DNA from: a virus
Length of the DNA: 64,000 bases
Strand: one strand, 5' to 3'
Virus record (IMG/VR): IMGVR_UViG_3300044712_001062
Span: 1 to 64,000 of that record
Translations under genes and position numbers: made by a program
In this document: one piece after another, positions 1 through 64,000 of the stretch
Layout: each line of letters starts with the position of its first letter
How positions within the stretch are numbered: position 1 is the first letter of the stretch
Notes under the pieces: generated by a model
Database searches by the model: none
What the model was told of the DNA's origin: nothing
What the model saw: only the letters and a program-made list of their open reading frames with translations

Positions 1-110
1 TTGACCAGATCTGGGCGTTGATGGACGACACATTTATATATTGATTAGGCAAATATTAAATAGTAAATGAGGTTAATTCTGATACTAAAACGTTTTAGTA
101 GGTAATTATC

Positions 111-401
111 ATGGGAAAATTAGTACAGGCAGCCACAGAGGCTTTTAACAACTGGAAAGCAACCACCCCAGTTACAATTGATGCATATGACAAGATTTCA
201 GACGAAGATGTCATTAGCAACTACCGCACTGAACAGAAATACCTTATTGGCATTCGTGATGCAACTGAAATCGAAAGTTCATTTTATGCTGCACGAACTG
301 AAGCCCTTCAAGCACTTGAAACCAAACAACTCGCTGAACGTCAAGCCCTTGCAGCACTCTGGCAAGCAAAGGAAGATGCCGATTATGATGTCGATGCTTG
401 A
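111..401 (+). CDS. hypothetical acidic helical protein, first gene of a plus-strand operon
   Basis: 96-aa ORF with AGGT Shine-Dalgarno before the ATG; TTTATATA box at about 33-40. Confidence 0.7.
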   Translation: MGKLVQAATEAFNNWKATTPVTIDAYDKISDEDVISNYRTEQKYLIGIRDATEIESSFYAARTEALQALETKQLAERQALAALWQAKEDADYDVDA

Positions 402-679
402 TGAAGGTAGTTGGACATGATCGCAGATGAGATTTACAACATTTCACTTGAAGATGAAAATGGCAATTAATATGATCGATGAAGGTGCTTACACATGATT
501 GATCAAGGACAGCGAAACTTTTCATTTGATGAAGGTACTTACACATGAATGGTGAAGATTTTGATGGTTAAAGAACGCGAGGGCAATTAAACATGGCTGA
601 AGTAGAAAGTGCATTAGAAAAAGCAAGACGTATTCGACTTGAAAAGTTGGAAGCCTTGAAAAAACTATTGAACAAATAA
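394..679 (+). other. chain of seven coupled micro-ORFs (8, 17, 8, 17, 8, 8, 28 aa)
   Basis: 394-420 MLDEGSWT; 417-470 MIADEIYNISLEDENGN; 472-498 MIDEGAYT; 495-548 MIDQGQRNFSFDEGTYT; 545-571 MNGEDFDG; 564-590 MVKEREGN; 593-679 MAEVESALEKARRIRLEKLEALKKLLNK; ATGA overlaps or 1-2 nt gaps; GATGAAGGT..ACATGA repeated three times. Confidence 0.55.
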
Positions 680-687
680 ACATTACA

Positions 688-773
688 TTTATATAAAGTT
701 ACTAACATATTTGTATGTGCACAAGGGCAAAATAAAAAGGAAAGGAACCTTTCTTTTTCGTTTTGTTTAGAGT
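688..773 (+). ncRNA. dispersed hairpin small-RNA unit, copy 1
   Basis: TTTATATA-11nt-ATATTTGTATGTGC, hairpin GGGCAAAAT AAAAAGGAAAG..CTTTCTTTTT CG TTTTGTTT, then AGAGT. Confidence 0.7.
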
Positions 774-824
774 AGTTTTAAATTGTTGTGCGAACTATTT
801 TGAAAAAAGTAAAGGTTTGATTTA

Positions 825-1586
825 TTAGTATTTTTCATGCTTTGCGAATAACTGTTTTGGAATCTTAAATACTGTGTGATCCCAACTGTAATCGCTGCCA
901 TCGACTTTGAATAAAACCCATCCATTGTCTGGTCGTTGTTGACTTTTCAAACCCATGTGGCCATCAAGACCTTTCCAACATGGCGTGTTAATGGTGATTG
1001 ACGAACTTGAACCACTATATGCGAAATTGTGGGTGTGACTTCTTATGAATATATCTGCATCATCACCCTGTAATTTAAGATTGTTGACGAACTGCTGCTG
1101 TGAGTTATAACGATTTCCTGGATTACCACTATATGAAGCGTGATGCTGGATGTTCATTGTGATGTTTTCAAAATCGGCATCTCCAAACCAACCATACCAT
1201 TCACCGCCCATCATTTCGCAGCAAATTTCATCAGCACTTGGATTATGCCCAGTATGATATCCACTACCTTCAGTAAAGATCCACTCACCCCCGCAATCGA
1301 TCATCTTCAAACATTGTCTGGCGATATCACATTGTACAAGGTAATCACTCACCAAAACATCCTTCCCGCGACCTTTATAATTTAGGCCATCAACGATATC
1401 CCCGTTGCAAATTACAGCATCAACATGCCCAATTTGCTTGCACATCCCTGTCCAATAACTCCATACAAATTCCTGTAATTTAGACTGCTTCAATTCCAGA
1501 TCACGATCTTTATGATAATATCGTGGTGGCAAAAGCCCAAACATCGATCCGCAATGTAAATCTGATATTCCAAGTATTTTCATCAA
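825..1586 (-). CDS. calcineurin-like metallophosphoesterase
   Basis: SDLH, NGDIVDG, HH and SHTH metal-binding motifs. Confidence 0.85.
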   Translation of the reverse strand: MMKILGISDLHCGSMFGLLPPRYYHKDRDLELKQSKLQEFVWSYWTGMCKQIGHVDAVICNGDIVDGLNYKGRGKDVLVSDYLVQCDIARQCLKMIDCGGEWIFTEGSGYHTGHNPSADEICCEMMGGEWYGWFGDADFENITMNIQHHASYSGNPGNRYNSQQQFVNNLKLQGDDADIFIRSHTHNFAYSGSSSSITINTPCWKGLDGHMGLKSQQRPDNGWVLFKVDGSDYSWDHTVFKIPKQLFAKHEKY

Positions 1587-1589
1587 GAT

Positions 1590-1838
1590 TCAAACCTCAA
1601 TCCTATGAACTCTTTTTGGATAAGTCCCACCCAATCGAATTTTCAACTTGGAAGATCCCGTGGGCATTCTAGTGATCGAATCCACACCAATTTTATAAAT
1701 ATCCCTAAAATAATCCAGATGATAAACGATATCACTCTTAACTCCATCCTGGACAATACTAACAGTCGCAGTGGAATCTTCCCCTTCATGTTCATAAACA
1801 TCAATGATATATTGAGTGTGTAATGTCATAATAATCAC
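1590..1838 (-). CDS. hypothetical protein
   Basis: 82-aa ORF coupled to both neighbours. Confidence 0.55.
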   Translation of the reverse strand: MIIMTLHTQYIIDVYEHEGEDSTATVSIVQDGVKSDIVYHLDYFRDIYKIGVDSITRMPTGSSKLKIRLGGTYPKRVHRIEV

Positions 1839-2182
1839 ACTATCTCATCATCAACAATCCACAACCACTGGGTTGCGTATTCTGGATATGTTGCGATATT
1901 TCCACCAGCGGTAACAACCTTAAACATCATGCGATACATACCGCTTTCATCGCTCTCACCAGCACCCCACCAATACTCAACAACACCAGTTCCAGCATCT
2001 ACTATGGAACATGGTTGATCATAGATTGTAGGGGTCGTCTCGCCATCCTTAACCATCGTGAACAAAACAGTCTGACCGGTCAAATCGTGGTCAACATTAC
2101 CTTGAGTATCAATATTCCAGTCCATAATTTGATAACTCAACGGAACCGTGTCACCCTTCTTAAATCGCATCGTATAAGTCAT
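1835..2182 (-). CDS. BppU N-terminal-like baseplate/virion protein
   Basis: KKGDT..DLTGQTVLFTM..GVVEY.W...D.SGMY..F.V...TYP pattern; start moved to MTYTM, just downstream of a TATA box. Confidence 0.7.
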   Translation of the reverse strand: MTYTMRFKKGDTVPLSYQIMDWNIDTQGNVDHDLTGQTVLFTMVKDGETTPTIYDQPCSIVDAGTGVVEYWWGAGESDESGMYRMMFKVVTAGGNIATYPEYATQWLWIVDDEIV

Positions 2183-2281
2183 TATATAATAATGAGCGAA
2201 TGAAATATATAAAGTTAACCCCCATGCAATAATGAAAATTGACTGCTGCAAAATAGATTACAAGAAACAACAATGAAAATC

Positions 2282-2365
2282 ACTCTAAACAAAATGAAAG
2301 GAAAAAGGTTTCCCTTTTATCTTGTCCTTTGGGCACATACAAATATATTTTATCCACATATAAAA
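2282..2365 (-). ncRNA. dispersed hairpin small-RNA unit, copy 2
   Basis: minus strand: TTTTATAT-11nt-ATATTTGTATGTGC, hairpin GGACAAGAT..ATTTTGTTT, then AGAGT. Confidence 0.7.
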
Positions 2366-2385
2366 CTAATGTGGGAATATACCAT

Positions 2386-2886
2386 TTACTTTTTCTTACT
2401 TTTAATCAATAACATGTCTACTCTATTGGCCATTTCACGCGCATGAGAACTCATATATTTGTAATCTCTTGCTCTATGCATATACCGAGTGTAATTGAAA
2501 TTTGGATCAAAGTCTAATAATTCTTGGGCTTTCTCGGGATGTAATTGTTGAAATTTAGACCACTCATAGGCGCATTCCTTACCATACTTCAATATTGCTT
2601 TCAATTTTTGATCCCAAGTTTGGAATTGCGATTGTTTTTGAGAAGCTTCCTGGATAGATTTATTTAGTTTTTCTAACCCATGCTTGATGATCATTTTGTC
2701 CAATAACAATTTTTCATTTTCATCAAGATTTAATTCAATAGCAATATTTTTTACATAGGCATTTTTGATCATTTGCCTATTAGTGATGTTTAGATAATTT
2801 CTTAATAGTTTGTCAACTACTTGTTTGGGATCAAGTTGTTTATCTTTTAAGAGTTTCCCAAATTCAGGGCGAATATCAATTTTCAT
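2386..2886 (-). CDS. hypothetical basic protein, possible ribbon-helix-helix-like N-terminus
   Basis: 166-aa ORF; N-terminal strand followed by QVVDKLLRNYL helix. Confidence 0.6.
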   Translation of the reverse strand: MKIDIRPEFGKLLKDKQLDPKQVVDKLLRNYLNITNRQMIKNAYVKNIAIELNLDENEKLLLDKMIIKHGLEKLNKSIQEASQKQSQFQTWDQKLKAILKYGKECAYEWSKFQQLHPEKAQELLDFDPNFNYTRYMHRARDYKYMSSHAREMANRVDMLLIKSKKK

Positions 2887-2935
2887 GATCGGTGATTATT
2901 TTTCAAAATTGAAAGTTTCAAAAGTAATTTTTTTT

Positions 2936-4138
2936 TTATTCGTCAAGGAATATGTCGTTTCCTCGAATTGTAATCATTCCATATCTTTTCATTTCTTCAA
3001 GTTTATCATAGAGTGATTGTGCGGACATCTGAACTTGGAAACATACCGTATTAAGATAATTTCTTGTTATCATTATACGACCATCATCTGTGGTAGTTCC
3101 ATAAACCCTAATCAAATTAATTACTTGTTTAAGATCTGGGCCGGTAATGATATCCCTACGCCATTCGAATTGCTTATTTAATATGTCCATTAACCCTTTG
3201 TCTTGAACATCAAGCATTATACTAGTATCTGCACCATATTTTGCCAAATGCCAACCAAGGATCAGTTTGGCGTATGATGAAATTTCATAAGGTTCAATAT
3301 CAAATTTTTCATAAAGGTGGAATACTGATTCATCATAATCGATATTTTCAATAGAATTAAAACTTGTTGTCCACGTCTTAATGGCATCTTTCATCTCGTG
3401 GATTTGCTTAACGTCGGGTCGTTTATTTCGAGAATCCCAGACAGCCCTACGTAAATCACTTTTCAATTTGGCATCTGGTAAATTCAATAAAAAGCAAATA
3501 CGACGACCCATACCACTGCCCAATTCATATTTTGCAGGCTGAACACCGCCCCACAAAGTACAATATGTTTGATATTCTATATCTCCACCAGCAACAGATT
3601 TGCGAACTTCTCCATGATCAAGGGCTGCCAATAATTGAGACTCCATCTGGCTATTAAATGATTGGCCCATTGCATCAGTAATTCCTTTGAATTCATCCAT
3701 CATCAAAAAGCCTTGGCCATGTGTTTCGAATTTACCTTCTCTTTTTACATAATTACCATGGCTTGGTGTATAAGTTCCAACTAATGATGCTTCATTGACA
3801 TTTTGACACTGAATCATTTCATAATTACAATTGCCGAATATAGAATAGTCATCCATTCCCATATTTTTCAAGTAATATGATTTCATGTATCCAGGAGGAG
3901 CCACAAATATAATATGTAATCGCATATTTGGAATTGCATAAGACTCCCAATAGACCTTTCGGCCTTGATTCATGACATTAAAAGCGTGTATTGCATAGGA
4001 GCAAACATATGGCGGGGCATAAGTTTCATAGGATAAAGTCCCTCTCTGTTCCAGATTATCTAATATCATCTGCATTACATCTGGATTATTGGACACTTTA
4101 CTCATTAAGAAACTCCAACTATACGTTTGACTTATCAT
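2936..4138 (-). CDS. MCM-like AAA+ helicase (ATPase domain plus probable winged helix)
   Basis: HIIFVAPPGYMKS Walker A, ASLVG, FLMMDEF Walker B, LLAALDHG, GRRICF arginine-finger region; start moved to MISQT. Confidence 0.75.
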   Translation of the reverse strand: MISQTYSWSFLMSKVSNNPDVMQMILDNLEQRGTLSYETYAPPYVCSYAIHAFNVMNQGRKVYWESYAIPNMRLHIIFVAPPGYMKSYYLKNMGMDDYSIFGNCNYEMIQCQNVNEASLVGTYTPSHGNYVKREGKFETHGQGFLMMDEFKGITDAMGQSFNSQMESQLLAALDHGEVRKSVAGGDIEYQTYCTLWGGVQPAKYELGSGMGRRICFLLNLPDAKLKSDLRRAVWDSRNKRPDVKQIHEMKDAIKTWTTSFNSIENIDYDESVFHLYEKFDIEPYEISSYAKLILGWHLAKYGADTSIMLDVQDKGLMDILNKQFEWRRDIITGPDLKQVINLIRVYGTTTDDGRIMITRNYLNTVCFQVQMSAQSLYDKLEEMKRYGMITIRGNDIFLDE

Positions 4139-4214
4139 TATATAAAATATGCGGTTATAATTCTCCAAGTAGTTATATACAAATTTGATATAAAGTAAAT
4201 GAAATTTGCATATA

Positions 4215-4559
4215 ATGAATGTATTAATGATTGCAGGACCACCAACATTTACAGATCGTGAAGTCATAGCCGATAACCTAATAGATGCCATGTTATGGGC
4301 AAATCCCTCACAAATAATTACCAGTGATCAGTTAGGTGTTGATGAAATCATAACACAATTAGTCACATCATATACTAATATAAAATTTTCAAAATACTAC
4401 ATATATAAGGATAAATTTGGAAAATCGGCATTACCAATCGCATTATTTGAAATGACCGCAAAAGCCACTCACATATTAATCTTTGATGATAATAAAATGA
4501 CTGACGTTGAATATTTCGCCAATAGAAATGGCTTGATGATTATGAAAGTTAAAGTATAA
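4215..4559 (+). CDS. SLOG-superfamily (YspA/DUF2493-like) protein
   Basis: MIAGP.TFTD.E, IITSD..GVD, KFGKSA, ATHILIFD pattern. Confidence 0.6.
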   Translation: MNVLMIAGPPTFTDREVIADNLIDAMLWANPSQIITSDQLGVDEIITQLVTSYTNIKFSKYYIYKDKFGKSALPIALFEMTAKATHILIFDDNKMTDVEYFANRNGLMIMKVKV

Positions 4560-4587
4560 AACAGTTATCATTTTCTAAATGGTTAAA

Positions 4588-4695
4588 TGAGGGAGCAAAA
4601 CCCAAATAACCAATACTGAACTAGTTGAGAGTATCCCTGGTCAGCGAGGAAATCAATCCTCGAAATCGACAGGTTAAGCACACAACACGCCCGTC
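4588..4695 (-). ncRNA. putative about 108-nt structured RNA with a multi-stem junction
   Basis: GC-rich intergenic segment; stems GGGCG/TGCTC, TAACC/GGTTA, CGAGGA/TCCTCG, GATACT/AGTATT; TTTTATAT box at 4719-4726. Confidence 0.5.
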
Positions 4696-4744
4696 AAAAT
4701 AATATAAAATTTACCAACATATAAAAGAGATGTAACAAAATGTT

Positions 4745-4842
4745 GCGAGGGGGTAGAGATCGTGATTATAGCCCCTCATGTGATGTAATGTCATTATTAG
4801 TTTTAATTCGGGAATAATGAAACTAATTTGTGATCTCTACAC
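4745..4842 (-). ncRNA. putative pseudoknotted RNA of about 100 nt
   Basis: GTAGAGATC/GATCTCTAC (9 bp) crossed by GAGGGG/CCCCTC; ATTAGTTT/AAACTAAT stem; TTTATATA at 4863-4870. Confidence 0.5.
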
Positions 4843-4908
4843 AATAATATATGCTTTTATGTTATATAAATTTTGTCATATTAATGTATGAAAAACTTAA
4901 ACGATCTC

Positions 4909-5595
4909 CTATAGCCAGTCGTTGGATTTTCCAATTAGGATATTTTTAATATTTCGTTCCTTGACTTTACCAATGCCTTGGACTTTAGTTAGATCAGCAA
5001 CATTCGCAATATACGTGAGATCAGTTCCATACATCTTGCGGATATTTGACCATTGAATCATAGTGATGTTTAAAAACCTGGAAATTAATGCATCTAAATT
5101 TCTTTGGGCGACAATATCCAAATTGCCTTCGCAAATTTTCATTCCAACTTTAATGGATCTTTTAACGCCATTGAGGTGATCATTATCTACTAAAACTCTA
5201 ATATTGTAGCGAACCATCACACTGGCAATTATAGAATCGAAAATTTCAGGTTTAATATCAACATGTTTAACTCTTTTCATATAATTACAATATTCAGTTA
5301 TATCACCTGAAACCAATAATATTACCACACTATCAGTTTGATGAGTAGTGAGCCTTGCACATTGCGAGGGAAATCTAGGTTTTTTACCTTTACTGCCCAT
5401 CACTGATCCATATAAATCAGCAACGGTCTTGCGTTCAACCAATACTTTCATTGACCCCTCATTCTCACAGTGGATCAATATATCTCCTTCTTTTAAGGCA
5501 ACTTCCTTGAATTTTATATTTGGAAATTCCTTGATAATTTTCTTCCTGAAGTCTGCTGGTTCACGAGTATCCAATATGACTTCCATGGAAATCAC
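4909..5595 (-). CDS. ERCC4 (XPF/Mus81/Hef-like) structure-specific nuclease with C-terminal HhH
   Basis: ILDTRE, GD..VERKT..DL catalytic motif; VQGIGK HhH motif. Confidence 0.9.
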   Translation of the reverse strand: MISMEVILDTREPADFRKKIIKEFPNIKFKEVALKEGDILIHCENEGSMKVLVERKTVADLYGSVMGSKGKKPRFPSQCARLTTHQTDSVVILLVSGDITEYCNYMKRVKHVDIKPEIFDSIIASVMVRYNIRVLVDNDHLNGVKRSIKVGMKICEGNLDIVAQRNLDALISRFLNITMIQWSNIRKMYGTDLTYIANVADLTKVQGIGKVKERNIKNILIGKSNDWL

Positions 5596-5888
5596 ACCGT
5601 TGTTTCGTTAATAACTCTTCTCAATATTGCCACTCTATTCCAATCGTCCATCCAAGTTGTCCAATAACCATTAGAACGCATCCAAGTGAACCACTTATGA
5701 ACAACTTCTGGAAGTGGATCATCAGGGCTAATAATCAAATCTCCTTTTGGCATATATTTAATGAATTTGCCATTTTCAAAATAGCCATTGATTGAGACAA
5801 AATCATTAACTGGCATATAAAAAGAACGATGAGTTTTAGGATTATTCAACTCACCTGCAAAAATATGAGCAATATAAATATCATCCAT
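5592..5888 (-). CDS. hypothetical protein
   Basis: 98-aa ORF overlapping the nuclease start. Confidence 0.6.
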   Translation of the reverse strand: MDDIYIAHIFAGELNNPKTHRSFYMPVNDFVSINGYFENGKFIKYMPKGDLIISPDDPLPEVVHKWFTWMRSNGYWTTWMDDWNRVAILRRVINETTV

Positions 5889-5914
5889 TATATATAAGTG
5901 GATGGATGTATTAT

Positions 5915-6376
5915 TTAAAGATTTCGATTAAGTTCACTAATATAAGATAAGTATAATTCATTGGGATCCCAAACAACACTACTGGTAATGACTTTGGAAA
6001 TTCCCGCATTAATCATTAATTTAGTGCATAGGAAACATGGCTTTGGAATTATTTCTCTTTGCAATTCAATATCATACCCATATAAATATAATATACAGTT
6101 TCTCGCTCTTGAGCCAGCCTGTAACAAAGCATTCATCTCGCCGTGAATTGAGAAACAAGCCTCATACTGCTTTCCTTGTGGTATGTTCAATTGTTGTCGA
6201 ATACAATTATTCAATTCATTACAATGTTGCATACCTTTTGGATTACCATTGAACCCACCTGAAATTTGATGACGTGTAATTGGATCAACAATCACCGCGC
6301 CATATTTTCTCCTAATACAAGTAGACTGCCTTGCATACTCTTCGGCAATGCCTAAAAAAAGTTGAAGATCGTTCAT
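5915..6376 (-). CDS. dCMP deaminase
   Basis: STC.RRKYGAVIV, GFNG.P.G..HC, HGEMNAL, PCFLC. Confidence 0.92.
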   Translation of the reverse strand: MNDLQLFLGIAEEYARQSTCIRRKYGAVIVDPITRHQISGGFNGNPKGMQHCNELNNCIRQQLNIPQGKQYEACFSIHGEMNALLQAGSRARNCILYLYGYDIELQREIIPKPCFLCTKLMINAGISKVITSSVVWDPNELYLSYISELNRNL

Positions 6377-6429
6377 TGGAAATAATATAATACTTGAAAA
6401 TATAAAAAGTAGATGATCAAAAAAATTAA

Positions 6430-6960
6430 TTATTCGATTTGCTCATCAATCCAATCATAAATCTTAAATCGATCAACTTGTTCATCATTAAAGTCAACAG
6501 GCTTCTTAAGCATATCAGCATTCCAATTTTCATTACCTGGAATATAACTGGGATGGAATTGCAATGGCCAATATGATGAACTGTTAATATTGACGCCCAT
6601 CAATCGATTATAGAAGCACAACTTCCTATGCCACCATGGATCAGTTGCAATTTTATACATGAACCACATCATGAGATTGGTAAACGCCAAGACATTTTTA
6701 TCATTAGGATCTTGTCCATTGGAATATCTCGTCATCCCAATAACATCCCTAATCAAAAATAAATCAACTGACTGATAATACTTTTCATATTTTTCACGAG
6801 ACCAGGTGCACGCATCCAATTCCTGTAGAATCTGATCACTAATTTGTATGCGTGATAAAATGTCAACCACGGGATCTTCTGGCATTTGTGGTATGGTATC
6901 TTGCATTGCAGGCTCACCACTTGGTTTTGGCCCTGTTACATTTGACGGTTCATTATCCAT
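6430..6960 (-). CDS. hypothetical protein
   Basis: 176-aa ORF, GAGGT Shine-Dalgarno. Confidence 0.7.
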   Translation of the reverse strand: MDNEPSNVTGPKPSGEPAMQDTIPQMPEDPVVDILSRIQISDQILQELDACTWSREKYEKYYQSVDLFLIRDVIGMTRYSNGQDPNDKNVLAFTNLMMWFMYKIATDPWWHRKLCFYNRLMGVNINSSSYWPLQFHPSYIPGNENWNADMLKKPVDFNDEQVDRFKIYDWIDEQIE

Positions 6961-6995
6961 ATAAAATTACCTCTAAAAATTTTAAAATTTTAAAA

Positions 6996-7679
6996 TTAAA
7001 AATTTCCTTTGAACATTGCATTTGCGAATTTTCCGCGATATGCTGGAAACCACATGCGAGGATCATATGATTCATCAAATTGCCAACTATTAGCATTAGC
7101 AGTAATAAATATTAGTGCCATATTGATTGATCTGCGCATGAACATATCAGTTTTATATTTCCTAATAACATACCTGAATACCCAATCAATCCAGAAATGC
7201 GTGCGTTTCCTCTTATCATTTTCATACCACCAACGACGAACCCCCTCAATGAGATTGCTATGCTCTTGATCTATGGCAGTAATTTTTTGAAATCTATCAC
7301 GATTATTGACAACGAATTGTATAACTCCACCCATTCGTTCAAAATACGCACTATCATTACGAAAAACAGCCAATGTGAATTGCGCTAATCTCATGAATCG
7401 ATTATTAATTTTATCTTTATCTTCACGAGTCATATTTGCTGGATGATAACCATCACAAACTTTAAAGTAATTGGCCATTAGAGCATTAACAAATTCTTCA
7501 TTCAGGATCTGTCCATTATCGCCTGCTTCATGTCTTGCCAATCGTTCATCAAATGGTAAATTGTCCAACAAACTTTCATCATTACCATCACTATCAATGA
7601 AGCGCCGTAACATGTCCTTCGTGGTGATGTGAAAGTCATAGGCTTCTTTCTTTACCCACCTACCATCAGATAACTTCAA
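6996..7679 (-). CDS. hypothetical protein, possibly a distant paralog of 6430-6960
   Basis: 227-aa ORF with GGTGA SD and TTG start; aromatic-rich K.TD..N.NS..P C-terminal segment resembles the neighbour. Confidence 0.65.
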   Translation of the reverse strand: MKLSDGRWVKKEAYDFHITTKDMLRRFIDSDGNDESLLDNLPFDERLARHEAGDNGQILNEEFVNALMANYFKVCDGYHPANMTREDKDKINNRFMRLAQFTLAVFRNDSAYFERMGGVIQFVVNNRDRFQKITAIDQEHSNLIEGVRRWWYENDKRKRTHFWIDWVFRYVIRKYKTDMFMRRSINMALIFITANANSWQFDESYDPRMWFPAYRGKFANAMFKGNF

Positions 7680-7782
7680 ATATATTTCACCACTTATATA
7701 TTAATGTGGAAGTATTTAAAGGTAATGGTATAGTTTATATAATAAAAAATGTTAAGTTAAAAAAATAGAAATAGTTCAATGA

Positions 7783-8070
7783 TCATTCAATGTTATACTT
7801 ATCCATTGTTCTTCGTAATTTAAAGTCCATGGACATTTCAACATCATAAGGATCGATATTGTAAATTTCCTTAATTTGATTCATGATAAGCATTACATCG
7901 CTAAATTCCTCAACTATTTCATGATCAGTTTTAGTAATGCCATTTTCATAATTTAATATTGCTTTGTAGAGTTCGCCAACTTCTTCTCCTAATTTCATAA
8001 ACTGTTGATATTTTCCAAAGTGCTCAACAATCTTGGTAAGATCAGTTCTCATTAACATATTGTTATCCAT
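7783..8070 (-). CDS. MazG-like NTP pyrophosphohydrolase
   Basis: KLGEEVGEL and EEFSDV motifs. Confidence 0.85.
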   Translation of the reverse strand: MDNNMLMRTDLTKIVEHFGKYQQFMKLGEEVGELYKAILNYENGITKTDHEIVEEFSDVMLIMNQIKEIYNIDPYDVEMSMDFKLRRTMDKYNIE

Positions 8071-8284
8071 TAAATTTCAAAATATATAAGTTCAGTAGTC
8101 TCGTAAATTTTTATCAATTAGATCTCGAATAATCAGTTCGATTTGAACATCATTTCGTTCAGAAACTCTCTTGGCATGATCATACAAACGAAAGAGATCA
8201 TCACGGTATTCATCACCATGGTAATGATAGAGTGCCATAGTGATAATGTATATAAACTAATATATAAAAGTAATGTTATTGAAG

Positions 8285-8653
8285 TTACAATAGTCCAAAT
8301 ATCTTGGCAATTACAAAACCAACTGCAGTGAGAATTCCAATGATAGCCCCACCCAATTTAGTCCCCTCGGTTTTACCTTCACTAACACCTTCAGCCTTAA
8401 TAGTAGCAATGTCTACTCGTTGTTCATTATCATTGCATAACATCTTTTCGATCAATTGAGTTTTCATTTCGCTTTGAGCAATATGAACTTCATGAATTTC
8501 ACGACGAACTTCTTGTAATTCCTGGCGATCAATCTTACGATCTTCGTTTTGTAAATCGTAATTTTTATCTATTTTCTTGTCTAAATTTTTAATTAACTCA
8601 AGAATCAATGCACGCCATTCAGCAGGTGATATACTATCTGGATTGTCAGTCAT
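8285..8653 (-). CDS. coiled-coil protein with C-terminal membrane anchor (holin/XhlA-like architecture)
   Basis: heptad coiled coil followed by LGGAIIGILTAVGFVIAKIFGLL. Confidence 0.6.
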   Translation of the reverse strand: MTDNPDSISPAEWRALILELIKNLDKKIDKNYDLQNEDRKIDRQELQEVRREIHEVHIAQSEMKTQLIEKMLCNDNEQRVDIATIKAEGVSEGKTEGTKLGGAIIGILTAVGFVIAKIFGLL

Positions 8654-8659
8654 TTTATT

Positions 8660-9349
8660 TCACACAAAGTTGGCCATTTCATTATGAGTCTGGGTAAGTT
8701 GCTCAATAGTTGATTTGAGTTCCTCGGCACTTGCTCTCAATTCCTGATTATAACTTTCCAATTCAATTATTTTATTTTCCAATTCAGTTTCAAGTTCAAA
8801 GCGATAAAGGACATGCCCAAGATGTTTTCCCAATGTCCTTAACATATCGCAAATTTCAGGATCCACTGATGCGTGATTTTCATAAGCAGCAAGATTTATA
8901 CAACCCCTCACTCTATTGTCAAAAATAATTGGTATGGATAAAAAAGTTTCAATATCGCCCAATAGCATTGATACTCGTTGATTAACCTTGGAGTAGTTCG
9001 TCAAATATATTACTTTATTAAAATGAAAAAGGTCATGCAACTCTGGGCGATCATTGCACAAATATTTTAATTCTTCTTTTAAATTTCCAGGTATAAAACG
9101 AGTTGCCACAACTTTAATATTTTTATCCTTAACAAGATATATTGAGCCAATATCAAAGTTTACCAATTCTACACAAGAATTCAACAAATTTTGTATTAAT
9201 TCCTTCTGACTATCACTTTCATTTGCCTTAATGATAATCGTATTAAAGGTTCGCAATCTCTTGCGCTCTTTATCCATTATTGTTTCAGTAGAGTTTAATT
9301 TATGTGTATAGGACTCTAGTGCTGAAATCTGATCTGCCAAGGCTACCAT
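8660..9349 (-). CDS. stand-alone GAF-domain protein with signalling coiled coil
   Basis: FDIGSIYLV..FLSIPIIFDNRVRGCINLA GAF signature; C-terminal ELESYNQELRASAEELK helix; no kinase domain. Confidence 0.8.
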   Translation of the reverse strand: MVALADQISALESYTHKLNSTETIMDKERKRLRTFNTIIIKANESDSQKELIQNLLNSCVELVNFDIGSIYLVKDKNIKVVATRFIPGNLKEELKYLCNDRPELHDLFHFNKVIYLTNYSKVNQRVSMLLGDIETFLSIPIIFDNRVRGCINLAAYENHASVDPEICDMLRTLGKHLGHVLYRFELETELENKIIELESYNQELRASAEELKSTIEQLTQTHNEMANFV

Positions 9350-9414
9350 AAAATTATCGAAATAGTGAATGCTTACTTTATATATAGGGTGTGGATATAT
9401 CGATCAACCATAAA

Positions 9415-9506
9415 TTTATATATAGTTAAGGATATATTTGTATGTGCAGCGGGACAATCGAAAAGGAGAAAGAGAAATCTTTTTTCTTCTTTGTTTGTTT
9501 CAAGGT
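9415..9506 (+). ncRNA. dispersed hairpin small-RNA unit, copy 3
   Basis: TTTATATA-11nt-ATATTTGTATGTGC, hairpin closed by a GAAA tetraloop (AAAGA GAAA TCTTT), then TTTGTTTC AAGGT. Confidence 0.65.
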
Positions 9507-9898
9507 GTTCTTTTATTGTCGTTAATTTCTAATTGGACTATTTTGCCATTGACATCACTGTAAAATACATTGCCAATTTCCATTTCAAGGATTAAACTCA
9601 TGCAGTGTATACAAGGTTTTGAATTGCAAAGTTTATTGGGACCGACTCTCACTACCAACAGTGATGCACCTTTAAGATCTTCACGCGAGGCTCTCACTAT
9701 GGCATCACATTCAGCATGTAATAGTAACTTGGGATAATACTTCATCAATGCTGATGGCACTGTCCTCGTCTTGTTAAATCCACGCGATATGACCCTGCCA
9801 CGCTTGTCAAATACGACAGCCCCATGTTTGAACCTTTGTAATGTTGAATCATTCGCGGATTTTACGGCAAGTGAAATTAAGTGATCATTTGGAAACAT
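9500..9898 (-). CDS. second cytidine/deoxycytidylate deaminase-family protein
   Basis: HGAVV, HAECDAI, SKPCIHC zinc motifs. Confidence 0.85.
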   Translation of the reverse strand: MFPNDHLISLAVKSANDSTLQRFKHGAVVFDKRGRVISRGFNKTRTVPSALMKYYPKLLLHAECDAIVRASREDLKGASLLVVRVGPNKLCNSKPCIHCMSLILEMEIGNVFYSDVNGKIVQLEINDNKRTP

Positions 9899-9950
9899 AA
9901 TAAAATATTAGTCCTTGGTATAAAAATAAGTAGCGTAAAATTTTTCTATT

Positions 9951-10334
9951 TTAGATCCTTGGAGTAACATTAATGGTATATGATTCGCCATCGAAATATT
10001 CCAGGCAAAACATCGCTGCGGTATCTGGATTATATCCCTTACAACTGAAAATGTCAATATATGCAACGCCATTAACTTCGTCAAAGTGAGCAGTTATGCA
10101 TGAAGTTTGGATGAGTTGCACAACAGAATAGCCTTCGAGATTTCCCTGACCAAACCTTACAATGAGTGGTTCACCATAACTATCCATCGCAATGTAATCA
10201 ACCAAATCAATTATCCATTCATAAAGGTAATTTTCATCACTAATTAGTGTAACATCCACCCCGTAAATGTCCACTGATGTGCTCATACCCCACCATTCCT
10301 CTTCATTGAACTTTGCAATATAATCGATCATCAC
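9951..10334 (-). CDS. speD: S-adenosylmethionine decarboxylase proenzyme
   Basis: GYSVVQLIQTSCITAHF self-cleavage region and AYIDIFSCK. Confidence 0.85.
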   Translation of the reverse strand: MMIDYIAKFNEEEWWGMSTSVDIYGVDVTLISDENYLYEWIIDLVDYIAMDSYGEPLIVRFGQGNLEGYSVVQLIQTSCITAHFDEVNGVAYIDIFSCKGYNPDTAAMFCLEYFDGESYTINVTPRI

Positions 10335-10567
10335 AAGTTGTGATCATTTGCAGTATAAAAAGATTTAGAAATTAATATTTGTACGCTTGGAATTCAATGC
10401 ATATAAATTACAAATTAGTAAGATGATAAATATACAATTCCACGTTACAAATGAAAAGGGAAATAGCATTATATTGGCAATTTGAATGATGAAAAAAAGT
10501 TGAATTATGGAGTATGTTGGGGCAATTAGACCATTTATGAAAAGTTGAATGTAAAATGGTATGGTTT

Positions 10568-10840
10568 TCATTTGAACAGCCCGCAAATACATTTCGAAGT
10601 TGTTGTATAGTCTATGCATGGACAAATATTATCATCAGTTTTTTGAATTTTACAAGGGCAATATGTTTTTCCAAACCTCTTAAAATTCATTTCAAGACCC
10701 ATAATAATTTTAATTACTTTTGCACCATTATCATTCAATGCGTATTTTTTAACAGCCTCTTCAATTCTTGGATGTTTCAAAATTGGATAAAGTTCTCCAT
10801 CCAATTCAACAGTCGTTGGGTTAGTATTTTCTATAGGCAT
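10568..10840 (-). CDS. ferredoxin:thioredoxin/disulfide reductase catalytic-type protein
   Basis: YCPC..ICPC..CICGLF 4Fe-4S/disulfide motif; directly downstream of nrdD. Confidence 0.85.
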   Translation of the reverse strand: MPIENTNPTTVELDGELYPILKHPRIEEAVKKYALNDNGAKVIKIIMGLEMNFKRFGKTYCPCKIQKTDDNICPCIDYTTTSKCICGLFK

Positions 10841-12836
10841 TGTTACACACCGTGAAGTCTTTGGTAAAGGCAAAATACCCGAGGTTGGTTGTCTTACAAA
10901 TTTTAAGGGTCATATCCATTAGACCTCGTGGATCTGGTCGTTTCTCGCCAAGATATATGTTACAGATATTCCCACCATCTAAAATTGGGAAAAATGCTTG
11001 TTCGATTTTAATTTTTTCAGCGAGCGGAATTTGAGCATCTACTGGGATATGCGTTCCATTTGTATAGTAGATTGGTAAATCTCTTCCACCAGTTTCGGCA
11101 TAAATTTTAATGGCTTCTCGAACATTTCCCTTAACAAATTTATGAGCATCACCATACGTTAACAAATCTAATACAGCAAATCTTTGTGCAGTTGTTTCAG
11201 CAGGAGTTCGCGCAAATGCAATAGTAATTCCAAGTTCATTTGATTTTTCTTGGCAATACTTCTTCATTTTCATGATGAATTTCATTGCCTTGACTTGAAC
11301 ACTACGATCTTCATGAAGTTGCCTGCCATATAGGATTTCACAAACTTCATTTATTCCAGTAACTCCAATTGTATAAACAAGTGAATCGAAGTCTACTAAT
11401 TTAGAACCATCATGAATTTGTTGTAAGAATGGTGCAGACACATCCTTAAGCATTTCCTGCTTTAATTTGAATACATCACAACACAAATCAATTTTTTGCA
11501 TTGCCAGAAGTTCGAATTCTCCATCAATATTTCCACCAATGTGCTTTGCTTCATATGCCAATCTTGGAAAATTAACAGTCATAACTTGATAACTGCCCAT
11601 TGAAAAGTGTGCACCATCTTTGAAATGCAACTTATCATCAAATGAATTATCAGACTCTGAATTGGAATTGAAGCAATATGCGCAACATTGGAAACACGAA
11701 ATACCTTTACCAGCACCCCTGTATTGTGGGATTTGATTATCAAAATATGGGGTGCCAAACTTACTTGCTAATTCAAATGATAGTAAATACAAACTCCAAA
11801 TTGATGGCATATGCTCTGGGACATACAATGCTTCATATTCCATCATTTCAATAAATTGTGGTTCAATACTGATCTCTGGTTTTGGGAAGTAAAATGGTTT
11901 ACCAGAATAATCTCCTTCAAGCATAACTTCCATGAGTGATTTAAACAGTAATCGATTTTCAAGTTCAAATTGTCCATAAGTTCGAAGTTCTGATTGATTA
12001 CCATCCCAAATTTTTCCCCTATAAACAACCGGTATATCTTTCCATAGTTCAGGAATTCCAGGAGATAACTGAACCGAACTAAACACGACTTGACCACCGC
12101 GAGCCACGAGCATCTGGGTCATCTCATATACGAACATCTGCATACATTGCTTATAGGTGTCGTATTCATATCCTTCAAAGAATGGAGCAAGGAATGTCAA
12201 GAAATTGTAAAATCCCTGCCCACCTGCGCAATTCGTCTGTGAAGAACCCAGAACTTTAACAGCATGTAATATTGCAACTTCTGGGCGCATTGCTGGTGCA
12301 GCAAAACTTGTATGTTCTCCAGTCCCATCTCCTACAAATCCGTGGTAGAAAAAGTATCTTAAATCACTATCCAAGCAAAATTGACGAGTCCCGAAGTATT
12401 CCAAGTCATGAATATGAATATCTCCATTCAAATGTGCTTCTGCTATGTGATCGGGAAACATCAATAAGAACTCTTCCTTGCTTAACTGATCAGCCTTTCT
12501 TTTATGGCCAGTTTCTGGAGATTCTTGCAAATTAGCATTATCACCTTTTCCAGCACCAACATCAATCTTCCTGGCATCGTATACTGGCATTCCAACACGA
12601 GTATACTTCTTTCGACAATCATGCAATTCGTGTTCAAGAAATTTAGTATTTACTACTTCACGAATTAACGATCCAGTAATAATCTGAAGTGTTGATGTAT
12701 TTAATGCATGTTCAACTTCATCAACAATTTGCTCAATAATCTTTCCAGTGCAACCAGTTTCTTTGCGAATAGATTCAATAATTTTATCTTTATTAAAAGA
12801 CTCCTTATATCCATCTTTACGCCTTACTTTCAGCAA
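10821..12836 (-). CDS. nrdD: class III anaerobic ribonucleotide reductase, catalytic part lacking the glycyl-radical C-terminus
   Basis: N-terminal ATP cone, HIHDLEY, QFC, QCCAY finger loop, TPAET, YYTNGTH; ends at KDFTVCNN without the RxxGY motif. Confidence 0.95.
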   Translation of the reverse strand: MLKVRRKDGYKESFNKDKIIESIRKETGCTGKIIEQIVDEVEHALNTSTLQIITGSLIREVVNTKFLEHELHDCRKKYTRVGMPVYDARKIDVGAGKGDNANLQESPETGHKRKADQLSKEEFLLMFPDHIAEAHLNGDIHIHDLEYFGTRQFCLDSDLRYFFYHGFVGDGTGEHTSFAAPAMRPEVAILHAVKVLGSSQTNCAGGQGFYNFLTFLAPFFEGYEYDTYKQCMQMFVYEMTQMLVARGGQVVFSSVQLSPGIPELWKDIPVVYRGKIWDGNQSELRTYGQFELENRLLFKSLMEVMLEGDYSGKPFYFPKPEISIEPQFIEMMEYEALYVPEHMPSIWSLYLLSFELASKFGTPYFDNQIPQYRGAGKGISCFQCCAYCFNSNSESDNSFDDKLHFKDGAHFSMGSYQVMTVNFPRLAYEAKHIGGNIDGEFELLAMQKIDLCCDVFKLKQEMLKDVSAPFLQQIHDGSKLVDFDSLVYTIGVTGINEVCEILYGRQLHEDRSVQVKAMKFIMKMKKYCQEKSNELGITIAFARTPAETTAQRFAVLDLLTYGDAHKFVKGNVREAIKIYAETGGRDLPIYYTNGTHIPVDAQIPLAEKIKIEQAFFPILDGGNICNIYLGEKRPDPRGLMDMTLKICKTTNLGYFAFTKDFTVCNNAYRKY

Positions 12837-13051
12837 ATACCCAACTCCTTCATTGCAGATGTTTTATCAAAATACTGATCGTTTATTTTTACAATAGGGG
12901 CTTCAACTAATGTAACCCCATCTAATAGAAGTTCTGCATATACATCTGGATCTTCCAAATCCAGACTTTTATAGTTTATATTTTTTAATTCAAATAAATG
13001 TTTAAGTTCATCACAATTTGGACATACTGGAAGTGAATATACCAATATCAT
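12830..13051 (-). CDS. nrdH: NrdH-like glutaredoxin
   Basis: CPNC active site, cis-Pro EAPIV; coupled to nrdD. Confidence 0.88.
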   Translation of the reverse strand: MILVYSLPVCPNCDELKHLFELKNINYKSLDLEDPDVYAELLLDGVTLVEAPIVKINDQYFDKTSAMKELGIC

Positions 13052-13344
13052 ACATCATACCTAACGCGGTCAAGAAGTTCTTGCGTTTTCCCTTTAGCCC
13101 AAGCATCTACCGGGGAATAGTAACCTGTTACTCTAGAGATCGGGCTGACATCATGACTACCACATTCTGGACAAACAAACCCACCACATTTTTCACAAAT
13201 TTTAATCCCATCAACAACCCCACAACTGCAACTCCCAGAGTCACATTCGCACATCTCAACAACAGCACCCTTACATTCAGGACATTTTCCTTCTATAAGG
13301 TCAGAATCTTGTAGAATGTATCTACACTTCTCACACTTATGCAT
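13048..13344 (-). CDS. separate NrdD C-terminal zinc-ribbon/glycyl-radical subunit
   Basis: multiple CxxC, CPECGSHDV.PISRVTGYY..W.KGK.QEL.DR; start moved to MHKCEKC behind its own TATA box. Confidence 0.88.
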   Translation of the reverse strand: MHKCEKCRYILQDSDLIEGKCPECKGAVVEMCECDSGSCSCGVVDGIKICEKCGGFVCPECGSHDVSPISRVTGYYSPVDAWAKGKTQELLDRVRYDV

Positions 13345-13420
13345 AAGGATAAGTATATTATTGCTTATATATAAGGCAATCGCATCGCATAAAAAAGTCC
13401 CAATTAAACATCTGAAAATC

Positions 13421-13505
13421 ACTCTAAACAAAACAAAGAAAGAAGAAATTCTTCCTCTTCGTAATGTCCATGGGCACATACAAATAGTGCTTGACTATTT
13501 ATAAA
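13421..13505 (-). ncRNA. dispersed hairpin small-RNA unit, copy 4
   Basis: minus strand: TTTATAAA-10nt-CTATTTGTATGTGC, hairpin GGACA..GAAGAGGAAG/CTTCTTTCTTTG..TGTTT, then AGAGT. Confidence 0.7.
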
Positions 13506-13512
13506 TCTATTG

Positions 13513-13854
13513 TTAGAATTTATATAAAAGTTTATCAAAGATCCAATTGAGGAATCGTTTATGGATTGGTAGTTTTAGAGGTTCCTCATTGAATTTCCAA
13601 ATAGAATTATCATCGCCAATTGCTTTATCTATACAAATTGGTTGAGTATGCCTATCCCAAACTTTACTATCAAATGAACCTTTGAATTTTTCAATTGTTC
13701 CATGATCATATGCTTCAAGCATATTTGATACCCATGCACCTTTTTTGAAGTATCCAGCATTAACCATATCTTCATCAATTACCTGATCAATGATAATTCG
13801 ATCATTATTAACTTCATCATTTTTATTTTCTATCCACGCGCCTTTAACAAACAT
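13513..13854 (-). CDS. hypothetical protein with two KGAW motifs
   Basis: MFVKGAWIEN and YFKKGAWVSN. Confidence 0.6.
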   Translation of the reverse strand: MFVKGAWIENKNDEVNNDRIIIDQVIDEDMVNAGYFKKGAWVSNMLEAYDHGTIEKFKGSFDSKVWDRHTQPICIDKAIGDDNSIWKFNEEPLKLPIHKRFLNWIFDKLLYKF

Positions 13855-14026
13855 ATTAGCGACCTTTTATAATTCTAATTCCGCGTTCATTTAATTTTCC
13901 AATAGTAAATATTCCAAGTGTATGTATCCATTCAAAGAATATACCATCAACTATACCAATTTTATATGGTATACATTTATTAAGTTTAATCCAATATTTT
14001 CCAAATAATAACATAATTAAATCCTC

Positions 14027-14254
14027 TTATAATTCTGGGCACCATTTTGGCTTTACAACATTATGAATGAAATAATTTTCATCATCATACAAATTTTGAA
14101 TTTTACGATCATTCATAAAATGACAGATGTAATATGGATTTCCAGCATCATCTACATGTTGCCATAGGCCATCATGACATCCACCACAATAATATTTATG
14201 ATAATCCTCGTGCCAAGGTTGTAGATCTATCCAAGCACCTCGTATAAACACCAT
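14027..14254 (-). CDS. Cys-rich hypothetical protein (RGAW start, PxWCP end)
   Basis: 75-aa ORF with CGGC and PKWCP. Confidence 0.55.
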   Translation of the reverse strand: MVFIRGAWIDLQPWHEDYHKYYCGGCHDGLWQHVDDAGNPYYICHFMNDRKIQNLYDDENYFIHNVVKPKWCPEL

Positions 14255-14301
14255 AATAAATTCCTTTGTATATTAAATTTTAAAATATAAAAAACTAATT
14301 A

Positions 14302-14979
14302 TTAATTTTGAGGTTCGATCATTGGACTTATTAAATACTTGGCATTTAAATTCTCACTACTAAATATAAATCCTAATGGCGTATTGTTACCCAATAACAT
14401 TTGATGAGTTGTATATGCTTTGTAACTTGTAAAGATGTCCTTGAGATAATCACCTTTAACCTTGGTGTAAAGTTCACCATCATTAGGACATTCGAATTCA
14501 ACGCAAGTAGCCAATTTATCTTTCACACAATCATCAACAGTAATTATATGATTTTTCAAATTAAATGCATATTCCTTTTCATTCTTTGCGATATCATAAA
14601 TTTCCTTGACATTTTCAATAGTCAAATTTACCACTTCATGTGGCCATTTAATTGGTAAAGATTCCTTCGTTTTAATCGTTGGATCACAAGTAATCGGTAA
14701 AGTGTATTTAGTACTTCCACATTTAAACACAACTTTATTCCCATCAATATTCAACTCCGCAACATCACCCTTAATAGATTTTAACTCATTTACATCAAAT
14801 TGCAATACAATTTCCTTTGAGCAGATCATTTTGTTAGTGATATGAACAAAGCAAATGTTTGCAGTGTCAGCCTGACAAATTTCAATTCCATCGGGTTTTA
14901 CTTGCGCATTTATAGTGTATAGTGTTCCCAAACTTGATAACCACTCTTTAAAATTTGGAATTGTAGTTATGTGTTCCAT
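14302..14979 (-). CDS. divergent PCNA-like sliding clamp
   Basis: GIEICQADTANICFV N-terminal motif, ..DYL..F, TPLGF..YLISPMIE C-terminus. Confidence 0.75.
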   Translation of the reverse strand: MEHITTIPNFKEWLSSLGTLYTINAQVKPDGIEICQADTANICFVHITNKMICSKEIVLQFDVNELKSIKGDVAELNIDGNKVVFKCGSTKYTLPITCDPTIKTKESLPIKWPHEVVNLTIENVKEIYDIAKNEKEYAFNLKNHIITVDDCVKDKLATCVEFECPNDGELYTKVKGDYLKDIFTSYKAYTTHQMLLGNNTPLGFIFSSENLNAKYLISPMIEPQN

Positions 14980-15253
14980 TATGAGAATATATGCTATAGA
15001 AGTATAAATAGATGATTATTTACCCCATCGGTTTTTCAACTTGGGATCAGGTAAATCCACGGGTATTGTTAATCCACATGTCAAACATACAAATCCACCT
15101 TGATCAGGAATTAATGGCATTTTGTTACCACACCTCTTACAATTAATCTTTACCATATAGTATTATATATGATAAGTGATTGTATAAAAAGTTTATTATA
15201 TAAAATAGAGTTATTTAGATTCCTCGAAAGTGAGGAATTTAAATATTATTAAA

Positions 15254-15988
15254 TTATAGATATGAAAATGATTTGCCATTTCTATCTAATCTTTTCAATT
15301 TTAATTCACTCATATCACGCTTGTGGTATATGTGGCCATTGTCGATTATATCATAATACCAGCCAATTGGCTTGTTAACATTTTCAGCGACAAAATTATG
15401 CAGGGCATTCATTGCATATAAGTTTCCACCAAGAGCCATTAGACAGTCCCTGGAGCGCCATAAAGTAGTCATATCGAGTCTACCATCATTGACTTCGAAC
15501 TTAACCCACTGTAGGCATGGTGTGGTAGTCTTACCACTGTTATCTTCAAATGGATACCAAGTTGTTGCACATGCCCGACGAGTCCCTTGATGATTATTAA
15601 TCTTATCGATTATACACTGAATTTGATCTATTTTGACATTTCGAGTAATACACCGATCATTAACCTCTAAATTTCTCAATTGTGTATATTCAAATAGTCT
15701 ATCGTAATAGCAATAGTCAAATTCTTGTGCAGTTCCTTTCGTGGGATATTCACCAGTCATTACTTCATCAGCATATACTTGCATACCATGAATTCCAAGT
15801 GGATACCAAGCAATGAGTCGTTCAAGATCGGTGTTTGGCTGACTGACTTCCAAGGTTATCATATGCTTGGATTTCCAAACAACTTCTTCATCCTCGGTAA
15901 TTCGTTCCTGGTGGTTTTGCGGCCATACAATGTGTTCGATAGTCTGTCTATATGCATCAGCAAGGTTGTTTACAGTAATTACTTTCAT
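15254..15988 (-). CDS. thyA: thymidylate synthase, archaeal ThyA type
   Basis: TRRA, PCLQW catalytic Cys, WRSRD, conserved Asn (GGN), GHIY. Confidence 0.88.
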   Translation of the reverse strand: MKVITVNNLADAYRQTIEHIVWPQNHQERITEDEEVVWKSKHMITLEVSQPNTDLERLIAWYPLGIHGMQVYADEVMTGEYPTKGTAQEFDYCYYDRLFEYTQLRNLEVNDRCITRNVKIDQIQCIIDKINNHQGTRRACATTWYPFEDNSGKTTTPCLQWVKFEVNDGRLDMTTLWRSRDCLMALGGNLYAMNALHNFVAENVNKPIGWYYDIIDNGHIYHKRDMSELKLKRLDRNGKSFSYL

Positions 15989-16012
15989 AATAATATTCTC
16001 CAAGTTAAAATT

Positions 16013-16532
16013 TTATTTGTAAAATTCACCTGATAAATGATCATCATCCAATTTCAACAAATATTTCAAATCGGCATGTTGCTTGTGAATTTCATTCAAT
16101 AGCGATTCTATAGTATCGATTCTTGATAAAATTTGATCGATTCGATCTTCAATGCCACTATCATGGTTTTCAAGAGGGCACCAATCAGGAATTAAAATTT
16201 CTTCAGTATCTTCTATCCATTCATTACTATACAAACATTGATGGTGATCACTATGTCCATATGAAATAAATAATGGGCAAGACTCGCAAGATTCTTTAAT
16301 AATTTCACGTAATATTTTTTCAACCATGATATTCGTCCTCTTGATCATTCAAATTGTCCATGGCGGCTTCAATGATTGTCATGACCTCGCTATATCCCTT
16401 GTACATTAGACATATGACATCACGTTTGGTAATTTGATCGATTTGATCATTGTACATTAACTTATCGATATCTTCGATAGTCTTCAAGACCATTCCATTC
16501 ATTGAGGCTTCAAAAAGTTCAAGTTCAATCAT
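16013..16532 (-). other. two small hypothetical ORFs (16013-16348 with CxxCP..PDWCPL plus coiled coil; 16320-16532)
   Basis: coupled ORFs from the track. Confidence 0.55.
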
Positions 16533-16793
16533 TTAATCATCCATAACCCAAATGTATGCCCAAAGATATCCCAATACAATTGTTAATATAATGCCCAAAA
16601 TTATGGTGCTTAAAATTTCGCTCATAAGTCAATCGGATCATAATGATCGCAATGGGATTCTTCTGGCATTTCTTTATCGGTTACTTCGCACCATCGAAGA
16701 TCGTTAAATTTTCTCATAGGTGCTCCATGGATACAATCTTTACAAAACATCTGTAATTATTGTATACATTTAATTATATAAAAGAGTATGGGA

Positions 16794-17450
16794 TTATTTA
16801 ATGATTGCCATGGTCCCACTGTAGTCAGGAAGTGGAATCATTTTCAAATTTAAACTGTTGAATGTTTCGAAATCATGAACTGCTGCACGAGCACCATGGA
16901 AATCTTCAGGATGATTATAATCATGGACAAATATATATCCATTATCTACCATTCGTGGATAAAAAAAATCCAAGGCTTGTAATGTTGGTTGATACAAATC
17001 CATATCAATAGATGTAAATGCAAAGGTTAGATCTTTTGCTTCGTTCATTGTATCTTCGAATTTACCAATGTGATATATAGCATCTGGAATTGAACTTTTC
17101 ACTTTGTCTACTGAATTGTTGTCAAACATATCATAATTATAAGCATTAGTCAGCAATCCACTATTATGATCATGTTGTAATTCATCTTTGTCAAATCCTG
17201 AAAATGTGTCAAACAAATGAAGTTCTTTATCTGGGAATGCTTCGCTAATATATCTTGCAAAGTAGCCAAACATAACTCCTGCTTCAGCAACTTCACCAAG
17301 TAATTTTTTACGACGAATTTCCTTGGTAACATATTTAAATGCAATTAATCTTTCACTTTCAACTTCAGGATCTATGTTAAAATTTCTTATGGGCTTGATA
17401 TCTGAAAAATGAGCAAGGGATTTTTTAGGATTAAAAAGTTTAATTACCAT
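16794..17450 (-). CDS. TylF/MycF-family sugar O-methyltransferase
   Basis: GEVAEAGV..G, LFDTFSGF, G.FEDT, IDMDLY, HDY. Confidence 0.92.
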   Translation of the reverse strand: MVIKLFNPKKSLAHFSDIKPIRNFNIDPEVESERLIAFKYVTKEIRRKKLLGEVAEAGVMFGYFARYISEAFPDKELHLFDTFSGFDKDELQHDHNSGLLTNAYNYDMFDNNSVDKVKSSIPDAIYHIGKFEDTMNEAKDLTFAFTSIDMDLYQPTLQALDFFYPRMVDNGYIFVHDYNHPEDFHGARAAVHDFETFNSLNLKMIPLPDYSGTMAIIK

Positions 17451-18151
17451 GGATTCCTACCTTTACAAGCATCAAATATCTTTTGATGAGATCGATAATA
17501 TTCAAGTTCGAAATTTCGCTTTCCATTCAAAATTACTATCATTCCAAATCCCAAATGATAAATGCCATTGCGCCCCATTCCACTGATATCATTGGTCGAT
17601 GGATCGCTATGACACATGCATCCCAATTCCCAACGACATCCCTGAATAATATCCAAATCAACAAAGTGAATGTAGGGATGTTCTTGCCAATTTATACTAT
17701 CCATGGCTTCTCGAACTTGTGGATAAAATGTATCATGAATCAACACTATAGTGTAATTTTTTGGAATATAATGTTTGATAATGTCCAATTCCTTTTTTAC
17801 ACTTTCAGTTTCATGATCTCCATCAACCAAAATCAAATTGACATTATCATTTTCTGATAGTAATTTTCCCAAGACATTCCAAGAATAATCATCAATGAGT
17901 GTTAGATTTTTAATCCCAGTATATTTTTCGCTATTAAGTGGAATGGGATCTATACTGATACACTTCTTCGAGTAATCAGCCATTGGAAATGTACTTCCAC
18001 CTTTATATCTACCAATCTCAATAGAAGTATCAATGGTGAAGTTTTGTAATATATAATAAAAGAATGCCCGTTCTCCAGGATTCATCAACCATCCATCACT
18101 TTCTGGATTATCAAATAAAAAAGAATTTATATCAAAATTCATATTAAACAT
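17444..18151 (-). CDS. class I SAM methyltransferase (Methyltransf_24-like)
   Basis: IEIGRYKGGST, LILVDGDH, HDT. Confidence 0.85.
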   Translation of the reverse strand: MFNMNFDINSFLFDNPESDGWLMNPGERAFFYYILQNFTIDTSIEIGRYKGGSTFPMADYSKKCISIDPIPLNSEKYTGIKNLTLIDDYSWNVLGKLLSENDNVNLILVDGDHETESVKKELDIIKHYIPKNYTIVLIHDTFYPQVREAMDSINWQEHPYIHFVDLDIIQGCRWELGCMCHSDPSTNDISGMGRNGIYHLGFGMIVILNGKRNFELEYYRSHQKIFDACKGRNPW

Positions 18152-18162
18152 TTAATTTTTTA

Positions 18163-19209
18163 TTATATTAAACTTTCCCAAACACTCTCAATTTTTGGTA
18201 TCACTGCTTCATAACTATAATTCGCCAAGGCATATCTTTGCCCATCAAATGCATGGAGATTTCTCATCGCATCGTTCTCAATCCACTGATTTAATATCAT
18301 AGTATACTGATCTACATTATCAACTACTACTCCACCACGCCCAATGGTCATTTTCATTGCATTGTAATTAGGTGATGAATGGCTAATACAAGGCAACTTA
18401 TGCAGCATTGCCTCGGCAAGGACCATTCCATAAGTTTCGCCATCTTTGCGACCATGAGTATAAATGTCCAAGGTATTTAAGAATGAACTTACCTCATCCG
18501 CATAATCCAGGAAAGTAATGTGTTTAATGTTGAGTTGTTTGGCCTGTTCTCTATATAATTTACTACCATTGAGTACAATCATATGAGTAAATTCATCCTC
18601 AATATTTTTATATGCCTGTAATTGAATTGGTGAAAATATTCGATCATCAGCCCTTTGATGAAAGCCACATACAGTAACACCCTTATCAATCCCTAATTTG
18701 GATCGCAAATTATCATTATTAACTATTTTACATGGAACTGGAATTGCCGTTGAAATATTTTCACTTCCTCCACTTTTAATCCATTGTTGTCGCAACCACT
18801 CACTATTTAATATGTGATGTTGAACTCCATTAAACTTTACATAAGGTGGAAATACAGTAAACTCACAAAGATTATTTGCCTTACCAAGTGAATTATATGG
18901 ATATTCATCCCATCCAAAATTAGTGCTTTGAACTACATCATAGTCATCTACCTTTAGATTTTTCCACAAGTTGGACCATGTAGATTTTAATTTATTCAAT
19001 GGCCATGGATAATCACAAATATCAAAATGTATTACATTAACATCATGATCAATTAGATATTGCTCACGATCTGGACTTGCATCCATGTTAGTTGTATAAT
19101 AATCAACTTCGAATTTATTGTGATTTACTTCAGCAGCCATAATCTGAAGGAACTTTTCAGTCCCACCATAAAACAACCCATTATGTCTAAAAATAGCGAT
19201 TCGATACAT
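18163..19209 (-). CDS. GT4 glycosyltransferase
   Basis: GGTEK N-terminal motif and ETYGMVLAEAM. Confidence 0.9.
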   Translation of the reverse strand: MYRIAIFRHNGLFYGGTEKFLQIMAAEVNHNKFEVDYYTTNMDASPDREQYLIDHDVNVIHFDICDYPWPLNKLKSTWSNLWKNLKVDDYDVVQSTNFGWDEYPYNSLGKANNLCEFTVFPPYVKFNGVQHHILNSEWLRQQWIKSGGSENISTAIPVPCKIVNNDNLRSKLGIDKGVTVCGFHQRADDRIFSPIQLQAYKNIEDEFTHMIVLNGSKLYREQAKQLNIKHITFLDYADEVSSFLNTLDIYTHGRKDGETYGMVLAEAMLHKLPCISHSSPNYNAMKMTIGRGGVVVDNVDQYTMILNQWIENDAMRNLHAFDGQRYALANYSYEAVIPKIESVWESLI

Positions 19210-20209
19210 TTTTAATCTTCCATATTATAATTGACATCAAATAGTTATAAATCCTACTAAATTCCCCACGCCAAACAAGATTCTTCACTTGATTCCAATT
19301 AAGTAATAAGTGGAGGTATCTTGCAGACATCACATCCTTATAAACTACCCGATTATAATTGAAATCCTTGACAACTTCTTGAGCAATTTGCAATATTTCG
19401 ATGTCTCTCCAAACATCCAGGGAGTAAAATTCATCAGACCAATTATTTACAAACTCTATTTTTATTTTCTCCAAAAATTTATCAGTTGGATTAAAATTCG
19501 AAATAATCCCATTATCGATATTTTCTGGATAAGTTCCATGAGTAATCAAACTTACATTTTCATCAATGTTTCGCAAATATCTCAAATTACAAGTATGTTG
19601 ATCGAGATCTCGTCTATACTCCAAGATATGATAATATCGCTTTTTCAACCTTAAAAAATTTGAATTACATCCACCAAAATGAAATAGGCGTTCATTAGTA
19701 ATTATGTATTTTTTAGGATTAGAAATTGGATGTCCATATGGAGTTTTATCTTCATGAATTAAATCCTGGCCATTCAAATTATCAAATGAATTATCATGCC
19801 AAGCCAACGCCTGTAACTTGCAATCAAAATTATCCAATTCGTAATTCAAATTGCTGGATACATGAGTCCACAAACACCCAATAGCCATACCACTGGGCAA
19901 CTTTGGCAATTCAACATTTAAATATGTTATTAATTCCTCGCTTAAAATTTCATCAGCATCTATACAAATGAAATGTGTACCGAAGTGTTCTCTACCTTTA
20001 TCGATGGTAAATTGCCTACGATCTTTATAAGACATTGACATTACTTCATCATATACATAAACATTTGAAAATTGCCCAAGATATTCCCTGGTATTATCTG
20101 TTGAATTGTCCAAGATGATTACTTCATCAACCACCCTTAACAAATTCGGCAAGGAATATTTAATGAAATGTTCCTCATTATAAGTGATCATCAAGCCAAT
20201 TTTCTTCAT
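19187..20209 (-). CDS. GT2 glycosyltransferase
   Basis: ITYNEE, VDEVIILDNSTDNT, IDADE. Confidence 0.9.
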   Translation of the reverse strand: MKKIGLMITYNEEHFIKYSLPNLLRVVDEVIILDNSTDNTREYLGQFSNVYVYDEVMSMSYKDRRQFTIDKGREHFGTHFICIDADEILSEELITYLNVELPKLPSGMAIGCLWTHVSSNLNYELDNFDCKLQALAWHDNSFDNLNGQDLIHEDKTPYGHPISNPKKYIITNERLFHFGGCNSNFLRLKKRYYHILEYRRDLDQHTCNLRYLRNIDENVSLITHGTYPENIDNGIISNFNPTDKFLEKIKIEFVNNWSDEFYSLDVWRDIEILQIAQEVVKDFNYNRVVYKDVMSARYLHLLLNWNQVKNLVWRGEFSRIYNYLMSIIIWKIKNVSNRYF

Positions 20210-21090
20210 AGATGTTCCTTGATGGAATTTATCATACCATTAAGTAAGGTGTATTGGACGAATTTTGGACATTCCACATATGAAAATCTAAAAATTATCT
20301 TCATTAAATATACCAAGGTTATCCATAAATTTGTCAACCACTGCCCTTTCATCCAACTAATCATAAAGTAATTCAACAATATGCATTTTATTCCATTTAT
20401 TTTATTAAAATTTCTATATATAACCTCATCATAATTTGACAAATATCGTGAAGGGTTTCCAACATCAACTGAACCTTTATGATATGCAATGGCATCTGAA
20501 TCAATAATAACTAATTTATTATCCTTTAGACATTTCAATGACAAATCCAATTCATTCATATAAATATTAAAAGTTTCATCATAGAAATCAAATTTTGCAA
20601 TATCAGATTTCCTCATCAATGCACATGCACCTTTGAAATCAAAGTATAAAATTGAACCATCCAATTTAATCTTTTGGCCATTTACATTTCTAATATGCAT
20701 TTGAATTTCATCATCCAAGCCCCTGACTCCAGCACCCACAATTGCCATATCAGGTTCGCTAATAATATCATCATATAAAAATTGCAAACAATGTCTTTCC
20801 ATCCAAGCATCATCATCTAAAACAACAATGAATTCACCATTAGCCATCTTAAATGACTTATTTAATGTTTGCATTGCTGTAAAATTACTATGGGGCATCC
20901 TATAATATATAAGTCGATCACCCAATAGATTTCCAAGGTGATAGAGGTATTCCACAGTATGATCCCTGCTTGCATTATCAACAATTACCAATTCCCAATC
21001 AGTAAATGTTTGTTCAAGAACAGATTTTACACATCTTCTCAAATCATCAATTCGATTAAACGTGCTTATACATATAGATACCCGTGGCAT
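20206..21090 (-). CDS. GT2 glycosyltransferase
   Basis: MPRVSICISTFNR, VVDNAS.D-like motif, LDDD, ELDLS; start moved to MPRVS. Confidence 0.92.
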   Translation of the reverse strand: MPRVSICISTFNRIDDLRRCVKSVLEQTFTDWELVIVDNASRDHTVEYLYHLGNLLGDRLIYYRMPHSNFTAMQTLNKSFKMANGEFIVVLDDDAWMERHCLQFLYDDIISEPDMAIVGAGVRGLDDEIQMHIRNVNGQKIKLDGSILYFDFKGACALMRKSDIAKFDFYDETFNIYMNELDLSLKCLKDNKLVIIDSDAIAYHKGSVDVGNPSRYLSNYDEVIYRNFNKINGIKCILLNYFMISWMKGQWLTNLWITLVYLMKIIFRFSYVECPKFVQYTLLNGMINSIKEHL

Positions 21091-21313
21091 ATATATAACA
21101 GTTATATTTATAGATTTATAAATGTTTGGATTTAAAAAATCAAACTTTCCACAAATCCAATTACATACCAAAATAAATACATCACAATCAGCATTGGTAA
21201 TATAGTCCAAAATCCAAAATAAACAAGAATAAATAATGAACAAATTAGAAACATCGAAGCATTAAGTAAAGTTAAACACAAAAATTGACAATAGGTGATC
21301 ATCATATAACCTA

Positions 21314-21532
21314 TTATTCGCCAATTTTAGAACTATAATGTGAGAATATTGTCAATTCCAGGAACAACATCGATAGATATGTCCAAATTGTAATTGGAAT
21401 TGCCGAAGTAAATATCACACCAACAAATAAATTGTTCAGCGAAACGATTACTCCAAGTGGAATTAGAGCAACTAGAATGATCATTACAATCACAAAACCA
21501 ATAACTTTCAAATCCATAATACAAATATACAA
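21314..21532 (-). CDS. small two-helix membrane protein
   Basis: two hydrophobic segments. Confidence 0.55.
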   Translation of the reverse strand: MYICIMDLKVIGFVIVMIILVALIPLGVIVSLNNLFVGVIFTSAIPITIWTYLSMLFLELTIFSHYSSKIGE

Positions 21533-21565
21533 TTCATAATATATAAGTGTAACCCAATCAATACA

Positions 21566-21650
21566 TTTTTATATAGTTATGATCATACTTGTATGTGCAG
21601 AGGGCGAAACAAGGAAGGGAAATTTTTCTTCCTTTTGTTTTGTTCAGAGT
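21566..21650 (+). ncRNA. dispersed hairpin small-RNA unit, copy 5
   Basis: TTTTTATA-11nt-ATACTTGTATGTGC, hairpin GGGCGAAACAA GGAAG../..CTTCC TT TTGTTTTGTTC, then AGAGT. Confidence 0.7.
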
Positions 21651-21981
21651 GTTCTTTTACTTACCATTTGGAAAACAGTTCACTGATCGAATGGTTTACT
21701 GATCACCTAATACATTCCCATCCAGATTTTGAATCGGATGTATGCCCATAGAATTTCATTACATATATCTTTTATGCTCATAATTAAATAATAGTAGTTA
21801 TATTATTTAAGTCTTTGTACCCAGAAAATTGCGCGCAAATAATAATAGTGGTATAATGTCATAAAAATAGTAGGGTAAATGTTCAGTTGTCATCAAAGAG
21901 ATTTGGCATGAAATCAATCAATGTGCTTTGGTTGTCCATAATATACATCATCCTTTATACAATATATAACTAATGGAGGAG

Positions 21982-22848
21982 TTAGGTTGCCTCTCCAAAA
22001 GTTAAGTTGGAAGTTAAATTCACTTCAGTTAAGTTTGCAACCTGATCAGATGTCTGATTGTCCACTACAGTTTTATTTGACGAATATTCATTAACAGTAG
22101 TAACATTCAATACTTTATCATATGCATCTTTGAAACCGTTATAACTCGTATCCTTGCCATCGTCAATCCCTGCAAATTCATCTGCTTGAAGAAGGTCATG
22201 CTCGGTAATCTGATTGTTATAACCATACGAACTATCTGATTTGTTGAATCCTTTAGTTGCTGATGTATGAATGTTATTCATCAAGTAACTTCCGTAATTT
22301 GCAGCCTGGAGTCGTGTTGAAGTAAGTACATTGTCGTTTACCATACCAACATCAGCAATATAACCACCGACATTACTTGACATGGTTCCAACCATCTGAC
22401 TTACACGCTGTTCACTGGGGTAACGTGATGAACTTAAATTACTGTCCATGGCAATTATATTACCCTCGGCATCACAAATCGTAGCAGGAATATTAGACCT
22501 CAAATCAGTCATTCCAAGGTTGTCGAAGGAATTGACCATTCCAGCACTTTCAACTTGAACGGTGCTTTCATAACTATTGGATGTCGAAGCGCTTACTGAC
22601 ATATCACGAGCAACACCAGATCTGCCCAATGTCAATGTGGCGTGTGTTGCCCCTTGTTCATTCAAAGTGCCACTTAATGAGCCAAATTTGTAACCGCCAT
22701 CAAGCGCACTGGAATACACAGCAGATTTGGTTGTTGAAGTCCCACCATTATGGTTTACAGAACTTGTGTATCCCGCGTCAATTGGCGATACGATGATCAT
22801 CAAGGCGATCATCAAAATTAAAAAATTAAATTTCATAAAAATCACCAA
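21982..22848 (-). CDS. secreted Ser/Thr/Asn-rich protein
   Basis: signal peptide KFNFLILMIALMIIVSPIDA; clustered N-x-T sequons at the C-terminus. Confidence 0.75.
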   Translation of the reverse strand: MVIFMKFNFLILMIALMIIVSPIDAGYTSSVNHNGGTSTTKSAVYSSALDGGYKFGSLSGTLNEQGATHATLTLGRSGVARDMSVSASTSNSYESTVQVESAGMVNSFDNLGMTDLRSNIPATICDAEGNIIAMDSNLSSSRYPSEQRVSQMVGTMSSNVGGYIADVGMVNDNVLTSTRLQAANYGSYLMNNIHTSATKGFNKSDSSYGYNNQITEHDLLQADEFAGIDDGKDTSYNGFKDAYDKVLNVTTVNEYSSNKTVVDNQTSDQVANLTEVNLTSNLTFGEAT

Positions 22849-23112
22849 CTTTACTTTGGTGCTTCGGCATCTTTAAATGTACATGCCTTTTTAATTCGAT
22901 TCCACCCACGGCTCACTAAACTGGCCTCTTCCTGGAGTTCACCAATTTGCTGTGATACTGTAGATTCTTTCTGGCTATTATTCCTGTTGAGTAATGAGCC
23001 AAATTTTTTCAATACCATACAGTATATTGTATGATTTACATATTATAAAAGATGGTGGTCATAAAGGATCGTGGAATTTTTCAAATTTGAGCGTAGAAAA
23101 GTTCTCAAGATT

Positions 23113-23198
23113 GCTCTAAACAAAATAAAGAAGAAAAAGATATCTTCCTTTCTTTTGTTCTTGGGGCACATACAAATATGATCGTAATTATATATAAA
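23113..23198 (-). ncRNA. dispersed hairpin small-RNA unit, copy 6
   Basis: minus strand: TTTATATA-11nt-ATATTTGTATGTGC, hairpin GAACAAAA..AAGATATCTT..TTTTGTTT, then AGAGC. Confidence 0.7.
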
Positions 23199-23215
23199 TG
23201 TAGTGTGGTGAAATT

Positions 23216-25510
23216 TTAGAACCACTTATCAAGATTGGTTTGACCTTTTATTGCGCCATCCCACTCGATATTAACTGCCCAGAAATATGACTGGAGTTTT
23301 GATTTTATGGTTTTATCTGCCATAGTATGCCAATCAATTTCATTGCGAATTTGTTCAGTATCAAATCCATCATCAATACAAATTACTTGATTATGCAGGA
23401 GATATATTAAGCGGGGTTTTTCACCTTCCTGGATAATATAATTGTAATTTTCTTTTGCGTAATCTCTGCCATTAACCCATGAATTTTTATTGTCATATGA
23501 TATTGCTCGAATTTCCTTTGGCATTGATATTGAGTAAATATCGGCAGTTCCATTCAATACATCATTGTATTTGTTTCGGACATATGATAGGGCTTTATCA
23601 AGATCACCGTCTATGATTGAAGTTGTTAAGAAGTATTTTAGGCAATCCTTGGTAATGTTTGAATTGTCTGATCGTTTTATTTCGAGACCCATGAATTTAA
23701 ATTCATTACAATCTCTACCTTCTTCCCAGATGAGATGTCCTGCATACTTTTTCTTTCCTGGAACATTTCTATTATTTGATTTTGGTTTGAATAGTAATCG
23801 CCTGAATAATTTTTCTGCTTTTAATGTGAAGTGTATTGACGAACCATTTTCATCTGACCACTTGGCAAGTTCTTCATTAAGCCACTTTTCAAGTTCAAGA
23901 CATTCGCTTCCAGTATGCACCTCTGAAATGAAAACGGAATCAGTATCTCCGTACGTTATGGTTTTAGAGCGAGATTCACATAGTTTTTGAATATGCCTAT
24001 TTAATTTTTGCCCAGTGGAAGTTATGAACAATGCTTTCTCCTTATCGTATAATCTCGATGATTTGGCTCCCATTATACCATACACACTGTTAACCAATGA
24101 CTTGGCTGAGGAATCCCTGGCAGATGCTCCAAGCAATCCTTGTTTCTTCTGTTCTCTGTAGACATCTCGCAAGTCCATTAACTTTTTTGTTGACTTTGCA
24201 ATTATGTTGTCAATGTCAGGTGATACATTGTAGCCTACAATGATGTTCGGGTATAAGGCATTTAAATCGACGTTCGCCACCCATTCGTGAATTCCTGACT
24301 GGGGCTTGACTACAAGTGCTCCTTCGAACTTTTCTTTTTCACCACCATACTTTTTACGAGGCATTGGTTTAATACCTTCATGCATGACATAAATTTCAAG
24401 AATGAGACTGTTATGAAGCCCATCCATGATTTTAGATCCTACGAGGACTCGTGTAGTCTCAAAGAAATTATATAACCCTAATTTTTTATCAATGGTTCGT
24501 AGTGCAATAACATCATTTTTACAATATTGAATGTATTCGACAAATCTCTTCTCATTTATTACTCTATCGAGTATAGGCCCTAAATCTTGATATGTGAATG
24601 CTGCATCTTTTAATAGATCTTTATCGGCTATAACAGATTTCAATCCATTTGATTCACGTTGCCCCTTTCCAATATTATATTTCTCAAAGGCTTCCATTTG
24701 GTCAAGGAATGCTCGTCCTGGAACATAACTGCGGAATTTTCCAGTCGTTGAATCATATTTAGTAGAACATTCACCATAACGTGATAACCCACTTAAATTA
24801 GTTCCAATGTTTGATGCTCGCTTAATTAAATATGGTAAGTCGAACTGATCAGAATTCCATGCAGCCATAATATCAGGATTCAATTCTGAAATATACATAG
24901 AGAATATTTTTAATAATTCTTTTTCACTCTCACAATATATTTGATCAGGATCATTTATATTGTCAATTTCAAATGTAAATACTGCAATTTTTTCAGTATA
25001 ATTATCCATAGTCTGAATGGAAACAATTGGATATTCTGAATCATAAGCATGAGGAAATATGCCCTCGGGAGATCTAACTTCAATATCAAAATATACTATG
25101 CGAGGATCCATTGGATGTTCTACATCAACTGGAATTGGTTTGTCATCAACTATTTCATATGCATATTTTATTTTATGATCGACTAAAAATCTTTTATCAA
25201 ATACCACATCACTTTCATCAGTCCAACTATAGATGTCTCGAACCTTGGGAACATCACCAGGGACTCGTACATTAACCCTACAAATCTCACGACCCTTTGC
25301 ATCCAATACAACATTCGGATCAACAGAAGTAATCAAGTGATGATGCTTGTGTGCTTCACTGGCTGGACAATAAAAGTAAGGGGTATATGGAAATGTATTA
25401 GTAATAGTTTCCATTGGATTATTATAATTTCTTGAATATAAATTAACGTAAGGTTTGTTGTCTTTGACGTGATAACCCGATTCCATTACAACCCAAATTT
25501 GAGTATCCAT
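23216..25510 (-). CDS. polB: family B DNA polymerase
   Basis: exonuclease FDIE, WN...FDLPY, YC..D; polymerase DLNALYP, K...NS.YG, YGDTDS; C-terminal PIP box QTNLDKWF. Confidence 0.97.
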   Translation of the reverse strand: MDTQIWVVMESGYHVKDNKPYVNLYSRNYNNPMETITNTFPYTPYFYCPASEAHKHHHLITSVDPNVVLDAKGREICRVNVRVPGDVPKVRDIYSWTDESDVVFDKRFLVDHKIKYAYEIVDDKPIPVDVEHPMDPRIVYFDIEVRSPEGIFPHAYDSEYPIVSIQTMDNYTEKIAVFTFEIDNINDPDQIYCESEKELLKIFSMYISELNPDIMAAWNSDQFDLPYLIKRASNIGTNLSGLSRYGECSTKYDSTTGKFRSYVPGRAFLDQMEAFEKYNIGKGQRESNGLKSVIADKDLLKDAAFTYQDLGPILDRVINEKRFVEYIQYCKNDVIALRTIDKKLGLYNFFETTRVLVGSKIMDGLHNSLILEIYVMHEGIKPMPRKKYGGEKEKFEGALVVKPQSGIHEWVANVDLNALYPNIIVGYNVSPDIDNIIAKSTKKLMDLRDVYREQKKQGLLGASARDSSAKSLVNSVYGIMGAKSSRLYDKEKALFITSTGQKLNRHIQKLCESRSKTITYGDTDSVFISEVHTGSECLELEKWLNEELAKWSDENGSSIHFTLKAEKLFRRLLFKPKSNNRNVPGKKKYAGHLIWEEGRDCNEFKFMGLEIKRSDNSNITKDCLKYFLTTSIIDGDLDKALSYVRNKYNDVLNGTADIYSISMPKEIRAISYDNKNSWVNGRDYAKENYNYIIQEGEKPRLIYLLHNQVICIDDGFDTEQIRNEIDWHTMADKTIKSKLQSYFWAVNIEWDGAIKGQTNLDKWF

Positions 25511-25554
25511 AACTCATATATGATGTTTACATTTATAAAATAGAAGGATCTAAA

Positions 25555-25881
25555 ATTTGTATACCACCAAAGGCCTGACCGCAGCAAGTCTTTGGGATTA
25601 CGATGCCACTGCTGTGATATACAAATACCCCATCCCGGTATGACCCAGAAACAGAGCAAGAGATCTAATTTCCTTTTAATTTGGGCGAGTAAATTAGATC
25701 TCTCCTAATTTCAGCGTTTCCCTGTCCAGATATGTAACGCCATACCAACGTTTACCTTCTGATAGCACTCCTACGGCGAAGGCAACCTGCGTGTCACGTT
25801 TGCTATCCAACGTACCGGGCCGATCCGTTTCACCCAGTAAACCACATCTCGATCCAATGATCGCATATCGGAAGTGGAGAT
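25555..25881 (-). ncRNA. large structured RNA(s) downstream of the tRNA-like domains
   Basis: GC-rich, no listed ORF; stems CCCGGTA/TACCGGG, GATAGCA/TGCTATC, AGAGATCTAATTT/AAATTAGATCTCT, ATTTGTATATCAC/GTGGTATACAAAT, CCAAAG/CTTTGG; potential pseudoknots TGCCTTC/GAAGGTA and CAGCAG/TTGCTG. Confidence 0.65.
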
Positions 25882-25943
25882 ACCCCCCAGATGGAATCGA
25901 ACCATCGAACCCGTATACAGGTTAACCGCCACTTTATAGGGGG
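25882..25943 (-). ncRNA. tRNA-like element B (62 nt, no D-stem, tetraloop in place of the anticodon loop)
   Basis: acceptor CCCCCTA/TGGGGGG, T-arm GATGG-TTCGATT-CCATC, middle hairpin AACCTG-TATA-CGGGTT. Confidence 0.7.
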
Positions 25944-25944
25944 A

Positions 25945-26049
25945 GTCCACACGGCTGGAATTGCACCACCTTAATAGAATATCACCAGTTCTTCAGCGTT
26001 GTCATGACACCGAACGGATTTTTCTACTGAATGCTTGATTACGTGTGGA
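25945..26049 (-). ncRNA. tRNA-like element A with a long extended middle arm
   Basis: acceptor TCCACAC/GTGTGGA, T-like arm TGG-TGCAATT-CCA, stems AGTAGAA/TTCTATT and TTCGGTGT/ACGCTGAA; TTTATATA promoter at 26084-26091. Confidence 0.6.
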
Positions 26050-26273
26050 AATTCGTATTACATACTAATGTTATACTTCAAAATATATAAAGGTTATGAT
26101 CGCCTATAACCCAATTTGAGTAATATAGTTTTTAAGGCAATATGAATTGCAAAATGCTAAATTACGATTAACCAAAACATTTGGTCCTGTGACAATTTCA
26201 ACTTTCTTAATATAAATGGAATGGTTTTTTAGCATTTCCATTACATTATCGCAAAAATCACAATGTTCTATTT

Positions 26274-27782
26274 TCATGATCTCATAGCCTCGCTTAATAT
26301 TGAACTAAATTGTTTGGCTTTTGGGCTTAACATCACAGTAAGTTGATTGGATGATCGTGTTACCGCCACATAATATATGCGATGTTCTTCGGCAAGATCT
26401 CCTGCGGGATTGAACCCCATATCATAGATGATAACTGCTGGCCATTCCAAACCTTTCGAAGCATGGATAGTGTCAATGACTATGGAGTTGGGGTTGATTT
26501 TCTTTCCGCTTTTGATGGCCTTGAAGTAAATTTTCTTCAGGAATTCATCACCCCAGGCAAAATGCAAATTATAGAGATCTTTAATTCCAGTTACTGGATT
26601 TGTATATGCTTCGTTGATGAATTTGCCCATATCGAAATAAGATTTTTTACCACCTTTGGTAATCCACGCAGTTGTCCAAGTATTATAACGGTTGGTTAGT
26701 GATGTGTGGGGAATTCCCGCATAATTCAACATATTATGAATGTCCGTACAACCACGCTTGATACGTGATAGAATGACCACTTTACCATATATTTTATGGA
26801 GGTTTAGAATTTCATCAATAACCTGATCGTTTTTCAGAGGGTCTACCACTTCAATACGACCTCCGATGTACGCGGGATCGCCATGAGAATTATGCCCTAA
26901 TACTTTATCAGCGAAATTTACAATGGCACTTGGATTTCGAAAAGATTTCACCCTTTTGCCATTTTGTGCACCAACATCAATAGCCTTCTCATTGACGATG
27001 TATTTTGGATCTGACCCTCGGAAGGAGTAAATGGCTTGGTTTTCGTCACCGGCGATGTATATGCTTTCGAATACATTTGCATCTCTCCACATTTCATAAA
27101 GTCTGTATTGCAAGGTACTTACATCTTGCATTTCATCAAGTAAGAGCAACTTGCGTTTGTATGGCATCAACTTATTATCAATGCACATTTGGATGTAATC
27201 ATCATGTTCAACTAATTGCCTTGCCTTCTTGAACTCTTTCCATGAATAAAACATTGCTTCGTTGATAGATTCTACTTGCTTGAATTCAAATTCGAATTTA
27301 TTAGCAATATTTGACCATTCACTAATTGGCAACATACAAGTCGTCATATACGAATTGATCTTGAAAAAACAATTACCAGTTGCCAAAGTTTTATTGAAAT
27401 CAGGATCAGTTTCCATTTCGTCGGTGATGTATTTAGATTCATACATCATGTGATTCAATGAGCAAAATTCCATATAATGGTTAATGCAATCCTTACTTTC
27501 GGTGATTACCGTTGCATGTGGCATTAAATTTGACTGTAGAAAGATTGACAATGCTGCGCCATGGATAGTGCGGACATGCGAATTGATGGTTTTTTCATCA
27601 GCAATTTTAAAGATTTTATGAATTCGTGCTTTGATATCGCTGATTTGACTGCGAGTAAATGAAATAAATAAAATGTCCTCGATGTTGAGAGAATTTTCTA
27701 CAACCTGCTCTTCAATGTATTCAAGGAGTCTTGTTGATTTTCCACTCCCTGCTGCTCCAATATACCTAATTACTTTAGTCAT
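26274..27782 (-). CDS. UvrD/Rep-like SF1 helicase
   Basis: GAAGSGKS, LLDEMQD, AGDENQAIYSFRG, TIHASKGLEW, YVAVTRS; start moved to MTKVI. Confidence 0.95.
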   Translation of the reverse strand: MTKVIRYIGAAGSGKSTRLLEYIEEQVVENSLNIEDILFISFTRSQISDIKARIHKIFKIADEKTINSHVRTIHGAALSIFLQSNLMPHATVITESKDCINHYMEFCSLNHMMYESKYITDEMETDPDFNKTLATGNCFFKINSYMTTCMLPISEWSNIANKFEFEFKQVESINEAMFYSWKEFKKARQLVEHDDYIQMCIDNKLMPYKRKLLLLDEMQDVSTLQYRLYEMWRDANVFESIYIAGDENQAIYSFRGSDPKYIVNEKAIDVGAQNGKRVKSFRNPSAIVNFADKVLGHNSHGDPAYIGGRIEVVDPLKNDQVIDEILNLHKIYGKVVILSRIKRGCTDIHNMLNYAGIPHTSLTNRYNTWTTAWITKGGKKSYFDMGKFINEAYTNPVTGIKDLYNLHFAWGDEFLKKIYFKAIKSGKKINPNSIVIDTIHASKGLEWPAVIIYDMGFNPAGDLAEEHRIYYVAVTRSSNQLTVMLSPKAKQFSSILSEAMRS

Positions 27783-27881
27783 GGTTTTATATGTACATAT
27801 ATGAGGGTAGAATATATAAAACCTTGGATGTGACAACAATTTACGAACGAAAAAAGATTAATAATTTAAAAATTTACTACT

Positions 27882-27992
27882 TCAGCACTTCTTGCCTTTA
27901 CAAGGAACAACTTCTTTTTTTCCTTTTTTCATGGGGAACTTCTTCTTGCCCTTGTCATCAGTAGATTTGTTGGCTCCAGTTTTACATGCCAT
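27882..27992 (-). CDS. 36-aa Lys/Cys-rich basic peptide (not in the ORF track)
   Basis: MACKTGANKSTDDKGKKKFPMKKGKKEVVPCKGKKC*. Confidence 0.55.
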   Translation of the reverse strand: MACKTGANKSTDDKGKKKFPMKKGKKEVVPCKGKKC

Positions 27993-28000
27993 AACATAAA

Positions 28001-28754
28001 TTAATTATTGACTTTATTTGAACGCAGTGGATCGTCGATTAGCATGAAGTGATCTTTTGCACTTTCTATATACATTTTAGTCTTGCACTTTTTACACTGC
28101 CCACTAATAGATATTAAATTGCAATCATGATCTTGCTTAAAATTCACTGGAATCATACCATCACAAAACTGACAATAGGTGAACATCGCACTACTTTCCT
28201 TAAAAAGTTTGATTTTATACATCATAAGAATTCTCCAAGTAAAGAAATTAAGTTATAGATCTATTTCTGAATACTGATCACTATAGTCTATTGGGTTTGT
28301 AAAGTGATATTCACAATGAGGATCTTTACAGTAGGTTGCCAGAGTGTCCAAGTTCAAATATAGATCCCTTCCACAGTTTGGACATTCCATTTTTAAATTT
28401 ATATCTGGTGACATATTTAATTATAAAATTTGATGTTATAAAAATATGCCGATCAGATTGTGTATATTATTACAAGTCTTTTCCAGTTTCAAACAACATG
28501 GTATTAAATGGTAAAAAGTAGTGCTCAAATCCAATTAATTTAACATACTGCCGAATCATATTAAATGATGAACTCGCACTACAATAATCACCTTGCGTTG
28601 TCCATTGTTCAATTGCCTTGCGCATAATATCTAAATGTTTATTAAATGTCTCATAATCGCATTTTCGAATCAATAAAACTTGATCGGTGAAAATTTCTCC
28701 TTTGAAATACTCACCAATCACTATACATTTATATTCATTTATATTTTCAATCAT
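28001..28754 (-). other. hypothetical ORFs (28001-28225 zinc-ribbon-like; 28470-28754)
   Basis: CxxC...CxxC in the first ORF, which also carries the TTGGAGAA leader. Confidence 0.55.
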
Positions 28755-28772
28755 AATAAAAAAGTGTGATGA

Positions 28773-29498
28773 TCACTCTGTTTCGATTCTTGGGGCTATA
28801 AAGTAATATCCACAAGGATTTCCAGCAATGTTCAAAGCAATCCTACATGGTCTATCATCGCTAAATGAAAAGTCTACTGTACCTTTTACAATTTTAAATG
28901 CTGTATTGATGTAGTCCATGGAATACAAACACCATTGATCATTGTCTTTTACAATACCATTGTCAATTACAAAATTCAACACATAATCATTGTCTTGCTG
29001 ATCAAGTGATTTTATTACAGTTTTATCATTAGTAACTATGAATTTAACTTTATCAGCAATCATCGATGCGCCTTTTAAATACTTACGCATATCACTGGAT
29101 GAAATCAATACACTAGCATTCATTGACATTTCATAAAGATTGTTGACAATGGGATCTTTTTTGATATTTTCATTATCCAGGCTTTTCATGACCATTTCAT
29201 ATTTTCCACTTCGAAAAGTCAATTTATTTTCATCCTGGATAATGGTAACAAATCCATAACACATCTCCATAAATGGCTTGAGTTTTTCCAAATCCAAACA
29301 AATAACTTGATTAATTAGATTATATTGCTCAAAGGAGGTTCTTGGATACTCAAAGTCAATTAACATGACATTTGCCAAATCACTGGTTTTACACCAAATT
29401 CTATCAGGAGTAATATGCAAGCGAACTTCATTACGCACTTTACAAATTAAGTTTATAAAATCTCTAAAATCCAAATACTTTAAAATAGCACTTTGCAT
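28773..29498 (-). CDS. pcn: PCNA sliding clamp
   Basis: SDLANVMLIDF..P..SFE.Y, YSMDYI, SDDRPC...YFIAPRIE. Confidence 0.9.
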   Translation of the reverse strand: MQSAILKYLDFRDFINLICKVRNEVRLHITPDRIWCKTSDLANVMLIDFEYPRTSFEQYNLINQVICLDLEKLKPFMEMCYGFVTIIQDENKLTFRSGKYEMVMKSLDNENIKKDPIVNNLYEMSMNASVLISSSDMRKYLKGASMIADKVKFIVTNDKTVIKSLDQQDNDYVLNFVIDNGIVKDNDQWCLYSMDYINTAFKIVKGTVDFSFSDDRPCRIALNIAGNPCGYYFIAPRIETE

Positions 29499-29951
29499 AA
29501 TAATGATTAGTCATTTAATTATAAAATAGTTTGTATTATAGTGATTTATTTGGATAATGCCCAGTTCGAATATATATCATGAGAACATCCAAATTAACAT
29601 TACCTTGTTCAATCACTTTAATGGAATTTTTAATCCTCGAACGATAATTGGCGATTTCAAAAACACTACAATCAAAAGATGAAATTACATCTGGGCAATG
29701 ATTAATTTTCATCTAAAAAGCCCCAATAGATAATTTGCCCATTCAGGGAGAGTAATATTAAATGTCTTACATGATTTTCCAATTGTAAAATATCCAATAT
29801 ACATTCCAGAAAGGAAAAATAATAACATAAATGCTATAATTTCCGTGATCATTATAAACTCCTGGACATCAAATAACCCATTACAATCCCTGAAATAAAT
29901 GACGATATTAATACTATACAAACTATAAATATAATTTCCAAAATGAACACC

Positions 29952-30578
29952 TCAATTAAATTTACCTACTTCATTTCCATGTGAATCCCAATTTGGAAAT
30001 CTCTCCCTAGCAAATAATTCAATTCTCGTTACATCCCCATATAAAATTTCAAGGCGTTTTCTTACTTCATCAGGCTTTCTGGAATGCTCACGAATTGGAG
30101 AAATAACAGTTGACCTAATTGATGCATTGGCACGCCTTACACCCTTCCCGCGTATGCCAAGCAATACAAATTCAGCATTGGACCGGGTATGATTGCCCAT
30201 GCCCATGAAATCTCCATGCGTAATCTCATCACCTTCAACTGATGTATGCTGCAAATAATAATTGCGAGTTAAATGATTATTTGGAGTTGTATCAGAAGAA
30301 AATGGATTTTTATTGGTTTTGACCCAAGTAAAGGCAACTGTTTTGAATTTGTATCCCCATTCTGCCATCAATACAATTGCATTTGGTAACATTGGTGCTG
30401 TGGTCCACATAAATAAAACTGAATCTATTGCTGCAATTTCATCTATATAATCTTTCATATCTGCTAATTCTTTAATAGACATGCAAGGATATTTAAATTC
30501 AGCACCACGGTTTCCAGCAATTGCCTTATCATTGTATGACCACGGCGGGTCACATAGTATTAATTTATATTCATTCAT
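29952..30578 (-). CDS. MT-A70 family N6-adenine methyltransferase
   Basis: ILCDPPW, LFMW, WGY...FTWVK, HSRKPD, IELFAR. Confidence 0.93.
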   Translation of the reverse strand: MNEYKLILCDPPWSYNDKAIAGNRGAEFKYPCMSIKELADMKDYIDEIAAIDSVLFMWTTAPMLPNAIVLMAEWGYKFKTVAFTWVKTNKNPFSSDTTPNNHLTRNYYLQHTSVEGDEITHGDFMGMGNHTRSNAEFVLLGIRGKGVRRANASIRSTVISPIREHSRKPDEVRKRLEILYGDVTRIELFARERFPNWDSHGNEVGKFN

Positions 30579-30972
30579 CTAATAATCCTCCACACCAACA
30601 TGTAAATGGATGTGTTCGTAACTGTGCGCCACCATACATAGGTGCTGTAAACATTCCAATCTCTTCTGCTTGTTTTTGAATTTTATAAGTTTCATCATCA
30701 ATACAAAAAACCTCACCACAATCTCTACAAATCATCTTAATTGGCATTTTAAATCACCAACAACTCGTGTCACTAATTTCAATTCGCTCGCCGCAACCTC
30801 GACATCTTACATATACATTACTTGCGATTCCATTTGGAAAGAATATAATTTCAATTTCCCCACAGTGTTTTTGTCTAAATGCATTGAACCTTTCTTCTTC
30901 AAGATCATTTAACTTGAAAGTTATCATGTATAATATGTATATTAGTGATTGTATAAAAAAGATTGCAGGAAA

Positions 30973-31779
30973 TCATATATTATTCATAACTCCCATACAC
31001 GCAGTAATGAAATATATTCCAAATAAAAATGCTGGATTATATTGTTTGGTTTTTATGAAGTAACCCACCCATATTAAATTTGAAACAATCCATATAGAAA
31101 ATCCATACAATCTCAAATCAGATGTAGATGCAGTAACTAAAAAAGCGCCAATTAATGATAGAGTGGTTGAATAAATTGTAGGATCTCTTATATTCATAAT
31201 ACAAATATAATTTTAAAATATATATTTGTTTTGTAAATGATCCTTAACTATTCATTGAATTATAATAGCCAATGACAAGCATTATGGCCATCACAAATGT
31301 TGGAAATATCAATTGCCAAAGTTCCAGATTAATTTTCAAATATGCATTTAATAAAAACATCGCACATTGGATGTATACCAGGATAAATGCTGGTGAAATA
31401 CTTGAGTTTCTAAACGAATTATGGTAATTGTAAGTTACTGAATGTGGTTTTTGCTCATCTGACATTTGGATTCTCCACGTAAAAATAGAAAAAGTTAAAT
31501 TTAACTTATAACGGGATCTACAAGTTCATTAGGTGTAATGGCTTCATTGTATTCTTTAATGGCCATTTCGCGAAGTTCATTAAATGCAGCAAGGAAATTG
31601 GTCTCTTCTTCTTCTGTTATACTCTGAAGATCGTTGCATGATTTTAGATAACTAATTTCAAGATCTTTCTTCTGAATTTCATCAGTAATAGCATCAAGGT
31701 CTACTGAAGAGACGTAAAAATGGTTCATAAAAACAATCAGTGTTCTGGCAGTTTCTTTGGATAAATTCCATTGAATCAT
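30973..31779 (-). other. three small ORFs (two membrane proteins, 30973-31197 and 31244-31465; acidic 31501-31779)
   Basis: hydrophobic segments; ORF track. Confidence 0.55.
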
Positions 31780-31946
31780 AGTAATACGTTGCAGGGGTGA
31801 TCATTTAAGTCTTTCCATTTAATTGCAATTGGCGATTTGTATGGTATATAAAATTTATAAAAGATTGATGATGTAATCACCAGAGCGCGAGTTATAAACT
31901 GGTGCAGGGAATGTTAAAATAGAAAGGTTGAATGATATTACTATTT

Positions 31947-32831
31947 TTAAATGTATAAATTATAATCCCAACAATCCTTTACCACACCTTCTTCGACTTC
32001 CAATCGAATATCCTCTTCATTAACCTGATATAATCCTGCTTCTTCAGGAGTTTTACAGCACGAACACTTCAAATATTTATTTTCTGTGCATGTTGGTGGA
32101 TATTCCTTGACATTTTGCAAATCATATATTTTTTTCTCCACCGTAGCATCCCGCTTAAAGTCTAAATAATTAATTTCTTTGGTTTGGGGATTAATCAAAC
32201 AACCACAAACAATATCCCAATCTTTGAACTCATCTAAATTTTTCAAGATAATTTTATAAAATGTCAATTCATCCTTGATGTTATCCTGGGTAAACTTACT
32301 TTGTATAGAACTTTTACCCGTCTTATATTCGTCAATAATCAATTGTTTGCGACCTTCTACTACACCATCCACAATTTTATTGAATGTTCGTTCACTCAAG
32401 GTAAAGCCAACATCCTTGGCCATATAAGATAGCATACCAGGAGATACTCTATCATTCCGATCAATGACACCACGAATCTTAAGTCCATGATGATAATACA
32501 TTTGCTCGGTGGATACTGGCAAAAAGTATTCACGACCACCCTTAACCAATCGCTTATATTCTTGATCAATAAACCACTTAAGCATATCAACTTCATATGG
32601 TGCAAATGATGGATGTATGAAACTATACCAATTGACTGGATCTACTTCCAATGCGTATTTGTGGAATGTTTCGGCAAAATTATGAAAACGGCTTCCCACG
32701 GCCATTGAAAAATTCTGCGGATCCTTTTCACCAAGCACATAATTATGATAATATTTTTTTGGACAATACTTCATCAAACTCAAGCGACTTTTGCTTGTAT
32801 AATCCTTATATTGATCTACTTCATCACTCAT
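31947..32831 (-). CDS. PD-(D/E)XK exonuclease, Cas4/RecB-like
   Basis: SKS.L....CPKKYY, GS.FH, RGVIDR, DEYKTG, C-terminal Cys cluster. Confidence 0.88.
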   Translation of the reverse strand: MSDEVDQYKDYTSKSRLSLMKYCPKKYYHNYVLGEKDPQNFSMAVGSRFHNFAETFHKYALEVDPVNWYSFIHPSFAPYEVDMLKWFIDQEYKRLVKGGREYFLPVSTEQMYYHHGLKIRGVIDRNDRVSPGMLSYMAKDVGFTLSERTFNKIVDGVVEGRKQLIIDEYKTGKSSIQSKFTQDNIKDELTFYKIILKNLDEFKDWDIVCGCLINPQTKEINYLDFKRDATVEKKIYDLQNVKEYPPTCTENKYLKCSCCKTPEEAGLYQVNEEDIRLEVEEGVVKDCWDYNLYI

Positions 32832-32858
32832 GATCGTAAAAAAGATAAATGGAGATGC

Positions 32859-33680
32859 TCAAAAGAACTTTACGCCGGTTCGCTCACTAATAGCAGCCTT
32901 GATAGAATCAAATGTTGGATTCTCAATCTCAAATCCCTTAAGATTACCATAATTAGTGCCAGTCACTTTAAAGATTCGCTTATCTCCAATCATCATGACC
33001 TCGCCATAAAATTCAAAGAGATAACCACTACCTTTCTTTGCATCCATTATTTTGATGCCAGTATCTCCTTCATTATTAAACACACTTTTCATCCACATCG
33101 TGCAAACCAAATTCATCTTCGTTTGCTGGAGTAATTCACCAATGGTAAGATATTTGGCCTTTGCCTTTCCATACTCAAACATATATGGCTTTCCAGTCTT
33201 TGGATCTTTCTTGACAGTTGGTGAGTTTTCAAACCAATCCGCGACCCATTGTGACACCGATGAATAACTATCAAATACAATGGTTCCCTTTTCAAGATTC
33301 TTAACTTTCTGCAAAACATCGTGAATATAATCAATGGCCTTGACCTTATCAAAATCACCATTCTCATCACGAACTTTCTGCATGATATTTACATAATAAA
33401 CATCAGTGAGATCTCCCATCTGTTTAAGTGTAATGTCCTCTTTATTTTCAGTGCTAAAGATGTAAATTGGCCTTGGAACATTAAAAGCCAGCGTACTCTT
33501 GCCGCATTTGTCATCTCCATATATCCCAAGTTTAAAAGATCTCACACCAGGAATATTTACCGCTGGTTCAAAATAATCCCCAAATGGATTAGAAGATCCT
33601 ATACCCTTCTCAACTTTTGGAGAATCAACAACCTTCGATGGCGCTGCCTCCTTAACATCGCTTTCTTCCCATTTCGTCAT
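32859..33680 (-). CDS. AAA_24/Sak4-like RecA-fold ATPase
   Basis: IYGDDKCGKST Walker A, TIVFDS Walker B; lies between the exonuclease and the OB-fold gene. Confidence 0.8.
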   Translation of the reverse strand: MTKWEESDVKEAAPSKVVDSPKVEKGIGSSNPFGDYFEPAVNIPGVRSFKLGIYGDDKCGKSTLAFNVPRPIYIFSTENKEDITLKQMGDLTDVYYVNIMQKVRDENGDFDKVKAIDYIHDVLQKVKNLEKGTIVFDSYSSVSQWVADWFENSPTVKKDPKTGKPYMFEYGKAKAKYLTIGELLQQTKMNLVCTMWMKSVFNNEGDTGIKIMDAKKGSGYLFEFYGEVMMIGDKRIFKVTGTNYGNLKGFEIENPTFDSIKAAISERTGVKFF

Positions 33681-33983
33681 GTTAAAATTCCACTACTAAA
33701 TTTTTAGTTTGTAGAATATAATGTTGTCTTTGATTAGATATAAAGATAGTGTATACAATGTAAGTTATAAAAGTTAAAATCGAAAAATAAAATGTTTAAT
33801 CATCAAAGCGCGAAAAAATAATAAAAAAAGTTAAAGTATTCAATATGCATAGAGTGCTTTAGTGATGTTCAAAATTGTTGTTGATAAAGTAAGCAACTCA
33901 TCAAAATCACCACTAATTGATTCTCCCTTCATTCTTTCATAAAGAATATTGAGAATTTCATCACCAATATCATTCATAAAAGT

Positions 33984-34184
33984 TTATTCCTTTAATTTCC
34001 ACTGACCACACTTGAAATTCTGTGGATAATCTTCAATTTGTTCCCATTTAGGATTCAATGTGCATTTAAACCTCTTCGTATTATCACTCCCACCAAATCG
34101 ATGCTCACAAGTAATGCAAAATTTATTACCATTGGTGGCAGCCTTTGCCGCTTCAACCAATTCACTCTCATTTTTAACAGCCAT
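33984..34184 (-). CDS. small Cys-rich protein
   Basis: CITCEH..C..C..W. Confidence 0.55.
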   Translation of the reverse strand: MAVKNESELVEAAKAATNGNKFCITCEHRFGGSDNTKRFKCTLNPKWEQIEDYPQNFKCGQWKLKE

Positions 34185-34221
34185 GATATATTACCTTTAT
34201 ATTTTTCAAAAAAATTAAGGA

Positions 34222-35424
34222 TTAGAGCAATCCTTTGTCGCGAAGTCTTTGAAGCACTGCATCTTTACCGGCATCACGGTTACGGATGACTCCCCAAAGT
34301 TCGTAATACTGGATCATTTCATCCTTATCGTTTTTGAACTGCATCTTACGTCCAACAACAACAACTTCATCACCAATGTTCAGTTCTTCAACATCTTCAA
34401 CAACCGGCAGATAATTAGACTTCATTCCAATTCCGCCGATCAGGTCATCACTATTAATTCTGATTCGTGCTGAAAGACCATCGCCCTCAATCTTCTTCTG
34501 CTGGATAGAACCTGAAGTCGCAAATACAGTTCTTGGATCGGCATCCATCAAAGCATTGAGGTCCATCCAGTGTTCAGTAGTCTGAAGCACTCGCATTGCC
34601 GTTTCATATGCCTTGTCGTAAACACCCTTATCTTCATGACCAAGATCAAATATACTCCAGGTCGTCCCATACTTATTTGCATAGAGAATGCTCTTGCGAC
34701 CAACCTTTGGAACATGACGGAAATCCTTGTTATCTCTATCCCATGGCAAGTTCGCAATTACAAAATCTTCCTTATTTTCATCAACAGTCTTAACAATCTT
34801 ACCATCTTTACCGACAGCACACTGTTCAACTGCAGTGATGATCATTGGGACTTTAACACGAAGAACGGTCTCAATTTCCTCGCCAAACTTCTTATTCTCC
34901 TTGGTTACCGTTGCACCACTTTCATCCTTGTAAGTTGTCTCACGCTCGCTTTCCAGGGGAATTGGATAATCCTTACCGTCCTTTGACTTACCAATCTTGA
35001 TTTTACCACTGGTGATCCACTGGTTAATCATTTCTAGATTTGGAGCATGATTCTTCTCTACATACTCACCAGTTTCGACATCCTTCTCTTTCCAAGTTCC
35101 ACCATTCAAATATCTGTAATACCACTTGCGAATGTCATTCTTCTTGTAGTCGTTCTTATCTTCATACTTGGAAACACCAAGAACAATTGCATATAGCCCC
35201 TTGTTCTTACCTTTCTCAAATTCACTCTTCGCGTATTCAAAGCCACTTGGTCTGAACAAACTTGACACATTGGCAGTTACAATTTTCTCAACTTCAGCAT
35301 CGATGTGTTCAGCATCATAAAACGTGGCCAATTCCACCTTAATTTTTGCTGAATATTCTTCGATCTTCTTCTTAACTACAGCCTCATCAACTGTATATCT
35401 CTCGGCAATTGCTTTATAATCCAT
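34222..35424 (-). CDS. probable single-stranded DNA-binding (OB-fold) protein
   Basis: C-terminal OB-like LNIGDEVVVVGR..YELWGVI; distinct codon usage; upstream of the Sak4-like and exonuclease genes. Confidence 0.55.
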   Translation of the reverse strand: MDYKAIAERYTVDEAVVKKKIEEYSAKIKVELATFYDAEHIDAEVEKIVTANVSSLFRPSGFEYAKSEFEKGKNKGLYAIVLGVSKYEDKNDYKKNDIRKWYYRYLNGGTWKEKDVETGEYVEKNHAPNLEMINQWITSGKIKIGKSKDGKDYPIPLESERETTYKDESGATVTKENKKFGEEIETVLRVKVPMIITAVEQCAVGKDGKIVKTVDENKEDFVIANLPWDRDNKDFRHVPKVGRKSILYANKYGTTWSIFDLGHEDKGVYDKAYETAMRVLQTTEHWMDLNALMDADPRTVFATSGSIQQKKIEGDGLSARIRINSDDLIGGIGMKSNYLPVVEDVEELNIGDEVVVVGRKMQFKNDKDEMIQYYELWGVIRNRDAGKDAVLQRLRDKGLL

Positions 35425-35585
35425 GATATAGATCCTTAACTTTCTCGATTTCTTACATGCACAATTGAATGTGCGAGGTTTTTAAAACCCAATTTAGTTT
35501 GTGGGTATTACTAATGTTTGTGTTGAAGTTATAAAAAGATGATCATAGATGCCCATTAAAAAGTATAAAATTGTTAAAATTTAAC

Positions 35586-36171
35586 CTAATATTTCTCGAA
35601 CCCGCATACCTTACCAGTTCGATCCACCATTTTTCCCTTCAACGAACAATATGATATAGTGATCAATTTACCACACCTCGAAATATATTCCATGCCAACC
35701 CTATCTATATACCCACAATCACCACAACATGAAGGCCCAACATATTGATCGCTTTGAAATTCAACGCCAATTTGCTCAATCATATTCCACCTATTTTTCA
35801 ATCTTAATTCCAGTATATCGGTAATTTTCAATTCCTTTCATTGCTTCATCAGTTCGCTTCATATAATAAGCCTTGTTGAAAACCTTAACCCTAAACAGCC
35901 AGTGTTCTTGCCTAACCATAATTTCATACAAATAGTGCCTGGCTAAATGTCTTGTTATACCAAACTTATCTATAAAATCAGTAGTTTGAAGCACCCAGTC
36001 CCATTCCCACTCATTATGATAAAAATCCATAAATCTCTGATACAAACTTCCGTCAAAAAAACAGCAAGGAACCAACTCAACTCTTCGTTTCTTACACGAA
36101 CCATCTTCCTTTATATACTTGCAGAACTTACATTGTGGTTCCACGATATTAGTATTTAAGTTCTTCTTCAT
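35586..36171 (-). other. two Cys-containing ORFs (35586-35831; 35791-36171 with possible winged HTH)
   Basis: CxxC motifs; TTDFIDKFGITRHLARHYL helix-turn-helix-like segment. Confidence 0.55.
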
Positions 36172-36286
36172 TACCTTTATATATCCAATTAATAGTATTT
36201 AAAGTTTACCATCCAATTTATATATAGTAAATGAATTTGACACTTTTATTTAAAGATTGTGCAATGTAATGACCTTAAACACTACA

Positions 36287-36383
36287 TTTTTATACAAGTT
36301 GTTACATATTTGTATGTGCCACAAGGTAACAAGACTACTAAAGCAAGGAGTGGGATCCTTTCTTTATTTGTTTTGTTTAGAGT
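36287..36383 (+). ncRNA. dispersed hairpin small-RNA unit, copy 7 (longer stem)
   Basis: TTTTTATA-11nt-ATATTTGTATGTGC, AACAAGAC/GTTTTGTT, TAAAG/CTTTA, AAGGA/TCCTT, then TAGAGT. Confidence 0.7.
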
Positions 36384-36429
36384 ATGTGGTAATCGACTTG
36401 TTTTCCCGAAATTAACCATGTAGATTACA

Positions 36430-36502
36430 TTCTCCATATGGGCGTGGGGTTTTCCAAGTTTCAAAAAAGTTTGTATATGGGCTTTGAGTTCTCCACATGG
36501 GC
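36430..36502. repeat. three direct repeats with consensus TTCTCCAYATGGGC
   Basis: 36430-36443, 36470-36482 (degenerate), 36489-36502. Confidence 0.55.
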
Positions 36503-36517
36503 ATTATATTTTAGATA

Positions 36518-37378
36518 TTATATTTTTCTTTTTTGGCTTTTGATATTTTTTTGTTTGCGAAGATCGATCATTGTGACATTTGTTGGCGTGGTGAAAGTTT
36601 TGAAACCCCTGCTACACACCGTATGGAAGTAGTTTCGGCTAACCTTGACACTGGGAAACTGCTCAACAAACGCATGGTATATGGCATATTCGACAACTTC
36701 ATCTATATCATATTCAATGCCGAAGTCCCGGACAAAGTCCCTTATGCGTTCGCTCTTGAAGCCTGGGCCATTATCCTCGATGGCCAATGAAGCGAGAAAT
36801 TTGTAAAATTCATCAAGGCGCTCCAAAATTATACACCTCGAAATATAAAAATTGAACCTATATTAATCATCTATAGGAAAGTGCTCATTACCTATATATA
36901 AATGTTTGGTAACAATGTTACACGATTATTTACAATTTGTGAGTAAAAAATGAAAAATTTAAATGGTCAATCTGATCATTTCACTCATGCCGAATTTTGT
37001 GTCGTGGTGATATGAGCAAACTTTAGCATTGAATGAGATTTTATCCCCAGGTTTGATATCATTAAGCATTAAATATGAAAGTTGATTGACATTTTGAATG
37101 TAGGTGTGATTAGTCACATATTCACCATCGATCATCAAGTCGCCCACCAGTGCATATTTTGAATTGTTACGGTAATGGACACAACCCTTTTTAATGAATC
37201 GCCCAGTGCAATTTACCCAACCCTTATCAAGGAATTTCTTGAGGTATTCACGGCGCTTAAACGAATCATTAGTCACACTTTCATGAGATCCACAGACACA
37301 CCCGTTAATTTGAAATTCATCCTCGATGGTAGTTTTTCCACATTTTACACATTTGACAATTGGTATGCCTTTAATCAT
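36518..37378 (-). other. two hypothetical ORFs (36518-36826; 36959-37378 zinc ribbon plus OB-like)
   Basis: GAGGTG SD; CxxC..CxC; DIKPGDKISFNAKVCSY. Confidence 0.55.
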
Positions 37379-37459
37379 GAATGAAATGTTAGCAGCAAAA
37401 CTATTTAAGTTTAACTATTTGTATGCGGCAAAAGTTTCCTAACAAAAGATCCCAGAAAT

Positions 37460-37545
37460 ACTCTAAACAAAACGAAAGAAAAGAAATTTCTTCTTTCTGT
37501 CTTGTTCGTGGGGTACATACAAATATATCTTAACTTATATAAAAA
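37460..37545 (-). ncRNA. dispersed hairpin small-RNA unit, copy 8
   Basis: minus strand: TTTTTATA-11nt-ATATTTGTATGTAC, GAACAAGAC/GTTTTGTTT, GAAAGAAGAA/TTCTTTTCTTTC, then AGAGT. Confidence 0.7.
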
Positions 37546-40500
37546 CCTTGTGACACGAAACAGTTTTGTGAGGTGAACGGATATAACAGGCTACATTTCC
37601 ATATTCTACTTTTCGTTTATACCAAATGTCGTATTCGTCTACAAATTTCATTAGATCGCCTGGACAAACTTTAATCCATTTAGGATCTGTTGGTAGTTGA
37701 TCAGAGATAATAATACTTTTATTACTTTCGATTTTTTCAAAGCGAGTTTTGAGATGCTTTAATTTTCCATACTTCAAATTATGAGTAATAATGTTCATTT
37801 AGGTTCTCCAAGTTATCAATGTTCAGGCAGTAATTTATATTCAATTTTATTGGTTATATCCCTCATTATCATTTCATAGGATATGCCAAATGTTCGTGAT
37901 AGTCCATAGATGTAGGCTGATGCATTTTCAATCTCATCATTATAAGTTTCGGACTTTAACATTGGTGATTACCTCATACAAGTATGTTTGAATGATTTCT
38001 ACCAAGATGCCTATCATATTTAACTGGTTCATCGCAGTAAAACATGTCAAGTTCAGAATATTCTGAAAATGTCGTGGTTGTCGATCTACAAGGTTCTTTG
38101 ACATTTTCCAATTTCATTCGCTCGCGATTACTTTTTGCGATTTTTCCATGGCCATTACAAGTTAGGTAATTTTTATCATACCATACTTTAATTTCACTAC
38201 CCAATTTATATTGGTATTGATGAATGCGAGACCAATTACCAGTGGCAAGTTTTACGTGCTTAACTTCATCGCTAACTTTTATTAGCAAGCCTTTGGCAAG
38301 TAACTTACGGTGTAATGATATAGTATATTCACTGTCTAATGTTTCCAAATCGTTGAATGAAAAGGAATTGTTTAGGTATTTTTGGCAAATTTTAGATAAA
38401 ACTTCACTATATATCCAAAATGTATTGCCATGGGGGCGTCCTGCCATTTTAGTTCTCCAAGTTGTAATTTTTTGTCATAAATAAAATAGAGGTGTAATGG
38501 TTATATACTTTTCGATTTTATATAACATTAAGGAGGAATTTAAGGCATAAATTGGCTTCATTATTATCTTTACATTTAAATGATAGGAAATTTGAATCAT
38601 CAATTCTATCAGCGCGGATATAAATATGATCTTCGCGGGTTGATAAGGCCAAGATGTCTGAACGTCTAATTACAATGGTTGTTGGGACTGGTGTATTGGT
38701 AATGTCGAATGTTAACCATTTATCATTAGTTTCGATATTTGCAAATGAAAATTCCATAATTGGTTCTCCAAGTTATAAAGTTGTACATGTATTGATAAAA
38801 ATACAATGTGTATACATGGTAATGAATGGTTACTATGCATTCACGTAGTAATTATGTTCACGGGTTCATTATACTTTTTAAATTTCTTGTTCATCAAATC
38901 TTTCAACATCTTCTTTGTGAAGATAGTATGAAGTATTGATGAATTTTTTAAATGTTTCAAAGTAATCTGGATGAAATGTGATGACTTTAGTAGTATCTGA
39001 ATGTTCTGGGGATTCTTTTACAGTTATTTCAATCATATCTTCATATGTCTGAATTTCAAATTTAAGAGTGCAACCGTAATCAGCATAAATATTATAGTTC
39101 ATAGGGTTCTCCAAGTTATAAAATATAGTTCTTAAAGTATAAAAATCTAATCATTCTATGTAGTTTAATACATGAGATTGTTGCCAGGCTTGAAGATCAA
39201 GGGATTTGCCATTTAAATTGTATAGCGGTTTGAAATTATCGCAGCGGAAAACCTGCAGGATGAATTTTCTATATATAAAATTTTGATCACAATTCTGGCA
39301 TATTTTACAGCATTCAATGGGATATTTAAACATTTAATTTTCCTTTTTTGATTTTTTTAATTGTTTAATGAGGGGTTTTCGCTTTGGCTTATCCATAACA
39401 TACTTGCACCATGTGTGATCGTTTAATTGTTCAATTAGATGCTCACATCCTTCACAATCGTTAATTCGTTGATTTAGTGATCGCATTGGGCAATAAAGGA
39501 TGTGATTGTGGTAAATTTTATTTTCCAACATAGAGTTTATCCAAGTTGATAGTTATTTTGGTTCATAACAATCGGATTCTTCAAGGTTCATATTCGCGTA
39601 TGATTGATTTGTAGATTGTGGGTGTGTCATGTAATTGCGGTAACATGTGGCAAATTTAGGGCAATATACGTTTGTGCATAATGTTAGATCCATAATGGTT
39701 CTCCAAGTTATAGATATATATATGTTTGTTTAATAATTATATTTTTGCTCCATGTTTTGTAATCCACGACGTTCACCAAATGCATCTTTTGGATTTCCTG
39801 ATATAGCATCTGGTAATGTGCAATCTATGTATTTTATATTTGCATTTGGAAATTCTTCTTGCAATGATTCCATTTTGTCAAGTGCCAATCTCCTTCCACC
39901 ACTTATCATTTTTGGATATTTACGAAATTCCATGATTATATTACCATCATAATTATAGAATTTAAAATTTGATATGTAATACCAAGAATATTGTTCATCA
40001 GCGTCATAACTTATAGTTATTTCGTGGCCAATATCTTCGATTCCATTAAAGGAGTCTACAGTATCTCTTATATTTTCACAAACGTCTGACATAGTCGAAT
40101 TTGATAAATTTCGTAGTATGGTTGATAATGATTTTATCATGATAATGATTCTCCAAATTACATTTTTTAAATTTAATAATTTTCACTACTTGTTGTTCTC
40201 ATAAATTCTAATTGACCATCGTTGTTTACGTGTAGATTGGTTTTATGGCATTTACACTGCAGCCAATGATGGTAGAGTAACATTACTTTTAGTTGATCGC
40301 TATTAATCATGTAAGTGGTTTGACATATGGGGCATTTAACTGAAATGACATTTGATGCAAGAATTGGTGTGATTACTGGAATATCATCATACATTTTATA
40401 TTCACCAATCATCATAATGGTGTGTAAATTTCAATGTAAAACTATCTGAATATGTTTTACCTTTCATTTCTTCGATTATCTGTTCACATGCACAAATAAT

Positions 40501-43500
40501 AATTTGCTTATGTGCTGTTGAAATATCAATGTTTTCCATAATATATACCATTATAATATATTCACGCCATATCCATAGCCTAATAAGAATGATAATATAC
40601 ATGCCATGATTACCAGGGTAATTGTAAATACTGTCCAATATGGTGAATCATGATCACCAAATGATGTGTGTGATAATTTCGTTATTGGTCCGGGCGTCAC
40701 TTTTTCAGAATTTGCTACAACAGTTTTATAAAATCCTGCAGCATGAACTCTTTTCATTACATTCTCTGGTAAATGTGGATTAGCGTTTTTAATACGATCT
40801 TCCCATTCATCATTTGATATTACACCATATTGTGGACTTGCACAACTAACTGGTGTATTATGTCTATTTGGATCGTCGTTAATCATACTTCCTCAATTAC
40901 TTCTTTTATGTTGATAATTTTCATGATGAATATGCATTGATTTGTTTTTCTAATAATACAATACCACATTGGAATGAACATACTTCATAATCACATGATT
41001 CGATATGACAACAATGAAGGGGTGAATTATCTCTAATTGTAATGGAATTATGCGTGCATTCTTTCTTACAATTATCACATAGAATTTGTCTCATTATAGT
41101 AATTTATAGGGTTTAAAAATATATTAAGGTTTGTAATTGATAATGGCCTTTGTTAATTTTTTGAATCCTGGTGTATCTGAAGTATATGTTATATTCATAT
41201 GTGATTTATTTTTCATCCATGAATCTGAACCTGTAATGCAATCTACAAGTTCAATGAGTTCACCAATAGACATTTGAATAGTAATTTGATTATCAGTCAT
41301 TTTTATAAATTTCCTCGCAATACATTAGAAAGGCATTTGCCAATCCTTCTTCAATGGTATCTGCTTTCATTACAAATTGATGGTATGTTTCTTGAATTTC
41401 ATCATTGTAATCCAATTCATCACCAAATAATACAGACATTACAAAATATTCAAATTCTTCAATACTTCGTGCTGGTAAATTTGAAACACCACGCAATTCA
41501 GCACATTTTAAAATTATTTCGTAAATTTCACCCATGATTAATAACCTCTATATAATTAATACGCTTCGATCATAAATATTCTAACATATGTTGAGATATT
41601 ATATACGTATAAATCTCCATATGACAAATTCCCTGCATGATATACTGATTCAGTGGGATTTAGTTCAGTAAATTCTACAAATGATAATTTGCTAACTAAT
41701 TTTTGAAATATCATTTTAGATGTAGTATTTTTAGATATAAATGATTTACTTCTTAAAATCCAAGAATCATCATTCATTTTTTCTTCTAAATACAAATATG
41801 TATCAACACCCATGATTAATAACCTCTATAATTTTAAATTTTTTGAAAATGTTTGTATTTACCAGCCGAAATCACTTTTTCCAATTACAAACCCAATATC
41901 AGCAATAGTAGTGATAACAACTTTACTATTATTCTCGTGTTCAATAAATATAGGTAAATTTCCATGAGTCTCAATTAGATAATTAAGATTGTTGATAAGT
42001 TCGCCTGCTAACATTTTATACCTCACATGACGGATCATTAGAACCATCTAAATACCAAGATGCATCTGAATCATACATGCAATTTAATGGAAGATTTTTA
42101 TCATCTGTTTCAAGGTAACATGTCCGAAAACATGCTTTGCATTTATAAAAATATGTGAATGTTGTCATAGTTAATCACTTATTATTCTTAAGTTGAAAAA
42201 CTTAAATGTATACTATTCGTTAAATTTCTTTCTTAATTTAAGATACAATTCATATTCTGCTTTTTCAACCGCATCTTTGTTAGCGGTTAGAATTTTAAAT
42301 TTCAAATCATCAAATTTTTCATGCATTTCACAATACAGTGACATTGAATCTTTAAGACCATTATCTCGGTTTAGTTCGATGACTTCGACTTCAAGATTAC
42401 ATGAATCATCAATATATTCAAATGAATCGATTGGATTACCTCTATCATTTAAAATTTTAGTAACAAACCAAATTCTACCTTTTAAAAAGGCATCATCATA
42501 CACATCGGCAAGTCTTGTTAATTTTTCAACTTTTATCATAGTTAATAACCTCTATAATTTTAAATTCGTATAACTTGAATGTTTATTTATGATATTTATT
42601 CTTAAAGTATAATTCTTTTTCCATTTCAAATTCATAAGCATCGAGCAATTCTTTATACATTCGCCCTTTCATTCCACAATCATGAAGGTGTGATTTAATA
42701 CATTGTTCGACATTATCAGAAATTTTCAGTTCATTATATATTTCATTTTTGATTTTATATGCTCGTTTTGATGAATTTAAATGAACTAAAAATTCGGTGA
42801 GGTATAATAATTTTTCTTTAATCATCATAGTATATTAGTTTTTAAAAAACTTAATTTTAACTGAATTCGCAGTACATTTGAAATTCGATCATACAATACT
42901 TGAGTTCTTGGATGAATTCATCAGCAGTAAATTGATGACCATATTCATCGATAATAATTTTTTGATCTGGGCAATCTATGAGGCATTTGGTAACCCATGC
43001 TTTATGTTTCATCATCGTCCATGTAAATGACGAGACACCTTGAACACCAATTAATGAAGTTGTATCATTACTATCGAAGCCTAATTCTTTATGAACCGCA
43101 CTATATCCACTTGAAGAACGCTGATTTCCACAATGTGGACATGACTTTAGAGATTTACTGGTATATGATTCATATTGCTCTTTGAACATACCTTTACTAT
43201 GAGCATATTGAGTGCAATTGGCTGATAGGTAAATTCCACAATCATAACAATATAGACCCGCAGCACTTCGTTTACCAATGTGAATGCGAGGATCATCCTC
43301 ATATAGTTCTAATGGATTTTCGATTTTATAGAAATTACAGCCCATTTTAATCAACTCGTCCATTTATGTAGTCTAACATGTGTTTTTTAGAACAAAAGTG
43401 CACATCTTTTGATAAAAACAGATGTTTTGCATCTTTAATGTTATTACCAATATATGCACCATCATGAGCACTTATACAATAATATAATTCGTCTTCGTTA

Positions 43501-46400
43501 ATTGTTACATTACATTGATCGCAAATCATTAGATCCGGTTGTGATTTAAACGACATAAATGTTATTCCTTATAATTGATTAATTACCTTCGTTGTTGATT
43601 ATAAATTGTCATCAAATCTCTAATTTATTAATCAACATTTTCACAACACCTTATAGACATTACAATATCTCCATACTTTATAGTTGCAAACTGTTCAGCA
43701 AGTTGTCTACATGCTTCAACCGTTTCACCTTCTATACCTTCAAGTTTAAGATCTTTAAATTTGACTATAGCATTACATTTCATGATTAATCACTTTCATT
43801 GTTGATTAAATTTTTTAATTCATCATCGGTTACTTTGCTCATTAAGATTCCAATGCCATTGTAATCGGGGTGTGGTTGAGCACGATACAATTTACCACAT
43901 TCATTGCAGGTGCCAATTACTGATTTGTCATGTGCGTCAATTAGAACCATTGTAACGTGATTACACCATGGACATCCACAACCTTCATAGTTGAGTTTTG
44001 GTTGAGTAAAATTTTCAGTGTATTTGCAAGATTTGGAAAATACATAATCTAAATTATTATTCATTTACTTCCTCACATTCATAATCATGATAATCGGTTA
44101 TTTCATAGATTGACCAATTATTAACATTTTCCATTTCTAAATCGGCAATTTCCATAGCAAATTCATCATCATTCGCTTCAATGATTTTTTCATATTGAAC
44201 ATATGCAGTGGCAAATCTAAAAATTTTAAATTTTGACATCGAATATTCTCCATTAATCAAATTTTGGAGATTTAATAATGCGTATTTCGCCAAATTGATC
44301 ACATTGGATTATAAGTGGATTTTCACTTATTGCGTCAATTAACTGGATGAGAAATTCAGTTGCCTTGAACATTCGGTCTTCGCCTGTATATTCAACTGAA
44401 ATGTTGTTCCAATCATCTGACCAATTATGTTTTACAATTTGGACAACTGCATATGATTTAGAACCAGGGGGATTATACTCATGAATCGAAAATATTGGTT
44501 CTTTAACTGAAAATGCGTTGTTGTTGGGTGTTATAATGTAAGTCATCATCAATCCTCGTTTAATGGGCACCATGATGGTCGAACGGTTAGATCATCTTCA
44601 CAAAATCTGTAAAGTATTTGCAGCATTGGTATATTTCCAAGAATTACAGACCCACCTTCAACTTTATAAGATGTACAAAAATGTGGATTATTATACATTT
44701 CATTGAGTGTATGGTGATTATAACATTCATTGCATCCTTGAACATCAAGTCTAAATTTATTCATTCAATTTTACTCTTGCAAATTCCTTCGATATAATCA
44801 ACTATTTGATCAATTTGTTCATTGGATAATTTATTAATTTTAATTTTCATAGATCCTGTTATTATGGGATCTTCTAATTTAAGGTGGTTGTATACTTGAC
44901 GTTTAATTGTTATATTACAATCGGGATTGTTATTCATTTTTTCGAGCATAATAATAATCATCAGGTTTCTTTTGTTCGAGTGATCGTTACAGGTTGATTT
45001 AAGTTAATTGCAAACATTGTGACCTTTAATTAATAGGTGGTAATATTACTTATATTTTACTAATCATTGAATGATTCTAACATCTTTTTGAGTTCCTGGA
45101 CATCATCACCATCGAAATAACTATCAATTACACGATTTACCAAACAATCATCTTCTTTGCAGACTATAATTGCTTCAATGGCATTTTTAAGTGTCAGTAG
45201 TTCATCACCATTAATTTCAATGGTAAATTTACATTCTTTTATGATTTTCATAATAAAATTCTCATATAGTTGTATTTTTTAGATGTTCTTTAATTTCATT
45301 TGGGGTGTAATTAAAATCACATGGCCATACATCTAATATATGCTGATCTGATGAATCACCCCAGAATTCCATTCGTGCATAATAAATATTTGGTGGTCGA
45401 TTTGAACTTCCAAGATCGATACTACAATAGTATCTACCATCACCATCGTGATAAAATCCACATGTCATACAACTTCTATTTTTTCTATTCATAATAAAAT
45501 TTCAAATATATAATTTTATAATTTTTCTACTGCCTCGAACTGCCTAATCAATCCAATAACTTTGGCATACCCCTCTTTTGATTCAACAAACCACGAAGGC
45601 TTATCCTCAAGATGATAGACCATATGTTCAACCATCTCATACTCCGACTCATCAAACGTAATAACTCTACCCTCAATTTTCATAACTTTAGTTCCCCATA
45701 CAAAATCCGAAAAACCATCCCAGTAAAAACGCCGCAACCATCACAAATATCGTTCCACCCGTCAACTCAACAATCATTCTAAACCTTTCCGTTCCACAAT
45801 TTTATCAATATAGTCAGTAATCACGTCAAGTCCCTCATGCCACTTAATATAATACATACATGGCTTATATGCATCCAGTCCTTCGGCATCTGCATAATTT
45901 CTATCTTCTTCAGACTCAAACCCTGACTTCTCTGGTATCATGCAATTACAACTTTCATACTCAATAAAAATACACTGTTCAGGCCAAGTGCAACTATCAG
46001 TATGTAACTTCATCTTCAAACCTCCTACTAACCGGCCTATTCAACTTATCAATTATATCTCCAACAGTTCCCTCAAATTGAGATCCTTCATGCAGCATCA
46101 TATGTGCCATCAATATCCCATTAAGAATCGACTGCTCATATGTCGTCAATTCAATGCAAATAAATTCACTCTTCATTAAATCCACCGATACATCCAACAA
46201 AACACAATTAGTCCAACTACAGCAATACATACCCAAATCGCACTAATAGCATCAATCATTCGACTCCTCCAACATCATATTCGCTGCGATGAGTCCAATT
46301 TGATATCCCTGATACTCACCCTTCCAGAATCCAATTAAGTAAGACGCCAACGCGGTGAAGGATAACATGAATAGAATAGCGACACACTCAACTGTTCCAA

Positions 46401-46736
46401 TCATTCAGAGTCCCTCCGGAGTGAGAGAACCCATTTTAGCGATTCTTTAAGATATTTATATCTGTCATGAGTATGTTCATTTACTTTACCATATTCAATC
46501 CCTTGATCGATCTTCTCCTTCAACCAATCAGGGATCTCATTTGATTCAACCCGTGTGTTCCATGCTGCGATTGCTTGTTCTATGGTTTCATATTCGTTTA
46601 CTTGACATCCACACACACTACAATCAACACCGTATCCATCTGGCTCACATTCATGTGAAATTGTAGATACATACGCCTCACTTTTACAAAGCGGGCAGGG
46701 CTTCAGGTCATTGATCATCCTTTTGCTCCTTTTCAT
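46401..46736 (-). CDS. Lar (restriction alleviation)-family zinc-finger protein
   Basis: LKPCPLC...VDC..CG......AIAAWNTR. Confidence 0.8.
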   Translation of the reverse strand: MKRSKRMINDLKPCPLCKSEAYVSTISHECEPDGYGVDCSVCGCQVNEYETIEQAIAAWNTRVESNEIPDWLKEKIDQGIEYGKVNEHTHDRYKYLKESLKWVLSLRRDSE

Positions 46737-48782
46737 TATTTAGACAAGTTAAACTGTAATTATTATCTTCTAAGTATTGCATAATAACATTTTCAGTTCC
46801 CTCTTCAGGGAAACTTAATTTATCTACATTTGGGAAAATACCCATATATTTCTCCACCAAACAACTCACAGTCTGACTTAATGCAATGGGATCTATATTC
46901 CCTGTATCTACTGAGTAAACATCACCTCTGTTCCATCCCCCTATTTCTGGGGAAGCAATATCTGGTACCAATTCCTGCAATGCTGGCTGACCTGAACATA
47001 TTAAGAAGGCAGCACAGATACAATCGGTTAGATCCCGAAATGTTATTCCAGTAATTTCTGTTGATCCCCTGACCCCTAAATCTGTCCATGGCTGACCATC
47101 ATAAGGTCTATACCTACTGTTACTAGAATATTCACCATTTACTGATGCTAACTTCCTTTCGAGAGCATCAAAAAAATCTTCATCCATTTATCTTCTCAAG
47201 GACACATTACATTCTAAATATTCAGATTCTCCGCAGAATGGACATGATTTTAATTCACTCATTCAGAGTCCCTCTTGGTTGATTTATACTTTGGACAATA
47301 CACAACGCAATGTAATTTATTACGGCTTTTTTTATGGCGACAATTGCCACACTCATCTACAACCTTCGAGAGTTCCTTGCTATTGTGCTGGTCGATGAGT
47401 AATTGCATCTCTTTTTGACTGAAATTAGAATTGCAGTTAGATTCGCATCCACCAATATCATACAATGTGCATGAACTATACTCCCCATCAAAGAATATAC
47501 ATTCATCATGTCCACGTCTGACCTTCCGTTCTTTGATTGATGAGATCATCTTGGTTCACCGATGTTGTGGTGGTCAATGATTAACTTAACCCATTGCAAT
47601 TCAGTCAATAAGGTTGTTAAAAGCACATTTGATATTTCTCCTTCTCTGTATTGATCATGCAAATCAGAAATTCTAATATCAATATCCCATTTGATATTTT
47701 CTATTACTGATCGTTCCTCAACCGGTGGAATCATGATTTATCCACCATTCGGGTAACTTTTAATTTTTTAATTGCTTTTATGGGAATCCAGACATCGTGA
47801 TCTCTGGGTTTATCTCCACATATAATTATGAACCAATTTTCAGAATCTTCATAATTATTCGCTTCAAAATATTCAATAGACCCACTTTCAAATTCAACGT
47901 AAATATCATAATTATAAGGCATTTATTAGGGCCTCCAAAATTCACCGGTCTCACAATCAACTTCGAAATATCGTTTTATCAAATCTTTAATCATTCGCTG
48001 TGGTGTTGTTTTATATTTTTTCGCCTCGTCCCTCAATGTTATCAATGCCCGTGGATGCACACTTATTGTAATAGTTGGTTTATTACTCATAACCATTCAC
48101 CCTTTGGCATTTTACCAATGTAATTATAATTTCTTCCATGTCCTGCATAAAAACTCCAATTTATACATTCTTTTGCGATTGGTGATGTAAATTTGTCTGG
48201 CATCTCTTTATGTAATCGGGTTAGTAATTTTTGTGCTGCTTCATCCGGGGTATCTGCAAATTCACATTCGCCATCCTGAAGATTTACACCAAAAAGTGCA
48301 CACCATTGATCACCATCTTTATAAACTCGAATCATCGATTTACTCTTGTGAATTATCTCGGTCATTATTCTTCTCCAGGGGATGATAGAATTGCAACAAA
48401 TACAGCATCCATACCATCTTCATTTCCTTCAAGCCCACATGATATACTCAAAATTTCATATCCATCAGATAAATATTGGTTGATTTTATCGTCAAATGTT
48501 TCGTGAACCCATTCTTTTAATGTAACGATCATCTTGGCCATATTTACACCCATGCACCTTTATGGAAATATCCAAATGAGCCTTCCCATGTATAATAATC
48601 AACTCCGAAATATTTAGCAGCATATTTACAAGTTTCTTCTGATGAATAGCCAAATATTCCGTTTTCTGGATGGTGTAGCCAAAATTTCATACCATCGTAA
48701 GTTGCTGGAGCCAAATAATCGCTGTCTCCATCAAACAATGCGATAGTATTAGTATTTGGATGCAGCATTGCAATAAATTCGT

Positions 48783-49151
48783 TCATCGTTTTACTCCAGT
48801 GAATTGTCTCAACCACTTCTTCAATTGGTTGGCAGCCTTTCGTGGCCTGGTCTTTTGGATATCATATAGATGTCTGGCATCAACATACACATTGTAAGAT
48901 TCTCTGGTTCTAATTATGGTTACGTGATGCCACTGACCGTCATTTGGAATCGGTGGATATGTTTGTTGCTTTTGCTTATAACAGAAAAAATCAATGGTAA
49001 AGTCTCCAGATTCAATATTGAAATCTGTTGGACCTTCATGAACTGTGTAGTCCAAATAATCATTAGAATCACTCATTCTTCCCTCATCATTTTCTGGTAA
49101 CATTCTTCGCAATATACACTGAAACCAAAAAGTGGTTCGTTTGATTCCCAC
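48783..49151 (-). CDS. protein with a truncated LamG/concanavalin-like segment
   Basis: GDFTIDFF and NDGQWHHVTIIR....VYVD. Confidence 0.5.
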   Translation of the reverse strand: MGIKRTTFWFQCILRRMLPENDEGRMSDSNDYLDYTVHEGPTDFNIESGDFTIDFFCYKQKQQTYPPIPNDGQWHHVTIIRTRESYNVYVDARHLYDIQKTRPRKAANQLKKWLRQFTGVKR

Positions 49152-51205
49152 CTGATGCCCAGGTGATCTCTACCAACTTTTTCAATTGGTTTGCTACAAA
49201 TCTTGCAATTCATAATTCACTCATTAATTCTTCAGTTATCCATGCTGCCATGTGTTTAGGGCTACAAAAATCCAGTTCATATATTGATGTTTCATTTTTC
49301 AAAATACCAGCACAAATATGATCAAAATGTAACCAGTGATTATCTCCGGCGTAAATATGGATATAATCAGTTTTATCTGTGAGAATATACCCACAATAGT
49401 CACATTTGCATATTTTGATTTCTTCGGTGCTCATAATTAACTCTATAATATATTTTATCAATTATCAATTACTTCTACAATTCGAAATGTATTGATGAAA
49501 TTTTTGGCTTCTTCTACACTATCAAATGTGTTATTTAATAGATATTGATCTCTTGATACGACCTTGTATTTTGTCTGTTTAGGTATAAATTCCTTACAAT
49601 ATATTTTAGCATCCTTGGAATTTTCAAATGGACAATTTGCCATATATCCAGGATTTACATGTTCATGTATTGCACTTATCATATGATTCATACACAATTT
49701 ACATTTGGTATAATCGTTTGAAATTGTATAAAATTTACAATTTATTTTTGTCATGTCAATTACCTATTTATAAATTACCTTTAATTTTTTTCATTTTTAA
49801 TAATTTAGAAAAATAATATAGTTTATTCCTCTAATTGACAATTATGTATAGGTCGTGAAATATATTAAATCTTTTCATTCATAATAATCCATCAATTAAA
49901 TAATTTGTAAGGATGATCAATACAATTACTAATATAATGATCAGTGAGATTTTAAATGTTTTTATCACGCACGACCACCTTGATAATACATATGCGGCCA
50001 AGGATTATCTGGTCTCCCAACTATTGGCGGAGATGCATACCACGTATCGATATCAACTTGTTCAATTTTATGCTGACCATTCTGATTCACATAAGTCACA
50101 AAATAAACAATAACACCACTATATCCAGCATCATGTGGTTGCATTGCCCAACATTTATCCATTGGAGTCCATGTATCCACATTCGTTACAGTAGGCTCTG
50201 ATTTTGGAAACAACTCAAATGCATCAGCAGGTGCAGCACACCACAAAATTATAATTGCAATGACCAGCACTAAAATCCCACAACCAAACAATTCGTATTT
50301 TCTATCATTATTCATAATTAATGACCAAATCTTACTGATCCACTTGTTCGATGATTAATTGCCGAAAGCAACTTATCCATTCGTTCAACCGTCTTTTCAA
50401 GTTGTTCAATTCGCTGTTCCAATAACTTGACTCGTTCTGCAACTGGATCAACTGGAACTGATCGACTATATGATGGTATCAATGCTTCTAATTCTTTATT
50501 TCCATACCATCGAAGCCAACCTTCATCATTCATTTTTATTCTCCAATTTTAAAGTGTTTATATTATACAATTTATCCCATATATCTTTAATCATAGGTTT
50601 AGCATCTTCATAAATGAAAAATAATCTGCCTGCTTTACCCGGTACAGTTTCACCATATTCACCATAGAGTATCATCCAATCAAAGCATTCATCAATAGCA
50701 AGTGAAACCTGATCAGCGGTTAAGTATGGAGAATCATTTACAATTTTACTGAACCATGAATTAACACCATGTTGCTCTTGATTGTAGATGTATGCGGCTA
50801 CTATGAGTGAATTGTCATAAGTGATTCCATTAATGGTGGTTTGAATCATTTTCATTCTCCAATTAGTGCGAATTCATGTTTGTCAAAATGATCTTTAAAT
50901 TTCATAGTTCCATTAGTTTTTACAAATAATCGAATTATAGGATACCAACCACCATATTTCTTAATGCATTTACATAATTGCTTGTAATGAGATTTACAAA
51001 AATAATAAGTTCCATTTTTGTAAACCACCATTGCATCAGTATCGCACATACTGCATTTAGTTTTATATCCTGCTGTTTCACCATGAACTTTATAATTCAT
51101 GTCTTGCCATTGAACTTCTGCTCCATCAACATAAGTCTTATCATCCAAAAATGATATTAGGTGCATCTTACCTTCAATCATAAACCATCGTTGAACATTC
51201 ATAAT

Positions 51206-51640
51206 TTAACACCAAGTTCTATGGTTTTCAGCAATCCATTCACGACCATCATCGCTTTCATGAATTTCCCAATTAACTCCATCAGGAACTTCAACAACTT
51301 TAATTGAATGTGGCCTACATGCTACTTTATCTGGAAATCTCTCCACAAGATCTATTAATATTGGATTGGATCTATACTCATCTTCGTATCCCCATGGACA
51401 AAAATACAAATCATAATCAAAGTCATCTGAATCGAGTGAATCTCCTTGATCCATAGTTGATATCAAAAATGCTTCTCCATTATATGAAATTGGATCATAT
51501 CGCTTACACATCATTTTATCATTTTCAAGATATTCAACATAAGCATATCCATCTATATTTTGCGATTTCAAAATTTCAAGGCAACCCCATATTGATAAGT
51601 GGAATCCACCAATCTCACAATTGATTGCAATTTTTGTCAT
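51206..51640 (-). CDS. conserved phage hypothetical protein
   Basis: KIAIN...GGF.LS..R.NP.L..LVE..IKVVEVPDGV.W.I....G.EWIAE.HRTW, a pattern recalled from many tailed viruses. Confidence 0.7.
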   Translation of the reverse strand: MTKIAINCEIGGFHLSIWGCLEILKSQNIDGYAYVEYLENDKMMCKRYDPISYNGEAFLISTMDQGDSLDSDDFDYDLYFCPWGYEDEYRSNPILIDLVERFPDKVACRPHSIKVVEVPDGVNWEIHESDDGREWIAENHRTWC

Positions 51641-54600
51641 TAAAATTCTCCAAGTTTAATCAATTAATTACCAATTACAGGGAAATTCCTTGGTTACTAT
51701 ATTATCAATTTCGAGAATACTCATACCTTTTTGAAAATATGTTTCTCCAAGTTCATTACGTGATTTGTATATTTCATTGTTAAATAAACACTTTTGTTCA
51801 AATTGTATACGCTTCTCACATTTATAACAAAAATGAGCACCATTTTCAATCATTTCATTTCGTATACTTTCTTGTTTAGCAATTTCAATTTCATATTTAT
51901 CAGTCATAATCAACACCTATCAAGAACATCTACAACTACTCTGAATAATTATTAATGCTACAAAGAACGCAAACCAACTCATGAAGTAAATAACTATCCA
52001 TATATTTCCCCCAACAAAATCACTCCCATACACATCATCATATTTCCCTTCGTCGTAATGTGCAGTAGAATAAATCTCATCAGTTAACCCCTCCATATAA
52101 TCATCACGATCTCCCATCATTTACTCCAACAAACCCCTGCAATCTTCAATAACTTGCTGGATGTAACATACAAGGAATATCCCAACAATAATTGCAACTG
52201 CTGCAAGACAGATAATTAATGTTGCACTCATTGTGATCCCAATTAATTCGGCAATATATGCAAGCGCAAGACACATTCCAACAACTAATACTACAATTCC
52301 ACCACCAATTATAACAAGCCACAACAACATACTCGCAACAGCACCTGCATCTGCCAAAATTCGCATAACAATTAACGTGAATAATTTATTCATAATTCAC
52401 CTAAATATACTCCAGGTCTACAATTCATCAATTTATTATCAACAATATAATGATTGGCTTCGTCAAAGTTGTTAAATCCAGATTTAATTACTATATCAAC
52501 ACCACCATCGATAACAATGCCACGATTCAATTCATTAAACAGTGACGTTGTTGCATATATTACAATTTTTTCATTCATAATTCACCCAATACATAAATAA
52601 ATGGCAATAACATAATACAACCAACAATTAAAAGTAATATAACATTTTTATATCTTCTATGTTCATAATTTCTACTTTCAAATAATTCACAAAACGATCC
52701 CATAATACAAATTGTTCCTAAACACGATATTATAATGAATAACACAAGTATTATAAATCTAACTACACCAATTGTTAAAGTTTCAATTATCATTCATAAT
52801 TCACCTGTGATCATAGCACATATAATTAATATTACCATAACAATCATAAGGCTGTATGCACCAGCAAGTAGCCATTCCTTGTTTTCAGCAAATTTAATTA
52901 TCATTAAAATCATTGAACCAAATAACGACAACCCCATCCCAATAATACACAATCCCATTAACACTATTAAAATTTCAATAAACATTTAATCACCAATCAA
53001 CTCATTCCATATAAACAACACAGCACCAATCACCATAATCACATACAATGCCGTGAGTACCCACAAACGATCTTCGATTAATGAATGGAAGAAACAACCA
53101 ATTGTATATAAAAATATTATAAGTATTGGCATAGAAACCATTAATGCTATTAATAATGTAGATTTAATAAACATCTAATCACTTCATTTGTAATTTTTCA
53201 ACACTGAATTTCGCTTATTTTCACAACATTGGTGTTGTCGTTCGTAGTCTAATTTCTTTTGCTTTTCGGCATTGTCGATTTCTTGGACATGAGATAAATA
53301 CAATTTACTGATATTTAATTTGGCCATTTCATTTTTGAGATCTGTCATCCATGGCCCCTCAACATATTTATGAGAATATCCATCCGCATATATCTCTGGA
53401 TAACAAAATGACGAACTAAATGTTGAGAAATTTTCATCATATTCAAATTTATCATCTATAAGATATATACGAATTAATGTAAATTCATTCTTATTGAAAT
53501 ACTTACAATCACAACTATCTCTAAACCGTGTATAATCTATTAGGAATTTGTCGAAATATATTTCACAAAACGCTGATGATGGAGATCCATAGGCGCCGTA
53601 ATGAGAACTTATCTTCTTATAAGATCCCGTGGGATGTAAATGCAATAACATTTTGACTTTATCATCGAACTTTACAAAATTTGGAGATGGAGATAAAATT
53701 TTCTGTATGAAATTCAACATTAGAATACCTCTATGATTTTAAATTCGTAATGGATCTTCAATTTACATCCAGTCAATGAAGTCAGGGCCTTTAACCTGCA
53801 TCATTACATCGTCATTGCACGCTTTTGCAAACGACAGCCCATTCCAAAGTAGAAATAGACCAGTTTCAACATCCTGATTATGTTCAATCATATTGTAACC
53901 TATAATGGCTTCGTCTATGAACCGTCTAACTTCGTTCACTTTATATACTAACTGTCGATGTTCCATTTGAGGAAGATCACTTTCGTTAACTTCTATAATT
54001 CTACTCATTTTAATACCTCTATGATTTTAAATTTGTAAACTAATCACTGATCACCATTTATGACCGCATTGTCTACACTCATGATCGAAATACCGTTTCG
54101 TTAATATCTTATTCCTATTCTCAATATGAGTAACATCATAACTGCCACACATTGGGCAAGTTTCTACTCTATCATTCATCATTTTATACACCTCTATTAT
54201 TTACTACCAGTAACCTTCGTATAAAACACATGATAATTTGGCTAAATCCCAAGCACCCATGTGATATCTACACATTTGATCTTCAGCATAATAATATTCT
54301 TTAACTTGTCGAATTGAATAAACATTACATTTCGATCCATCGCAATGTATACATGAATCAGACATTGTTAAACACCATTTTCTGGATCATAACTTGAACA
54401 TCTATCAATGTTATCATAACATGCTAAAATTCCACGAATTCTTCCTTTAAGTTCACAAAATTGAACATCTTGTAATTTACCATCAGGATCTTCTCGTGTC
54501 CAATATTTAACAAATTCATATCCAGGATACTCAACATTTTTCAATTGACAACTTGGATAATTATCAGCATTATGATCTAAATGTTTACACTTTTGCAATT

Positions 54601-57363
54601 CAGACATTATGCACCTCTATCATTTTCATTCATTTTAACGAAGATCCTTAAACATTAAATATATAGTTCCGATAATTAAATAACCAATACAAAATACGTT
54701 AATTGATGTCATTATATAATCTGCAATTGTCATTATGAACCTCTGGGATTATCGAGGATATATGGTTCTCCAATTGGTGAATTTGACAAATCTCCTCTGG
54801 TTACTAATACTGGAATTTCATCACTAATGTTGTATAGTTTTACACTGGTGATACGCACTTGGGTATTATTTAACTTCATTGTATAGGTATAAAGTGATTT
54901 ATCTTTAGTTATGGATGTTACTGTTGCATTTTCAATTGATTCATGATTTGCAAATGAATCATACATTATAATTGTTGCCGTTGCTATTATCCACATTATA
55001 ATAATTATTATTAAAATAAATCCAATGTCCATAATTTTTTCGCTATTCATTTTTAAATTACCAATGATAGGGTTTTCTACATGGGGCTACGTAATATCCA
55101 ACTGGAAATAGTTCACCTTTCATGTAAATGTGTCCATGATATTTACATTTAACACAACTTGTTTCAAATTTCATTGCCTGTTTATCACTTTGAACACATG
55201 GTTCCCAATGCCCATCGGGACAATGAACACCAAGCGATCCATTACAAATTGGGCATTTCATAATTTAATTACCTTTGTTATTTAAGTTCTCATCTCTAAA
55301 ATTTATTCGTGATTCAAATCCTTTGCTTTTTCAAATGCATATCCTCTGGTCATTAGTTCATCAAGATCCACTTGATTTCTAATTTCCATTTCAAGATATA
55401 CAAGATTCCCTGCAATGTTAACCATATCATTCTTTTGCAAACTTTCTTGCATCTTAAATATACAACCTATGCAAAATTCCCGATGAGTGTATTTAATTTT
55501 ATTCATAATTTAATCAACCCAGAAAAAGTCAATTGTTCCATCTCTATTCCATTTATACCAATAATCTCTCTGACATTTAGAACAATATTCTACTCGTGGA
55601 CTATCATTTACATGATCAAAGAAATAATCATCATTGTATCCTGATAGATAAAATGCAGTAGATTTTTCACAATTGCATCTTATATCTTCGGACATAAGAT
55701 CTCTACCACCAATACATTTCCATTTAATTTTCATTTTATTCAACTACTTTAATATATTGACAACCAATTTTAGATTCTATTAATGCATCATAATCAGATT
55801 TATTTTTAACAAATACTGAAATTGGACCATATTCCAAATCTCTCATAAATTTCGATCCACCCATAGAAAAACACACCATCAATTTAACTTCGAATGAATC
55901 ATCCATGATTAAATTAACTTTTTAACTTCAACGATCATAGTCTCAAGAATTTGCACAATATGCTTTAGAACCATCGTGCGTTCTCCTCTCGTAAGCATTT
56001 CATTAGCAGCAAACGTCCGAATGGTCATCATAGATTGATGATGATCGTGATCGATTTGTCTTATAATTTCATCATAAATTGTCATTTAATTCACTTCCTT
56101 TGTAATATTTACAGTAGAACTTTGCTTGTGCCCAACTTTCAAAAGGGCAGTAAATTGGAACTCCCGGATTACTATAATAACATAGATTTCCTTCTGGAGT
56201 AGTATGTTTACATTGAAGACATTTGAGATTTAATTTCATCGTTTTATTCCATCGTCATTTTCAAGCATTTTCCACATATCATTAATATCCCTACGATCAA
56301 AGCATGGAGGTAATACTTTTTTCACACGACTACTTACTTGTGAACGACTATCAAATCCATTGTTTTTGACATTGCATGTATCTCCCCAACCTCCATCTCC
56401 ACCATCGTAAAAAACACACCCAAAACACTGTCCAAATTCTCGTTTATATGTTTCATTCATAATTTATTACCTCAATTCCACGCTATCAATACGAACATCA
56501 GAGCAAATAGCGTTAGTATTATTCCAAGTCCAGTTCCCATAGTTTGGTCGAGAATTGGCCCATTACTTGGATCACAAATCCATTGTCCTGTTTCAGTGAT
56601 GTGGCAATAATATCCACGATCACTGTACGCTGTGTAAATTGGGTTAGTAATATTCATATTAAATTTCTCCATGTTCAAAATTTAATTCAGGGATATGATC
56701 ACTTGAGTTTGTTGATTTCATAATTTTTACCTGGAATATTTTAGATTATTTTCATTAATTTCTTCAGGTGTTAGGAATTTGTAAGTATCAGTTATTACTT
56801 GATTTTCAATTTCCTCATGGACATATGGCATTACATAATATATTTTTATTAGAATTTCGATGATCAGTAAGATACTTGGCATGTATAGATAATACCAGGG
56901 GAAGTTTATCGTTCCATAGAATTGAGCAGATACAAATGCAAATTGACATATGATCAGCATATAAAATAATACAACTGATAATTTGTTTAATTTGCTATTT
57001 TTCAACTTCTCAATATTTTCACTTGACATTATTATCTCCACGTTTTTTATTTGTTAGATCGATAATGTCAAGGTGGATAACCTTATGACCATTACATAAG
57101 ATACAAATTTTATTTTGTCCTTGACATTTTGGACAAATTACCTTTGCCATATTATATTATATGGAGTTAAAAGAGATAAAGGTTGTGGTTGAGATTTGAA
57201 GGAAGAATAAGGTGGTGAATATCAAAATTTACTTTCAGTTTCGATGATCTCCTTTTGGCAAATTGGACAAGTATATTTTTTACCATTTTCAAATTGAGTT
57301 TCAATCATTTCAACATTACAAATCCCACATAGAATTTTAGTTTCCATTTTAAGTTCTCCAAGT

Positions 57364-58044
57364 TTAATATAAGCGCATTCCATAACACGCAAGAGAATAA
57401 TTACTACTGAATGACGATTTACCAATCACAACCAATTCGATTAAATTATAACCAGCGATTAATGAATTACTTAATGTGACTTCACGCTGTGCATTGGTAG
57501 ATGTTGAGGTATAATCATCATAACCTCCGGAATCCCTTACGCCATTAATATATAAATCATATACTGCACGAGTATTAAATTTATTATTGCTAAAGGATAG
57601 TTTAGTTTCGTTTCCTATTGCGTATATTCTAAATTGATAGCGATCATTGATGGCTGGACTATCCATTATAGTATCATATGATCCAATAGATACTACTTTA
57701 ATAGTGCTATTATTTATGATTTTATTTAATCTTGTTATTGTCCCGGTAACTGGAAGGCAATTATTAGATATATAAGTTCTAATTGCTTTTTCGCTTGGGA
57801 CTTTAAGATCGGTGTTGGTTGATAATGTTCCATCAGTATCCAAATAACTAATTGGCATTTGAGCATCATTAGTAACATTACCAAGCCCTACTTGCGATTT
57901 GGTAACATTATGGGGATTAGTGGTTACATTATCCATATGTCCGGTAGTTTCACTTACCATGTCATTCCAATCACTTGCATTTAAACGACCATTTATAGCA
58001 TCAGTTGGTGCGTTGTCAATTTTAGTAGTTTTCCAAGTCATCAT
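57364..58044 (-). CDS. tail-fibre-like virion protein
   Basis: NPHNVTKSQVGLGNVTND and KVPSEKAIRTY fibre motifs. Confidence 0.75.
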   Translation of the reverse strand: MMTWKTTKIDNAPTDAINGRLNASDWNDMVSETTGHMDNVTTNPHNVTKSQVGLGNVTNDAQMPISYLDTDGTLSTNTDLKVPSEKAIRTYISNNCLPVTGTITRLNKIINNSTIKVVSIGSYDTIMDSPAINDRYQFRIYAIGNETKLSFSNNKFNTRAVYDLYINGVRDSGGYDDYTSTSTNAQREVTLSNSLIAGYNLIELVVIGKSSFSSNYSLACYGMRLY

Positions 58045-58055
58045 ACACCACCTCG

Positions 58056-58358
58056 TTAAATGCCCTCAAACTCGGCATAAATTTTAACATTAATTGCTCT
58101 ACCTTTGTATATGGAGCCATCAGTCATTTCAGCGTATGATTGGATGATGTAAGTTCCTGCTTCATCCAGATCACCATCAACTGTATTATATTCGATTTGG
58201 CCATTAACTGCACTACCATAAATACTGGCAGTCCATTCTTGTTTGGCTAATGAAGGTTTTCTAACTAATATTTTAACAGTTTGATAATCAGTTAGATCAA
58301 TATTCATATTTAACTGAAAGGTAATTCCTATTGAATTTCGATATATGTAATATGCCAT
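58056..58358 (-). CDS. BppU-like Ig-fold virion protein
   Basis: IDLTD...I..RKPS...W......GQIEY.T..GDLDEAGTY.IQ. Confidence 0.7.
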   Translation of the reverse strand: MAYYIYRNSIGITFQLNMNIDLTDYQTVKILVRKPSLAKQEWTASIYGSAVNGQIEYNTVDGDLDEAGTYIIQSYAEMTDGSIYKGRAINVKIYAEFEGI

Positions 58359-58417
58359 TGGGGTTCTCCAAGTTTAGACTGGATTTTTACATTATAAAAA
58401 ATAGAGGTGATCAAAAA

Positions 58418-58630
58418 TTAGTAAAGGATCAAGTTGTCTACTTTAGAATTTAATGAAATTGTTTGGTCTACCTGGCTATCTAATGCCAAACTCTTATCGA
58501 TATATGAATCACGAATTACGTCAAATGCTCGATCAGCATGTGTCCATCCAAATGTTAATAGTCCATAAGTAGATTGACCAAAAACAGATGATGGGGTTGC
58601 AGTAACTATTTGTTCATTTTGTCCTGCCAT
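58418..58630 (-). CDS. hypothetical virion protein
   Basis: GGAG SD; FG...YG...FG motif. Confidence 0.55.
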   Translation of the reverse strand: MAGQNEQIVTATPSSVFGQSTYGLLTFGWTHADRAFDVIRDSYIDKSLALDSQVDQTISLNSKVDNLILY

Positions 58631-58644
58631 AATAATTCTCCATA

Positions 58645-59073
58645 TTATAAATTGGATGAGTTTCCCTCATCTATAATAATTCCTGAATCTCCACCATCCT
58701 CAATAACATCATTAGGTCCTTCAATTACAATTGGATGCGTTCGTTCTGGATAGATGTATAACCATTGAAGTTCTGAATTTGGAAAAGTTCGAGATAAATT
58801 TCCATTTGTTATAGTAAATTTCAATCTATACATTCCAGTATCCATAGTATCTAATATAGTAAATTTGATTAATCCTTCAGTTTGTTCGACAAATTCAACC
58901 TCACCATTTTCCACCAGGTATTTTTTAGTAAAATCGTTAAGAATGCTATATGTTACTTGATCAGTGTCTTTTATAGGATATGGTTCATAATTAACGATTG
59001 TTTTATTATACTGAATTAATTGATAATTTATATTTGGTCGATCTCCTTGTTGAACTCGAATCGTTTCTAACAT
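58645..59073 (-). CDS. BppU N-terminal-like protein, paralog of 1835-2182
   Basis: QQGD.P.I.YQ..GMYRLKF.I....TFP....QWLYI matches KKGD..L.YQ..GMYRMMF.V....TYP....QWLWI. Confidence 0.7.
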   Translation of the reverse strand: MLETIRVQQGDRPNINYQLIQYNKTIVNYEPYPIKDTDQVTYSILNDFTKKYLVENGEVEFVEQTEGLIKFTILDTMDTGMYRLKFTITNGNLSRTFPNSELQWLYIYPERTHPIVIEGPNDVIEDGGDSGIIIDEGNSSNL

Positions 59074-59122
59074 TTTTAAATTTTCCCTTTGTAATTTTTA
59101 AAAATATAATGGTGGTTTAGAA

Positions 59123-61981
59123 TTACCAGAATAGTAATTGTCTCCACATTGGAGTTCCTGCAGCGGCTCCTGTATGCTGGAGTATATATAAGTATTTGAG
59201 GCCATCAATAGTTTGGATGATATCCATTCTTGCACCAATCAATGCTGCACCCATACCATAAGTTACTTGTCCAGCACCTTCAATTGTGCCAGTGACAGTG
59301 TTTAATGCATAAATTCTCCCCGTTGCATTTACTTGGACAAATATTCTGTCTTTGCCATCGTAACACCACATAGTTCCGGTTGTGAATAATTCACTCTGTG
59401 GCATCATGGTGAATGTTAGATCGTAGAGTTCAGTGGTGATGTCATAGCGATCTATTACATTGCTGTTACCACCTCTTGGGATTAAGAAGTATCTGCCGGG
59501 ATTAGTGGTGGAATTTGAAAGCCACTGAATGGAAGTTCCTGCACCTCTTGCTGGTGGATCCATGATAGCGTATACTGAACTGTTGACTACTGGAATTGTA
59601 GTGAAGACACCTACGCACGTAATGGCAGTTGTTGTGTTGCCTGTGATGGCAATTTCTTGACCAGCACCGTCACCAGCGACGATTCGAAGACGTTTTCCTG
59701 CCCACATGTTAGTCTGCCACAATTTAGTAGAATCAGTTAATACTGCGTTGGTTGTGTTGGTAATTGCAGTAACGAGACCATAGGTGTCCATTATTTCGTA
59801 TTTAGTGGTTGCATCTGGGGTGAATCCTGCAGATGAATACGTTAGGGTTGTTGGTGTGTTACTGGTGATGGTAATTTCGTTTTTATCGAATCCGGTGCCA
59901 CTTACTACGCGGAATTTGTAACCAGCCCATTGATTCCCAATCCAGTTTTTAGTGGTGTCAATTAATGTTGTTAGTGATCCACCCGTTGCATATCCAGTTG
60001 CACTTAATGTTGGATTTTTGTATTGAACGGCGCGACCAAAGGGTTTGACATCGTGAATAATGTAGCGGGATGTTCCGTTCGTTGCCGCTGCTCCCATAAC
60101 TGGAGATACAGTGATTGTAGTAGCAGTATTTGCAGTGATTCGACGCAATGTTGCTGCTCCAGCCTGACCTGCTGCTGAAACTTGAATGATTTTACCAATG
60201 TGTTCGCCGGGAGTCCATGCTTGTGATGAATCAGCGATGATAGCGGTAGTTTGTGCTTGTGCTGCGGTGGCCGCTCCTGCTGCAGTAATGGCGAATTCAA
60301 GGGTTGTTAGTGATGGAACTCCTAATACTGTGTAAGTTCCTGCCCATAATGTGTCACCAGTAAATTTAACAGATTCACCAATTTTAATGGCATGACTCAT
60401 TGCAGTAGTGACAAGTCCAACTGTGCCAACTGTGGATATGGTTACGGCACCTGCAGATCCAGTTCCACCAGATGTTGCTGAAGTTCCTGCTGAATATCCA
60501 GAACCACATGCTACGAGTGCAAGTGATGAAATGGCTCCTGCAGTGGTAGTGCCAGTTACTATGACTTTGCCGTTTGTACCGGTGGTTGTTAATGTTAATA
60601 TATCACCAACAGAATAACCAGTTCCTGCGGTTTGTGGGGTTGCTGAAATTGCAGTGACACCAGTTACGTTTCGAGCACCAGAAGTAACACCGTATGCTTC
60701 CATTCCACCAGTTTGGACTGCCATCTGACGAGCAATACCAAAGCCGAATACTGAACCTTGTGTCCAATTGTCGGAATCTTCAAAGTGTTGGTAAATGGCT
60801 GGTGATGCATTTCCTACAAGATATTCAGCATCTCGATTTGCATAAATTTTGTAGACTGATGTGTTGTCAGGTGTAGTGTCGAATGCTCGATTAACAGTGA
60901 GAGTAGTTGGTGAATTGGCAATTATACGACGACCTTGACCGATTCCAGTTCCTGAAGAAATGAACACTTCAAAGTTACAGTATTGATCAACGGTCCATGT
61001 TTTGGTGGAATCTACGATAGTTCGTGCAGTTCCAGATGATGCAGTTCCGGTGTCGTAAATTCCTGCAATTTCACCAGTTCGTTCAATGGCAATGTCAGTT
61101 CCAAGGGCTGCTGTTAATAGACCACCTATGGCTGAACGGGTTGACCATGTATCAGATAAAATGTCGTAAACCTGATAGGTGTAGAATGGTGTTGCTGCTG
61201 CTGAACTCACTAATAGAATTGCACCGCTATGAATCTGGAACCATGAGAGTGAGTCGGGTGTTGGTGAATATGCGGTGTTAACAGTGATAATTTGAGATTC
61301 AATGGTGTAGTTGGTCTGTGTTCCTGCTGCTGATACTGGGAGTGCGTAAGGTGCGGTTGCTGAAAATCCAGTGTTTCCCTGTGCGAAATGTTGTTGCCAG
61401 TTTACATCGTAGAAGTAAAGGTTGGTGGCATCATTATAGAGGATTTTACGGTATTGGGTCTGACCAGTTCCATAGACAAGTTTGCACTGGTAACCTTTCC
61501 ACTGATTAAAGTTCCATTTTTTGACGTTGTCAGTAATGGAGGCTGCTGCAGCGGTAGTACAAACACCGTGATCTTTGATGATTGGTTCTGCAGATGATAG
61601 AATGGTTCGTTCTTGTCCCTGTCCAGTTCCACTCATAATTCGGATAGTTTCGCCATTTAATCGGTTGGCTTGAAGTCCCGGAATTTCGAGGGTTGTTGAA
61701 CTTGGTGCTGATAATACACGACCAACATAACGTCCATATGGTGAAAATTTCATTGCAACGGCAGTTAATGCTGCAGTTGGTGGTGATGCTAATTGAGTGA
61801 AGGTGTCAGTTACAGTATCGTATCTCCAGAAAGTTGCTCCTGATATAACGTAGAAGTATCGTTCTCCGGGAATTTCAACTGCTGACATTGCTGATAATGC
61901 TGGTGTTGCTGCTGGAAGAAATCTCATCCATTCAAAGACAGGCACATCAACTTGTGCTTTATTATTATTTGTTACGGGCAT
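59123..61981 (-). CDS. large Thr/Gly-rich receptor-binding/tail protein with internal repeats and Kelch-like ends
   Basis: about six D.(T/S)K.W..NQ..G....I.SG.G.GQ...I..N..T.L repeats; FWRYD..TD.F..LA Kelch-like blades. Confidence 0.75.
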   Translation of the reverse strand: MPVTNNNKAQVDVPVFEWMRFLPAATPALSAMSAVEIPGERYFYVISGATFWRYDTVTDTFTQLASPPTAALTAVAMKFSPYGRYVGRVLSAPSSTTLEIPGLQANRLNGETIRIMSGTGQGQERTILSSAEPIIKDHGVCTTAAAASITDNVKKWNFNQWKGYQCKLVYGTGQTQYRKILYNDATNLYFYDVNWQQHFAQGNTGFSATAPYALPVSAAGTQTNYTIESQIITVNTAYSPTPDSLSWFQIHSGAILLVSSAAATPFYTYQVYDILSDTWSTRSAIGGLLTAALGTDIAIERTGEIAGIYDTGTASSGTARTIVDSTKTWTVDQYCNFEVFISSGTGIGQGRRIIANSPTTLTVNRAFDTTPDNTSVYKIYANRDAEYLVGNASPAIYQHFEDSDNWTQGSVFGFGIARQMAVQTGGMEAYGVTSGARNVTGVTAISATPQTAGTGYSVGDILTLTTTGTNGKVIVTGTTTAGAISSLALVACGSGYSAGTSATSGGTGSAGAVTISTVGTVGLVTTAMSHAIKIGESVKFTGDTLWAGTYTVLGVPSLTTLEFAITAAGAATAAQAQTTAIIADSSQAWTPGEHIGKIIQVSAAGQAGAATLRRITANTATTITVSPVMGAAATNGTSRYIIHDVKPFGRAVQYKNPTLSATGYATGGSLTTLIDTTKNWIGNQWAGYKFRVVSGTGFDKNEITITSNTPTTLTYSSAGFTPDATTKYEIMDTYGLVTAITNTTNAVLTDSTKLWQTNMWAGKRLRIVAGDGAGQEIAITGNTTTAITCVGVFTTIPVVNSSVYAIMDPPARGAGTSIQWLSNSTTNPGRYFLIPRGGNSNVIDRYDITTELYDLTFTMMPQSELFTTGTMWCYDGKDRIFVQVNATGRIYALNTVTGTIEGAGQVTYGMGAALIGARMDIIQTIDGLKYLYILQHTGAAAGTPMWRQLLFW

Positions 61982-62152
61982 ATTATACTCCAATCGAATT
62001 TAACTGTGTAATGGTAATTTTGGTTTCATTGAATTCTGCTTCAAGGGATGCATATCGTTCAATGTTACCTTCATTCATTGCGACGATCATTGCCTGTTCA
62101 AGTGTGTTTAGTTTGTTTGTAGCAAACGTCTTTAAAACATCTATATTCATAT

Positions 62153-62695
62153 TTAACTCCATGATAAGTTACTGCGAAGAGTATTTCCATAAATCATTCG
62201 CATATTATCCATTAATTGTAGACGAGGATCAATACCACCAAATGTTGCGACGTTACCCACCGGCACTGCATTAGTTACAGTAGTTACAGTTCCCACAGTT
62301 GTAACAGTTCCGCTGGCAATTATCGCTGAATCACAAACGGTGCGTTGACGTTGTTGAACATCTTGAGTTGCCGATGGCTCTAAAAACTTGGTGATTTGTT
62401 TAAGTTGCCATAAGTTTTTCTCGAAAAAGTCAGCAATGTTGGTTGACATCGCAGCATCATCATAATAAATTTGTAGGATATCACTGTTATCCATTGATGA
62501 TGTATCATAATCCAACGTTAGAACATTGGCATTTACGGTTCCACCAGTTGATGGATCTGCGAAATTGTAAATGATGATATTGTCAGTTACATTCGTAATT
62601 AATAGAACACTTGCAAGTGAAATTGAAGTGTAATCATTAAAAGTGATTTGTCGTGTGGCTTTGTTGAATGTATAGTCAAAAATTAAAGTTTTCAT
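62153..62695 (-). CDS. virion structural protein
   Basis: YTFN...ITF..LLITNVTDNIIIYNFAD..LTL.YDT.SM...D.LQI.Y pattern typical of tail-associated proteins. Confidence 0.7.
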   Translation of the reverse strand: MKTLIFDYTFNKATRQITFNDYTSISLASVLLITNVTDNIIIYNFADPSTGGTVNANVLTLDYDTSSMDNSDILQIYYDDAAMSTNIADFFEKNLWQLKQITKFLEPSATQDVQQRQRTVCDSAIIASGTVTTVGTVTTVTNAVPVGNVATFGGIDPRLQLMDNMRMIYGNTLRSNLSWS

Positions 62696-62698
62696 TTC

Positions 62699-64000
62699 TC
62701 ACCCCAAGGCGATTGATAATGCAATGGCAATTGCTTGTGATACTCCACCACTTGAAGCCGGTAACTGACCACTTGGAACTTTACCATCTGCACCCAAACT
62801 TGCTATTCCATTCACATTTCCTTTACTTGATATAAAGGTATCAATCTGTGCATGAGTATTTGTACCTTGATCATAGGTGTGAGAATGAGTGCTAATAGTT
62901 CCAATTAACTTGGCTTCGATTTCAGCACCAGTTATGTCAGAATTCTTTTGGGCATCTGAAGGTGCATGAGTTGCCTGGCTATGATCATATGCAGTTTTAC
63001 CTTTATCACCGACATATGCAGTGGTTGACGATTCTCCTAATGCTAAATGCGCTGATGATATATGAGATTGGATATTAACATTGGCAGGTTCATAAACTCC
63101 AGTGTGATTATGTGTTGATATTGCATATGTTGATGTATCAATGGACCATGTATTTTCTGCAGTTTTCTTTAGTAATCCATATGTTCCAGTTAATGCTGCA
63201 ATGTTTGTTAGATCGGTATCTGCTGGTTGATATACACCACTATGATTATGTGTGGATATAGCGGCATCAGTAATTCCATAACCAGCGAGGGTAGTTGCTG
63301 GATTTTGTTTACCATTCCAAGTTGACTTTTCGGTGTCAGTTACAAAACGGTTGGTTGAATCTTGAGTAATTATACTTGGTGGGTGATTTGCTGGATGAGT
63401 ATAGTTGTTGGCATCACTTGGGGCATGTAATGATGTTATGTGGGTTTGAATTGCTGCATCGGCTGGTTCATAACTGTGAGTGTGGGAATTTATTCCACCA
63501 GTTAATACACTTTCAATTTCACTTTTAGTTATGTCAGAGTTTTTCTGGGCATTGCTTGGAGCATGTGAAGATTGGCTGTGATTGTAGGCAGTGTTACCAT
63601 AATCACCACGGAATGCCGTAGATGAAGTTGTACCGAGTGCCACACCTTCATTAATACGGACGTAAACGGTTCCAGACCACCTATATGCGTAGTTAGTATC
63701 GATGGTAATGTATGCGACTCCAGAATCGCCAGTAACTGGAAGTGCTGCATAATTGGCAACTTCAATGATATCGTCTACGTATGCGGGTAATTGAGTTGTC
63801 GGGATTTTACCACTTTCATTGAGGGATGCCAAACCATTTACTGCACCTTTACTCGCAATAAACGTGTCAATCGTTGAATGTGAATTGGTGCCTGCCCCCG
63901 ATAAGTTTTGGTGAGTGATGTTGCTTTCGTTGATATCGAGGTTTATGGAGTGGTGATCGGTGTCATCGGTTAAACTTAATTTATTACTCAATACGTGAAT
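62699..64000 (-). CDS. tail fibre protein (5' end probably beyond the window)
   Basis: NG.ASL...GK.P..QLP repeats, HxH motifs, TTLAGYGITDA, C-terminal AIALSIALG. Confidence 0.8.
   Translation of the reverse strand: MHVLSNKLSLTDDTDHHSINLDINESNITHQNLSGAGTNSHSTIDTFIASKGAVNGLASLNESGKIPTTQLPAYVDDIIEVANYAALPVTGDSGVAYITIDTNYAYRWSGTVYVRINEGVALGTTSSTAFRGDYGNTAYNHSQSSHAPSNAQKNSDITKSEIESVLTGGINSHTHSYEPADAAIQTHITSLHAPSDANNYTHPANHPPSIITQDSTNRFVTDTEKSTWNGKQNPATTLAGYGITDAAISTHNHSGVYQPADTDLTNIAALTGTYGLLKKTAENTWSIDTSTYAISTHNHTGVYEPANVNIQSHISSAHLALGESSTTAYVGDKGKTAYDHSQATHAPSDAQKNSDITGAEIEAKLIGTISTHSHTYDQGTNTHAQIDTFISSKGNVNGIASLGADGKVPSGQLPASSGGVSQAIAIALSIALG

Follow-up and report, generated by a model that had tools for sequence, protein, structure and literature searches.

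Tandem duplication of a gene junction gives rise to chimeric mini-ORFs that are still translationally coupled, and such ORFs are a classical by-product of duplication. The chain of micro-ORFs described here shares several features with that process: mini-ORFs composed of the start of a downstream gene and the end of an upstream gene, copied stop/start junctions with Shine-Dalgarno (SD) motifs, and absence of the array from relatives. It differs in being older and messier, with repeat units that are 59% identical and pieces whose order departs from that of the parent gene, and in that some of its material matches a different junction (that of the "MIDQ" ORF), which in relatives lies behind a different gene. 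A second point of comparison is termination-reinitiation coupling which, according to the excerpted text of one study, needs overlaps or very short gaps between ORFs, short 3' parts of the upstream ORF being sufficient (PMC10666635). In excerpted accounts of ATGA/TGATG coupling in archaea and bacteria (PMC6728339, PMC10666635), the genes are co-directional and joined by -4 or -1 overlaps or by small gaps, and the ORFs at this locus are likewise co-directional, with stop and start overlapping or a few nucleotides apart. However, the known partners in those accounts are real genes, often encoding subunits of a complex, whereas six of the seven partners here are 8- to 17-codon ORFs that relatives lack. 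A third comparison is with the small XkdX-type genes of tail-fibre operons (Pfam PF09693). One relative (L006), whose operon ends in coupled genes of 111, 49, 35 and 53 aa, has a 53-aa gene that scores 20.5 bits against Phage_XkdX (cut-off 23.5); the 96-aa gene (g96) and the 28-aa gene (o7) that bound our micro-ORFs matched no family in the Pfam scan, and the micro-ORFs are too short for scanning.

The locus lies near the start of the window, the 64,000-nt stretch of DNA that was analysed, in the ~135-kb genome of a tailed virus. This virus is probably archaeal, because the best full-length matches of its PolB are haloarchaeal tailed viruses (about 25% identity), the best named match of its metallophosphatase is a Methanomicrobiales virus, and the DNA carries TTTATATA boxes, which we take to follow the archaeal TATA consensus. 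The contig is a circle cut at the micro-ORF locus. The first-pass annotation had described an operon running against the dominant strand; followed across the cut, it does not run alone, since the micro-ORFs close a long + strand tail-fibre operon whose remainder sits at the contig's other end. The first TTTATATA box is likely the promoter of a transcript carrying g96, the micro-ORFs and o7, and the hairpin beyond o7 is likely also the 3' end of that transcript (Table 1). The unit does end at small-RNA copy 1, as had been claimed, with a TATA-driven hairpin RNA following o7. CATTTATATA has 8 copies in the genome, and for one of them the ATG of a 167-aa ORF follows after 22 nt. The frame changes between micro-ORFs are not assembly errors, because an independent assembly of the same run (word depth 32) was identical over positions 1-1200, with 0 indels.

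Table 1. Features at the micro-ORF locus, in window coordinates.
Feature	Position	Strand	Remarks
TTTATATA box	33..40	+	within 3' end of 649-aa Laminin_G_3 gene
g96, 96-aa gene	111..401	+	helical; acidic C-terminus (...WQAKEDADYDVDA)
o1, 8 codons	394..420	+	MLDEGSWT; 8-nt overlap with g96; no SD-like motif; holds repeat copy 1
21-nt repeat, copy 1	400..420	+	GAAGGT, spacer, ATGA
o2, 17 codons	417..470	+	MIADEIYNISLEDENGN; like g96 codons 26-35, same frame
o3, 8 codons	472..498	+	MIDEGAYT; no SD-like motif; holds repeat copy 2 (478-498)
o4, 17 codons	495..548	+	MIDQGQRNFSFDEGTYT, ending ...FDEGTYT; 3' end is repeat copy 3 (528-548)
Diverged tandem unit 1, 78 nt	394-471	+	8-codon plus 17-codon ORF
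Diverged tandem unit 2, 78 nt	472-549	+	8-codon plus 17-codon ORF, same register
o5, 8 codons	545..571	+	MNGEDFDG; fragment resembling g96 C-terminus (DYDVDA*)
o6, 8 codons	564..590	+	MVKEREGN; 13 codons with start at 549
o7, 28-aa gene	593..679	+	MAEVESALEKARRIRLEKLEALKKLLNK; GAGGG 9 nt upstream
TTTATATA box of small hairpin RNA	688..695	+	8 nt 3' of o7 stop
Long hairpin and T-rich tail (small-RNA copy 1)	725..768	+	fold -15.9 kcal/mol, z -3.0

We found the chain to be as annotated: seven ORFs of the claimed lengths, three of which overlap the preceding frame by ATGA (417, 495, 545) and two by 8 nt (394, 564), while 1 nt and 2 nt separate the starts at 472 and 593, respectively, from the preceding stops, which gives spacings from g96 to o7 of -8, -4, +1, -4, -4, -8 and +2. 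ATGA occurs 10 times in 380-600 against 1.9 expected, the genome maximum among 221-nt windows on either strand. The 21- to 27-nt repeat is present in three copies matching at 21-23 of 27 positions, and since three of the junctions are copies of this one repeat they cannot be counted as independent. Without gaps, 46 of 78 positions are identical between the two 78-nt units (null 21±4; maximum 39 in 20,000 genomic 78-mers), block by block 22/29, 3/15, 14/18 and 7/16, and the units are too diverged to yield any row in Tandem Repeats Finder. An SD-like 4- or 5-mer stands 4-11 nt upstream of five of the seven starts, all except o1 and o3, compared with 9.8% of all 6,720 ATGs. Codon log-odds of the micro-ORFs were 0.60 per codon (real genes, 0.27±0.12; off-frame small ORFs, -0.13±0.10). 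The 8/17/8/17/8/8 series hinges on the choice of ATG: alternative chains run through 401-430, 427-498 and 549-590, and 376-420 is a 14-codon version of o1. Under a permissive rule, chains of at least six small ORFs were found at six further sites in the genome (one with seven ORFs), and three of these six are antisense to long ORFs.

To place the chain among its relatives, we compared it with 54 related loci (L006-L059); closer relatives (P0003, P0004 and P0007, with metallophosphatases 62-64% identical and contigs of 52-131 kb) lie outside this set. Two loci show g96 homologues joined directly to the small gene. In L013 the Laminin_G_3 gene and two further ORFs are followed by a 100-aa homologue (E 1.6e-20; 97 aa aligned at 44% identity) whose TAA stands 2 nt ahead of the start codon of a 26-aa gene; in L059 the Laminin_G_3 gene is followed by a 101-aa homologue (49% identity) that runs through TAATG onto a 28-aa gene. 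The ancestral direct-junction state rests on these two relatives, at 44-49% protein identity. Four other relatives have a single short "MIDQ..." ORF at the position of the micro-ORFs. Counted under one chain rule, six small ORFs lead to the small gene in the window and 1, 0, 1, 1, 0 and 0 in L013, L014, L016, L017, L018 and L059, respectively. L014 and L018 hold remnants of the g96 C-terminus, ATG-less and out of frame, and L014 has 32 of 36 nt in common with window positions 360-395; L016 and L017 keep one 20-codon ORF, and L019-L025 and L027 have lost or replaced the 5' part of the small gene. Judged by these alignments, the locus is decaying in relatives too (L014, L016-L018, L019-L025 and L027), and o1-o6 are lineage-specific, o7 being the only conserved ORF of the seven.

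Wider searches added little. g96 matched only itself among 5.8 billion proteins, and nothing useful came from tblastn of g96 in phage records, from a search of phage records for DNA near-identical to window positions 1-3000, or from related-locus searches with g96 or the metallophosphatase as a single protein. A scan with the small-gene alignment (A4) confirmed 0 relatives. When the 32-aa MIDQ ORF of L018 was searched against 1.84 billion representatives with phmmer, one 40-aa MIDQ ORF and one spurious repeat protein were returned, and no long intact MIDQ gene was seen.

The last ORF of the chain stands apart from the rest. o7 is 54-68% identical to 25- to 28-aa ORFs of L013, L014, L016, L017 and L018 (A4; tblastn), and the 28-aa ORF of L059 is homologous to it and in the same place. 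An SD-like motif of the GAGG type lies 6-9 nt upstream of the small gene in all seven intact copies (o7 and six homologues), and a TATA-like box follows its stop in relatives (TTTATATA in L013 and L014; TTATATA in L016-L018). On the strength of this conservation, we regard o7 as a genuine small gene that is conserved and is served by a GAGG Shine-Dalgarno motif of its own. It is an unannotated gene of 25-28 residues that a group of uncultured, probably archaeal viruses share at their tail-fibre operon's end, always just ahead of a TATA-driven hairpin RNA. Similarity between the o7 and g96 proteins is weak (shuffle p 0.02-0.03).

The reading that we favour, with some reserve, is that o1-o6 are lineage-specific debris of duplicated junctions and of a decaying paralogue, probably translated in passing. 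An insertion of some 190 nt within the final codons of g96 would have parted it from the formerly coupled o7. The insert would be made of copied gene junctions (SD, spacer and stop/start overlap) and decayed g96-type fragments, each piece being a former gene end or start that brought with it an SD-like motif, an ATG and a nearby stop, and that may retain the codon signature of the frame in which it once coded. A gapless chain of coding-looking micro-ORFs with SD-like motifs and tight overlaps would be expected because the pieces are former junctions and gene ends. Ribosomes leaving g96 probably translate some of o1-o6, through reinitiation at the overlaps or fresh SD-driven starts, and the resulting peptides would themselves be functionless. 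What is conserved is o7, which has kept both its GAGG motif and the ancestral junction formed with the 3' end of o6.

Several alignments trace parts of the insert to real gene ends and the starts that follow them (A5, A6, the g96 matches and the 78-nt units). The start of o4 (AAGGTG, 7 nt, ATGATTGATCAA) matches the junction found before the MIDQ ORF in L014, L016 and L018 (A6) and also in L017; in these relatives the AAGGTG..ATGATCGATCAA junction lies between an 89-aa gene and the MIDQ ORF. Positions 536-604, with o5, o6 and the o6/o7 junction, align with the 3' end of the 96-aa-type gene and its small-gene junction in four relatives (A5), and the 3' end of o6 (...GAGGGCAATTAAAC+ATG) matches the ancestral junction of L013 (GAGGCTTAAAC+ATG). 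Three DNA matches connect g96 with the insert at 18-19 of 27 nt each, with the reading frame kept in all; they include 187-213 to 433-459 in o2 (19/27, offset a multiple of 3) and 381-407 to 551-577 in o5 (18/27, matching frames). As a whole, 402-592 scored 42 against g96, a value reached by 0.55% of 2,000 random genome segments. At the protein level, neither o2 nor o4 was significantly similar to g96 (shuffle p 0.33-0.87), and for several of the homologies the alignments are short (18-40 nt). The high codon log-odds fits former coding sequence. Moreover, the array is absent where the flanking genes are kept (L013 and L059), and the 21-nt repeat (≤2 mismatches) was found in 0 of the 54 related loci.

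Some observations speak against debris. Although only 59% identical, the units still keep the ATG, the ATGA and the position of the 17-codon stop (TAA versus TGA), all six junctions are still tight, and an SD-like motif remains at five of seven starts. Neither these kept boundaries nor the much better preservation of the junction block (22/29) than of the adjacent block (3/15) would be expected under plain neutral decay; they hint at selection or gene conversion acting on junction blocks. Furthermore, the g96-like pieces occur in the order A', C', B', not collinear with g96, which excludes a simple one-step duplication. Even so, the locus is best read as what looks like ordinary debris, not a purpose-built peptide or relay system. 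Junction debris can pass the intrinsic tests for coupled micro-genes yet be lacking in the nearest relatives, because junctions and fragments bring such signals with them. The main lesson is one of care in searches for micro-ORFs: a copied junction comes with a ribosome-binding site, a start and a stop, and the codon bias of an old gene persists in its fragments.

A selected ribosome relay, in which selection after the insertion kept the junctions tight and ribosomes from g96 were handed through o1-o6 to o7, seems to us unlikely but worth weighing. Such a relay would fix a low o7:g96 ratio or keep a long spacer covered by ribosomes. The spacings along the chain suit coupling, -4 being the commonest among real gene pairs in the genome (10 of 70), and the ORF boundaries were kept between the two diverged units; in addition, six of six relatives with an intact gene have some open frame whose stop lies -1 to +6 nt from the small-gene ATG. 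In those relatives, however, no intervening ORF or a single one suffices, and the frame with its stop at the small gene is ATG-less in L014 and L018, so that coupling cannot feed the gene there. Since o7 and all six homologues carry their own SD-like motif, a six-step relay is unnecessary for expression of the small gene. Two of the intermediates, o1 and o3, lack any such motif, and six successive reinitiations would be expected to hand on few ribosomes. Of the first-pass proposal that a relay tunes the last ORF, the coupling-type geometry and the reality of o7 have stood, while the tuning itself is at odds with relatives that join the g96 homologue directly and with o7's own SD. If a relay was nonetheless selected, the locus would show how, in nature, a gene in decay can be retained solely to carry ribosomes across.

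It is improbable that the 21- to 27-nt repeats are DNA or RNA elements (protein-binding sites, PeSL-like recombination linkers serving module exchange, or parts of a box C/D-like RNA) in which the ORFs are incidental. Archaeal box C/D RNAs have the consensus RUGAUGA for box C and CUGA for box D, with C'/D' in addition, at a spacing of about 12 nt. Of the repeat's three copies, two show UGAUGA and, 12 nt on, AUGA (copy 2 has CGAUGA), and the Rfam models of archaeal sR2 (16.9 bits) and snoU2-30 (13.8 bits) match weakly; but these scores are far under the gathering scores of 42 and 60, and a CUGA box D is absent at the right distance, so we rejected an archaeal box C/D sRNA. The fold of 380-700 does not differ from shuffles (z -0.06); a leader-peptide attenuator, which would require alternative RNA structures linked to a leader ORF ahead of the genes it regulates, was discarded on this value and on the position of the array at the operon's 3' end. 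Among relatives this operon end forms a hot spot where modules are replaced and genes decay, one breakpoint falling on the AAGGTG..ATGATCGATCAA junction, and this, with the far better preservation of the repeat block than of its flanks, favours an element. Against it, the repeat occurs nowhere else in the genome (≤3 mismatches), nor in any relative. The first-pass annotation had looked to relatives for a kept repeat with lost frames as the mark of such an element; they keep neither. Excerpts of papers on PeSL describe mobile regulatory cassettes flanking ORFan genes in the hyperplastic regions of T4-type phages (PMC2839356, PMC4122927). As portrayed there, they resemble our locus in that short regulatory repeats stand where genes meet, within a hypervariable region of a tailed virus where modules are gained and lost, but a PeSL is a promoter plus stem-loop dispersed through the genome, whereas the repeat here is an SD plus ATGA at one locus with no stem-loop signal.

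The annotation had further proposed a family of acidic peptides with a DEGx(W/Y)T motif, and we consider it very unlikely that the 8- and 17-residue products, with their ends AYT, TYT and SWT, are bioactive micro-peptides that act by mimicking a C-terminus, such as HbYX-like ligands for the alpha-ring pockets of the host 20S proteasome. Excerpted reports state that peptides whose C-terminus bears an HbYX motif open the gate of the archaeal 20S proteasome (PMC10349142, PMC11475706). Compared with the peptides in those excerpts, MIDEGAYT is likewise eight residues long, and both it and ...FDEGTYT, two of the three repeat-derived ends, have a penultimate Tyr and a free C-terminus, in a virus that is probably archaeal. 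This likeness is one of sequence alone: the residue before Tyr is A, T or S, of which only A is weakly hydrophobic, one copy has Trp in place of Tyr, and AYT is the single end that fits hydrophobic-Tyr-any, loosely. The proposed family finds no backing among relatives, ends of the form DEGx[WYF][TS]-stop being absent from 54 of 54 related loci. The same letters form the SD and ATGA of the next ORF, which explains their conservation without a peptide function, and o1 and o3 have no SD-like motif to start from. The o2/o4 differences fall at 6, 9 and 10 of 18 sites at codon positions 1, 2 and 3, and in this single paralogous pair the 17-codon ORFs show no clear sign of purifying selection. The more elaborate scheme, in which a relay would yield fixed amounts of acidic peptides that dock as HbYX mimics in the 20S alpha-ring and, late, open the gate or block PAN/Cdc48, is more far-fetched again.

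Least credible of all, and close to refuted, is that a single longer gene is decoded with frameshifts or stop readthrough, or that the assembly is at fault: all fragments are coding-like in their own frames, but about seven frame changes in 200 nt would be required, reading through TGA in frame 1 yields a sequence that is basic, implausible and interrupted by more stops, the SECIS_4 match of 20 bits is under its cut-off of 38 (by which a bacterial SECIS was also rejected), long ORFs elsewhere in the window are intact, and the independent assembly is identical here.

Other candidates were also set aside. For a diversity-generating retroelement, RVT_1 is unmatched in the genome and the repeat mismatches are of all kinds, beyond adenines; for a mini-CRISPR array, the repeats are 70-87% alike and unevenly spaced (78 and 50 nt); and for an antisense 100-aa ORF at 244-546, the minus-frame codon scores are negative. 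Two pattern scans of viral contigs for the repeat returned only L002, in another reading frame and attributed to chance, and L003-L005, which represent one unrelated phage with nothing else in common with this genome. The latter match was treated as chance or convergence, about 0.1 exact 21-mer matches being expected by chance on a rough estimate with an assumed collection size. In that phage the exact 21-mer ends a 169-aa gene (...DIDEGTYT stop) and overlaps the ATG of a 647-aa gene.

The seven chained ORFs downstream of the 96-aa gene g96 lie where the first-pass annotation had put them: all positions, overlaps and gaps were confirmed by the sequence, a three-frame translation and a chain-following script. 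The last of them, o7, is a real conserved gene, as comparison with relatives shows. In locus L013, a 100-aa g96 homologue (44% identity, E 1.6e-20; end ...DVDYEA-TAA) is followed 2 nt after its stop by the ATG of a 26-aa gene (MDETPIEKARQIRAEKYAALMALINA), with a TTTATATA box past that gene's stop; in L059 the order is a Laminin_G_3 gene, a 101-aa g96 homologue, TAATG and a 28-aa gene; and o7 is 54-68% identical to the small genes of five relatives (alignment A4). The L013 and L059 junctions indicate that g96 ancestrally abutted the small gene, as judged from these two relatives. A GAGG motif lies 6-9 nt upstream of the small gene in 7/7 intact copies, and a TATA-like box follows its stop in each of the six viruses inspected for one (the seven less L059). 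This unannotated gene of 25-28 residues (consensus METALEKARRIRAEKLAALLALIGA), found at the end of a tail-fibre operon behind a GAGG-type Shine-Dalgarno (SD) motif, is kept in at least seven related viruses.

Features of the operon end and of the corresponding loci in relatives
Feature	Position	Strand	Product or remark
Mtd_N-domain protein	genome 128803-129972 (L060, other end of the contig, 2804-3973)	+	389 aa; first listed member of the module
Three Laminin_G_3 proteins		+	671, 253, 649 aa
649-aa Laminin_G_3 protein	genome 132982-134931 (L060 6983-8932)	+	ends at window 44
TTTATATA box	window 33-40		upstream of g96
g96	window 111-401	+	96 aa; then micro-ORFs, then o7
o1	window 394-420	+	MLDEGSWT
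o2	window 417-470	+	MIADEIYNISLEDENGN
o3	window 472-498	+	MIDEGAYT
o4	window 495-548	+	MIDQGQRNFSFDEGTYT
o5	window 545-571	+	MNGEDFDG
o6	window 564-590	+	MVKEREGN
o7 (small gene)	window 593-679	+	28 aa
Second TTTATATA box	window 688-695		downstream of o7
Hairpin RNA	window 725-768		fold -15.9 kcal/mol, z -3.0
Small gene, L013	7060-7140	-
Small gene, L059	2806-2892
Small gene, L014	5712-5789	-
g96 C-terminus remnant, L014	5804-5857	-
g96 C-terminus remnant, L018	1720-1839	-

With g96 as the sole query, no homologues were found in phage records, among 5.8 billion proteins (self-match only) or in a related-locus search. The convergent metallophosphatase as query gave 18 proteins at E <=1e-5, the nearest relatives being 55-64% identical; with an alignment built from these, 7 viral and 46 metagenome loci were retrieved, and L059 was retrieved through the g96 alignment. 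A scan of the 54 related loci (L006-L059) found neither the array's 21-nt repeat nor DEGx[WYF][TS]-stop (0/54 for each), so that the annotated set of peptides with DEGx(W/Y)T ends has no counterpart there; nor do relatives retain the repeat while losing the frames, as had been proposed for a DNA or RNA element, since they have neither. When a single chain rule is applied throughout, the small gene is preceded by a run of six small ORFs in the window, versus 0-1 in the six relatives.

ATGA occurs 10 times in 380-600 against 1.9 expected, the top count among all 221-nt windows on both strands of the whole genome, and a 21-27-nt repeat is present in three copies (starts 400, 478 and 528). The series of ORF lengths described as fixed is indeed present, but it depends partly on the ATG chosen, 376-420, 401-430, 427-498 and 549-590 being equally open. 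A permissive rule gave six other places in the genome with chains of at least six small ORFs, three of them antisense to long ORFs; the remaining three (6-7 small ORFs each, minus strand, genome 100381-100581, 78126-78326 and 76594-76794) have no ORF of at least 100 aa over them. Within the array, 394-471 and 472-549 are tandem units identical without gaps at 46/78 positions (null 21±4, maximum 39 among 20,000), each made of one 8-codon and one 17-codon ORF in a shared register. Most starts do carry an SD-like motif, as claimed: a 4-5-mer of GGAGGTGA lies 4-11 nt upstream of 5/7 starts (all but o1 and o3), against 9.8% of all ATGs, and GAGG, GGAG and AGGT are the 4-mers most enriched upstream of this genome's long ORFs. 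The codons of the micro-ORFs are coding-like, at 0.60 log-odds per codon compared with 0.27±0.12 for pieces of real genes and -0.13±0.10 for off-frame small ORFs; none of 3,000 sets of six drawn at random from the latter reached the value of the micro-ORFs. Folding of 380-700 gave no RNA structure signal (z -0.06), and an Rfam scan of the array gave sub-threshold matches only.

Window 536-604 aligns to the g96 3' end and junction of four relatives (...GAAGAT..TTTGATG...GAGG..TAAAC-ATGG; A5), from which o5, o6 and the boundary between o6 and o7 are read as the end of a g96-type gene, present a second time and decayed. Several homology statements on the insert (~190 nt holding o1-o6) rest on alignments of 18-40 nt. 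In the decayed end, both the ancestral junction and o7's own GAGG motif are retained. Compared with its homologues, the intact g96 stops 2-5 codons early (A3), which would follow from an insert placed within its final codons. The junction of o3 and o4 (AAGGTG, 7 nt, ATGATTGATCAA) matches a junction of relatives between an 89-aa gene and a short MIDQ ORF (A6). Matches of g96 to the insert (187-213/433-459, 265-291/597-623 and 381-407/551-577) all keep the frame of the ORF hit, and 402-592 scored 42 against g96, a value reached by 0.55% of genome segments taken at random. The order of the pieces differs from that in g96, so several events are needed.

We favor a reading in which the tight junctions and coding-like codons would be inherited from parent junctions and genes rather than purpose-built. 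A transcript would run from the box at 33-40 through to the hairpin, some micro-ORFs may be translated by ribosomes finishing g96 or binding SD-like motifs, and o7 would start mainly via its own GAGG motif. Inherited debris fits one observation poorly: the two units keep their ORF boundaries at an identity of only 59%, with a junction block far better kept than its flanks (22/29 identical, versus 3/15 in the adjoining block, then 14/18 and 7/16). This leaves room for a selected ribosome relay through o1-o6 to o7, which we consider unlikely, and for a DNA-level role of the repeat, which we hold to be quite improbable. The geometry of the array is that of termination-reinitiation coupling (PMC10666635; see also PMC6728339), and in its origin the insert is akin to duplicated junctions that yield chimeric mini-ORFs. 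Micro-ORF ends in AYT and TYT resemble the HbYX motif but are not conserved. We found no sign of a new kind of system.

The locus also varies in other relatives. An unrelated 89-aa gene takes the place of g96 in L014, L016, L017 and L018, and a short MIDQINFYL... ORF of 17, 20, 20 and 32 codons, respectively, overlaps it by ATGA; a 40-aa version exists elsewhere (P0021). Across these five cases the MIDQINFYL(K/E)Y... ORF (17-40 codons) always has the ATGA overlap with the preceding 89-aa gene, and it is either a stub in decay or a small gene whose length varies. L014 and L018 carry remnants of the g96 C-terminus that are out of frame, lack an ATG and have their stop in TGATG on the small gene, and in L016 and L017 the stop of the 20-codon ORF lies 6 nt upstream of it. 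The L014 remnant shares 32/36 nt with window 360-395, beside a metallophosphatase only 55% identical in protein, which suggests recent exchange at the g96/small-gene locus. In L019-L025 and L027 the small gene, too, has had its 5' portion replaced. At the same operon end, L006 (6776-7528, minus strand) encodes four small proteins (111, 49, 35 and 53 aa) in tightly coupled genes, the last weakly XkdX-like (Phage_XkdX 20.5 bits, cut-off 23.5) and matching phrog_134. This hot-spot behavior is reminiscent of the PeSL cassettes of T4-type phages. The exact 21-mer of repeat copy 3 occurs in an unrelated phage of 47% G+C (L003 1089-1112; also L004 and L005), where it closes a 169-aa gene (...DIDEGTYT stop) and overlaps the start codon of a 647-aa gene; that phage has nothing in common with this genome beyond the 21-mer, and the match probably reflects chance, or convergence on an SD motif followed by ATGA.

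The window covers the initial 64 kb of a virus contig of 135,061 nt. The two ends of this contig share 174 nt that differ at a single base (window position 47, A/G), and a second, independent assembly of the sole listed run gave one 134,917-nt contig spanning the window start; this makes the genome circular or circularly permuted. Over window 1-1200 the two assemblies are the same except for the one mismatched base, with no indels, and the frame changes among the micro-ORFs are therefore not assembly errors. Although labeled linear and 83% complete, the record looks like a genome of ~134.9 kb that is closed or circularly permuted. Rather than standing as a lone operon against the dominant strand, the ORFs form the end of a long plus-strand module, on which minus-strand genes converge from the right, the first being the metallophosphatase (825-1586). 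The operon does end at small-RNA copy 1, o7 being followed by a TTTATATA box and then the hairpin RNA. The TTTATATA box, which we take to be the archaeal TATA consensus, also lies 22 nt upstream of the ATG of a 167-aa ORF (genome 103433-103465). Together with the best full-length PolB matches (haloarchaeal tailed viruses, ~25% identity) and the best named match of the metallophosphatase (a Methanomicrobiales virus), this argues that the virus is probably archaeal. The 22-nt spacing would yield a leaderless mRNA from an archaeal-type promoter. Copies of the dispersed small-RNA family of the first-pass annotation lie at window 686-768, genome 104197 (+) and window 23200 (-); in each, CATTTATATA is followed by a spacer, ATTTGTATGTGC and a long hairpin. 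The genome encodes the protein with the Mtd_N (major tropism determinant N-terminal) domain but gave no reverse transcriptase match, so this fibre resembles a tropism determinant that has no diversity-generating retroelement with it. The 649-aa Laminin_G_3 protein scores 23.5 bits (threshold 23.8) against lectin-fold Toxin_R_bind_N, beneath its Laminin_G_3 match, a resemblance of fold only.

Follow-up and report, generated by a model that had tools for sequence, protein, structure and literature searches.

Convergent promoter-hairpin units in an archaeal tailed virus: candidate small-RNA genes around accessory-gene pockets

The window analyzed here is the first 64 kb of the 135,061-bp genome of an archaeal tailed virus (IMG/VR record IMGVR_UViG_3300044712_001062), and it contains eight copies of a small promoter-hairpin unit together with four gene pockets that lie between them (Table 1). 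The original prediction had placed eight such units here and all of them are present. A search for the box ATATTTGTATGTGC at zero or one mismatch returned exactly eight matches in the window, five of them exact and three with one mismatch, all within these units, against a chance expectation of about 0.02 calculated from the pattern length. Each copy carries a TATA box upstream and a hairpin with a TTTAGAGT-like foot downstream. When the whole window was scanned with the covariance model R1, no full-length copy besides the eight was identified.

Table 1. Positions of the promoter-hairpin units and of the gene pockets between partner units in the window.
Feature	Position	Strand	Landmarks	R1 score (bits)	Neighbors or gene content	Counterparts
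Unit 1	688-801	+	TATA 688-695; box 707-720; hairpin; foot to 773; T-runs 776-779 and 798-801	79.7	Faces 3' end of gene 825-1586(-)	
Unit 2, partner of unit 1	2250-2365	-	Box 2333-2346; foot from 2282; T-runs 2276-2279 and 2250-2253	75.7	About 20 nt past stop of gene 2386-2886(-); next gene's TATA 31 nt before ATG at 2182	
Unit 3	9415-9544	+	Box 9434-9447; long hairpin, GAAA loop; foot TTTCAAGGT to 9506; T-runs 9511-9514 and 9541-9544	47.2	Overlaps stop of dCMP-deaminase gene 9500-9898(-)	
Unit 4, partner of unit 3	13391-13505	-	Box 13474-13487 (1 mismatch); foot from 13421; T6 run 13391-13396	71.8	Next gene's TATA 29 nt before ATG	
Unit 5	21566-21658	+	Box 21585-21598 (1 mismatch); foot TTCAGAGT to 21650; T-run 21655-21658	71.9		
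Unit 6, partner of unit 5	23097-23198	-	Box 23166-23179; foot from 23113	74.0	TATA 18 nt past PolB stop at 23216	
Unit 7	36287-36404	+	Box 36306-36319; 78-nt unit; foot to 36383; T-run 36401-36404	48.4		G001 55186+; G003 37030+
Unit 8, partner of unit 7	37430-37545	-	Box 37513-37526 (GTAC variant); foot from 37460	79.2	TATA abuts stop of gene 37535-37798(-)	G001 56453-; G003 38306-
Pocket 1 (units 1/2)	802-2249	-			Metallophosphatase (825-1586), 82-aa ORF, 115-138-aa ORF	G001, bounded by units 10183+ and 12255-
Pocket 2 (units 3/4)	9545-13390	-			dCMP deaminase, AdoMet decarboxylase, 86-aa ORF, NrdD, glutaredoxin, separate NrdD C-terminal piece	NrdD/AdoMetDC pocket in G003, bounded by units 10622+ and 15336-
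Pocket 3 (units 5/6)	21659-23096	-			288-aa ORF without assigned function, 55-aa ORF; just downstream of PolB	
Pocket 4 (units 7/8)	36405-37429	-			Conserved 102-aa gene (36518-36826), non-conserved 139-aa gene (36959-37378)	

Model R1 recovered all 17 copies in the genome (7 on the plus and 10 on the minus strand), and it detected further members in G001-G006, six related IMG/VR virus records, as well as in the metagenome contig L021. The original reading, which is partly supported overall, had missed the nine copies beyond the window as well as the pairing rule described below. The family, which it did not recognize, is absent from Rfam, where no match was found at gathering scores and the E-value mode gave only matches far below threshold. 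Together these results support a real, uncatalogued family. The promoters had also been called archaeal, and ordinary genes of the genome carry TATA-like boxes as well (74/233, compared with 10.7% of random windows, with a peak 29-30 nt before the ATG), supporting the conclusion that the source genome is that of a virus with archaeal-type promoters.

The promoter class of the units is composed of a BRE-like CAATAcA element, TTTATATA, a semi-conserved spacer containing AGTTAAGAT, and the initiator box ATATTTGTATGTGC. The distance from the first base of the TATA-like hexamer to the G of GTGC or GTAC was 25-28 nt in 29 of 29 units measured, two L021 copies among the total of 31 being left unscored. 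Within one virus the box upstream of the start is uniform, but it differs between viruses, and the promoter region is better conserved than the transcribed part. A DNA-level role or a virus-specific transcription factor would account for this pattern as well as an RNA gene would. A run of four or more T residues is present in the 3' arm of all 31 units, and a further run lies within 45 nt in 23 of them. Between the foot and the second T-run lies a variable stretch, with GRACT(N)TTTT as its boundary in roughly half of the copies. By eye, the ACT(A)TTTT tail described earlier as frequent was found in five of the eight window copies and as a near-variant in two, and is absent from one. The fixed spacing agrees with the earlier proposal of a start set by the TATA box, while the accompanying length estimate of 80-100 nt appears too narrow; an RNA beginning at GTGC would probably measure about 55-100 nt. 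A start at this position would also mean that most of the supposedly invariant box is promoter DNA and lies outside the RNA.

The hairpin of each unit spans 20-28 bp, with a purine 5' arm, a U-rich 3' arm and the foot UUUAGAGU, and the GAAA tetraloop reported for the third copy was recovered in its MFE fold. Folding of the sense strand was more stable than that of the antisense strand in 16 of the 17 genome copies, the exception being 23179-. MFE hairpins of 19 units contained 71 G.U pairs versus 5 A.C single mismatches. In a fold blind to base identity beyond purine and pyrimidine, applied to 31 units, G.U again exceeded A.C (165 vs 61, p=3e-12) and C was found preferentially opposite G (odds ratio 2.9, p=1e-6). 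These data bear out the claim that many pairs form only as G.U in the promoter-sense strand. The claim that pairing is kept while the stem sequence changes withstood shuffling of the 3' half only (mean z of -2.9; at most 9/300 shuffles as stable in 16/19 units), but covariation was much less decisive. A column shuffle of the MAFFT alignment A3 was not significant (87.3% paired vs 86.0%, 99/500), since purine and U-rich arms can pair in almost any register. Alignment A5, which was fitted to the model and has 4 antisense echo rows among its 36, gave 90.2% vs 79.9% paired (0/500), with double changes in 17 of 19 pairs. Part of the apparent conservation of the stem is thus compositional. Counterpart units in other viruses differ in both stem sequence and stem length, and all 17 that were displayed fold. 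The stems are near-perfect, with neither a pocket nor a K-turn, which together with the Rfam result argues against the H/ACA-like role that had been suggested.

Every unit is intergenic and located at an operon border. Each plus-strand copy is followed by a minus-strand copy 127-3915 bp further on (P=0.006 from shuffles of 7+/10-), and these seven gaps are all smaller than the nine other gaps (5574-29770 bp), a separation with an exact rank probability of 1/11440 by our arithmetic. Empty or near-empty pairs occur at 104217+/104485- (the 127-bp gap), in L021, and at 5181+/5335- in G001. Convergent pairs are also found in the relatives, and three of them, those flanking the metallophosphatase, NrdD and 102-aa pockets, have counterparts at matching gene positions in G001 and/or G003. 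Sense copies begin 0-21 nt past the stop codon of the preceding gene; for backward-facing copies, the next gene on the far side starts 53-339 nt away. The structural module contains three single copies, which face backwards between plus-strand genes. Consistent with the original prediction, plus-strand copies face convergent minus-strand genes, and the genes that follow minus-strand copies have a TATA-like box of their own 29-31 nt before the ATG (4/4). Its further point, that the units are unlikely to be ordinary leaders, agrees with their appearance as stand-alone, self-promoted elements.

Our preferred explanation, which we hold tentatively, is that the units are autonomous, self-terminating small hairpin-RNA genes placed tail-to-tail as fences around pockets of accessory genes. 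Their own promoter class would start transcription at the G residues of GTGC, and the predicted transcript would consist of a short 5' leader (GCC(C)AA), the hairpin, held in part by G.U pairs, and the foot. Termination at T-runs within the 3' arm or 3-35 nt past it would release a member of a small non-coding hairpin RNA family. Because only the base of the stem and its flanks are conserved, we infer that the foot is the part read by a protein partner; no candidate for this partner was identified. The upper stem would need only to pair and differs between copies, a divergence that may leave the repeats too short for recombination. If the RNA acted purely in trans, the conserved convergent pairing would have no explanation. 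With the tail-to-tail order, read-through from a strong promoter would meet the partner unit and spare the long core operons, and the insulated pocket between partners could be filled by accessory genes with their own promoters. The three backward-facing single copies weaken the fencing idea, and the mini-gene model does not predict the small, non-random step in GC skew at the units.

An unlikely but appreciable alternative is that the units act in cis as insulators at operon borders and the short RNA is a by-product, making them a functional archaeal counterpart of the PeSL cassettes and of the HF2 intergenic repeats. The strongly bound promoter complex and the hairpin with its T-run would halt polymerases coming from neighboring operons and feed a divergent neighboring promoter. 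The border positions, the short distances to flanking stop codons and gene starts, the T-runs within the 3' arm and the strong conservation of the promoter are all in line with such punctuation, as is the retention of position and orientation in relatives, which is also described for the HF2 repeats (PMC8707807). However, a promoter followed by a terminator is pointless for gene expression, and the order is opposite to that in PeSL cassettes as described in PMC2839356, where transcription from upstream is stopped by the stem-loop and then resumes from the promoter. Furthermore, T-runs in the reverse orientation look weak in most units inspected by eye, only the unit at 707 having T5+T4, and the excess of G.U suggests that the sense transcript, or the sense single strand, is under selection. 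Transcription-primed replication, as at phage T4 oriF/oriG, is improbable in our judgment. The purine-rich transcript would stay on its pyrimidine template, forming an R-loop, while the displaced sense strand folds into the hairpin; viral RNase HI would trim the RNA for extension by PolB, and copies on both strands would prime both. The minimal T4 origins described in PMC3016281 are about 100 bp, with a promoter and a downstream unwinding element, and viral RNase H probably processes their R-loops. The unit likewise has about 100 bp, comprising a promoter and some 60 bp of transcribed purine/pyrimidine tract, and the genome encodes PolB, a UvrD-like helicase and RNase HI (79043-79396). G.T wobble in a displaced DNA strand would explain the strand bias equally well. 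The genome gave no match to four primase Pfam families, but this counts for little, as many ORFs are without a family and a host primase could serve. GC skew of the sense strand increases across the units, from the upstream to the downstream side (mean +0.11, 14/17 positive; a step this extreme arose in 0.3% of random sets at 1 kb and in 1.9% at 3 kb), in a test confounded by gene content and overlapping windows, and no unit lies at the main minimum of the cumulative skew, near 57 kb. An arrangement in convergent pairs separated by 127-3915 bp does not match that of an origin, the G+C content of the units (0.29-0.40) is not below that of the genome (0.36) and so marks no distinct unwinding element, and the U-run ends would form weak rU:dA hybrids.

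The original prediction had also raised a scaffold with a variable 3' guide, in which the hairpin would carry a 20-35-nt tail targeting nucleic acid of the host or a rival virus. This now seems very unlikely. Variability of the tail and its GRACT(N)TTTT boundary in about half of the copies would suit a guide, but a search of the virus's own genome with the tails gave no significant match (best E-value 0.01), the scaffold is itself variable, unlike that of known guide RNAs, and no effector gene was recognized. A MITE match had been named as an outcome that would speak against an RNA family. Inverted pairs 0.25-4 kb apart, some free of cargo, do resemble the terminal inverted repeats of MITE-like or cargo-carrying transposons, but this reading is largely refuted and we give it hardly any credence. 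Target-site duplications are absent (direct matches in the outer flanks are no longer than 4-8 nt, against a mean of 5.4 in controls), partner units resemble each other no more than non-partners do (0.18 vs 0.18), and the interior is never common to two copies. Moreover, pairs occupy matching positions in viruses whose PolB proteins are only 45-61% identical, and no empty-site or inverted variant was seen in the only sequencing run containing the genome's DNA, a DNA run. It is just as implausible that the units serve as 5' UTRs of downstream genes or as leaderless mRNAs encoding peptides from the ATG in the box. This ATG is near the predicted start and 17/17 frames begin MC or MY, but the ORFs range from 4 to 59 aa with no common frame or end, and the box ATG is missing from the G004 and G005 units. 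The leader version fails as well, since 7/17 copies point away from any gene and separate promoters follow the sense copies.

Among known systems, the PeSL (promoter-early stem-loop) cassettes of T4-like phages (PMC2839356, PMC4122927) are likewise small, dispersed intergenic cassettes of large tailed-virus genomes. Each pairs a stem-loop with a strong promoter of host type, they border accessory genes, and the parts that are conserved are short enough for linkers. As described there, PeSL promoters are of the sigma-70 type and drive the next ORF, and the cassettes are direct repeats that recombine into deletions and mini-circles. In contrast, the viral units have an archaeal promoter with the hairpin downstream and transcribed from it, their neighboring copies are inverted (convergent) with stems that vary, and no recombination product was seen in the one DNA run. 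The Class I/II intergenic repeats of halovirus HF2 and other haloferacalesviruses also belong to archaeal tailed viruses, combine a TATA box with a conserved start-site motif, and are found nowhere else in the genome (PMC8707807). They are 29-58 bp promoters driving long transcripts of downstream genes, sections 3.1 and 3.7 of PMC8707807 do not describe a transcribed hairpin, a T-run or convergent pairing, and they have no sequence similarity to the units. The T4 origins share the class-specific promoter, the downstream transcribed segment and the viral RNase H gene, and as PMC3016281 describes them they are a handful, their unwinding element is A+T-rich, and they lack a conserved hairpin. The viral units differ from them in having 17 copies, convergent pairs, no extra A+T richness and a selected hairpin.

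The stable-RNA promoters of methanogens, said to have been characterized by Wich et al. in 1986, reportedly carry TTTATATA as box A and TGC at the start. The units resemble this arrangement, with the TTTATATA box about 25 nt before the TGC at the presumed start. The two tRNA genes of the virus lack the box of the units.

The eight promoter-hairpin units of the original prediction stand: the 14-mer box, searched with at most one mismatch, occurs 8 times in the window and each time inside one of them. Nine more true units with the box lie in the rest of the genome (G000), giving 17 that make up about 1.5% of its 135 kb, and two extra loose box matches lack the remainder of the unit. Unit anatomy is constant across copies. 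Each unit has a BRE-like CAATAcA, a TTTATATA box, a semi-conserved spacer, the 14-mer box, C/A-rich nucleotides, a purine arm, a loop, a pyrimidine arm, the foot GTTTTGTTTAGAGT and T-runs, in this order. In all 29 units scored, the first base of the TATA hexamer lies 25-28 nt before the G of GTGC, a distance that, with the usual archaeal spacing, places the predicted start at GTGC. Thus the near-invariant box is real, but most of it would be promoter DNA and not RNA. A covariance model of the family (R1) was built from 11 copies with a hand-set structure on MAFFT alignment A3, because RNAalifold on MAFFT alignment A2 gave a poor structure. The genome scan proposed originally was run with R1, which recovered 17 of 17 genome copies plus two units on L021, a 1,365-bp metagenome contig (E 2e-15 to 2e-4); its only other hits in the genome were antisense echoes of the same hairpins.

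The claim that stem pairing is kept while stem sequence varies was upheld by some tests and not by another. Column shuffling of the MAFFT alignment was not significant (87.3% versus 86.0% paired, 99/500), since pairing between a purine arm and a U-rich arm hardly depends on the register. A specific fold does find support in stricter tests. When only the 3' half was shuffled the mean z was -2.9, and in 16 of 19 units no more than 9 of 300 shuffles were as stable. Furthermore, units at matching positions in different viruses differ in stem sequence and length, and all fold. In a fold that was blind to base identity, C stood opposite G above chance (odds ratio 2.9, p=1e-6) and 165 G.U were found versus 61 A.C (p=3e-12). 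The sense fold was also better than the antisense fold in 16 of 17 copies, in agreement with the G.U pairs noted originally in the sense strand; this strand bias suits an RNA and, just as well, a sense DNA strand that is displaced. Of 19 pairs, 17 show double changes in an alignment of 36 R1 hits that was fitted to the model, and 0 shuffles reached the observed scores; that alignment leans towards structure and includes 4 antisense echoes.

Orientations along the genome run +-+-+-+-+-+---+--, each plus copy being followed by a minus copy (P=0.006, shuffles of 7 plus and 10 minus copies). The seven +- gaps measure 127-3915 bp and the nine remaining gaps 5.6-29.8 kb, and neighbours closer than 4 kb are all inverted. 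From the +- order and the short +- gaps we conclude that the units form convergent, tail-to-tail pairs, and this strict pairing is a rule that every explanation has to satisfy. The pocket between two partners can hold no gene or one 60-aa ORF; other pairs enclose accessory genes, among them a metallophosphatase, a set comprising dCMP deaminase, AdoMet decarboxylase, NrdD and glutaredoxin, and ORFs annotated without function.

Pairs recur on L021 and in three related virus records, and a fourth record, G004, has foot 9-mer matches alone (see table). For seven G000 units, a unit also stands between the corresponding genes of G001, G003 or both, and common pockets are the metallophosphatase pocket with G001, the NrdD pocket with G003 and that of a 102-aa gene with both. 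At one site G001 has a pair and G000 only the minus copy. G001 and G002 are two parts of a single virus that overlap by 37,662 bp at 99.99% identity. Within one virus the box has a uniform sequence upstream of the start, and this sequence differs from virus to virus. Common to the clade are GTGCC, the stem base and the foot TTTTGTT(A/T)(T/A)GAGT, and the family persists among viruses with polymerase identities of only ~41-61%. The R1 scan detected no unit in G007, G008 (38% PolB identity) or G010 and gave a weak signal in G009, which may reflect the limits of R1. Pattern scans returned 8 loci in viral contigs, all chance; 22 in metagenomes, 1 of them real (L021); and 6 in genome contigs, all chance matches in bacterial genomes and therefore no clue to the host.

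The record is a single virus record of 135,061 bp with 36% G+C, the window being its first 64 kb, and is classed by IMG/VR as linear and 83% complete. Its ends share a repeat of ~190 bp with one mismatch, and a 134,917-bp circularly permuted contig of the same sequence is present in one DNA run of a rhizosphere metagenome, the only sequencing run with this DNA and probably its source; no RNA run is listed with it. Together these suggest that the genome is circular or terminally redundant. A TATA-like hexamer precedes 74 of 233 crude ORFs and is present in 10.7% of random windows; its distance to the ATG peaks at 29-30 nt, and this distribution is the archaeal pattern. The closest match of the family-B DNA polymerase (PolB) among named phage records is to haloarchaeal tailed viruses (~25% identity), and PolB is 41-72% identical to polymerases on contigs of 60-136 kb. 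The closest of these is P0002 (72%), encoded on a 133-kb contig. As single queries, PolB and P0002 each found no match among viral contigs; an alignment query gave the relatives.

In addition to PolB, the window encodes a UvrD-like helicase, an anaerobic ribonucleotide reductase, thymidylate synthase, two distinct dCMP deaminases, an ERCC4 nuclease, a PD-(D/E)XK nuclease, an AAA_24 ATPase, methyltransferases and glycosyltransferases. The reductase appears split, with its C-terminal glycyl-radical part on a separate upstream ORF and the glutaredoxin gene between the two. Several PolB proteins of the same clade (P0004, P0005, P0006, P0013, P0014 and others) have lengths of 920-1180 aa and contain intein and LAGLIDADG Pfam domains; that of G000 has 764 aa and neither. 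A 400-aa ORF in the replication module is conserved in G001 and G003 (36-41% identity). Checked as a possible hidden primase, it had no Pfam, PHROG or PDB sequence match, and its AlphaFold model was unusable (pLDDT 45.5). Genes lie on the minus strand to ~83 kb and on the plus strand beyond. Near 57 kb, where there is no unit and genes are still on the minus strand, a negative GC skew gives way to a strongly positive one (up to +0.37), and the skew flips back near 85 kb.

Coordinates of features in G000 (genome positions, identical to window positions up to 64,000) and in related records
Record	Feature	Position	Strand
G000	End repeat	1-190 and 134870-135061	
G000	dCMP/cytidine deaminase, outside pocket 2	5915-6376	-
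G000	dCMP/cytidine deaminase, inside pocket 2	9500-9898	-
G000	Anaerobic ribonucleotide reductase, whole	10821-13340	-
G000	Main NrdD ORF (Pfam NRDD positions 1-513)	10821-12836	-
G000	C-terminal glycyl-radical ORF (NRDD positions 508-562)	13048-13340	-
G000	Thymidylate synthase	15254-16003	
G000	Loose box matches	18602 and 117515	
G000	400-aa ORF	34222-35424	-
G000	First GC-skew flip	~56000-60000	
G000	Extra foot locus (= L155:1203-1383)	78745-78925	
G000	Foot 9-mers at the extra locus	78798 and 78852	+
G000	Second GC-skew flip	84000-90000	
G000	Unit pair with no gene between	104217/104485	+/-
G001	Unit pair	5181/5335	+/-
G001	Unit pair	10183/12255	+/-
G001	Unit pair	55186/56453	+/-
G003	Unit pair	10622/15336	+/-
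G003	Unit pair	37030/38306	+/-
G006	Unit pair	8497/9766	+/-
G004	Foot 9-mer matches alone	107039 and 109843	+ and -

Several readings of the units were rejected. No Rfam 15 family reached its gathering score anywhere in the window, as the original prediction had anticipated for an unrecognised RNA. In E-value mode, run on units and pairs, the best match had 38 bits versus a gathering score of 180 and was a miRNA-precursor model that covered a whole convergent pair as one long hairpin; the family was likewise not found in full-text literature searches. Ordinary leaders were rightly doubted: each gene that follows one of the window's four minus copies has its own TATA-like box, 29-31 nt in front of the ATG, and seven copies are directed away from any gene. 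A micro-ORF is rejected, since frames opened by the ATG of the box vary from 4 to 59 codons and do not share an end, and more distant relatives lack this ATG. The units are not a MITE or TIR transposon either. No target-site duplication was found (flank direct matches of 4, 8, 5, 5, 5, 5 and 5 nt versus 5.4 +/- 1.1 in controls), partners resemble each other no more than non-partners do, the gene sets inside the pairs are unrelated, and pairs are syntenic across diverged viruses. The suggested H/ACA-like RNA fails because the stems are near-continuous with single mismatches only and no snoRNA-type Rfam match came near threshold; an archaeal H/ACA sRNA would need a pseudouridylation pocket with K-turn and ACA box, and a box C/D sRNA its C/D boxes and a terminal stem, and the units show neither set. 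Hairpins and tails have no match beyond chance elsewhere in the genome, which argues against an antisense regulator of genes of this virus. A triplex of the U-rich tail with the purine arm would need tails that mirror the 3' arm, and on inspection by eye they do not; reverse-strand T-runs, also judged by eye, are too weak in most units for a bidirectional terminator. Viral tRNA promoters are without the box.

Most simply, the units are genes for a small RNA, a reading that we favour tentatively because it joins a strong conserved promoter, a strand-specifically selected hairpin ending in T-runs and a separate promoter for the next gene. The conserved foot would then be a recognition surface for a putative partner, tail-to-tail placement would confine read-through, and accessory genes could accumulate in the insulated pockets between partners. 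It is rather unlikely that the units act instead as cis insulators whose short RNA is a by-product. Less likely still is that the transcript primes DNA synthesis as an R-loop, for which the nearest parallel is the R-loop origins of T4 (PMC3016281). An RNase HI gene is present, four primase families gave no match, and there is a modest, weak skew step at the units, all of which would suit such priming. However, the geometry is convergent and the main skew minimum has no unit nearby. Moreover, in the account of the T4 origin given there, the promoter is followed by a distinctly A+T-rich unwinding element and a persistent RNA:DNA hybrid serves as primer, whereas the units have no such element (G+C 0.29-0.40 versus 0.36 for the genome). 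In the boldest form of this priming idea, which is improbable, the units are dispersed RNA-primed replication starts. A class-specific promoter would make a purine-rich RNA that stays on the template as an R-loop, the displaced strand would fold into the hairpin, RNase HI would trim the RNA and PolB would extend it. If true, a whole clade of large archaeal tailed viruses has no primase of its own and starts replication on both strands from ~10-17 primers made by transcription.

Two known kinds of viral element resemble the units. In the descriptions of PeSL, the promoter/stem-loop cassettes of T4-like phages (PMC2839356, PMC4122927), a strong sigma-70-like early promoter drives the next ORF, the stem-loop ends upstream transcription and copies are in direct orientation. 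In contrast, the units have BRE/TATA elements at 25-28 nt from GTGC, the promoter precedes the hairpin, the next genes are served by a TATA of their own, and close neighbours are inverted. Recombination between PeSL copies is described as giving indels or mini-circles. Comparison of the probable source run with window 1-14500 returned the source contig only, with no variant and no real joints; both apparent joints came from alignments between different unit copies of that contig. Halovirus HF2 has intergenic repeats that bear promoters, and these, as described in PMC8707807, share with the units a repeated intergenic TATA and a start-site motif unique to the repeats (the box, at no more than one mismatch, is found only in units), and position and orientation kept among related viruses. 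HF2 repeats drive downstream genes, whereas here the layout argues against this for the 7 backward-facing copies. The family is best filed with the dispersed viral promoter-plus-stem-loop cassettes, as a variant within that group, and as an uncatalogued RNA family.

To our knowledge, very little is known of the non-coding RNAs and transcription signals of archaeal tailed viruses. The units are a conserved multi-copy element of precise anatomy and could serve as a ready-made strong promoter/terminator module for archaeal genetics. They offer a test case for termination of the archaeal polymerase at a hairpin with U-tracts, for whether viruses fence 'safe pockets' where new genes accumulate and, on the replication-start reading, for whether archaeal viruses can prime replication by transcription.

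Outside the window, a locus near 78.8 kb holds the only two non-unit copies of the foot 9-mer TGTTTAGAG, plus a GTATGTGC. In G004 and G005 a simple 9-mer test found no clusters of their respective foot 9-mers outside units, and thus no counterpart of the locus by that test. In G000 a 16-bp terminal stem closes the locus and a TTTAAATA box is set for minus-strand transcription. The predicted minus-strand RNA would be antisense to the family foot, with AUGAAGA...CUGA near its ends, and the locus may represent a partner RNA or else a mosaic of units that has decayed.

Follow-up and report, generated by a model that had tools for sequence, protein, structure and literature searches.

Convergent pairs of promoter-hairpin units as candidate boundaries of exchangeable gene slots in a virus that probably infects an archaeon

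Phage morons, or insulated cassettes, are promoter-gene-terminator units inserted between core genes. In T4-type phages, small dispersed repeats that combine a strong host-type promoter with a stem-loop have been described as promoter-early stem-loops (PeSLs); they are intergenic, flank nonessential or orphan genes, and are tied to gene replacement among related viruses (PMC2839356, PMC4122927). The tailed archaeal virus HF2 (Haloferacalesvirus) carries dispersed, conserved intergenic promoter repeats in which a BRE and a TATA box at about -26 accompany a start-site block of strong conservation, at positions conserved among related viruses; some fire against the local gene direction, long counter-transcripts exist, and in one atypical repeat, IR4.5, a 9-bp inverted repeat replaces the gamma motif (PMC8707807). 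PeSLs and HF2 repeats appear to be the nearest known analogues of the units described here, which are likewise small, dispersed, and intergenic, are conserved in position among relatives, and resemble the former in composition and gene neighborhood and the latter in promoter layout.

The sequence analyzed here (the window) covers positions 1 to 64,000 of a 135,061-bp record of a viral genome of ~134.9 kb that assembles as a circle. An initial annotation of the window had described eight ~110-nt units in strict alternation, + - + - + - + -. All eight were recovered at those places and in that order (nhmmer E values of 3e-21 to 8e-27), with inner gaps of 1.47, 3.9, 1.4, and 1.0 kb between convergent partners and of 7.0, 8.0, and 13.1 kb between divergent neighbors (Table 1). 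Also as described, the cargo genes of these pairs lie on the minus strand, and nhmmer and covariance-model searches detected no additional unit between 37.6 and 64 kb. Nine more units lie past the window (67278+, 67860-, 82522+, 82953-, 90107-, 95762-, 104192+, 104513-, and 124094-). The covariance model recovered 17/17 units of the whole genome, whose order, + - + - + - + - + - + - - - + - -, resolves into seven convergent pairs of close neighbors plus three minus copies that stand alone. Alternation, strict inside the window, is therefore a strong rule rather than a strict one, since the lone copies break it farther on, whereas pairing continues genome-wide. Three pairs are nearly cargo-free (inner gaps of 385, 210, and 125 nt). 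A search of the units against Rfam gave no family match, and a tRNA search found none in them. Partners are 66% identical, as is the mean over all pairs of units, and no near-identical copies occur among the 17; pair partners are not recent copies of each other.

Table 1. Units and enclosed cargo genes in the window
Feature	Position	Strand	nhmmer E	Covariance-model score (bits)	Parts and neighbors
Unit 1	678-795	+	7.6e-27	57.1	TATA box 688-695; predicted start near TGC at 718; hairpin ~722-767; tail TTTAGAGT ends at 773; at meeting point of minus block and plus late block, the latter wrapping round the circular genome
Cargo, pair 1	825-2251	-			Calcineurin-like phosphoesterase (825-1586), 82-aa ORF, weak BppU_N-like ORF; TATA box 2213-2206, in-frame ATG ~23 nt beyond, near 2182
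Unit 2	2265-2374	-	2.5e-22	58.7	Faces unit 1; directly after stop of upstream gene 2386-2886(-)
Unit 3	9405-9522	+	2.8e-21	35.0	Back to back with TATA promoter of gene 8660-9349(-); head-on to 3' end of deaminase-like gene 9500-9898(-)
Cargo, pair 2	9500-13344	-			Deaminase-like ORF, SpeD, FeThRed_B-like ORF, NrdD (671 aa), glutaredoxin, small ORF holding the NrdD C-terminal glycyl-radical stretch; TATA box 13374, ATG ~22 nt beyond
Unit 4	13397-13514	-	1.6e-25	52.7	Adjoins stop of gene 13513-13854(-)
Unit 5	21556-21675	+	2.6e-25	48.6	Back to back with minus-strand TATA-plus-ATG start (ORF 21314-21532)
Cargo, pair 3	21982-23018	-			288-aa ORF without family match, 55-aa ORF; TATA-like box 23050, ATG (23018) 23-24 nt beyond
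Unit 6	23089-23207	-	1.3e-26	56.6	Begins 9 nt past stop of family B DNA polymerase gene (23216-25510)
Unit 7	36277-36403	+	2.5e-23	45.2	Back to back with promoter region of gene 35791-36171(-)
Cargo, pair 4	36518-37378	-			ORFs of 102 and 139 aa, both without family match; TATA-like box 37409, ATG (37378) 22-23 nt beyond
Unit 8	37434-37552	-	9.4e-25	62.7	TATA box overlaps stop of ORF 37535-37798(-)

Judged by its motifs, each unit reads as a promoter of the archaeal (TBP/TFB) type. A BRE-like aCAaTAsA motif is followed by the TATA box TTTATATA and, 22 nt past the box, by the putative initiator TATTTGTATG-TGCC; conservation extends no farther than ~10 nt ahead of the TATA box. A leader of 8 to 12 nt separates the TGC start motif from the hairpin, and both the leader, GCCCAAGGAC, and the tail, TTTAGAGT, are conserved across units. 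Among 48 TATA-like 8-mers located no more than 80 nt ahead of any of 187 predicted starts in this genome, 15 end 20 to 23 nt and 20 end 20 to 27 nt before the start codon, the other 16 bins of 4 nt each holding 0 to 3; the 22-nt spacing from TTTATATA to TGC in the units matches this peak. In methanogen stable-RNA promoters, which consist of a box A, TTTATATA, and a box B at the start site, the octamer is identical to the TATA box of the units, and a conserved TGC-type start motif likewise lies ~22 nt downstream. The genes under such promoters encode tRNA and rRNA, whereas the predicted product of a unit is a ~60-nt hairpin that has no Rfam match and is not a tRNA.

The hairpin stem spans 17 to 25 bp, pairs an A/G-rich purine arm with a U/C-rich pyrimidine arm, and is followed by T-runs. 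In all 19 units compared (17 here and 2 on contig L154), the sense strand folded more stably than the antisense strand (mean of -19.1 versus -10.4 kcal/mol; Wilcoxon p = 1e-4), with 72 G.U pairs in sense and 9 in antisense, and 18/19 outscored shuffles that preserved arm composition (mean z = -3.2). The mean longest T-run was 5.0 nt in sense and 3.6 nt in antisense, and runs of at least T4 averaged 2.5 and 0.7, respectively. When 43 matches from five genomes and contigs L154 and L256 were placed in a model-fitted alignment, 82.4% of cells were paired, compared with 77.7 ± 0.8% after shuffling (0/500 shuffles as high) and 59 to 69% when slid, and two-sided changed cells numbered 69 versus 38.7; because a low-complexity purine arm pairs with a pyrimidine arm ~78% of the time by chance, this covariation evidence is weakened. 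The hairpin belongs to the RNA of the promoter's own strand, and its distal stem differs freely from copy to copy. A whole-genome scan for purine-run/pyrimidine-run hairpins returned 15 matches, all at 13 units, and none away from units; promoter and hairpin are obligately coupled. In a methanogen, termination efficacy is governed by U-tracts (PMC8716108).

The initial annotation had further proposed that the pair, rather than the single copy, may be the functional unit. All seven plus copies directly precede a minus copy (P = 0.006 on shuffling 7 plus and 10 minus copies), and start-to-start gaps are 0.32 to 4.1 kb for convergent neighbors and 5.7 to 29.7 kb for all others (Mann-Whitney p = 9e-5). 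Across five genomes, 17 neighbor gaps are convergent, including all 15 of the gaps below 4.7 kb. Four related viral genomes carry the same pairs at syntenic places, and cargo differs between relatives; the pair upstream of a 2318-aa putative tape-measure gene (assigned by a weak PHROG match) is present in G000, G001, G002, G003, and L154. With seven pairs among 17 units, and with orientation nonrandom both in the further copies and in relatives, the pair stands as an organizational unit alongside the single copy. It is not obligatory, however: three copies are lone here and several are in relatives, and in the place of the lone 124094- unit G001 has a full pair and G002 only the other member.

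Slot contents turn over between relatives. In four sequences nothing lies in the slot ahead of the tape-measure gene; G001 carries a 121-aa ORF there. The RNR/SpeD slot contains a class III NrdD operon and SpeD here and a class I/II-type (class II-like) RNR and SpeD in G002; where this genome has the NrdD operon, a relative has a Ribonuc_red_lgC/TSCPD protein. The syntenic counterpart of pair 4 in G002 encloses five unrelated small ORFs. The cargo of pair 1 also lies inside the syntenic pair of G001, and in G002 the phosphoesterase/BppU-like cassette lacks flanking units and runs opposite to its orientation elsewhere with respect to the late block. Among the three roles first proposed for the pairs (facing replication primers, DNA looping or insulation, and ends of exchangeable modules), the last fits this turnover best.

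With genes called by a simple ORF model and transcription units delimited solely by strand, gaps, and TATA boxes, the units fall at transcription-unit junctions and are directed away from long core gene blocks. Minus units adjoin the stops of upstream genes. Behind seven units (9405+, 21556+, 36277+, 82522+, 90107-, 95762-, and 104513-), a start codon lies ~60 to 125 nt away, in most cases preceded by a TATA-like box. Three junctions have a single unit, and the block end at 88.3 kb has none. The cargo of pairs 1 to 4 has a TATA-like box 22 to 24 nt ahead of its ATG; this spacing is 16 nt in the pair at 67.3 to 67.9 kb. Cargo in at least five of the seven pairs thus appears to have its own TATA box, is probably leaderless, and on these predictions does not need the unit promoter.

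Our preferred reading is insulation at the level of transcription: the units may be self-terminating mini transcription units that form boundaries around exchangeable slots, a model to which we assign an even probability. A strong TBP/TFB-type promoter would fire a short RNA consisting of the leader and the hairpin; since this RNA would run into several T-runs, the archaeal termination signal, it would stop after roughly 55 to 80 nt. A unit at the 3' end of a block would point in the direction of travel, and its hairpin and U-tract would halt the block transcript; at the 5' end, a unit would stand back to back with the block promoter and fire outwards. With both block ends marked outward, the end-markers of neighboring blocks would face each other as a convergent pair, and the space between them would be shielded from transcription entering from either side. 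Such a slot would be permissive, so that self-promoted accessory genes could reside there and be exchanged over evolutionary time. Because cargo transcripts would leave through the weaker antisense direction of a unit, the slot would be shielded against entry and not against exit, and any benefit of entry-only shielding is conjecture. Two features sit poorly with the boundary model: the hairpin lies downstream of its own promoter, though a pure terminator needs none, and the constant retention of an outward-firing promoter is left unexplained.

A promoter always coupled to a hairpin found nowhere else, pairing selected on the RNA strand, a leader and tail conserved more than a terminator requires, and cargo with separate promoters would also be expected if the units were genes for a trans-acting small hairpin RNA, for example one that regulates or one that serves as a decoy for a nuclease or defense system of the host. 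The RNA would then be the function, and placement at junctions and in pairs would be secondary, reflecting free intergenic space and ancestry. We consider this unlikely: it predicts neither the 15/15 convergent close neighbors nor the direction of units away from core blocks, and, given the free variation of the distal stem, a single function would have to be served by 17 different RNAs. Leader-complementary sites were not enriched in a crude exact-word look, and the absence of an Rfam family match also counts against it. The units could instead be recombination substrates, an archaeal-virus counterpart of PeSLs, with homologous exchange between dispersed copies moving or replacing the genes that lie between them and close direct repeats lost by deletion, leaving only inverted close neighbors. 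The differing cargo of syntenic slots (RNR types, unrelated small ORFs, empty versus filled), the inverted cassette in G002, and the Sak4-like annealing protein, PD-(D/E)XK exonuclease, and resolvase-like protein encoded by the virus are consistent with such a role, as is the recombination reported for PeSLs as promoter-plus-stem-loop repeats flanking ORFans (PMC2839356; PMC4122927). Avoidance of deletion would, however, permit divergent close pairs too; copies that are ~66% identical, with short exact stretches, would be poor substrates; and partners are not homogenized. Inversion or excision joints at pairs 3 and 4 were absent from the assembled contigs of one run, which hide rare variants. 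Recombination as the primary role therefore seems quite doubtful, and it is better seen as a consequence compatible with the boundary explanation than as an alternative to it.

Two inverted ~110-nt copies around unrelated cargo, together with the three nearly empty pairs, bring to mind mobile cassettes or MITE-like elements with terminal inverted repeats, served by a transposase or recombinase in trans. Such an origin is extremely unlikely: partners are no closer than nonpartners and none are near-identical, syntenic pairs persist in relatives whose terminases are only ~50% identical, and the edge of conservation is that of a promoter and not of a transposon end. No target-site duplication was seen by eye at the units, and scans of 200 ORFs (Pfam, PHROGs) turned up no transposase or integrase family. 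Homopurine-rich RNA favors stable RNA:DNA hybrids, and the promoter-proximal RNA of the units is homopurine-rich; moreover, an RNase H gene is present and no primase was recognized in the genome, and at one pair, 82522+/82953-, the two gene blocks diverge, with two short palindromes between the units. These features agree with the suggestion in the initial annotation that facing units supply primer RNAs or R-loops for transcription-primed replication, each pair being an origin, but the suggestion is not supported and we hold it to be exceedingly improbable. Convergent primers would extend toward each other, whereas bidirectional forks require divergent priming; with seven pairs and three lone units, there are more copies than origins would call for, and their tie to transcription-unit ends is too regular; the G.U bias shows selection for an intramolecular RNA hairpin, which competes with hybrid formation, and not the signature of an R-loop; and GC skew falls steadily across the window with no local switch at pairs. 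Nothing ties the pairs to an origin. Were the host bacterial, a bacterial or phage-encoded polymerase would use the motif as its promoter, and the hairpin would be an intrinsic terminator of the ordinary bidirectional kind. RuvB-like, UvrD-like, and Lar-like genes, GGAG-type Shine-Dalgarno motifs ahead of many small genes, and the bacterial bins of two of the three binned terminase relatives accord with this, yet it is very unlikely given that the motif lacks an acceptable -10 hexamer with T at -7, that the sharp 20- to 23-nt TATA-to-ATG spacing is the archaeal leaderless pattern, that Pfam and PHROG scans revealed no RNA polymerase or sigma family, and that the hairpin has no U-run beyond the stem and is markedly weaker on the opposite strand. 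This large virus probably infects an archaeon: it encodes a histone-fold gene, a TrmB/MarR-type regulator, and an ERCC4 nuclease, its closest PolB matches are haloarchaeal tailed viruses (25% identity), and one TerL homologue lies on a contig binned to Methanospirillum.

Compared with known systems, the proposed arrangement resembles morons in placing self-promoted accessory genes, shielded from read-through, between core transcription units. A moron has its own single promoter and terminator, whereas here the shielding would come from a conserved pair that is part of the core blocks on either side, and this pair is retained even around an empty slot. PeSL stems, which often run polyG then polyC, resemble the purine-then-pyrimidine stems of the units (PMC2839356). 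PeSLs have no sequence relationship to the units, and their promoters are of the sigma-70 type, in bacterial myoviruses, rather than of the archaeal TATA/BRE type (PMC2839356). The unit hairpin, being downstream of the predicted start site, would be part of the unit's own RNA. PeSLs recombine, whereas no recombination was observed among the units; PeSL recombination yields excised mini-circles (PMC2839356), from which we infer direct repeats around the excised ORFs, whereas close neighbors among the units are always inverted and convergent. The HF2 motifs are likewise unrelated in sequence, and HF2 promoter activity has been measured, whereas that of the units is predicted; in the available part of that account, the HF2 repeats are 58 or 29 bp with no attached hairpin described, head long transcripts, and are not reported to pair convergently, whereas the units are ~110 nt long, carry a hairpin, and pair convergently (PMC8707807).

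The window carries eight copies of a ~110-nt repeat in which a predicted archaeal-type promoter is joined to an RNA hairpin and T-runs (a unit, signed by promoter direction). Repeat finding and alignment recovered copies of this size and bore out the initial annotation on their positions, their spacing, and their order, + − + − + − + −. Inner gaps between convergent neighbors (pairs) were 1.47, 3.9, 1.4, and 1.0 kb, and divergent gaps were 7.0, 8.0, and 13.1 kb. A profile built from the eight units matched each window copy with E values of 3e-21 to 8e-27, and neither this profile nor a covariance model detected any further copy in the 64-kb window. Across the genome of the record (G000), the profile found 17 units and the covariance model the identical 17. 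Pairing, which the initial annotation had proposed as the possible functional arrangement, extends genome-wide to seven convergent pairs among the 17 units but is not universal, as three minus copies stand alone. When the 7 plus and 10 minus orientations were shuffled, each plus copy directly preceded a minus copy in only 0.6% of shuffles. Start-to-start gaps were 0.32 to 4.1 kb for convergent neighbors versus 5.7 to 29.7 kb for the others, without overlap (Mann-Whitney p = 9e-5). Three slots, the spaces between facing units, are nearly empty (inner gaps of 385, 210, and 125 nt); the 385-nt slot contains a possible ORF of ~62 codons.

Alignment of the 17 genomic units gave the following order, 5′ to 3′: a BRE-like aCAaTAsA, TTTATATA, a 13- to 14-nt spacer, TATTTGTATGTGCC, 8 to 25 variable nt, a purine-rich arm, a loop, a pyrimidine-rich arm, TTTTGTTTAGAGT, and another short T-run. 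The promoter motifs were unchanged in a second alignment adding two units from L154, a metagenome contig. TATA-like octamers before predicted start codons in this genome fell at 20 to 23 nt in 15 of 48 cases, with 0 to 3 in each of the 16 bins outside 20 to 27 nt; a TATA box at 20 to 23 nt is the archaeal leaderless-mRNA pattern. The distance from the end of TTTATATA to a TGC is 22 nt, matching the spacing between TATA boxes and the start codons of leaderless genes, and transcription is therefore predicted to start at the TGC. A sigma-70-like early promoter (−35/−10) was rejected because TTTATATA-N13/14-TATTTGTATGTGCC has no usable −10 hexamer and its spacing is that of an archaeal TATA box to its start. 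Folded from the TGC, all 19 units (17 genomic and 2 on L154) form one long hairpin of 17 to 25 bp with a conserved ACAA...TTGT at its base. The stem is A/G:U/C-rich with many G·U pairs, and its 3′ arm is formed by the U-rich stretch; downstream of the stem come a tail, UUAGAGU, and a further T-run. A bacterial-type intrinsic terminator, defined by a GC-rich stem and a direct U-run outside it, was considered and rejected. C/D-box or H/ACA small RNAs, a CRISPR mini-array, and a binding site for the neighboring TrmB/MarR regulator were considered and rejected, given that boxes and repeats are absent and the stem sequence differs among copies. Rfam 15 gave no match in the window at the gathering score, and ARAGORN found no tRNA or tmRNA genes there.

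Several comparisons indicate RNA-level selection of the hairpin, acting on the same strand as the promoter. The sense fold was better than the opposite-strand fold in 19 of 19 units (means, −19.1 versus −10.4 kcal/mol; Wilcoxon p = 1e-4), with 72 G·U pairs on the sense strand versus 9 on the antisense strand. Because the arms are low in complexity, each was shuffled separately, and 18 of the 19 units beat these shuffles at p < 0.05 (mean z = −3.2). To assess covariation, 43 matches in five genomes, L154, and L256 (a further contig carrying units) were aligned by fitting them to the model; about seven of the 43 were opposite-strand matches at units already counted. Paired cells made up 82.4%, versus 77.7 ± 0.8% in shuffles (0 of 500 reached the observed value) and 59 to 69% with slid partners, and 69 cells were changed on both sides versus 38.7 expected, figures whose weight is limited by the model fit and the low-complexity composition of the arms. 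A whole-genome scan for purine-run/pyrimidine-run hairpins matched 13 units and nothing else, so promoter and hairpin always travel together; hairpin-only or promoter-only copies were not found elsewhere in the genome, and two 10-mer matches inside genes (14409 and 26600) were taken as chance. The longest T-run averaged 5.0 nt on the sense strand versus 3.6 on the antisense strand, and runs of T4 or longer numbered 2.5 versus 0.7. T-runs are the archaeal termination signal (PMC8716108).

The window is bases 1 to 64000 of the 135,061-bp record, whose two ends overlap by ~174 nt. A search of sequencing runs placed the genome in one DNA run, possibly the source of the record, and in no RNA run. 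An independent assembly of that DNA run yielded a contig of 134,917 nt, which matches the record in circularly permuted form. We therefore regard the genome, at ~134.9 kb, as essentially complete and either circular or terminally redundant, although the record is labelled linear and 83% complete. Gene calls come from a simple ORF model, which placed 139 genes on the minus strand and 48 on the plus strand, and transcription units, start sites, and termination were inferred from sequence. The genes form two blocks (see the table). The putative TMP is 2,318 aa long, with only a weak PHROG match.

In the minus block, at most a few bases separate the starts of minus units from the upstream gene's stop codon. 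Cargo, the genes inside a slot, appears independent of the unit promoter because it has TATA-like boxes of its own. Behind each unit that opposes the local genes, a start codon lies within ~60 to 125 nt, in most cases preceded by a TATA-like box. The start of every long block is thus marked by a unit that points away from the block, and most blocks also have a co-directional unit at their end. Convergent pairs around short slots are thus the same geometry as outward-pointing units at both ends of long blocks.

Positions of blocks, units, and other features in the record (locus positions in parentheses)
Feature	Position	Strand	Remarks
Minus block	825 to 82,424	−	Replication and nucleotide-metabolism genes, many small ORFs
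Plus block	83,671 round record end to 401	+	TerL, tail tube proteins, TMP, tail fibres
Unit	2374	−	First cargo gene: own TATA-like box, ATG 22 to 24 nt on
Unit	9405	+	Opposes local genes
Unit	13514	−	First cargo gene: own TATA-like box, ATG 22 to 24 nt on
Unit	21556	+	Opposes local genes
Unit	23207	−	First cargo gene: own TATA-like box, ATG 22 to 24 nt on
Unit	36277	+	Opposes local genes
Unit	37552	−	First cargo gene: own TATA-like box, ATG 22 to 24 nt on
Unit	67278	+
Unit	67860	−	Cargo: TATA-like box to ATG, 16 nt
Unit	82522	+	Opposes local genes
Unit	82953	−
Unit	90107	−	Opposes local genes
Unit	95762	−	Opposes local genes
Unit	104192	+
Unit	104513	−	Opposes local genes
Unit	124094	−
Split RNR	10821-13344	−	671-aa NrdD and separate small ORF
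Small glycyl-radical ORF	ATG near 13344, ending 13048	−	NRDD positions 508-562
Empty slot	82637-82846 (L009:18637-18846)		Palindromes AATACCCGAGATATCGGTTATT, GTGTCCGGAGCCATCGGACA
Small ORFs	37.5-57 kb and 68-82 kb	−	AACTTGGAGAAC-type motif
956-aa ORF	59123-61993	−
1075-aa ORF	62699-64000, continuing to 65926	−	N-terminal Mtd_N domain
GAF, methyltransferase, and glycosyltransferase genes	8660-9349 and 16794-21243	−
Histone ORF	88065-88313 (L010:4065-4313)	+	82 aa, CBFD_NFYB_HMF, E 1.4e-8

Several other features of the genome were recorded. The RNR appears to be split: the large NrdD ORF matches Pfam NRDD positions 1 to 513 of 562, and a separate small ORF, which starts with CxxC...CxxC and has a glutaredoxin gene and the large ORF downstream of it, encodes the glycyl-radical end. 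This small ORF may be a detached or "spare-part" glycyl-radical domain. Where the two gene blocks diverge, a pair flanks an empty slot with two short palindromes, a candidate regulatory or origin region. In contrast to the genes that follow TATA boxes, which are leaderless, dozens of small minus-strand ORFs are leadered and have a conserved ribosome-binding motif ~5 to 8 nt before the ATG. On the coding strand, a second repeat family (D5/D6) has the sequence ...TTTAAAATTATAGAGGTTATTAATCATG. The two very large ORFs differ from their surroundings in GC content (~39 to 44% versus ~33%) and have reversed GC skew, and the Mtd_N domain of the longer one is that of a major tropism determinant; both are fibre-like genes within the "early" minus block. 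A GAF-domain protein, two TylF/Methyltransf_24 methyltransferases, and three glycosyltransferases could possibly modify DNA or the cell surface.

The host is probably archaeal, an indirect assignment from TATA spacing, gene content, PolB, and a terminase bin. The genome encodes a histone-fold protein, a TrmB/MarR regulator, and an ERCC4 nuclease, and its anaerobic NrdD fits an anaerobe. The best matches of PolB are haloarchaeal tailed viruses, at only 25% identity, and a search of viral contigs with PolB as the single query found no relative. Three terminase relatives fell in genome bins, one in a Methanospirillum bin and two in short contigs of bacterial bins, which is not decisive for the host. 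Megablast of 18 kb of the window against a phage collection gave no match. The histone-fold ORF, of archaeal/eukaryotic type, has a homologue in G003, one of the related genomes described below.

Searching metagenome contigs with a promoter-to-tail pattern returned 43 loci, with L154 the sole true relative among them; in viral contigs the pattern gave one weak, unrelated match (L129), and a 14-mer of the promoter core gave scattered single chance matches only. L154, 1,365 bp long, is ~70% identical in the gene adjoining the tape-measure gene and has the same convergent pair at the same place, with the promoter blocks and stem base kept and the stem tops different. Terminase relatives led to four viral genomes, three of them fragments: G001 (66 kb), G002 (127 kb, complete, with terminal repeats), G003 (43 kb), and G004. 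Many terminase homologues of the family are 630 to 950 aa long with the intein domain PF14890 (P0002 to P0004 and others; G003 11444-14287); the G000 terminase (491 aa) is without it. An iterated profile search detected 45 units in the five genomes. With the G002 terminal repeat counted once, neighbors were convergent in 17 cases (inner gaps of 84 to 8,190 nt), divergent in 16 (4.7 to 29.7 kb), and tandem in 9 (5.5 to 19.5 kb). All 15 gaps under 4.7 kb were convergent. Synteny of many pairs makes these neighbor counts non-independent, with ~eight distinct loci underlying them. The pairing seen in the initial annotation thus recurs in the relatives: close neighbors are convergent and orientation is not random.

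Syntenic units were found in G001, G002, G003, and L154, and what they enclose varies. G000, G001, G002, G003, and L154 all have the pair lying upstream of the tape-measure gene; only in G001 does this pair enclose a 121-aa ORF. A phosphoesterase/BppU-like cassette is bracketed by units in G000 (825-2251) and G001. The G002 cassette (120888-122371) is reversed with respect to its upstream neighbor (the homologue of 2936-4291), has no flanking units, and is continuous with the tail-fibre block, an inversion between relatives at a slot bracketed by inverted units in G000 and G001. The SpeD slot holds a class III NrdD operon in G000 versus a 752-aa Ribonuc_red_lgC/TSCPD protein in G002, and in G002 the pair next to the homologue of gene 35791-36171 encloses small ORFs that are unrelated. 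The lone unit at 124094 corresponds to a full pair in G001, and its other member stands alone in G002.

We propose that each unit serves as a boundary marker in the form of a mini transcription unit that terminates itself. A co-directional unit would stop the block transcript through its RNA hairpin and U-tracts, and a back-to-back unit would fire outwards, its own terminator preventing long antisense RNA. Two facing markers would seal the slot against incoming transcription from both sides, so that self-promoted accessory genes could sit there and be replaced. This account appears the simplest for all observations, and we give it about an even chance. It offers no reason for a promoter on a terminator, and cargo transcripts would exit via the weaker side of a unit, which counts against it.

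The hairpins could also form a trans-acting RNA family, which we consider rather unlikely; a crude exact-word search found no enrichment of sites complementary to the conserved leader. Recombination substrates resembling the promoter-plus-stem-loop repeats of T4-type phages (PeSLs) are unlikely as the primary role. Cargo does differ between relatives, but the close copies are inverted and excision of the enclosed ORFs as mini-circles is not expected; such recombination is compatible with boundary marking as its consequence. The initial annotation had proposed looking for inversion or excision reads at the pairs: the contigs of one run over 20001-40000 contained none, only cross-matches between unit copies, and contigs hide rare variants. 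A bacterial host with ordinary terminators is improbable; RuvB-like and UvrD-like genes and the two bacterial bins count against an archaeal one. Mobile cassettes bounded by terminal inverted repeats (a MITE/TIR transposon) are very improbable: partners are not the most alike (66% identity versus an all-pairs mean of 66%), positions are syntenic in distant relatives, no target-site duplication was evident by eye, and no transposase family was found among the 200 ORFs scanned in Pfam and PHROGs. The units are old and maintained, without recent copying. Equally improbable is the replication priming by facing units raised initially. Compared on geometry with a transcription-primed origin (T4 ori or ColE1-like R-loop), the units speak against it in that they converge, form too many pairs, and have a hairpin selected as RNA.

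Extending the boundary-marker account, we tentatively suggest that convergent self-terminating promoter-hairpin pairs are a conserved architecture device of a family of large archaeal tailed viruses that probably infect methanogens. Blocks would carry outward-firing "bookends," and facing bookends would make a transcriptionally sealed slot, a landing pad for accessory genes; the hairpin RNAs might also act in trans, e.g., as host-nuclease decoys. The whole family, in which G000 and one relative are apparently complete, follows a simple, checkable rule: units mark block ends, pointing outward, with accessory genes located between those that face each other. Should the units insulate, they would provide compact archaeal promoter and terminator parts, and accessory genes such as alternative ribonucleotide reductases could be swapped without disturbing core programmes. 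A trans-acting role of the hairpin RNAs would make them a new viral small-RNA family.

To our knowledge, little is known of how transcription is organized in large archaeal tailed viruses. Halovirus HF2 is the only example of tested dispersed promoter repeats in such viruses that we found in the open-access literature. Searches of open-access full text for a described equivalent in methanogen or archaeal viruses likewise turned up HF2 alone, and none yielded an account of such pairs. Among published systems, the T4-type PeSLs and the HF2 intergenic promoter repeats come closest, and the units combine features of both. As described in PMC2839356 and PMC4122927, PeSLs flank orphan genes and mediate modular shuffling; PMC8707807 describes the HF2 repeats as combining a BRE with a TATA box at −26 and a conserved initiator block, their positions being conserved in the genus. 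On these descriptions, the units resemble PeSLs in their attached stable stem-loop but place the hairpin downstream of their own predicted start site, and their promoter is archaeal-type, whereas that of PeSLs is sigma-70-like with an AT-rich upstream region. They resemble the HF2 repeats in being dispersed and intergenic, with a BRE, TATA box, conserved initiator block, and syntenic positions, but differ in the attached RNA hairpin. Compared with both systems as described, conserved convergent pairing around slots is confined to the units. In archaeal viruses, the slots would be the counterpart of PeSL or integron-like cassette sites, with inverted rather than direct repeats as their frame.

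Follow-up and report, generated by a model that had tools for sequence, protein, structure and literature searches.

The GC-rich, ORF-poor island at 25552-26091 of the window (the whole 64,000-nucleotide stretch analysed), which lies between the helicase and polB genes of a 135-kb tailed-virus genome, is on the sequence evidence a mosaic of modules rather than one conserved 500-nt RNA. Read on the minus strand, behind a TATA-type candidate promoter, it holds two tRNA-like elements (A and B), a double-pseudoknot motif (M3) whose helices covary among related viruses, and two 3' domains. With moderate confidence we favour a single minus-strand unit of separate small structured RNAs, which would be cut by RNase P and tRNase Z at the tRNA mimics. 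The sequence-only reading had proposed one large viral non-coding RNA or ribozyme here. Its observations on the island, the promoter, B and the pairing in M3 hold, as do its view of the locus as non-coding RNA of no known family and its boundary at 25881/25882; the unity of the RNA, a proposed switch and the expected folding energy do not.

Over 25600-25999, GC content measured in 200-nt windows is 45-51%, whereas the flanks lie at about 27-42%, and the longest ORF overlapping the island is 59 aa, which bears out the earlier description of a GC-rich stretch with no listed ORF. The TATA-like box that had been taken as the island's own promoter is present on the minus strand (Table 1), and motifs of this type are enriched upstream of ORFs: genome-wide, 33 fall between -50 and -25 from the starts of 153 ORFs where 5.5 are expected, with a peak at -30/-29. 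The polB gene has a TATA-like box of its own at 25531-25540, 29 nt upstream of its ATG at 25510. None of the sequencing runs listed is recorded as RNA, and those labelled RNA-Seq consist of contigs flagged as probably DNA, and their breakpoints track sequence variants, not RNA ends.

Table 1. Coordinates in the window of the island's elements, with the basis on which each was recognised.
Feature	Position	Strand	Basis
TATA-box-like candidate promoter element, TTTATATA	26084-26091	-	sequence
Module A, 102-nt tRNA-like RNA (25947-26048) plus discriminator A	25946-26048	-	fold, one homolog
Module B, 61-nt tRNA mimic (25883-25943) plus discriminator U	25882-25943	-	strict scan, fold
Module M3, ~130-nt double-pseudoknot RNA motif	25753-25881	-	model R1, covariation
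M3 5' hairpin domain	25840-25881	-	M3 model
M3 P0	25833-25839 with 25813-25819	-	M3 model
M3 hairpin P1	25809-25812 with 25797-25800	-	M3 model
M3 P3	25785-25787 with 25775-25777	-	M3 model
M3 PK-A	25801-25807 with 25761-25767	-	M3 model
M3 PK-B	25778-25784 with 25753-25759	-	M3 model
Predicted three-way-junction domain	25634-25752	-	minimum-energy fold
3' domain closed by 13-bp stem (25614-25626 with 25555-25567)	25553-25633	-	fold
T4 run, possible archaeal-type terminator of the island transcript	25552-25555	-	sequence

A strict acceptor/T-arm scan of both strands of the 135-kb genome returned B and two true tRNAs only, against 0, 0, 1, 1 and 0 hits on five mononucleotide shuffles. The 7-bp acceptor stem of B (CCCCCTA/TGGGGGG) is stacked on a 5-bp T stem in a canonical T arm (GATGG-TTCGATT-CCATC), which is a local match to the tmRNA/tRNA T-arm consensus. 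Where tRNA has its D arm, B has a 13-nt loop, and its anticodon arm is replaced by a 6-bp hairpin whose loop is 4 nt long. No sequence homolog of B was found. A, spaced 3 nt from B as in tRNA arrays, has an acceptor stem of 7 bp (CCACACG/CGTGTGG) and a central arm that is long (35 nt) and bulged and carries a 7-nt loop, CATGACA, in which position 33 is A. Its T arm (GGTGG-TGCAATT-CCAGC) is imperfect, one pair being mismatched. The single homolog of A, in a related virus (G018:88620-88722, 85.8 bits), is 88% identical in the core and has a perfect T stem. In this two-sequence comparison, whose pair counts are generous, changes on both sides affect 4 of the 7 acceptor pairs and 2 of the 5 in the T stem; pairing holds in 45 of 46 cells, compared with 32-50% when slid.

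The earlier claim of two tRNA-like elements is thus upheld for B by the strict scan and for A by its acceptor stem and T arm, but standard detection fails on both. ARAGORN calls neither, by default or with introns allowed; hits emerge only once the threshold is lowered so far that the genome yields 100 calls. The Rfam tRNA model (RF00005) does not call A and has no hit at E<=10 over 25400-26250, and the relaxed scan that picks up A performs at shuffle level (7 hits against 8, 5 and 3 in shuffles). The genome has 2 intact tRNAs only, with T-arm-like hairpin remnants near tRNA-Leu. Several further tRNA-like elements are seen in related viruses.

Model R1 identifies four copies of M3 in three virus lineages, the relatives being G012/G001/G002 (two copies) and G020. 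In this compact fold a single 3' strand pairs with two hairpin loops. P0 and hairpin P1 are directly adjacent (0 nt apart), and the motif ends with PK-B. Two unpaired stretches, TGAC (25793-25796) and GGAG (25768-25771), are invariant. Across three aligned copies, 74 of 75 pair cells are paired (30-42% in slid controls) and both sides have changed in 9 of 25 pairs, counts that are generous because the structure was derived from the sequences also used for testing, four copies in all. Among 500 shuffles none reached the observed level on four of five measures, and one did so on the remaining measure, further pair types. In the fourth copy, from G020, the PK-A and PK-B sequences are wholly different yet complementary.

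These comparisons bear on several earlier proposals. The pseudoknot TGCCTTC/GAAGGTA, which is PK-B, is real and covaries. The suggested switch involving CATACCGGG is not supported, because CCCGGTA pairs with TACTGGG to form P0, where both sides have changed at 6 of 7 pairs. What had been read as one multi-stem domain of about 255 nt is two separate units, M3 and the three-way-junction domain. A further candidate helix in M3, CACTTC (25870-25875) with GGAGTG, was dropped, since the corresponding sequence in G020 is GGAGCA, in which the two differing bases are part of PK-A.

Compensatory changes preserve the helices of A and M3, which points to RNA, and to RNA of the minus strand. G-U pairs occur in these helices (M3, 5 of 75 cells; A, 4 of 46) and would be A-C mismatches on the other strand, and the T loops read correctly on the minus strand only. 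The first proposal, of non-coding RNA specific to one strand and headed by tRNA-like elements, is supported.

Folding energy does not set the island as a whole apart from shuffles (z -0.88, with 17 of 100 shuffles as good), contrary to the earlier expectation. The module z values are -1.4, -1.4, +0.5, -2.75 and -1.3, and those of A, B and M3 are not significant. The three-way-junction domain folds better than all 200 shuffles (z -2.75), and its antisense strand does equally well (z -2.91). This domain has a closing stem (25741-25746 with 25637-25642), a small hairpin, and a 13-bp hairpin (25691-25703 with 25659-25671) with loop ACTCGCCCAAATTAAAAGG; a similar hairpin and loop occur alone at G004:118825-118848, and 25716-25752 is absent from one environmental contig. 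The 13-bp stem that had been said to close the last domain is present in the minimum-energy fold (z -1.29 for 25553-25633). The accompanying pseudoknot, CAGCAG/TTGCTG, could form as an H-type crossing CCAAAG/CTTTGG, and found no comparative support. The inner 33 nt of this domain (25580-25612) also turn up in environmental contigs, where other sequence flanks them. A search of 50 related records with model R3 yielded no copy; the available sequences gave no comparative or covariation support for the two 3' domains (25553-25752).

Searches for known families, covering the whole window at gathering score and 25400-26250 at E<=10, agree with the sequence-only reading that none is present. On the sense strand, Rfam gives nothing but a 17-nt T-arm match to beta_tmRNA, which scores 10.6 bits where the gathering score is 84. 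The GOLLD and ROOL covariance models had no hit at either level, ARAGORN found no tmRNA at the island, and a tag reading frame is absent. With a loose HDV-like descriptor there were 46 hits, none using the conserved helices; 20 shuffles yielded 4-99. With the island and the G020 array as queries, blastn found no match in GenBank phages. Model R2 gave no further copies among 50 records. Exact-pattern scans of IMG/VR returned known records and one chance hit in a GC-rich coding region (L189); one JGI metagenome scan gave the known G001 contig and, by chance, 3 hits to bacterial contigs of high GC; among 401 Halobacteriota genomes there was a single chance match, of 31 nt, within a coding region; and four archaeal genomes and four MAGs with related polB genes gave no match. 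By these searches M3 is a new RNA family; the 8,495 candidate RNAs from IMG/VR tabulated with PMC10690425 could hold the motif.

The distribution of the pieces among relatives shows how they are put together. The core of A matches G018 only (at 88.6 kb), M3 matches G012/G001/G002 and G020, and the rest matches nothing among the sequences compared; homologs thus lie in different relatives and at different genome positions, which speaks against a single conserved large RNA of the GOLLD/ROOL kind. Downstream of M3, G012 and G020 have a tRNA-like element or an ORF where the island has its 3' domains, and the homologous modules are not adjacent to replication genes. The closest relatives compared (about 61% polB identity) have small ORFs in the space upstream of polB, and none of the 67 loci found with the polB alignment has island-like sequence next to polB. 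M3 is 85% identical between viruses with 61% identical polB, and A and M3 together keep 85-88% nucleotide identity at 41-61% polB identity.

The position of M3 is constant. In all four copies the discriminator of a tRNA or tRNA-like (T-arm/acceptor) element precedes the motif by 0-1 nt, and environmental contigs identical to 25753-25882 then run into a different T arm. Related sequences switch their upstream tRNA-like element exactly at 25881/25882, where the sequence-only reading had placed an RNA end. The first copy in G012 ends 2 nt before an element scoring 32.3 bits with the Rfam tRNA model (threshold 29). One environmental contig joins M3 to the downstream long hairpin, so in some cases at least these two are linked. 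Wastewater and freshwater sequencing runs clearly contain further variants.

The virus probably infects an archaeon rather than a bacterium: polB is of archaeal type, its named relatives are archaeal, and of the 58 virus records in GenBank that match polB, 56 bear the names of haloarchaeal viruses. The TATA-like motifs fit this, and the genome also carries tail-tube, ERCC4 and TrmB genes. A search of IMG/VR with polB as the sole query protein found no relative. Within genome bins, the best polB hits lie on contigs binned with Saccharibacteria, Syntrophaceae and similar groups; we read these as mis-binned virus contigs, not as host evidence.

In the single-unit reading that we favour, the transcript would start near 26061, end at the T-run at 25552 and encode a string of separate small structured RNAs rather than one large RNA. 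RNase P and tRNase Z are known to act on minihelix substrates, from which we assume recognition of A and B, whose acceptor/T-arm stack would be of the type that both enzymes recognise. Cutting by the two would free A, B and a downstream RNA beginning at 25881 and hence with M3. A and B cannot decode, because neither has an anticodon loop; they may be processing handles and possibly decoys. The function we would prefer is that of a stable, nuclease-resistant small RNA binding a host or viral factor. A Pfam scan of 133 ORFs found no virus-encoded RNA-processing enzyme pointing to a pathway, and neither SmpB nor Ro60.

A single functional RNA of roughly 500 nt, with A, B, M3 and the 3' domains folded into one working scaffold or ribozyme, would suit the single promoter and single T-run that bracket the island and the contig linking M3 with the long hairpin. 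Large ornate RNAs beside tRNAs are known in phages, GOLLD and ROOL among them (PMC12286853). We consider such an RNA improbable: the whole island occurs in no relative, its pieces occur separately and in other combinations, M3 in G012 and G020 has other neighbours downstream, long-range pairing between modules finds no support, the whole-island z value is unexceptional, and GOLLD and ROOL give no hit. M3 might instead cleave itself as a ribozyme, with a cut site at or close to its 5' end, and in this way remove the 3' trailer from the upstream tRNA-like element. Its constant position directly 3' of such an element would fit, as would its crossing pseudoknots and invariant unpaired TGAC and GGAG, which are of the catalytic-core kind, and PMC10879173 describes HDV-like theta ribozymes as often tRNA-associated and proposes 3'-trailer processing for them. 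The absence of any Rfam ribozyme family at E<=10, of P2, P4 and a J4/2 segment for an HDV-like catalytic cytosine, and of any descriptor signal above shuffles leaves this distinctly improbable. Archaea also possess tRNase Z for tRNA 3'-trailer removal, which already serves that step.

The tRNA mimics could themselves be the functional products, decoys for a host tRNA-targeting defence nuclease or another tRNA-binding protein, with M3 and the rest as trailers. A and B do keep the acceptor/T-arm half and have lost the anticodon loop, related viruses have several more such elements, and phage tRNAs are reported to counter tRNA-targeting defences (PMC10264068 and PMC11555353). We think this unlikely, though deserving of some weight: M3 is at least as conserved as the mimics, unlike a mere trailer, and B has no detectable homolog. 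The anticodon nucleases known to date recognise the anticodon loop, which is absent from A and B. A decaying tRNA gene cluster, its pseudogenes and spacer remnants without present function, would explain why only 2 intact tRNAs are left, the T-arm-like remnants near tRNA-Leu and the failure of A and B in tRNA detectors. Compensatory changes that preserve helices are not expected from decay, and 85-88% module identity at 41-61% polB identity would be left unexplained; we regard decay as very unlikely. A DNA-level element, a replication origin or packaging site, would suit the position between helicase and polB and the hairpin domain that folds equally well on both strands, but the G-U pairs are kept on one strand only, the relatives' modules are not beside replication genes, and no iteron-type repeats are visible in the island by eye. 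That reading is extremely unlikely.

To our knowledge, almost nothing is known of the non-coding RNAs of archaeal viruses, and among the results listed by literature searches none describes arrays of tRNA-like elements or structured RNAs in them. The locus supplies concrete coordinates for a candidate promoter, two non-decoding tRNA mimics and a double-pseudoknot motif that is absent from Rfam, supported by covariation and joined to a tRNA-like 3' end in all four copies. M3 is a new family, and the overall arrangement of tRNA mimics and non-coding RNA belongs to a known kind. If M3 is catalytic, one ribozyme class is added. A bolder view, which we think improbable, would make M3 a new archaeal-virus RNA class, either a ribozyme of novel fold that matures the upstream mimic or a knotted RNA that captures the host tRNA-processing or CCA-adding machinery, with A and B the first virus-made archaeal tRNA decoys described. 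The modules reassort among viruses at boundaries exactly at tRNA-like ends, and this suggests that small structured RNAs are swapped as cassettes, like protein genes.

Compared with tRNA, A and B share the 7-bp acceptor stem on a 5-bp T stem (perfect in B, one T-stem mismatch in A), the 7-nt T loop, the single discriminator and the 3-nt array spacing. They differ in having no anticodon arm with a 7-nt loop, U33 and purine 37, in a first base C instead of G, and in reaching neither the RF00005 threshold nor a tRNA finder's call; B has no D stem, and A has its 35-nt bulged arm and a non-canonical T loop. The tRNA-like domain of tmRNA and bacterial YrlA (Y RNA-like) RNA likewise keep the acceptor and T arm and replace the anticodon arm, but ARAGORN calls no tmRNA in the island, a tag reading frame is lacking, and neither tmRNA nor YrlA reaches threshold in Rfam. 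GOLLD and ROOL are also non-coding, structured, found in virus genomes and often beside tRNAs; they are single conserved RNAs of 580-800 nt, whereas the island is made of reassorting units of at most 130 nt and matches neither covariance model.

Like M3, which lies directly 3' of its tRNA-like element, theta ribozymes are pseudoknotted RNAs of tailed viruses tightly tied to tRNAs or tRNA-like elements, and they are reported from gut phages of bacteria only; in HDV-like ribozymes the defining catalytic cytosine occupies the first position of J4/2 (PMC10879173). M3 lacks P2, P4 and the J4/2 cytosine and has no Rfam HDV hit; in place of the nested double pseudoknot (P1, P1.1, P2, P3 and also P4) it has two loop-to-tail pseudoknots, with no helix from a post-P1 segment to the 3' end. 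Its loop-to-tail helices are 6-7 bp, against 2 bp for P1.1.

The closest functional parallel may be the MALAT1 mascRNA and the tRNA-miRNA transcripts of murine gammaherpesvirus 68, in which RNase P or tRNase Z sets the ends and a non-decoding tRNA-shaped element is fused to another RNA. Those systems are eukaryotic and animal-viral, whereas here the virus is probably archaeal, the handles stand in tandem at the 5' end and cleavage is predicted. If tRNA-processing enzymes do cut the island, the mascRNA/herpesvirus 'tRNA handle' route would extend to the archaeal virosphere. A non-coding RNA abuts a tRNA-shaped element in 4 of 4 M3 copies and in one environmental variant, a likeness in manner of working and not of sequence family. 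B, at 61 nt, is the size of mascRNA.

The sequence-only reading had described a GC-rich, ORF-poor island between the helicase and polB genes that belongs to no known RNA family, and both parts of that description stand. GC content is 45-51% over 25600-25999 against ~27-42% in the flanks, and no overlapping ORF exceeds 59 aa. Across the window, no Rfam family scored at its gathering threshold, and at E<=10 the sole match on the sense strand was a 17-nt T-arm. ARAGORN called neither a tRNA nor a tmRNA there and, with introns allowed or not, only tRNA-Leu and tRNA-Gln in the whole genome. The same reading had chosen shuffled controls as a folding test that could refute it, and on that test the whole island fails, being no better than the controls (z = -0.88); only one of its five modules stood out (25634-25752, z -2.75, on both strands alike). 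As whole-island folding is at shuffle level, the case for structure must rest on comparison with relatives.

Features of the island, its neighbours and the reductase genes (window coordinates)
Feature	Position	Strand	Remarks
UvrD-type helicase	26274-27839	minus	island neighbour
57-aa ORF	26104-26277	minus	just upstream of island
TTTATATA	26084-26091	minus	TATA-like, putative island promoter
A (tRNA-like)	25947-26048	minus	T stem with a mismatch
B (tRNA-like)	25883-25943	minus	perfect 7-bp acceptor stem directly into 5-bp T stem, loop TTCGATT
M3	25753-25881	minus	double-pseudoknot motif
Three-way junction with 13-bp hairpin	25634-25752	minus	predicted
Domain closed by 13-bp stem	25553-25633	minus	predicted
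T4 run	25552-25555	minus	possible terminator
TATA-like box of polB	25531-25540	minus	29 nt before polB ATG
Family B DNA polymerase (polB)	23216-25510	minus	island neighbour
143-aa ORF	13048-13479	minus	match confined to the final 55 NRDD profile positions (C-terminal end)
Glutaredoxin-like ORF	12830-13051	minus	downstream of 143-aa ORF
671-aa main reductase ORF	10821-12836	minus	NRDD profile positions 1-513

M3 recurs in related viruses. When 20 related records were searched at the DNA level, window 25753-25847 proved 85% identical to a stretch of one of them, G012. Around that stretch, 1.6 kb without genes hold an array of tRNA-like elements and further hairpins, and one of its elements scores above the Rfam tRNA threshold (32.3 vs 29 bits). 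Because the records G001 and G002 carry an identical array, we counted the three as one lineage. R1, a model of M3's 95-nt core, found a second, diverged copy in the G012 array (35.7 bits) and another (58.1 bits) in the complete 143.5-kb genome G020 (polB ~39% identical).

The four sequences give a fold with a 5' hairpin domain, a hairpin P0, and hairpins P1 and P3 whose loops pair downstream, the P1 loop with one strand (PK-A) and the 7-nt P3 loop with the next (PK-B), the 15-nt 3' tail zipping onto both loops. In three copies aligned by R1, with the nested part of the alignment fitted to a structure derived from the four sequences and the pseudoknots, absent from the model, added afterwards, 74 of 75 cells are paired and nine of 25 pairs have changed on both sides. 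No shuffle in 500 reached the observed value on four of five measures, and one did for further pair types; slid controls were 30-42% paired, with 0-2 pairs changed on both sides. R1 misaligned the G020 tail, so pairing there was checked by position: PK-A pairs ATCTATG with CATAGAT (GATAGCA with TGCTATC in the window), PK-B pairs GATTCC with GGAATC (TGCCTTC with GAAGGTA in the window), and P0 pairs CACCAGA with TTTGGTG. The window core differs from the first G012 copy at 14 positions, of which nine are paired and all nine keep the pair. The TGCCTTC/GAAGGTA pseudoknot proposed earlier is confirmed as PK-B, whose pairing G020 keeps with other sequence. The switch proposed alongside it finds no support, since CCCGGTA forms the 3' strand of P0. 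M3 represents a new, so far small, RNA family.

Its position is constant too. Each of the four copies found has a T-arm/acceptor element just ahead of it and starts 0-1 nt past that element's discriminator. In the window the element is B; before the first G012 copy it is a cloverleaf-sized mimic of 69 nt, before the second the tRNA-scoring element of the array, and in G020 a 49-nt minihelix. The first G012 copy also ends 2 nt ahead of the next tRNA-like element and is therefore bracketed on both sides, and the G020 copy is followed by a short ORF, then true tRNA-Thr and tRNA-His. Contigs of three wastewater runs match 25753-25882 without differences and then carry a different T arm, the similarity breaking exactly at B's 3' end; the runs are labelled RNA-Seq, with two flagged as probably DNA and the third a guess, and were used as sequence variants, not expression.

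Gene-free arrays of 0.4-1.6 kb are found in relatives at L069 660-1900 (a G012 locus), G018:12750-13560, G004:73840-74200 and L186 960-1600 (a G020 locus). They share further cassettes absent from the window, among them a hairpin that immediately precedes a 48-51-nt minihelix and has an invariant ATGGTTGTAAAC/ATAGTTGTAAAC motif, and a terminal hairpin TTGGCCGGATAG...GAAGCCGGTGG. A gene-free region of 2.2 kb in G018 contains repeated GGTGATGTCA and GTGATATCAC motifs (G018:110700-111250) that resemble replication-origin iterons.

Scanned strictly for the acceptor/T-arm arrangement on both strands, the 135-kb genome yielded B, its two true tRNAs and nothing else, against counts of 0, 0, 1, 1 and 0 in five shuffles. 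Between its stems B has a predicted 13-nt loop and 6-bp hairpin with a 4-nt loop, and so folded it cannot read a codon. Judged by itself, A is the weaker element, and the relaxed scan that picks it up is at shuffle level (7 matches vs 8, 5 and 3). The core of A is 88% identical in the related record G018 (at 88.6 kb; polB ~41% identical), and a covariance model with A as its only sequence aligned this copy over the full length (85.8 bits). Both sides have changed with pairing kept in four of seven acceptor pairs and two of five T-stem pairs, and 45 of 46 cells are paired, compared with 32-50% when partners are slid; the central arm is invariant and uninformative either way. The gap between A and B is 3 nt, including A's discriminator. 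Elsewhere in the record (~77850-78050, minus strand, outside the window), bare acceptor/T-arm-like short hairpins, for example GATGTAA-C-GTAGG-CTCAATC-CCTAC-TTACATT, lie in a 1.4-kb gene-free stretch by tRNA-Leu, which suggests that this virus uses T-loop hairpins as a recurring device.

Both 3' domains are predictions. A stem and loop similar to the hairpin of the three-way junction occurs alone in G004, and one environmental contig has a single base in place of 25716-25752. The 13-bp stem claimed earlier is recovered as the predicted closure of 25553-25633, within which an H-type pseudoknot could form. Environmental contigs carry the inner 33 nt of this domain between other flanks, and a search of 50 related records with a model of the domain gave no copy.

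On the minus strand the helices keep their G-U pairs, and only there are the T loops correct, which points to an RNA product from the gene-sense (minus) strand. The genome's own promoter spacing would place its start near 26061, and the T4 run could end it. The sequence-only reading had favoured one large RNA, against which the modular distribution of the parts speaks: their homologs lie in different viruses, at genome positions that also differ, and in the closest relatives found small ORFs fill the space upstream of polB. The island is therefore a mosaic made up of RNA cassettes and not a single conserved large RNA. Neither pseudogene decay nor an element acting at the DNA level sits well with the compensatory changes.

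The most economical mechanism would be a single island transcript that RNase P and tRNase Z cut, given that the spacing is as tight as in tRNA arrays and that M3 joins tRNA-like 3' ends at a fixed point. Both enzymes accept acceptor/T-arm minihelices, and MALAT1/mascRNA and herpesvirus tRNA-miRNA units are made by the same tRNA-processing logic; for the island, both the cutting and any function are inferred. No RNA ligase, CCA-adding enzyme, or RNase hinting at a dedicated pathway was found among the 133 ORFs scanned (16 plus 117 of the 159 remaining candidates of at least 70 aa, the 42 omitted being the shortest or overlapping). The position of M3 would also make a self-cleaving ribozyme attractive, as HDV-like theta ribozymes are described as associated with phage tRNAs and proposed to trim trailers (PMC10879173). 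However, M3 is without the P2, P4 and J4/2 cytosine that define this class, no Rfam ribozyme matches it, and a loose HDV-like descriptor is at shuffle level (46 matches vs 4-99). The tRNA mimics are possibly decoys, which is compatible with the cut mosaic transcript. Among the results listed in literature searches, none described arrays of this kind from archaeal viruses, and a large IMG/VR survey of candidate RNAs appears to treat tRNA-like candidates in general terms only (PMC10690425). Fusion of tRNA mimics to structured RNA in a virus is a known arrangement in a new setting, with M3 itself the new family.

The IMG/VR virus record is 135,061 bases long (estimated completeness 83%; GC ~36%), and nearly all long ORFs of its first 64 kb, the window, are on the minus strand. 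The host is probably an archaeon, given the polB relatives, GenBank matches, gene content and TATA-like enrichment. The few named polB relatives are all archaeal (Methanospirillum, Thorarchaeota, Thermoproteota and haloarchaeal PolB), and 56 of 58 GenBank virus records matching polB at E<=1e-20 are, by name, haloarchaeal tailed viruses; the nearest matches in genome bins are on contigs binned with unrelated bacteria and are uninformative on host. Tail-tube proteins, an anaerobic ribonucleotide reductase, an ERCC4 nuclease and a TrmB-type regulator are among the products. TATA-like motifs 25-50 nt before ORF starts number 33 against 5.5 expected (153 ORFs), peaking at -30/-29, a spacing that fits archaeal promoters on leaderless genes. 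The first pair of tRNA-Gln (record positions 88387-88459) is A1-U72, a start typical of archaeal, not bacterial, tRNA-Gln, and would fit an archaeal host.

Many close polB relatives (P0004-P0006, P0013, P0014 and others) are 930-1180 aa long and carry intein/Hint and homing-endonuclease domains (PF14890, PF14528), and the window's polB is intein-free. The 57-aa ORF has two Cys pairs (CDFC ... CNSYC) without a Pfam match and may encode a small zinc-ribbon protein. The anaerobic ribonucleotide reductase occupies two ORFs (10821-13479, minus strand), and the 143-aa ORF, which matches the end of NRDD where the glycyl-radical site is located, could be a spare glycyl-radical module or part of a split gene.
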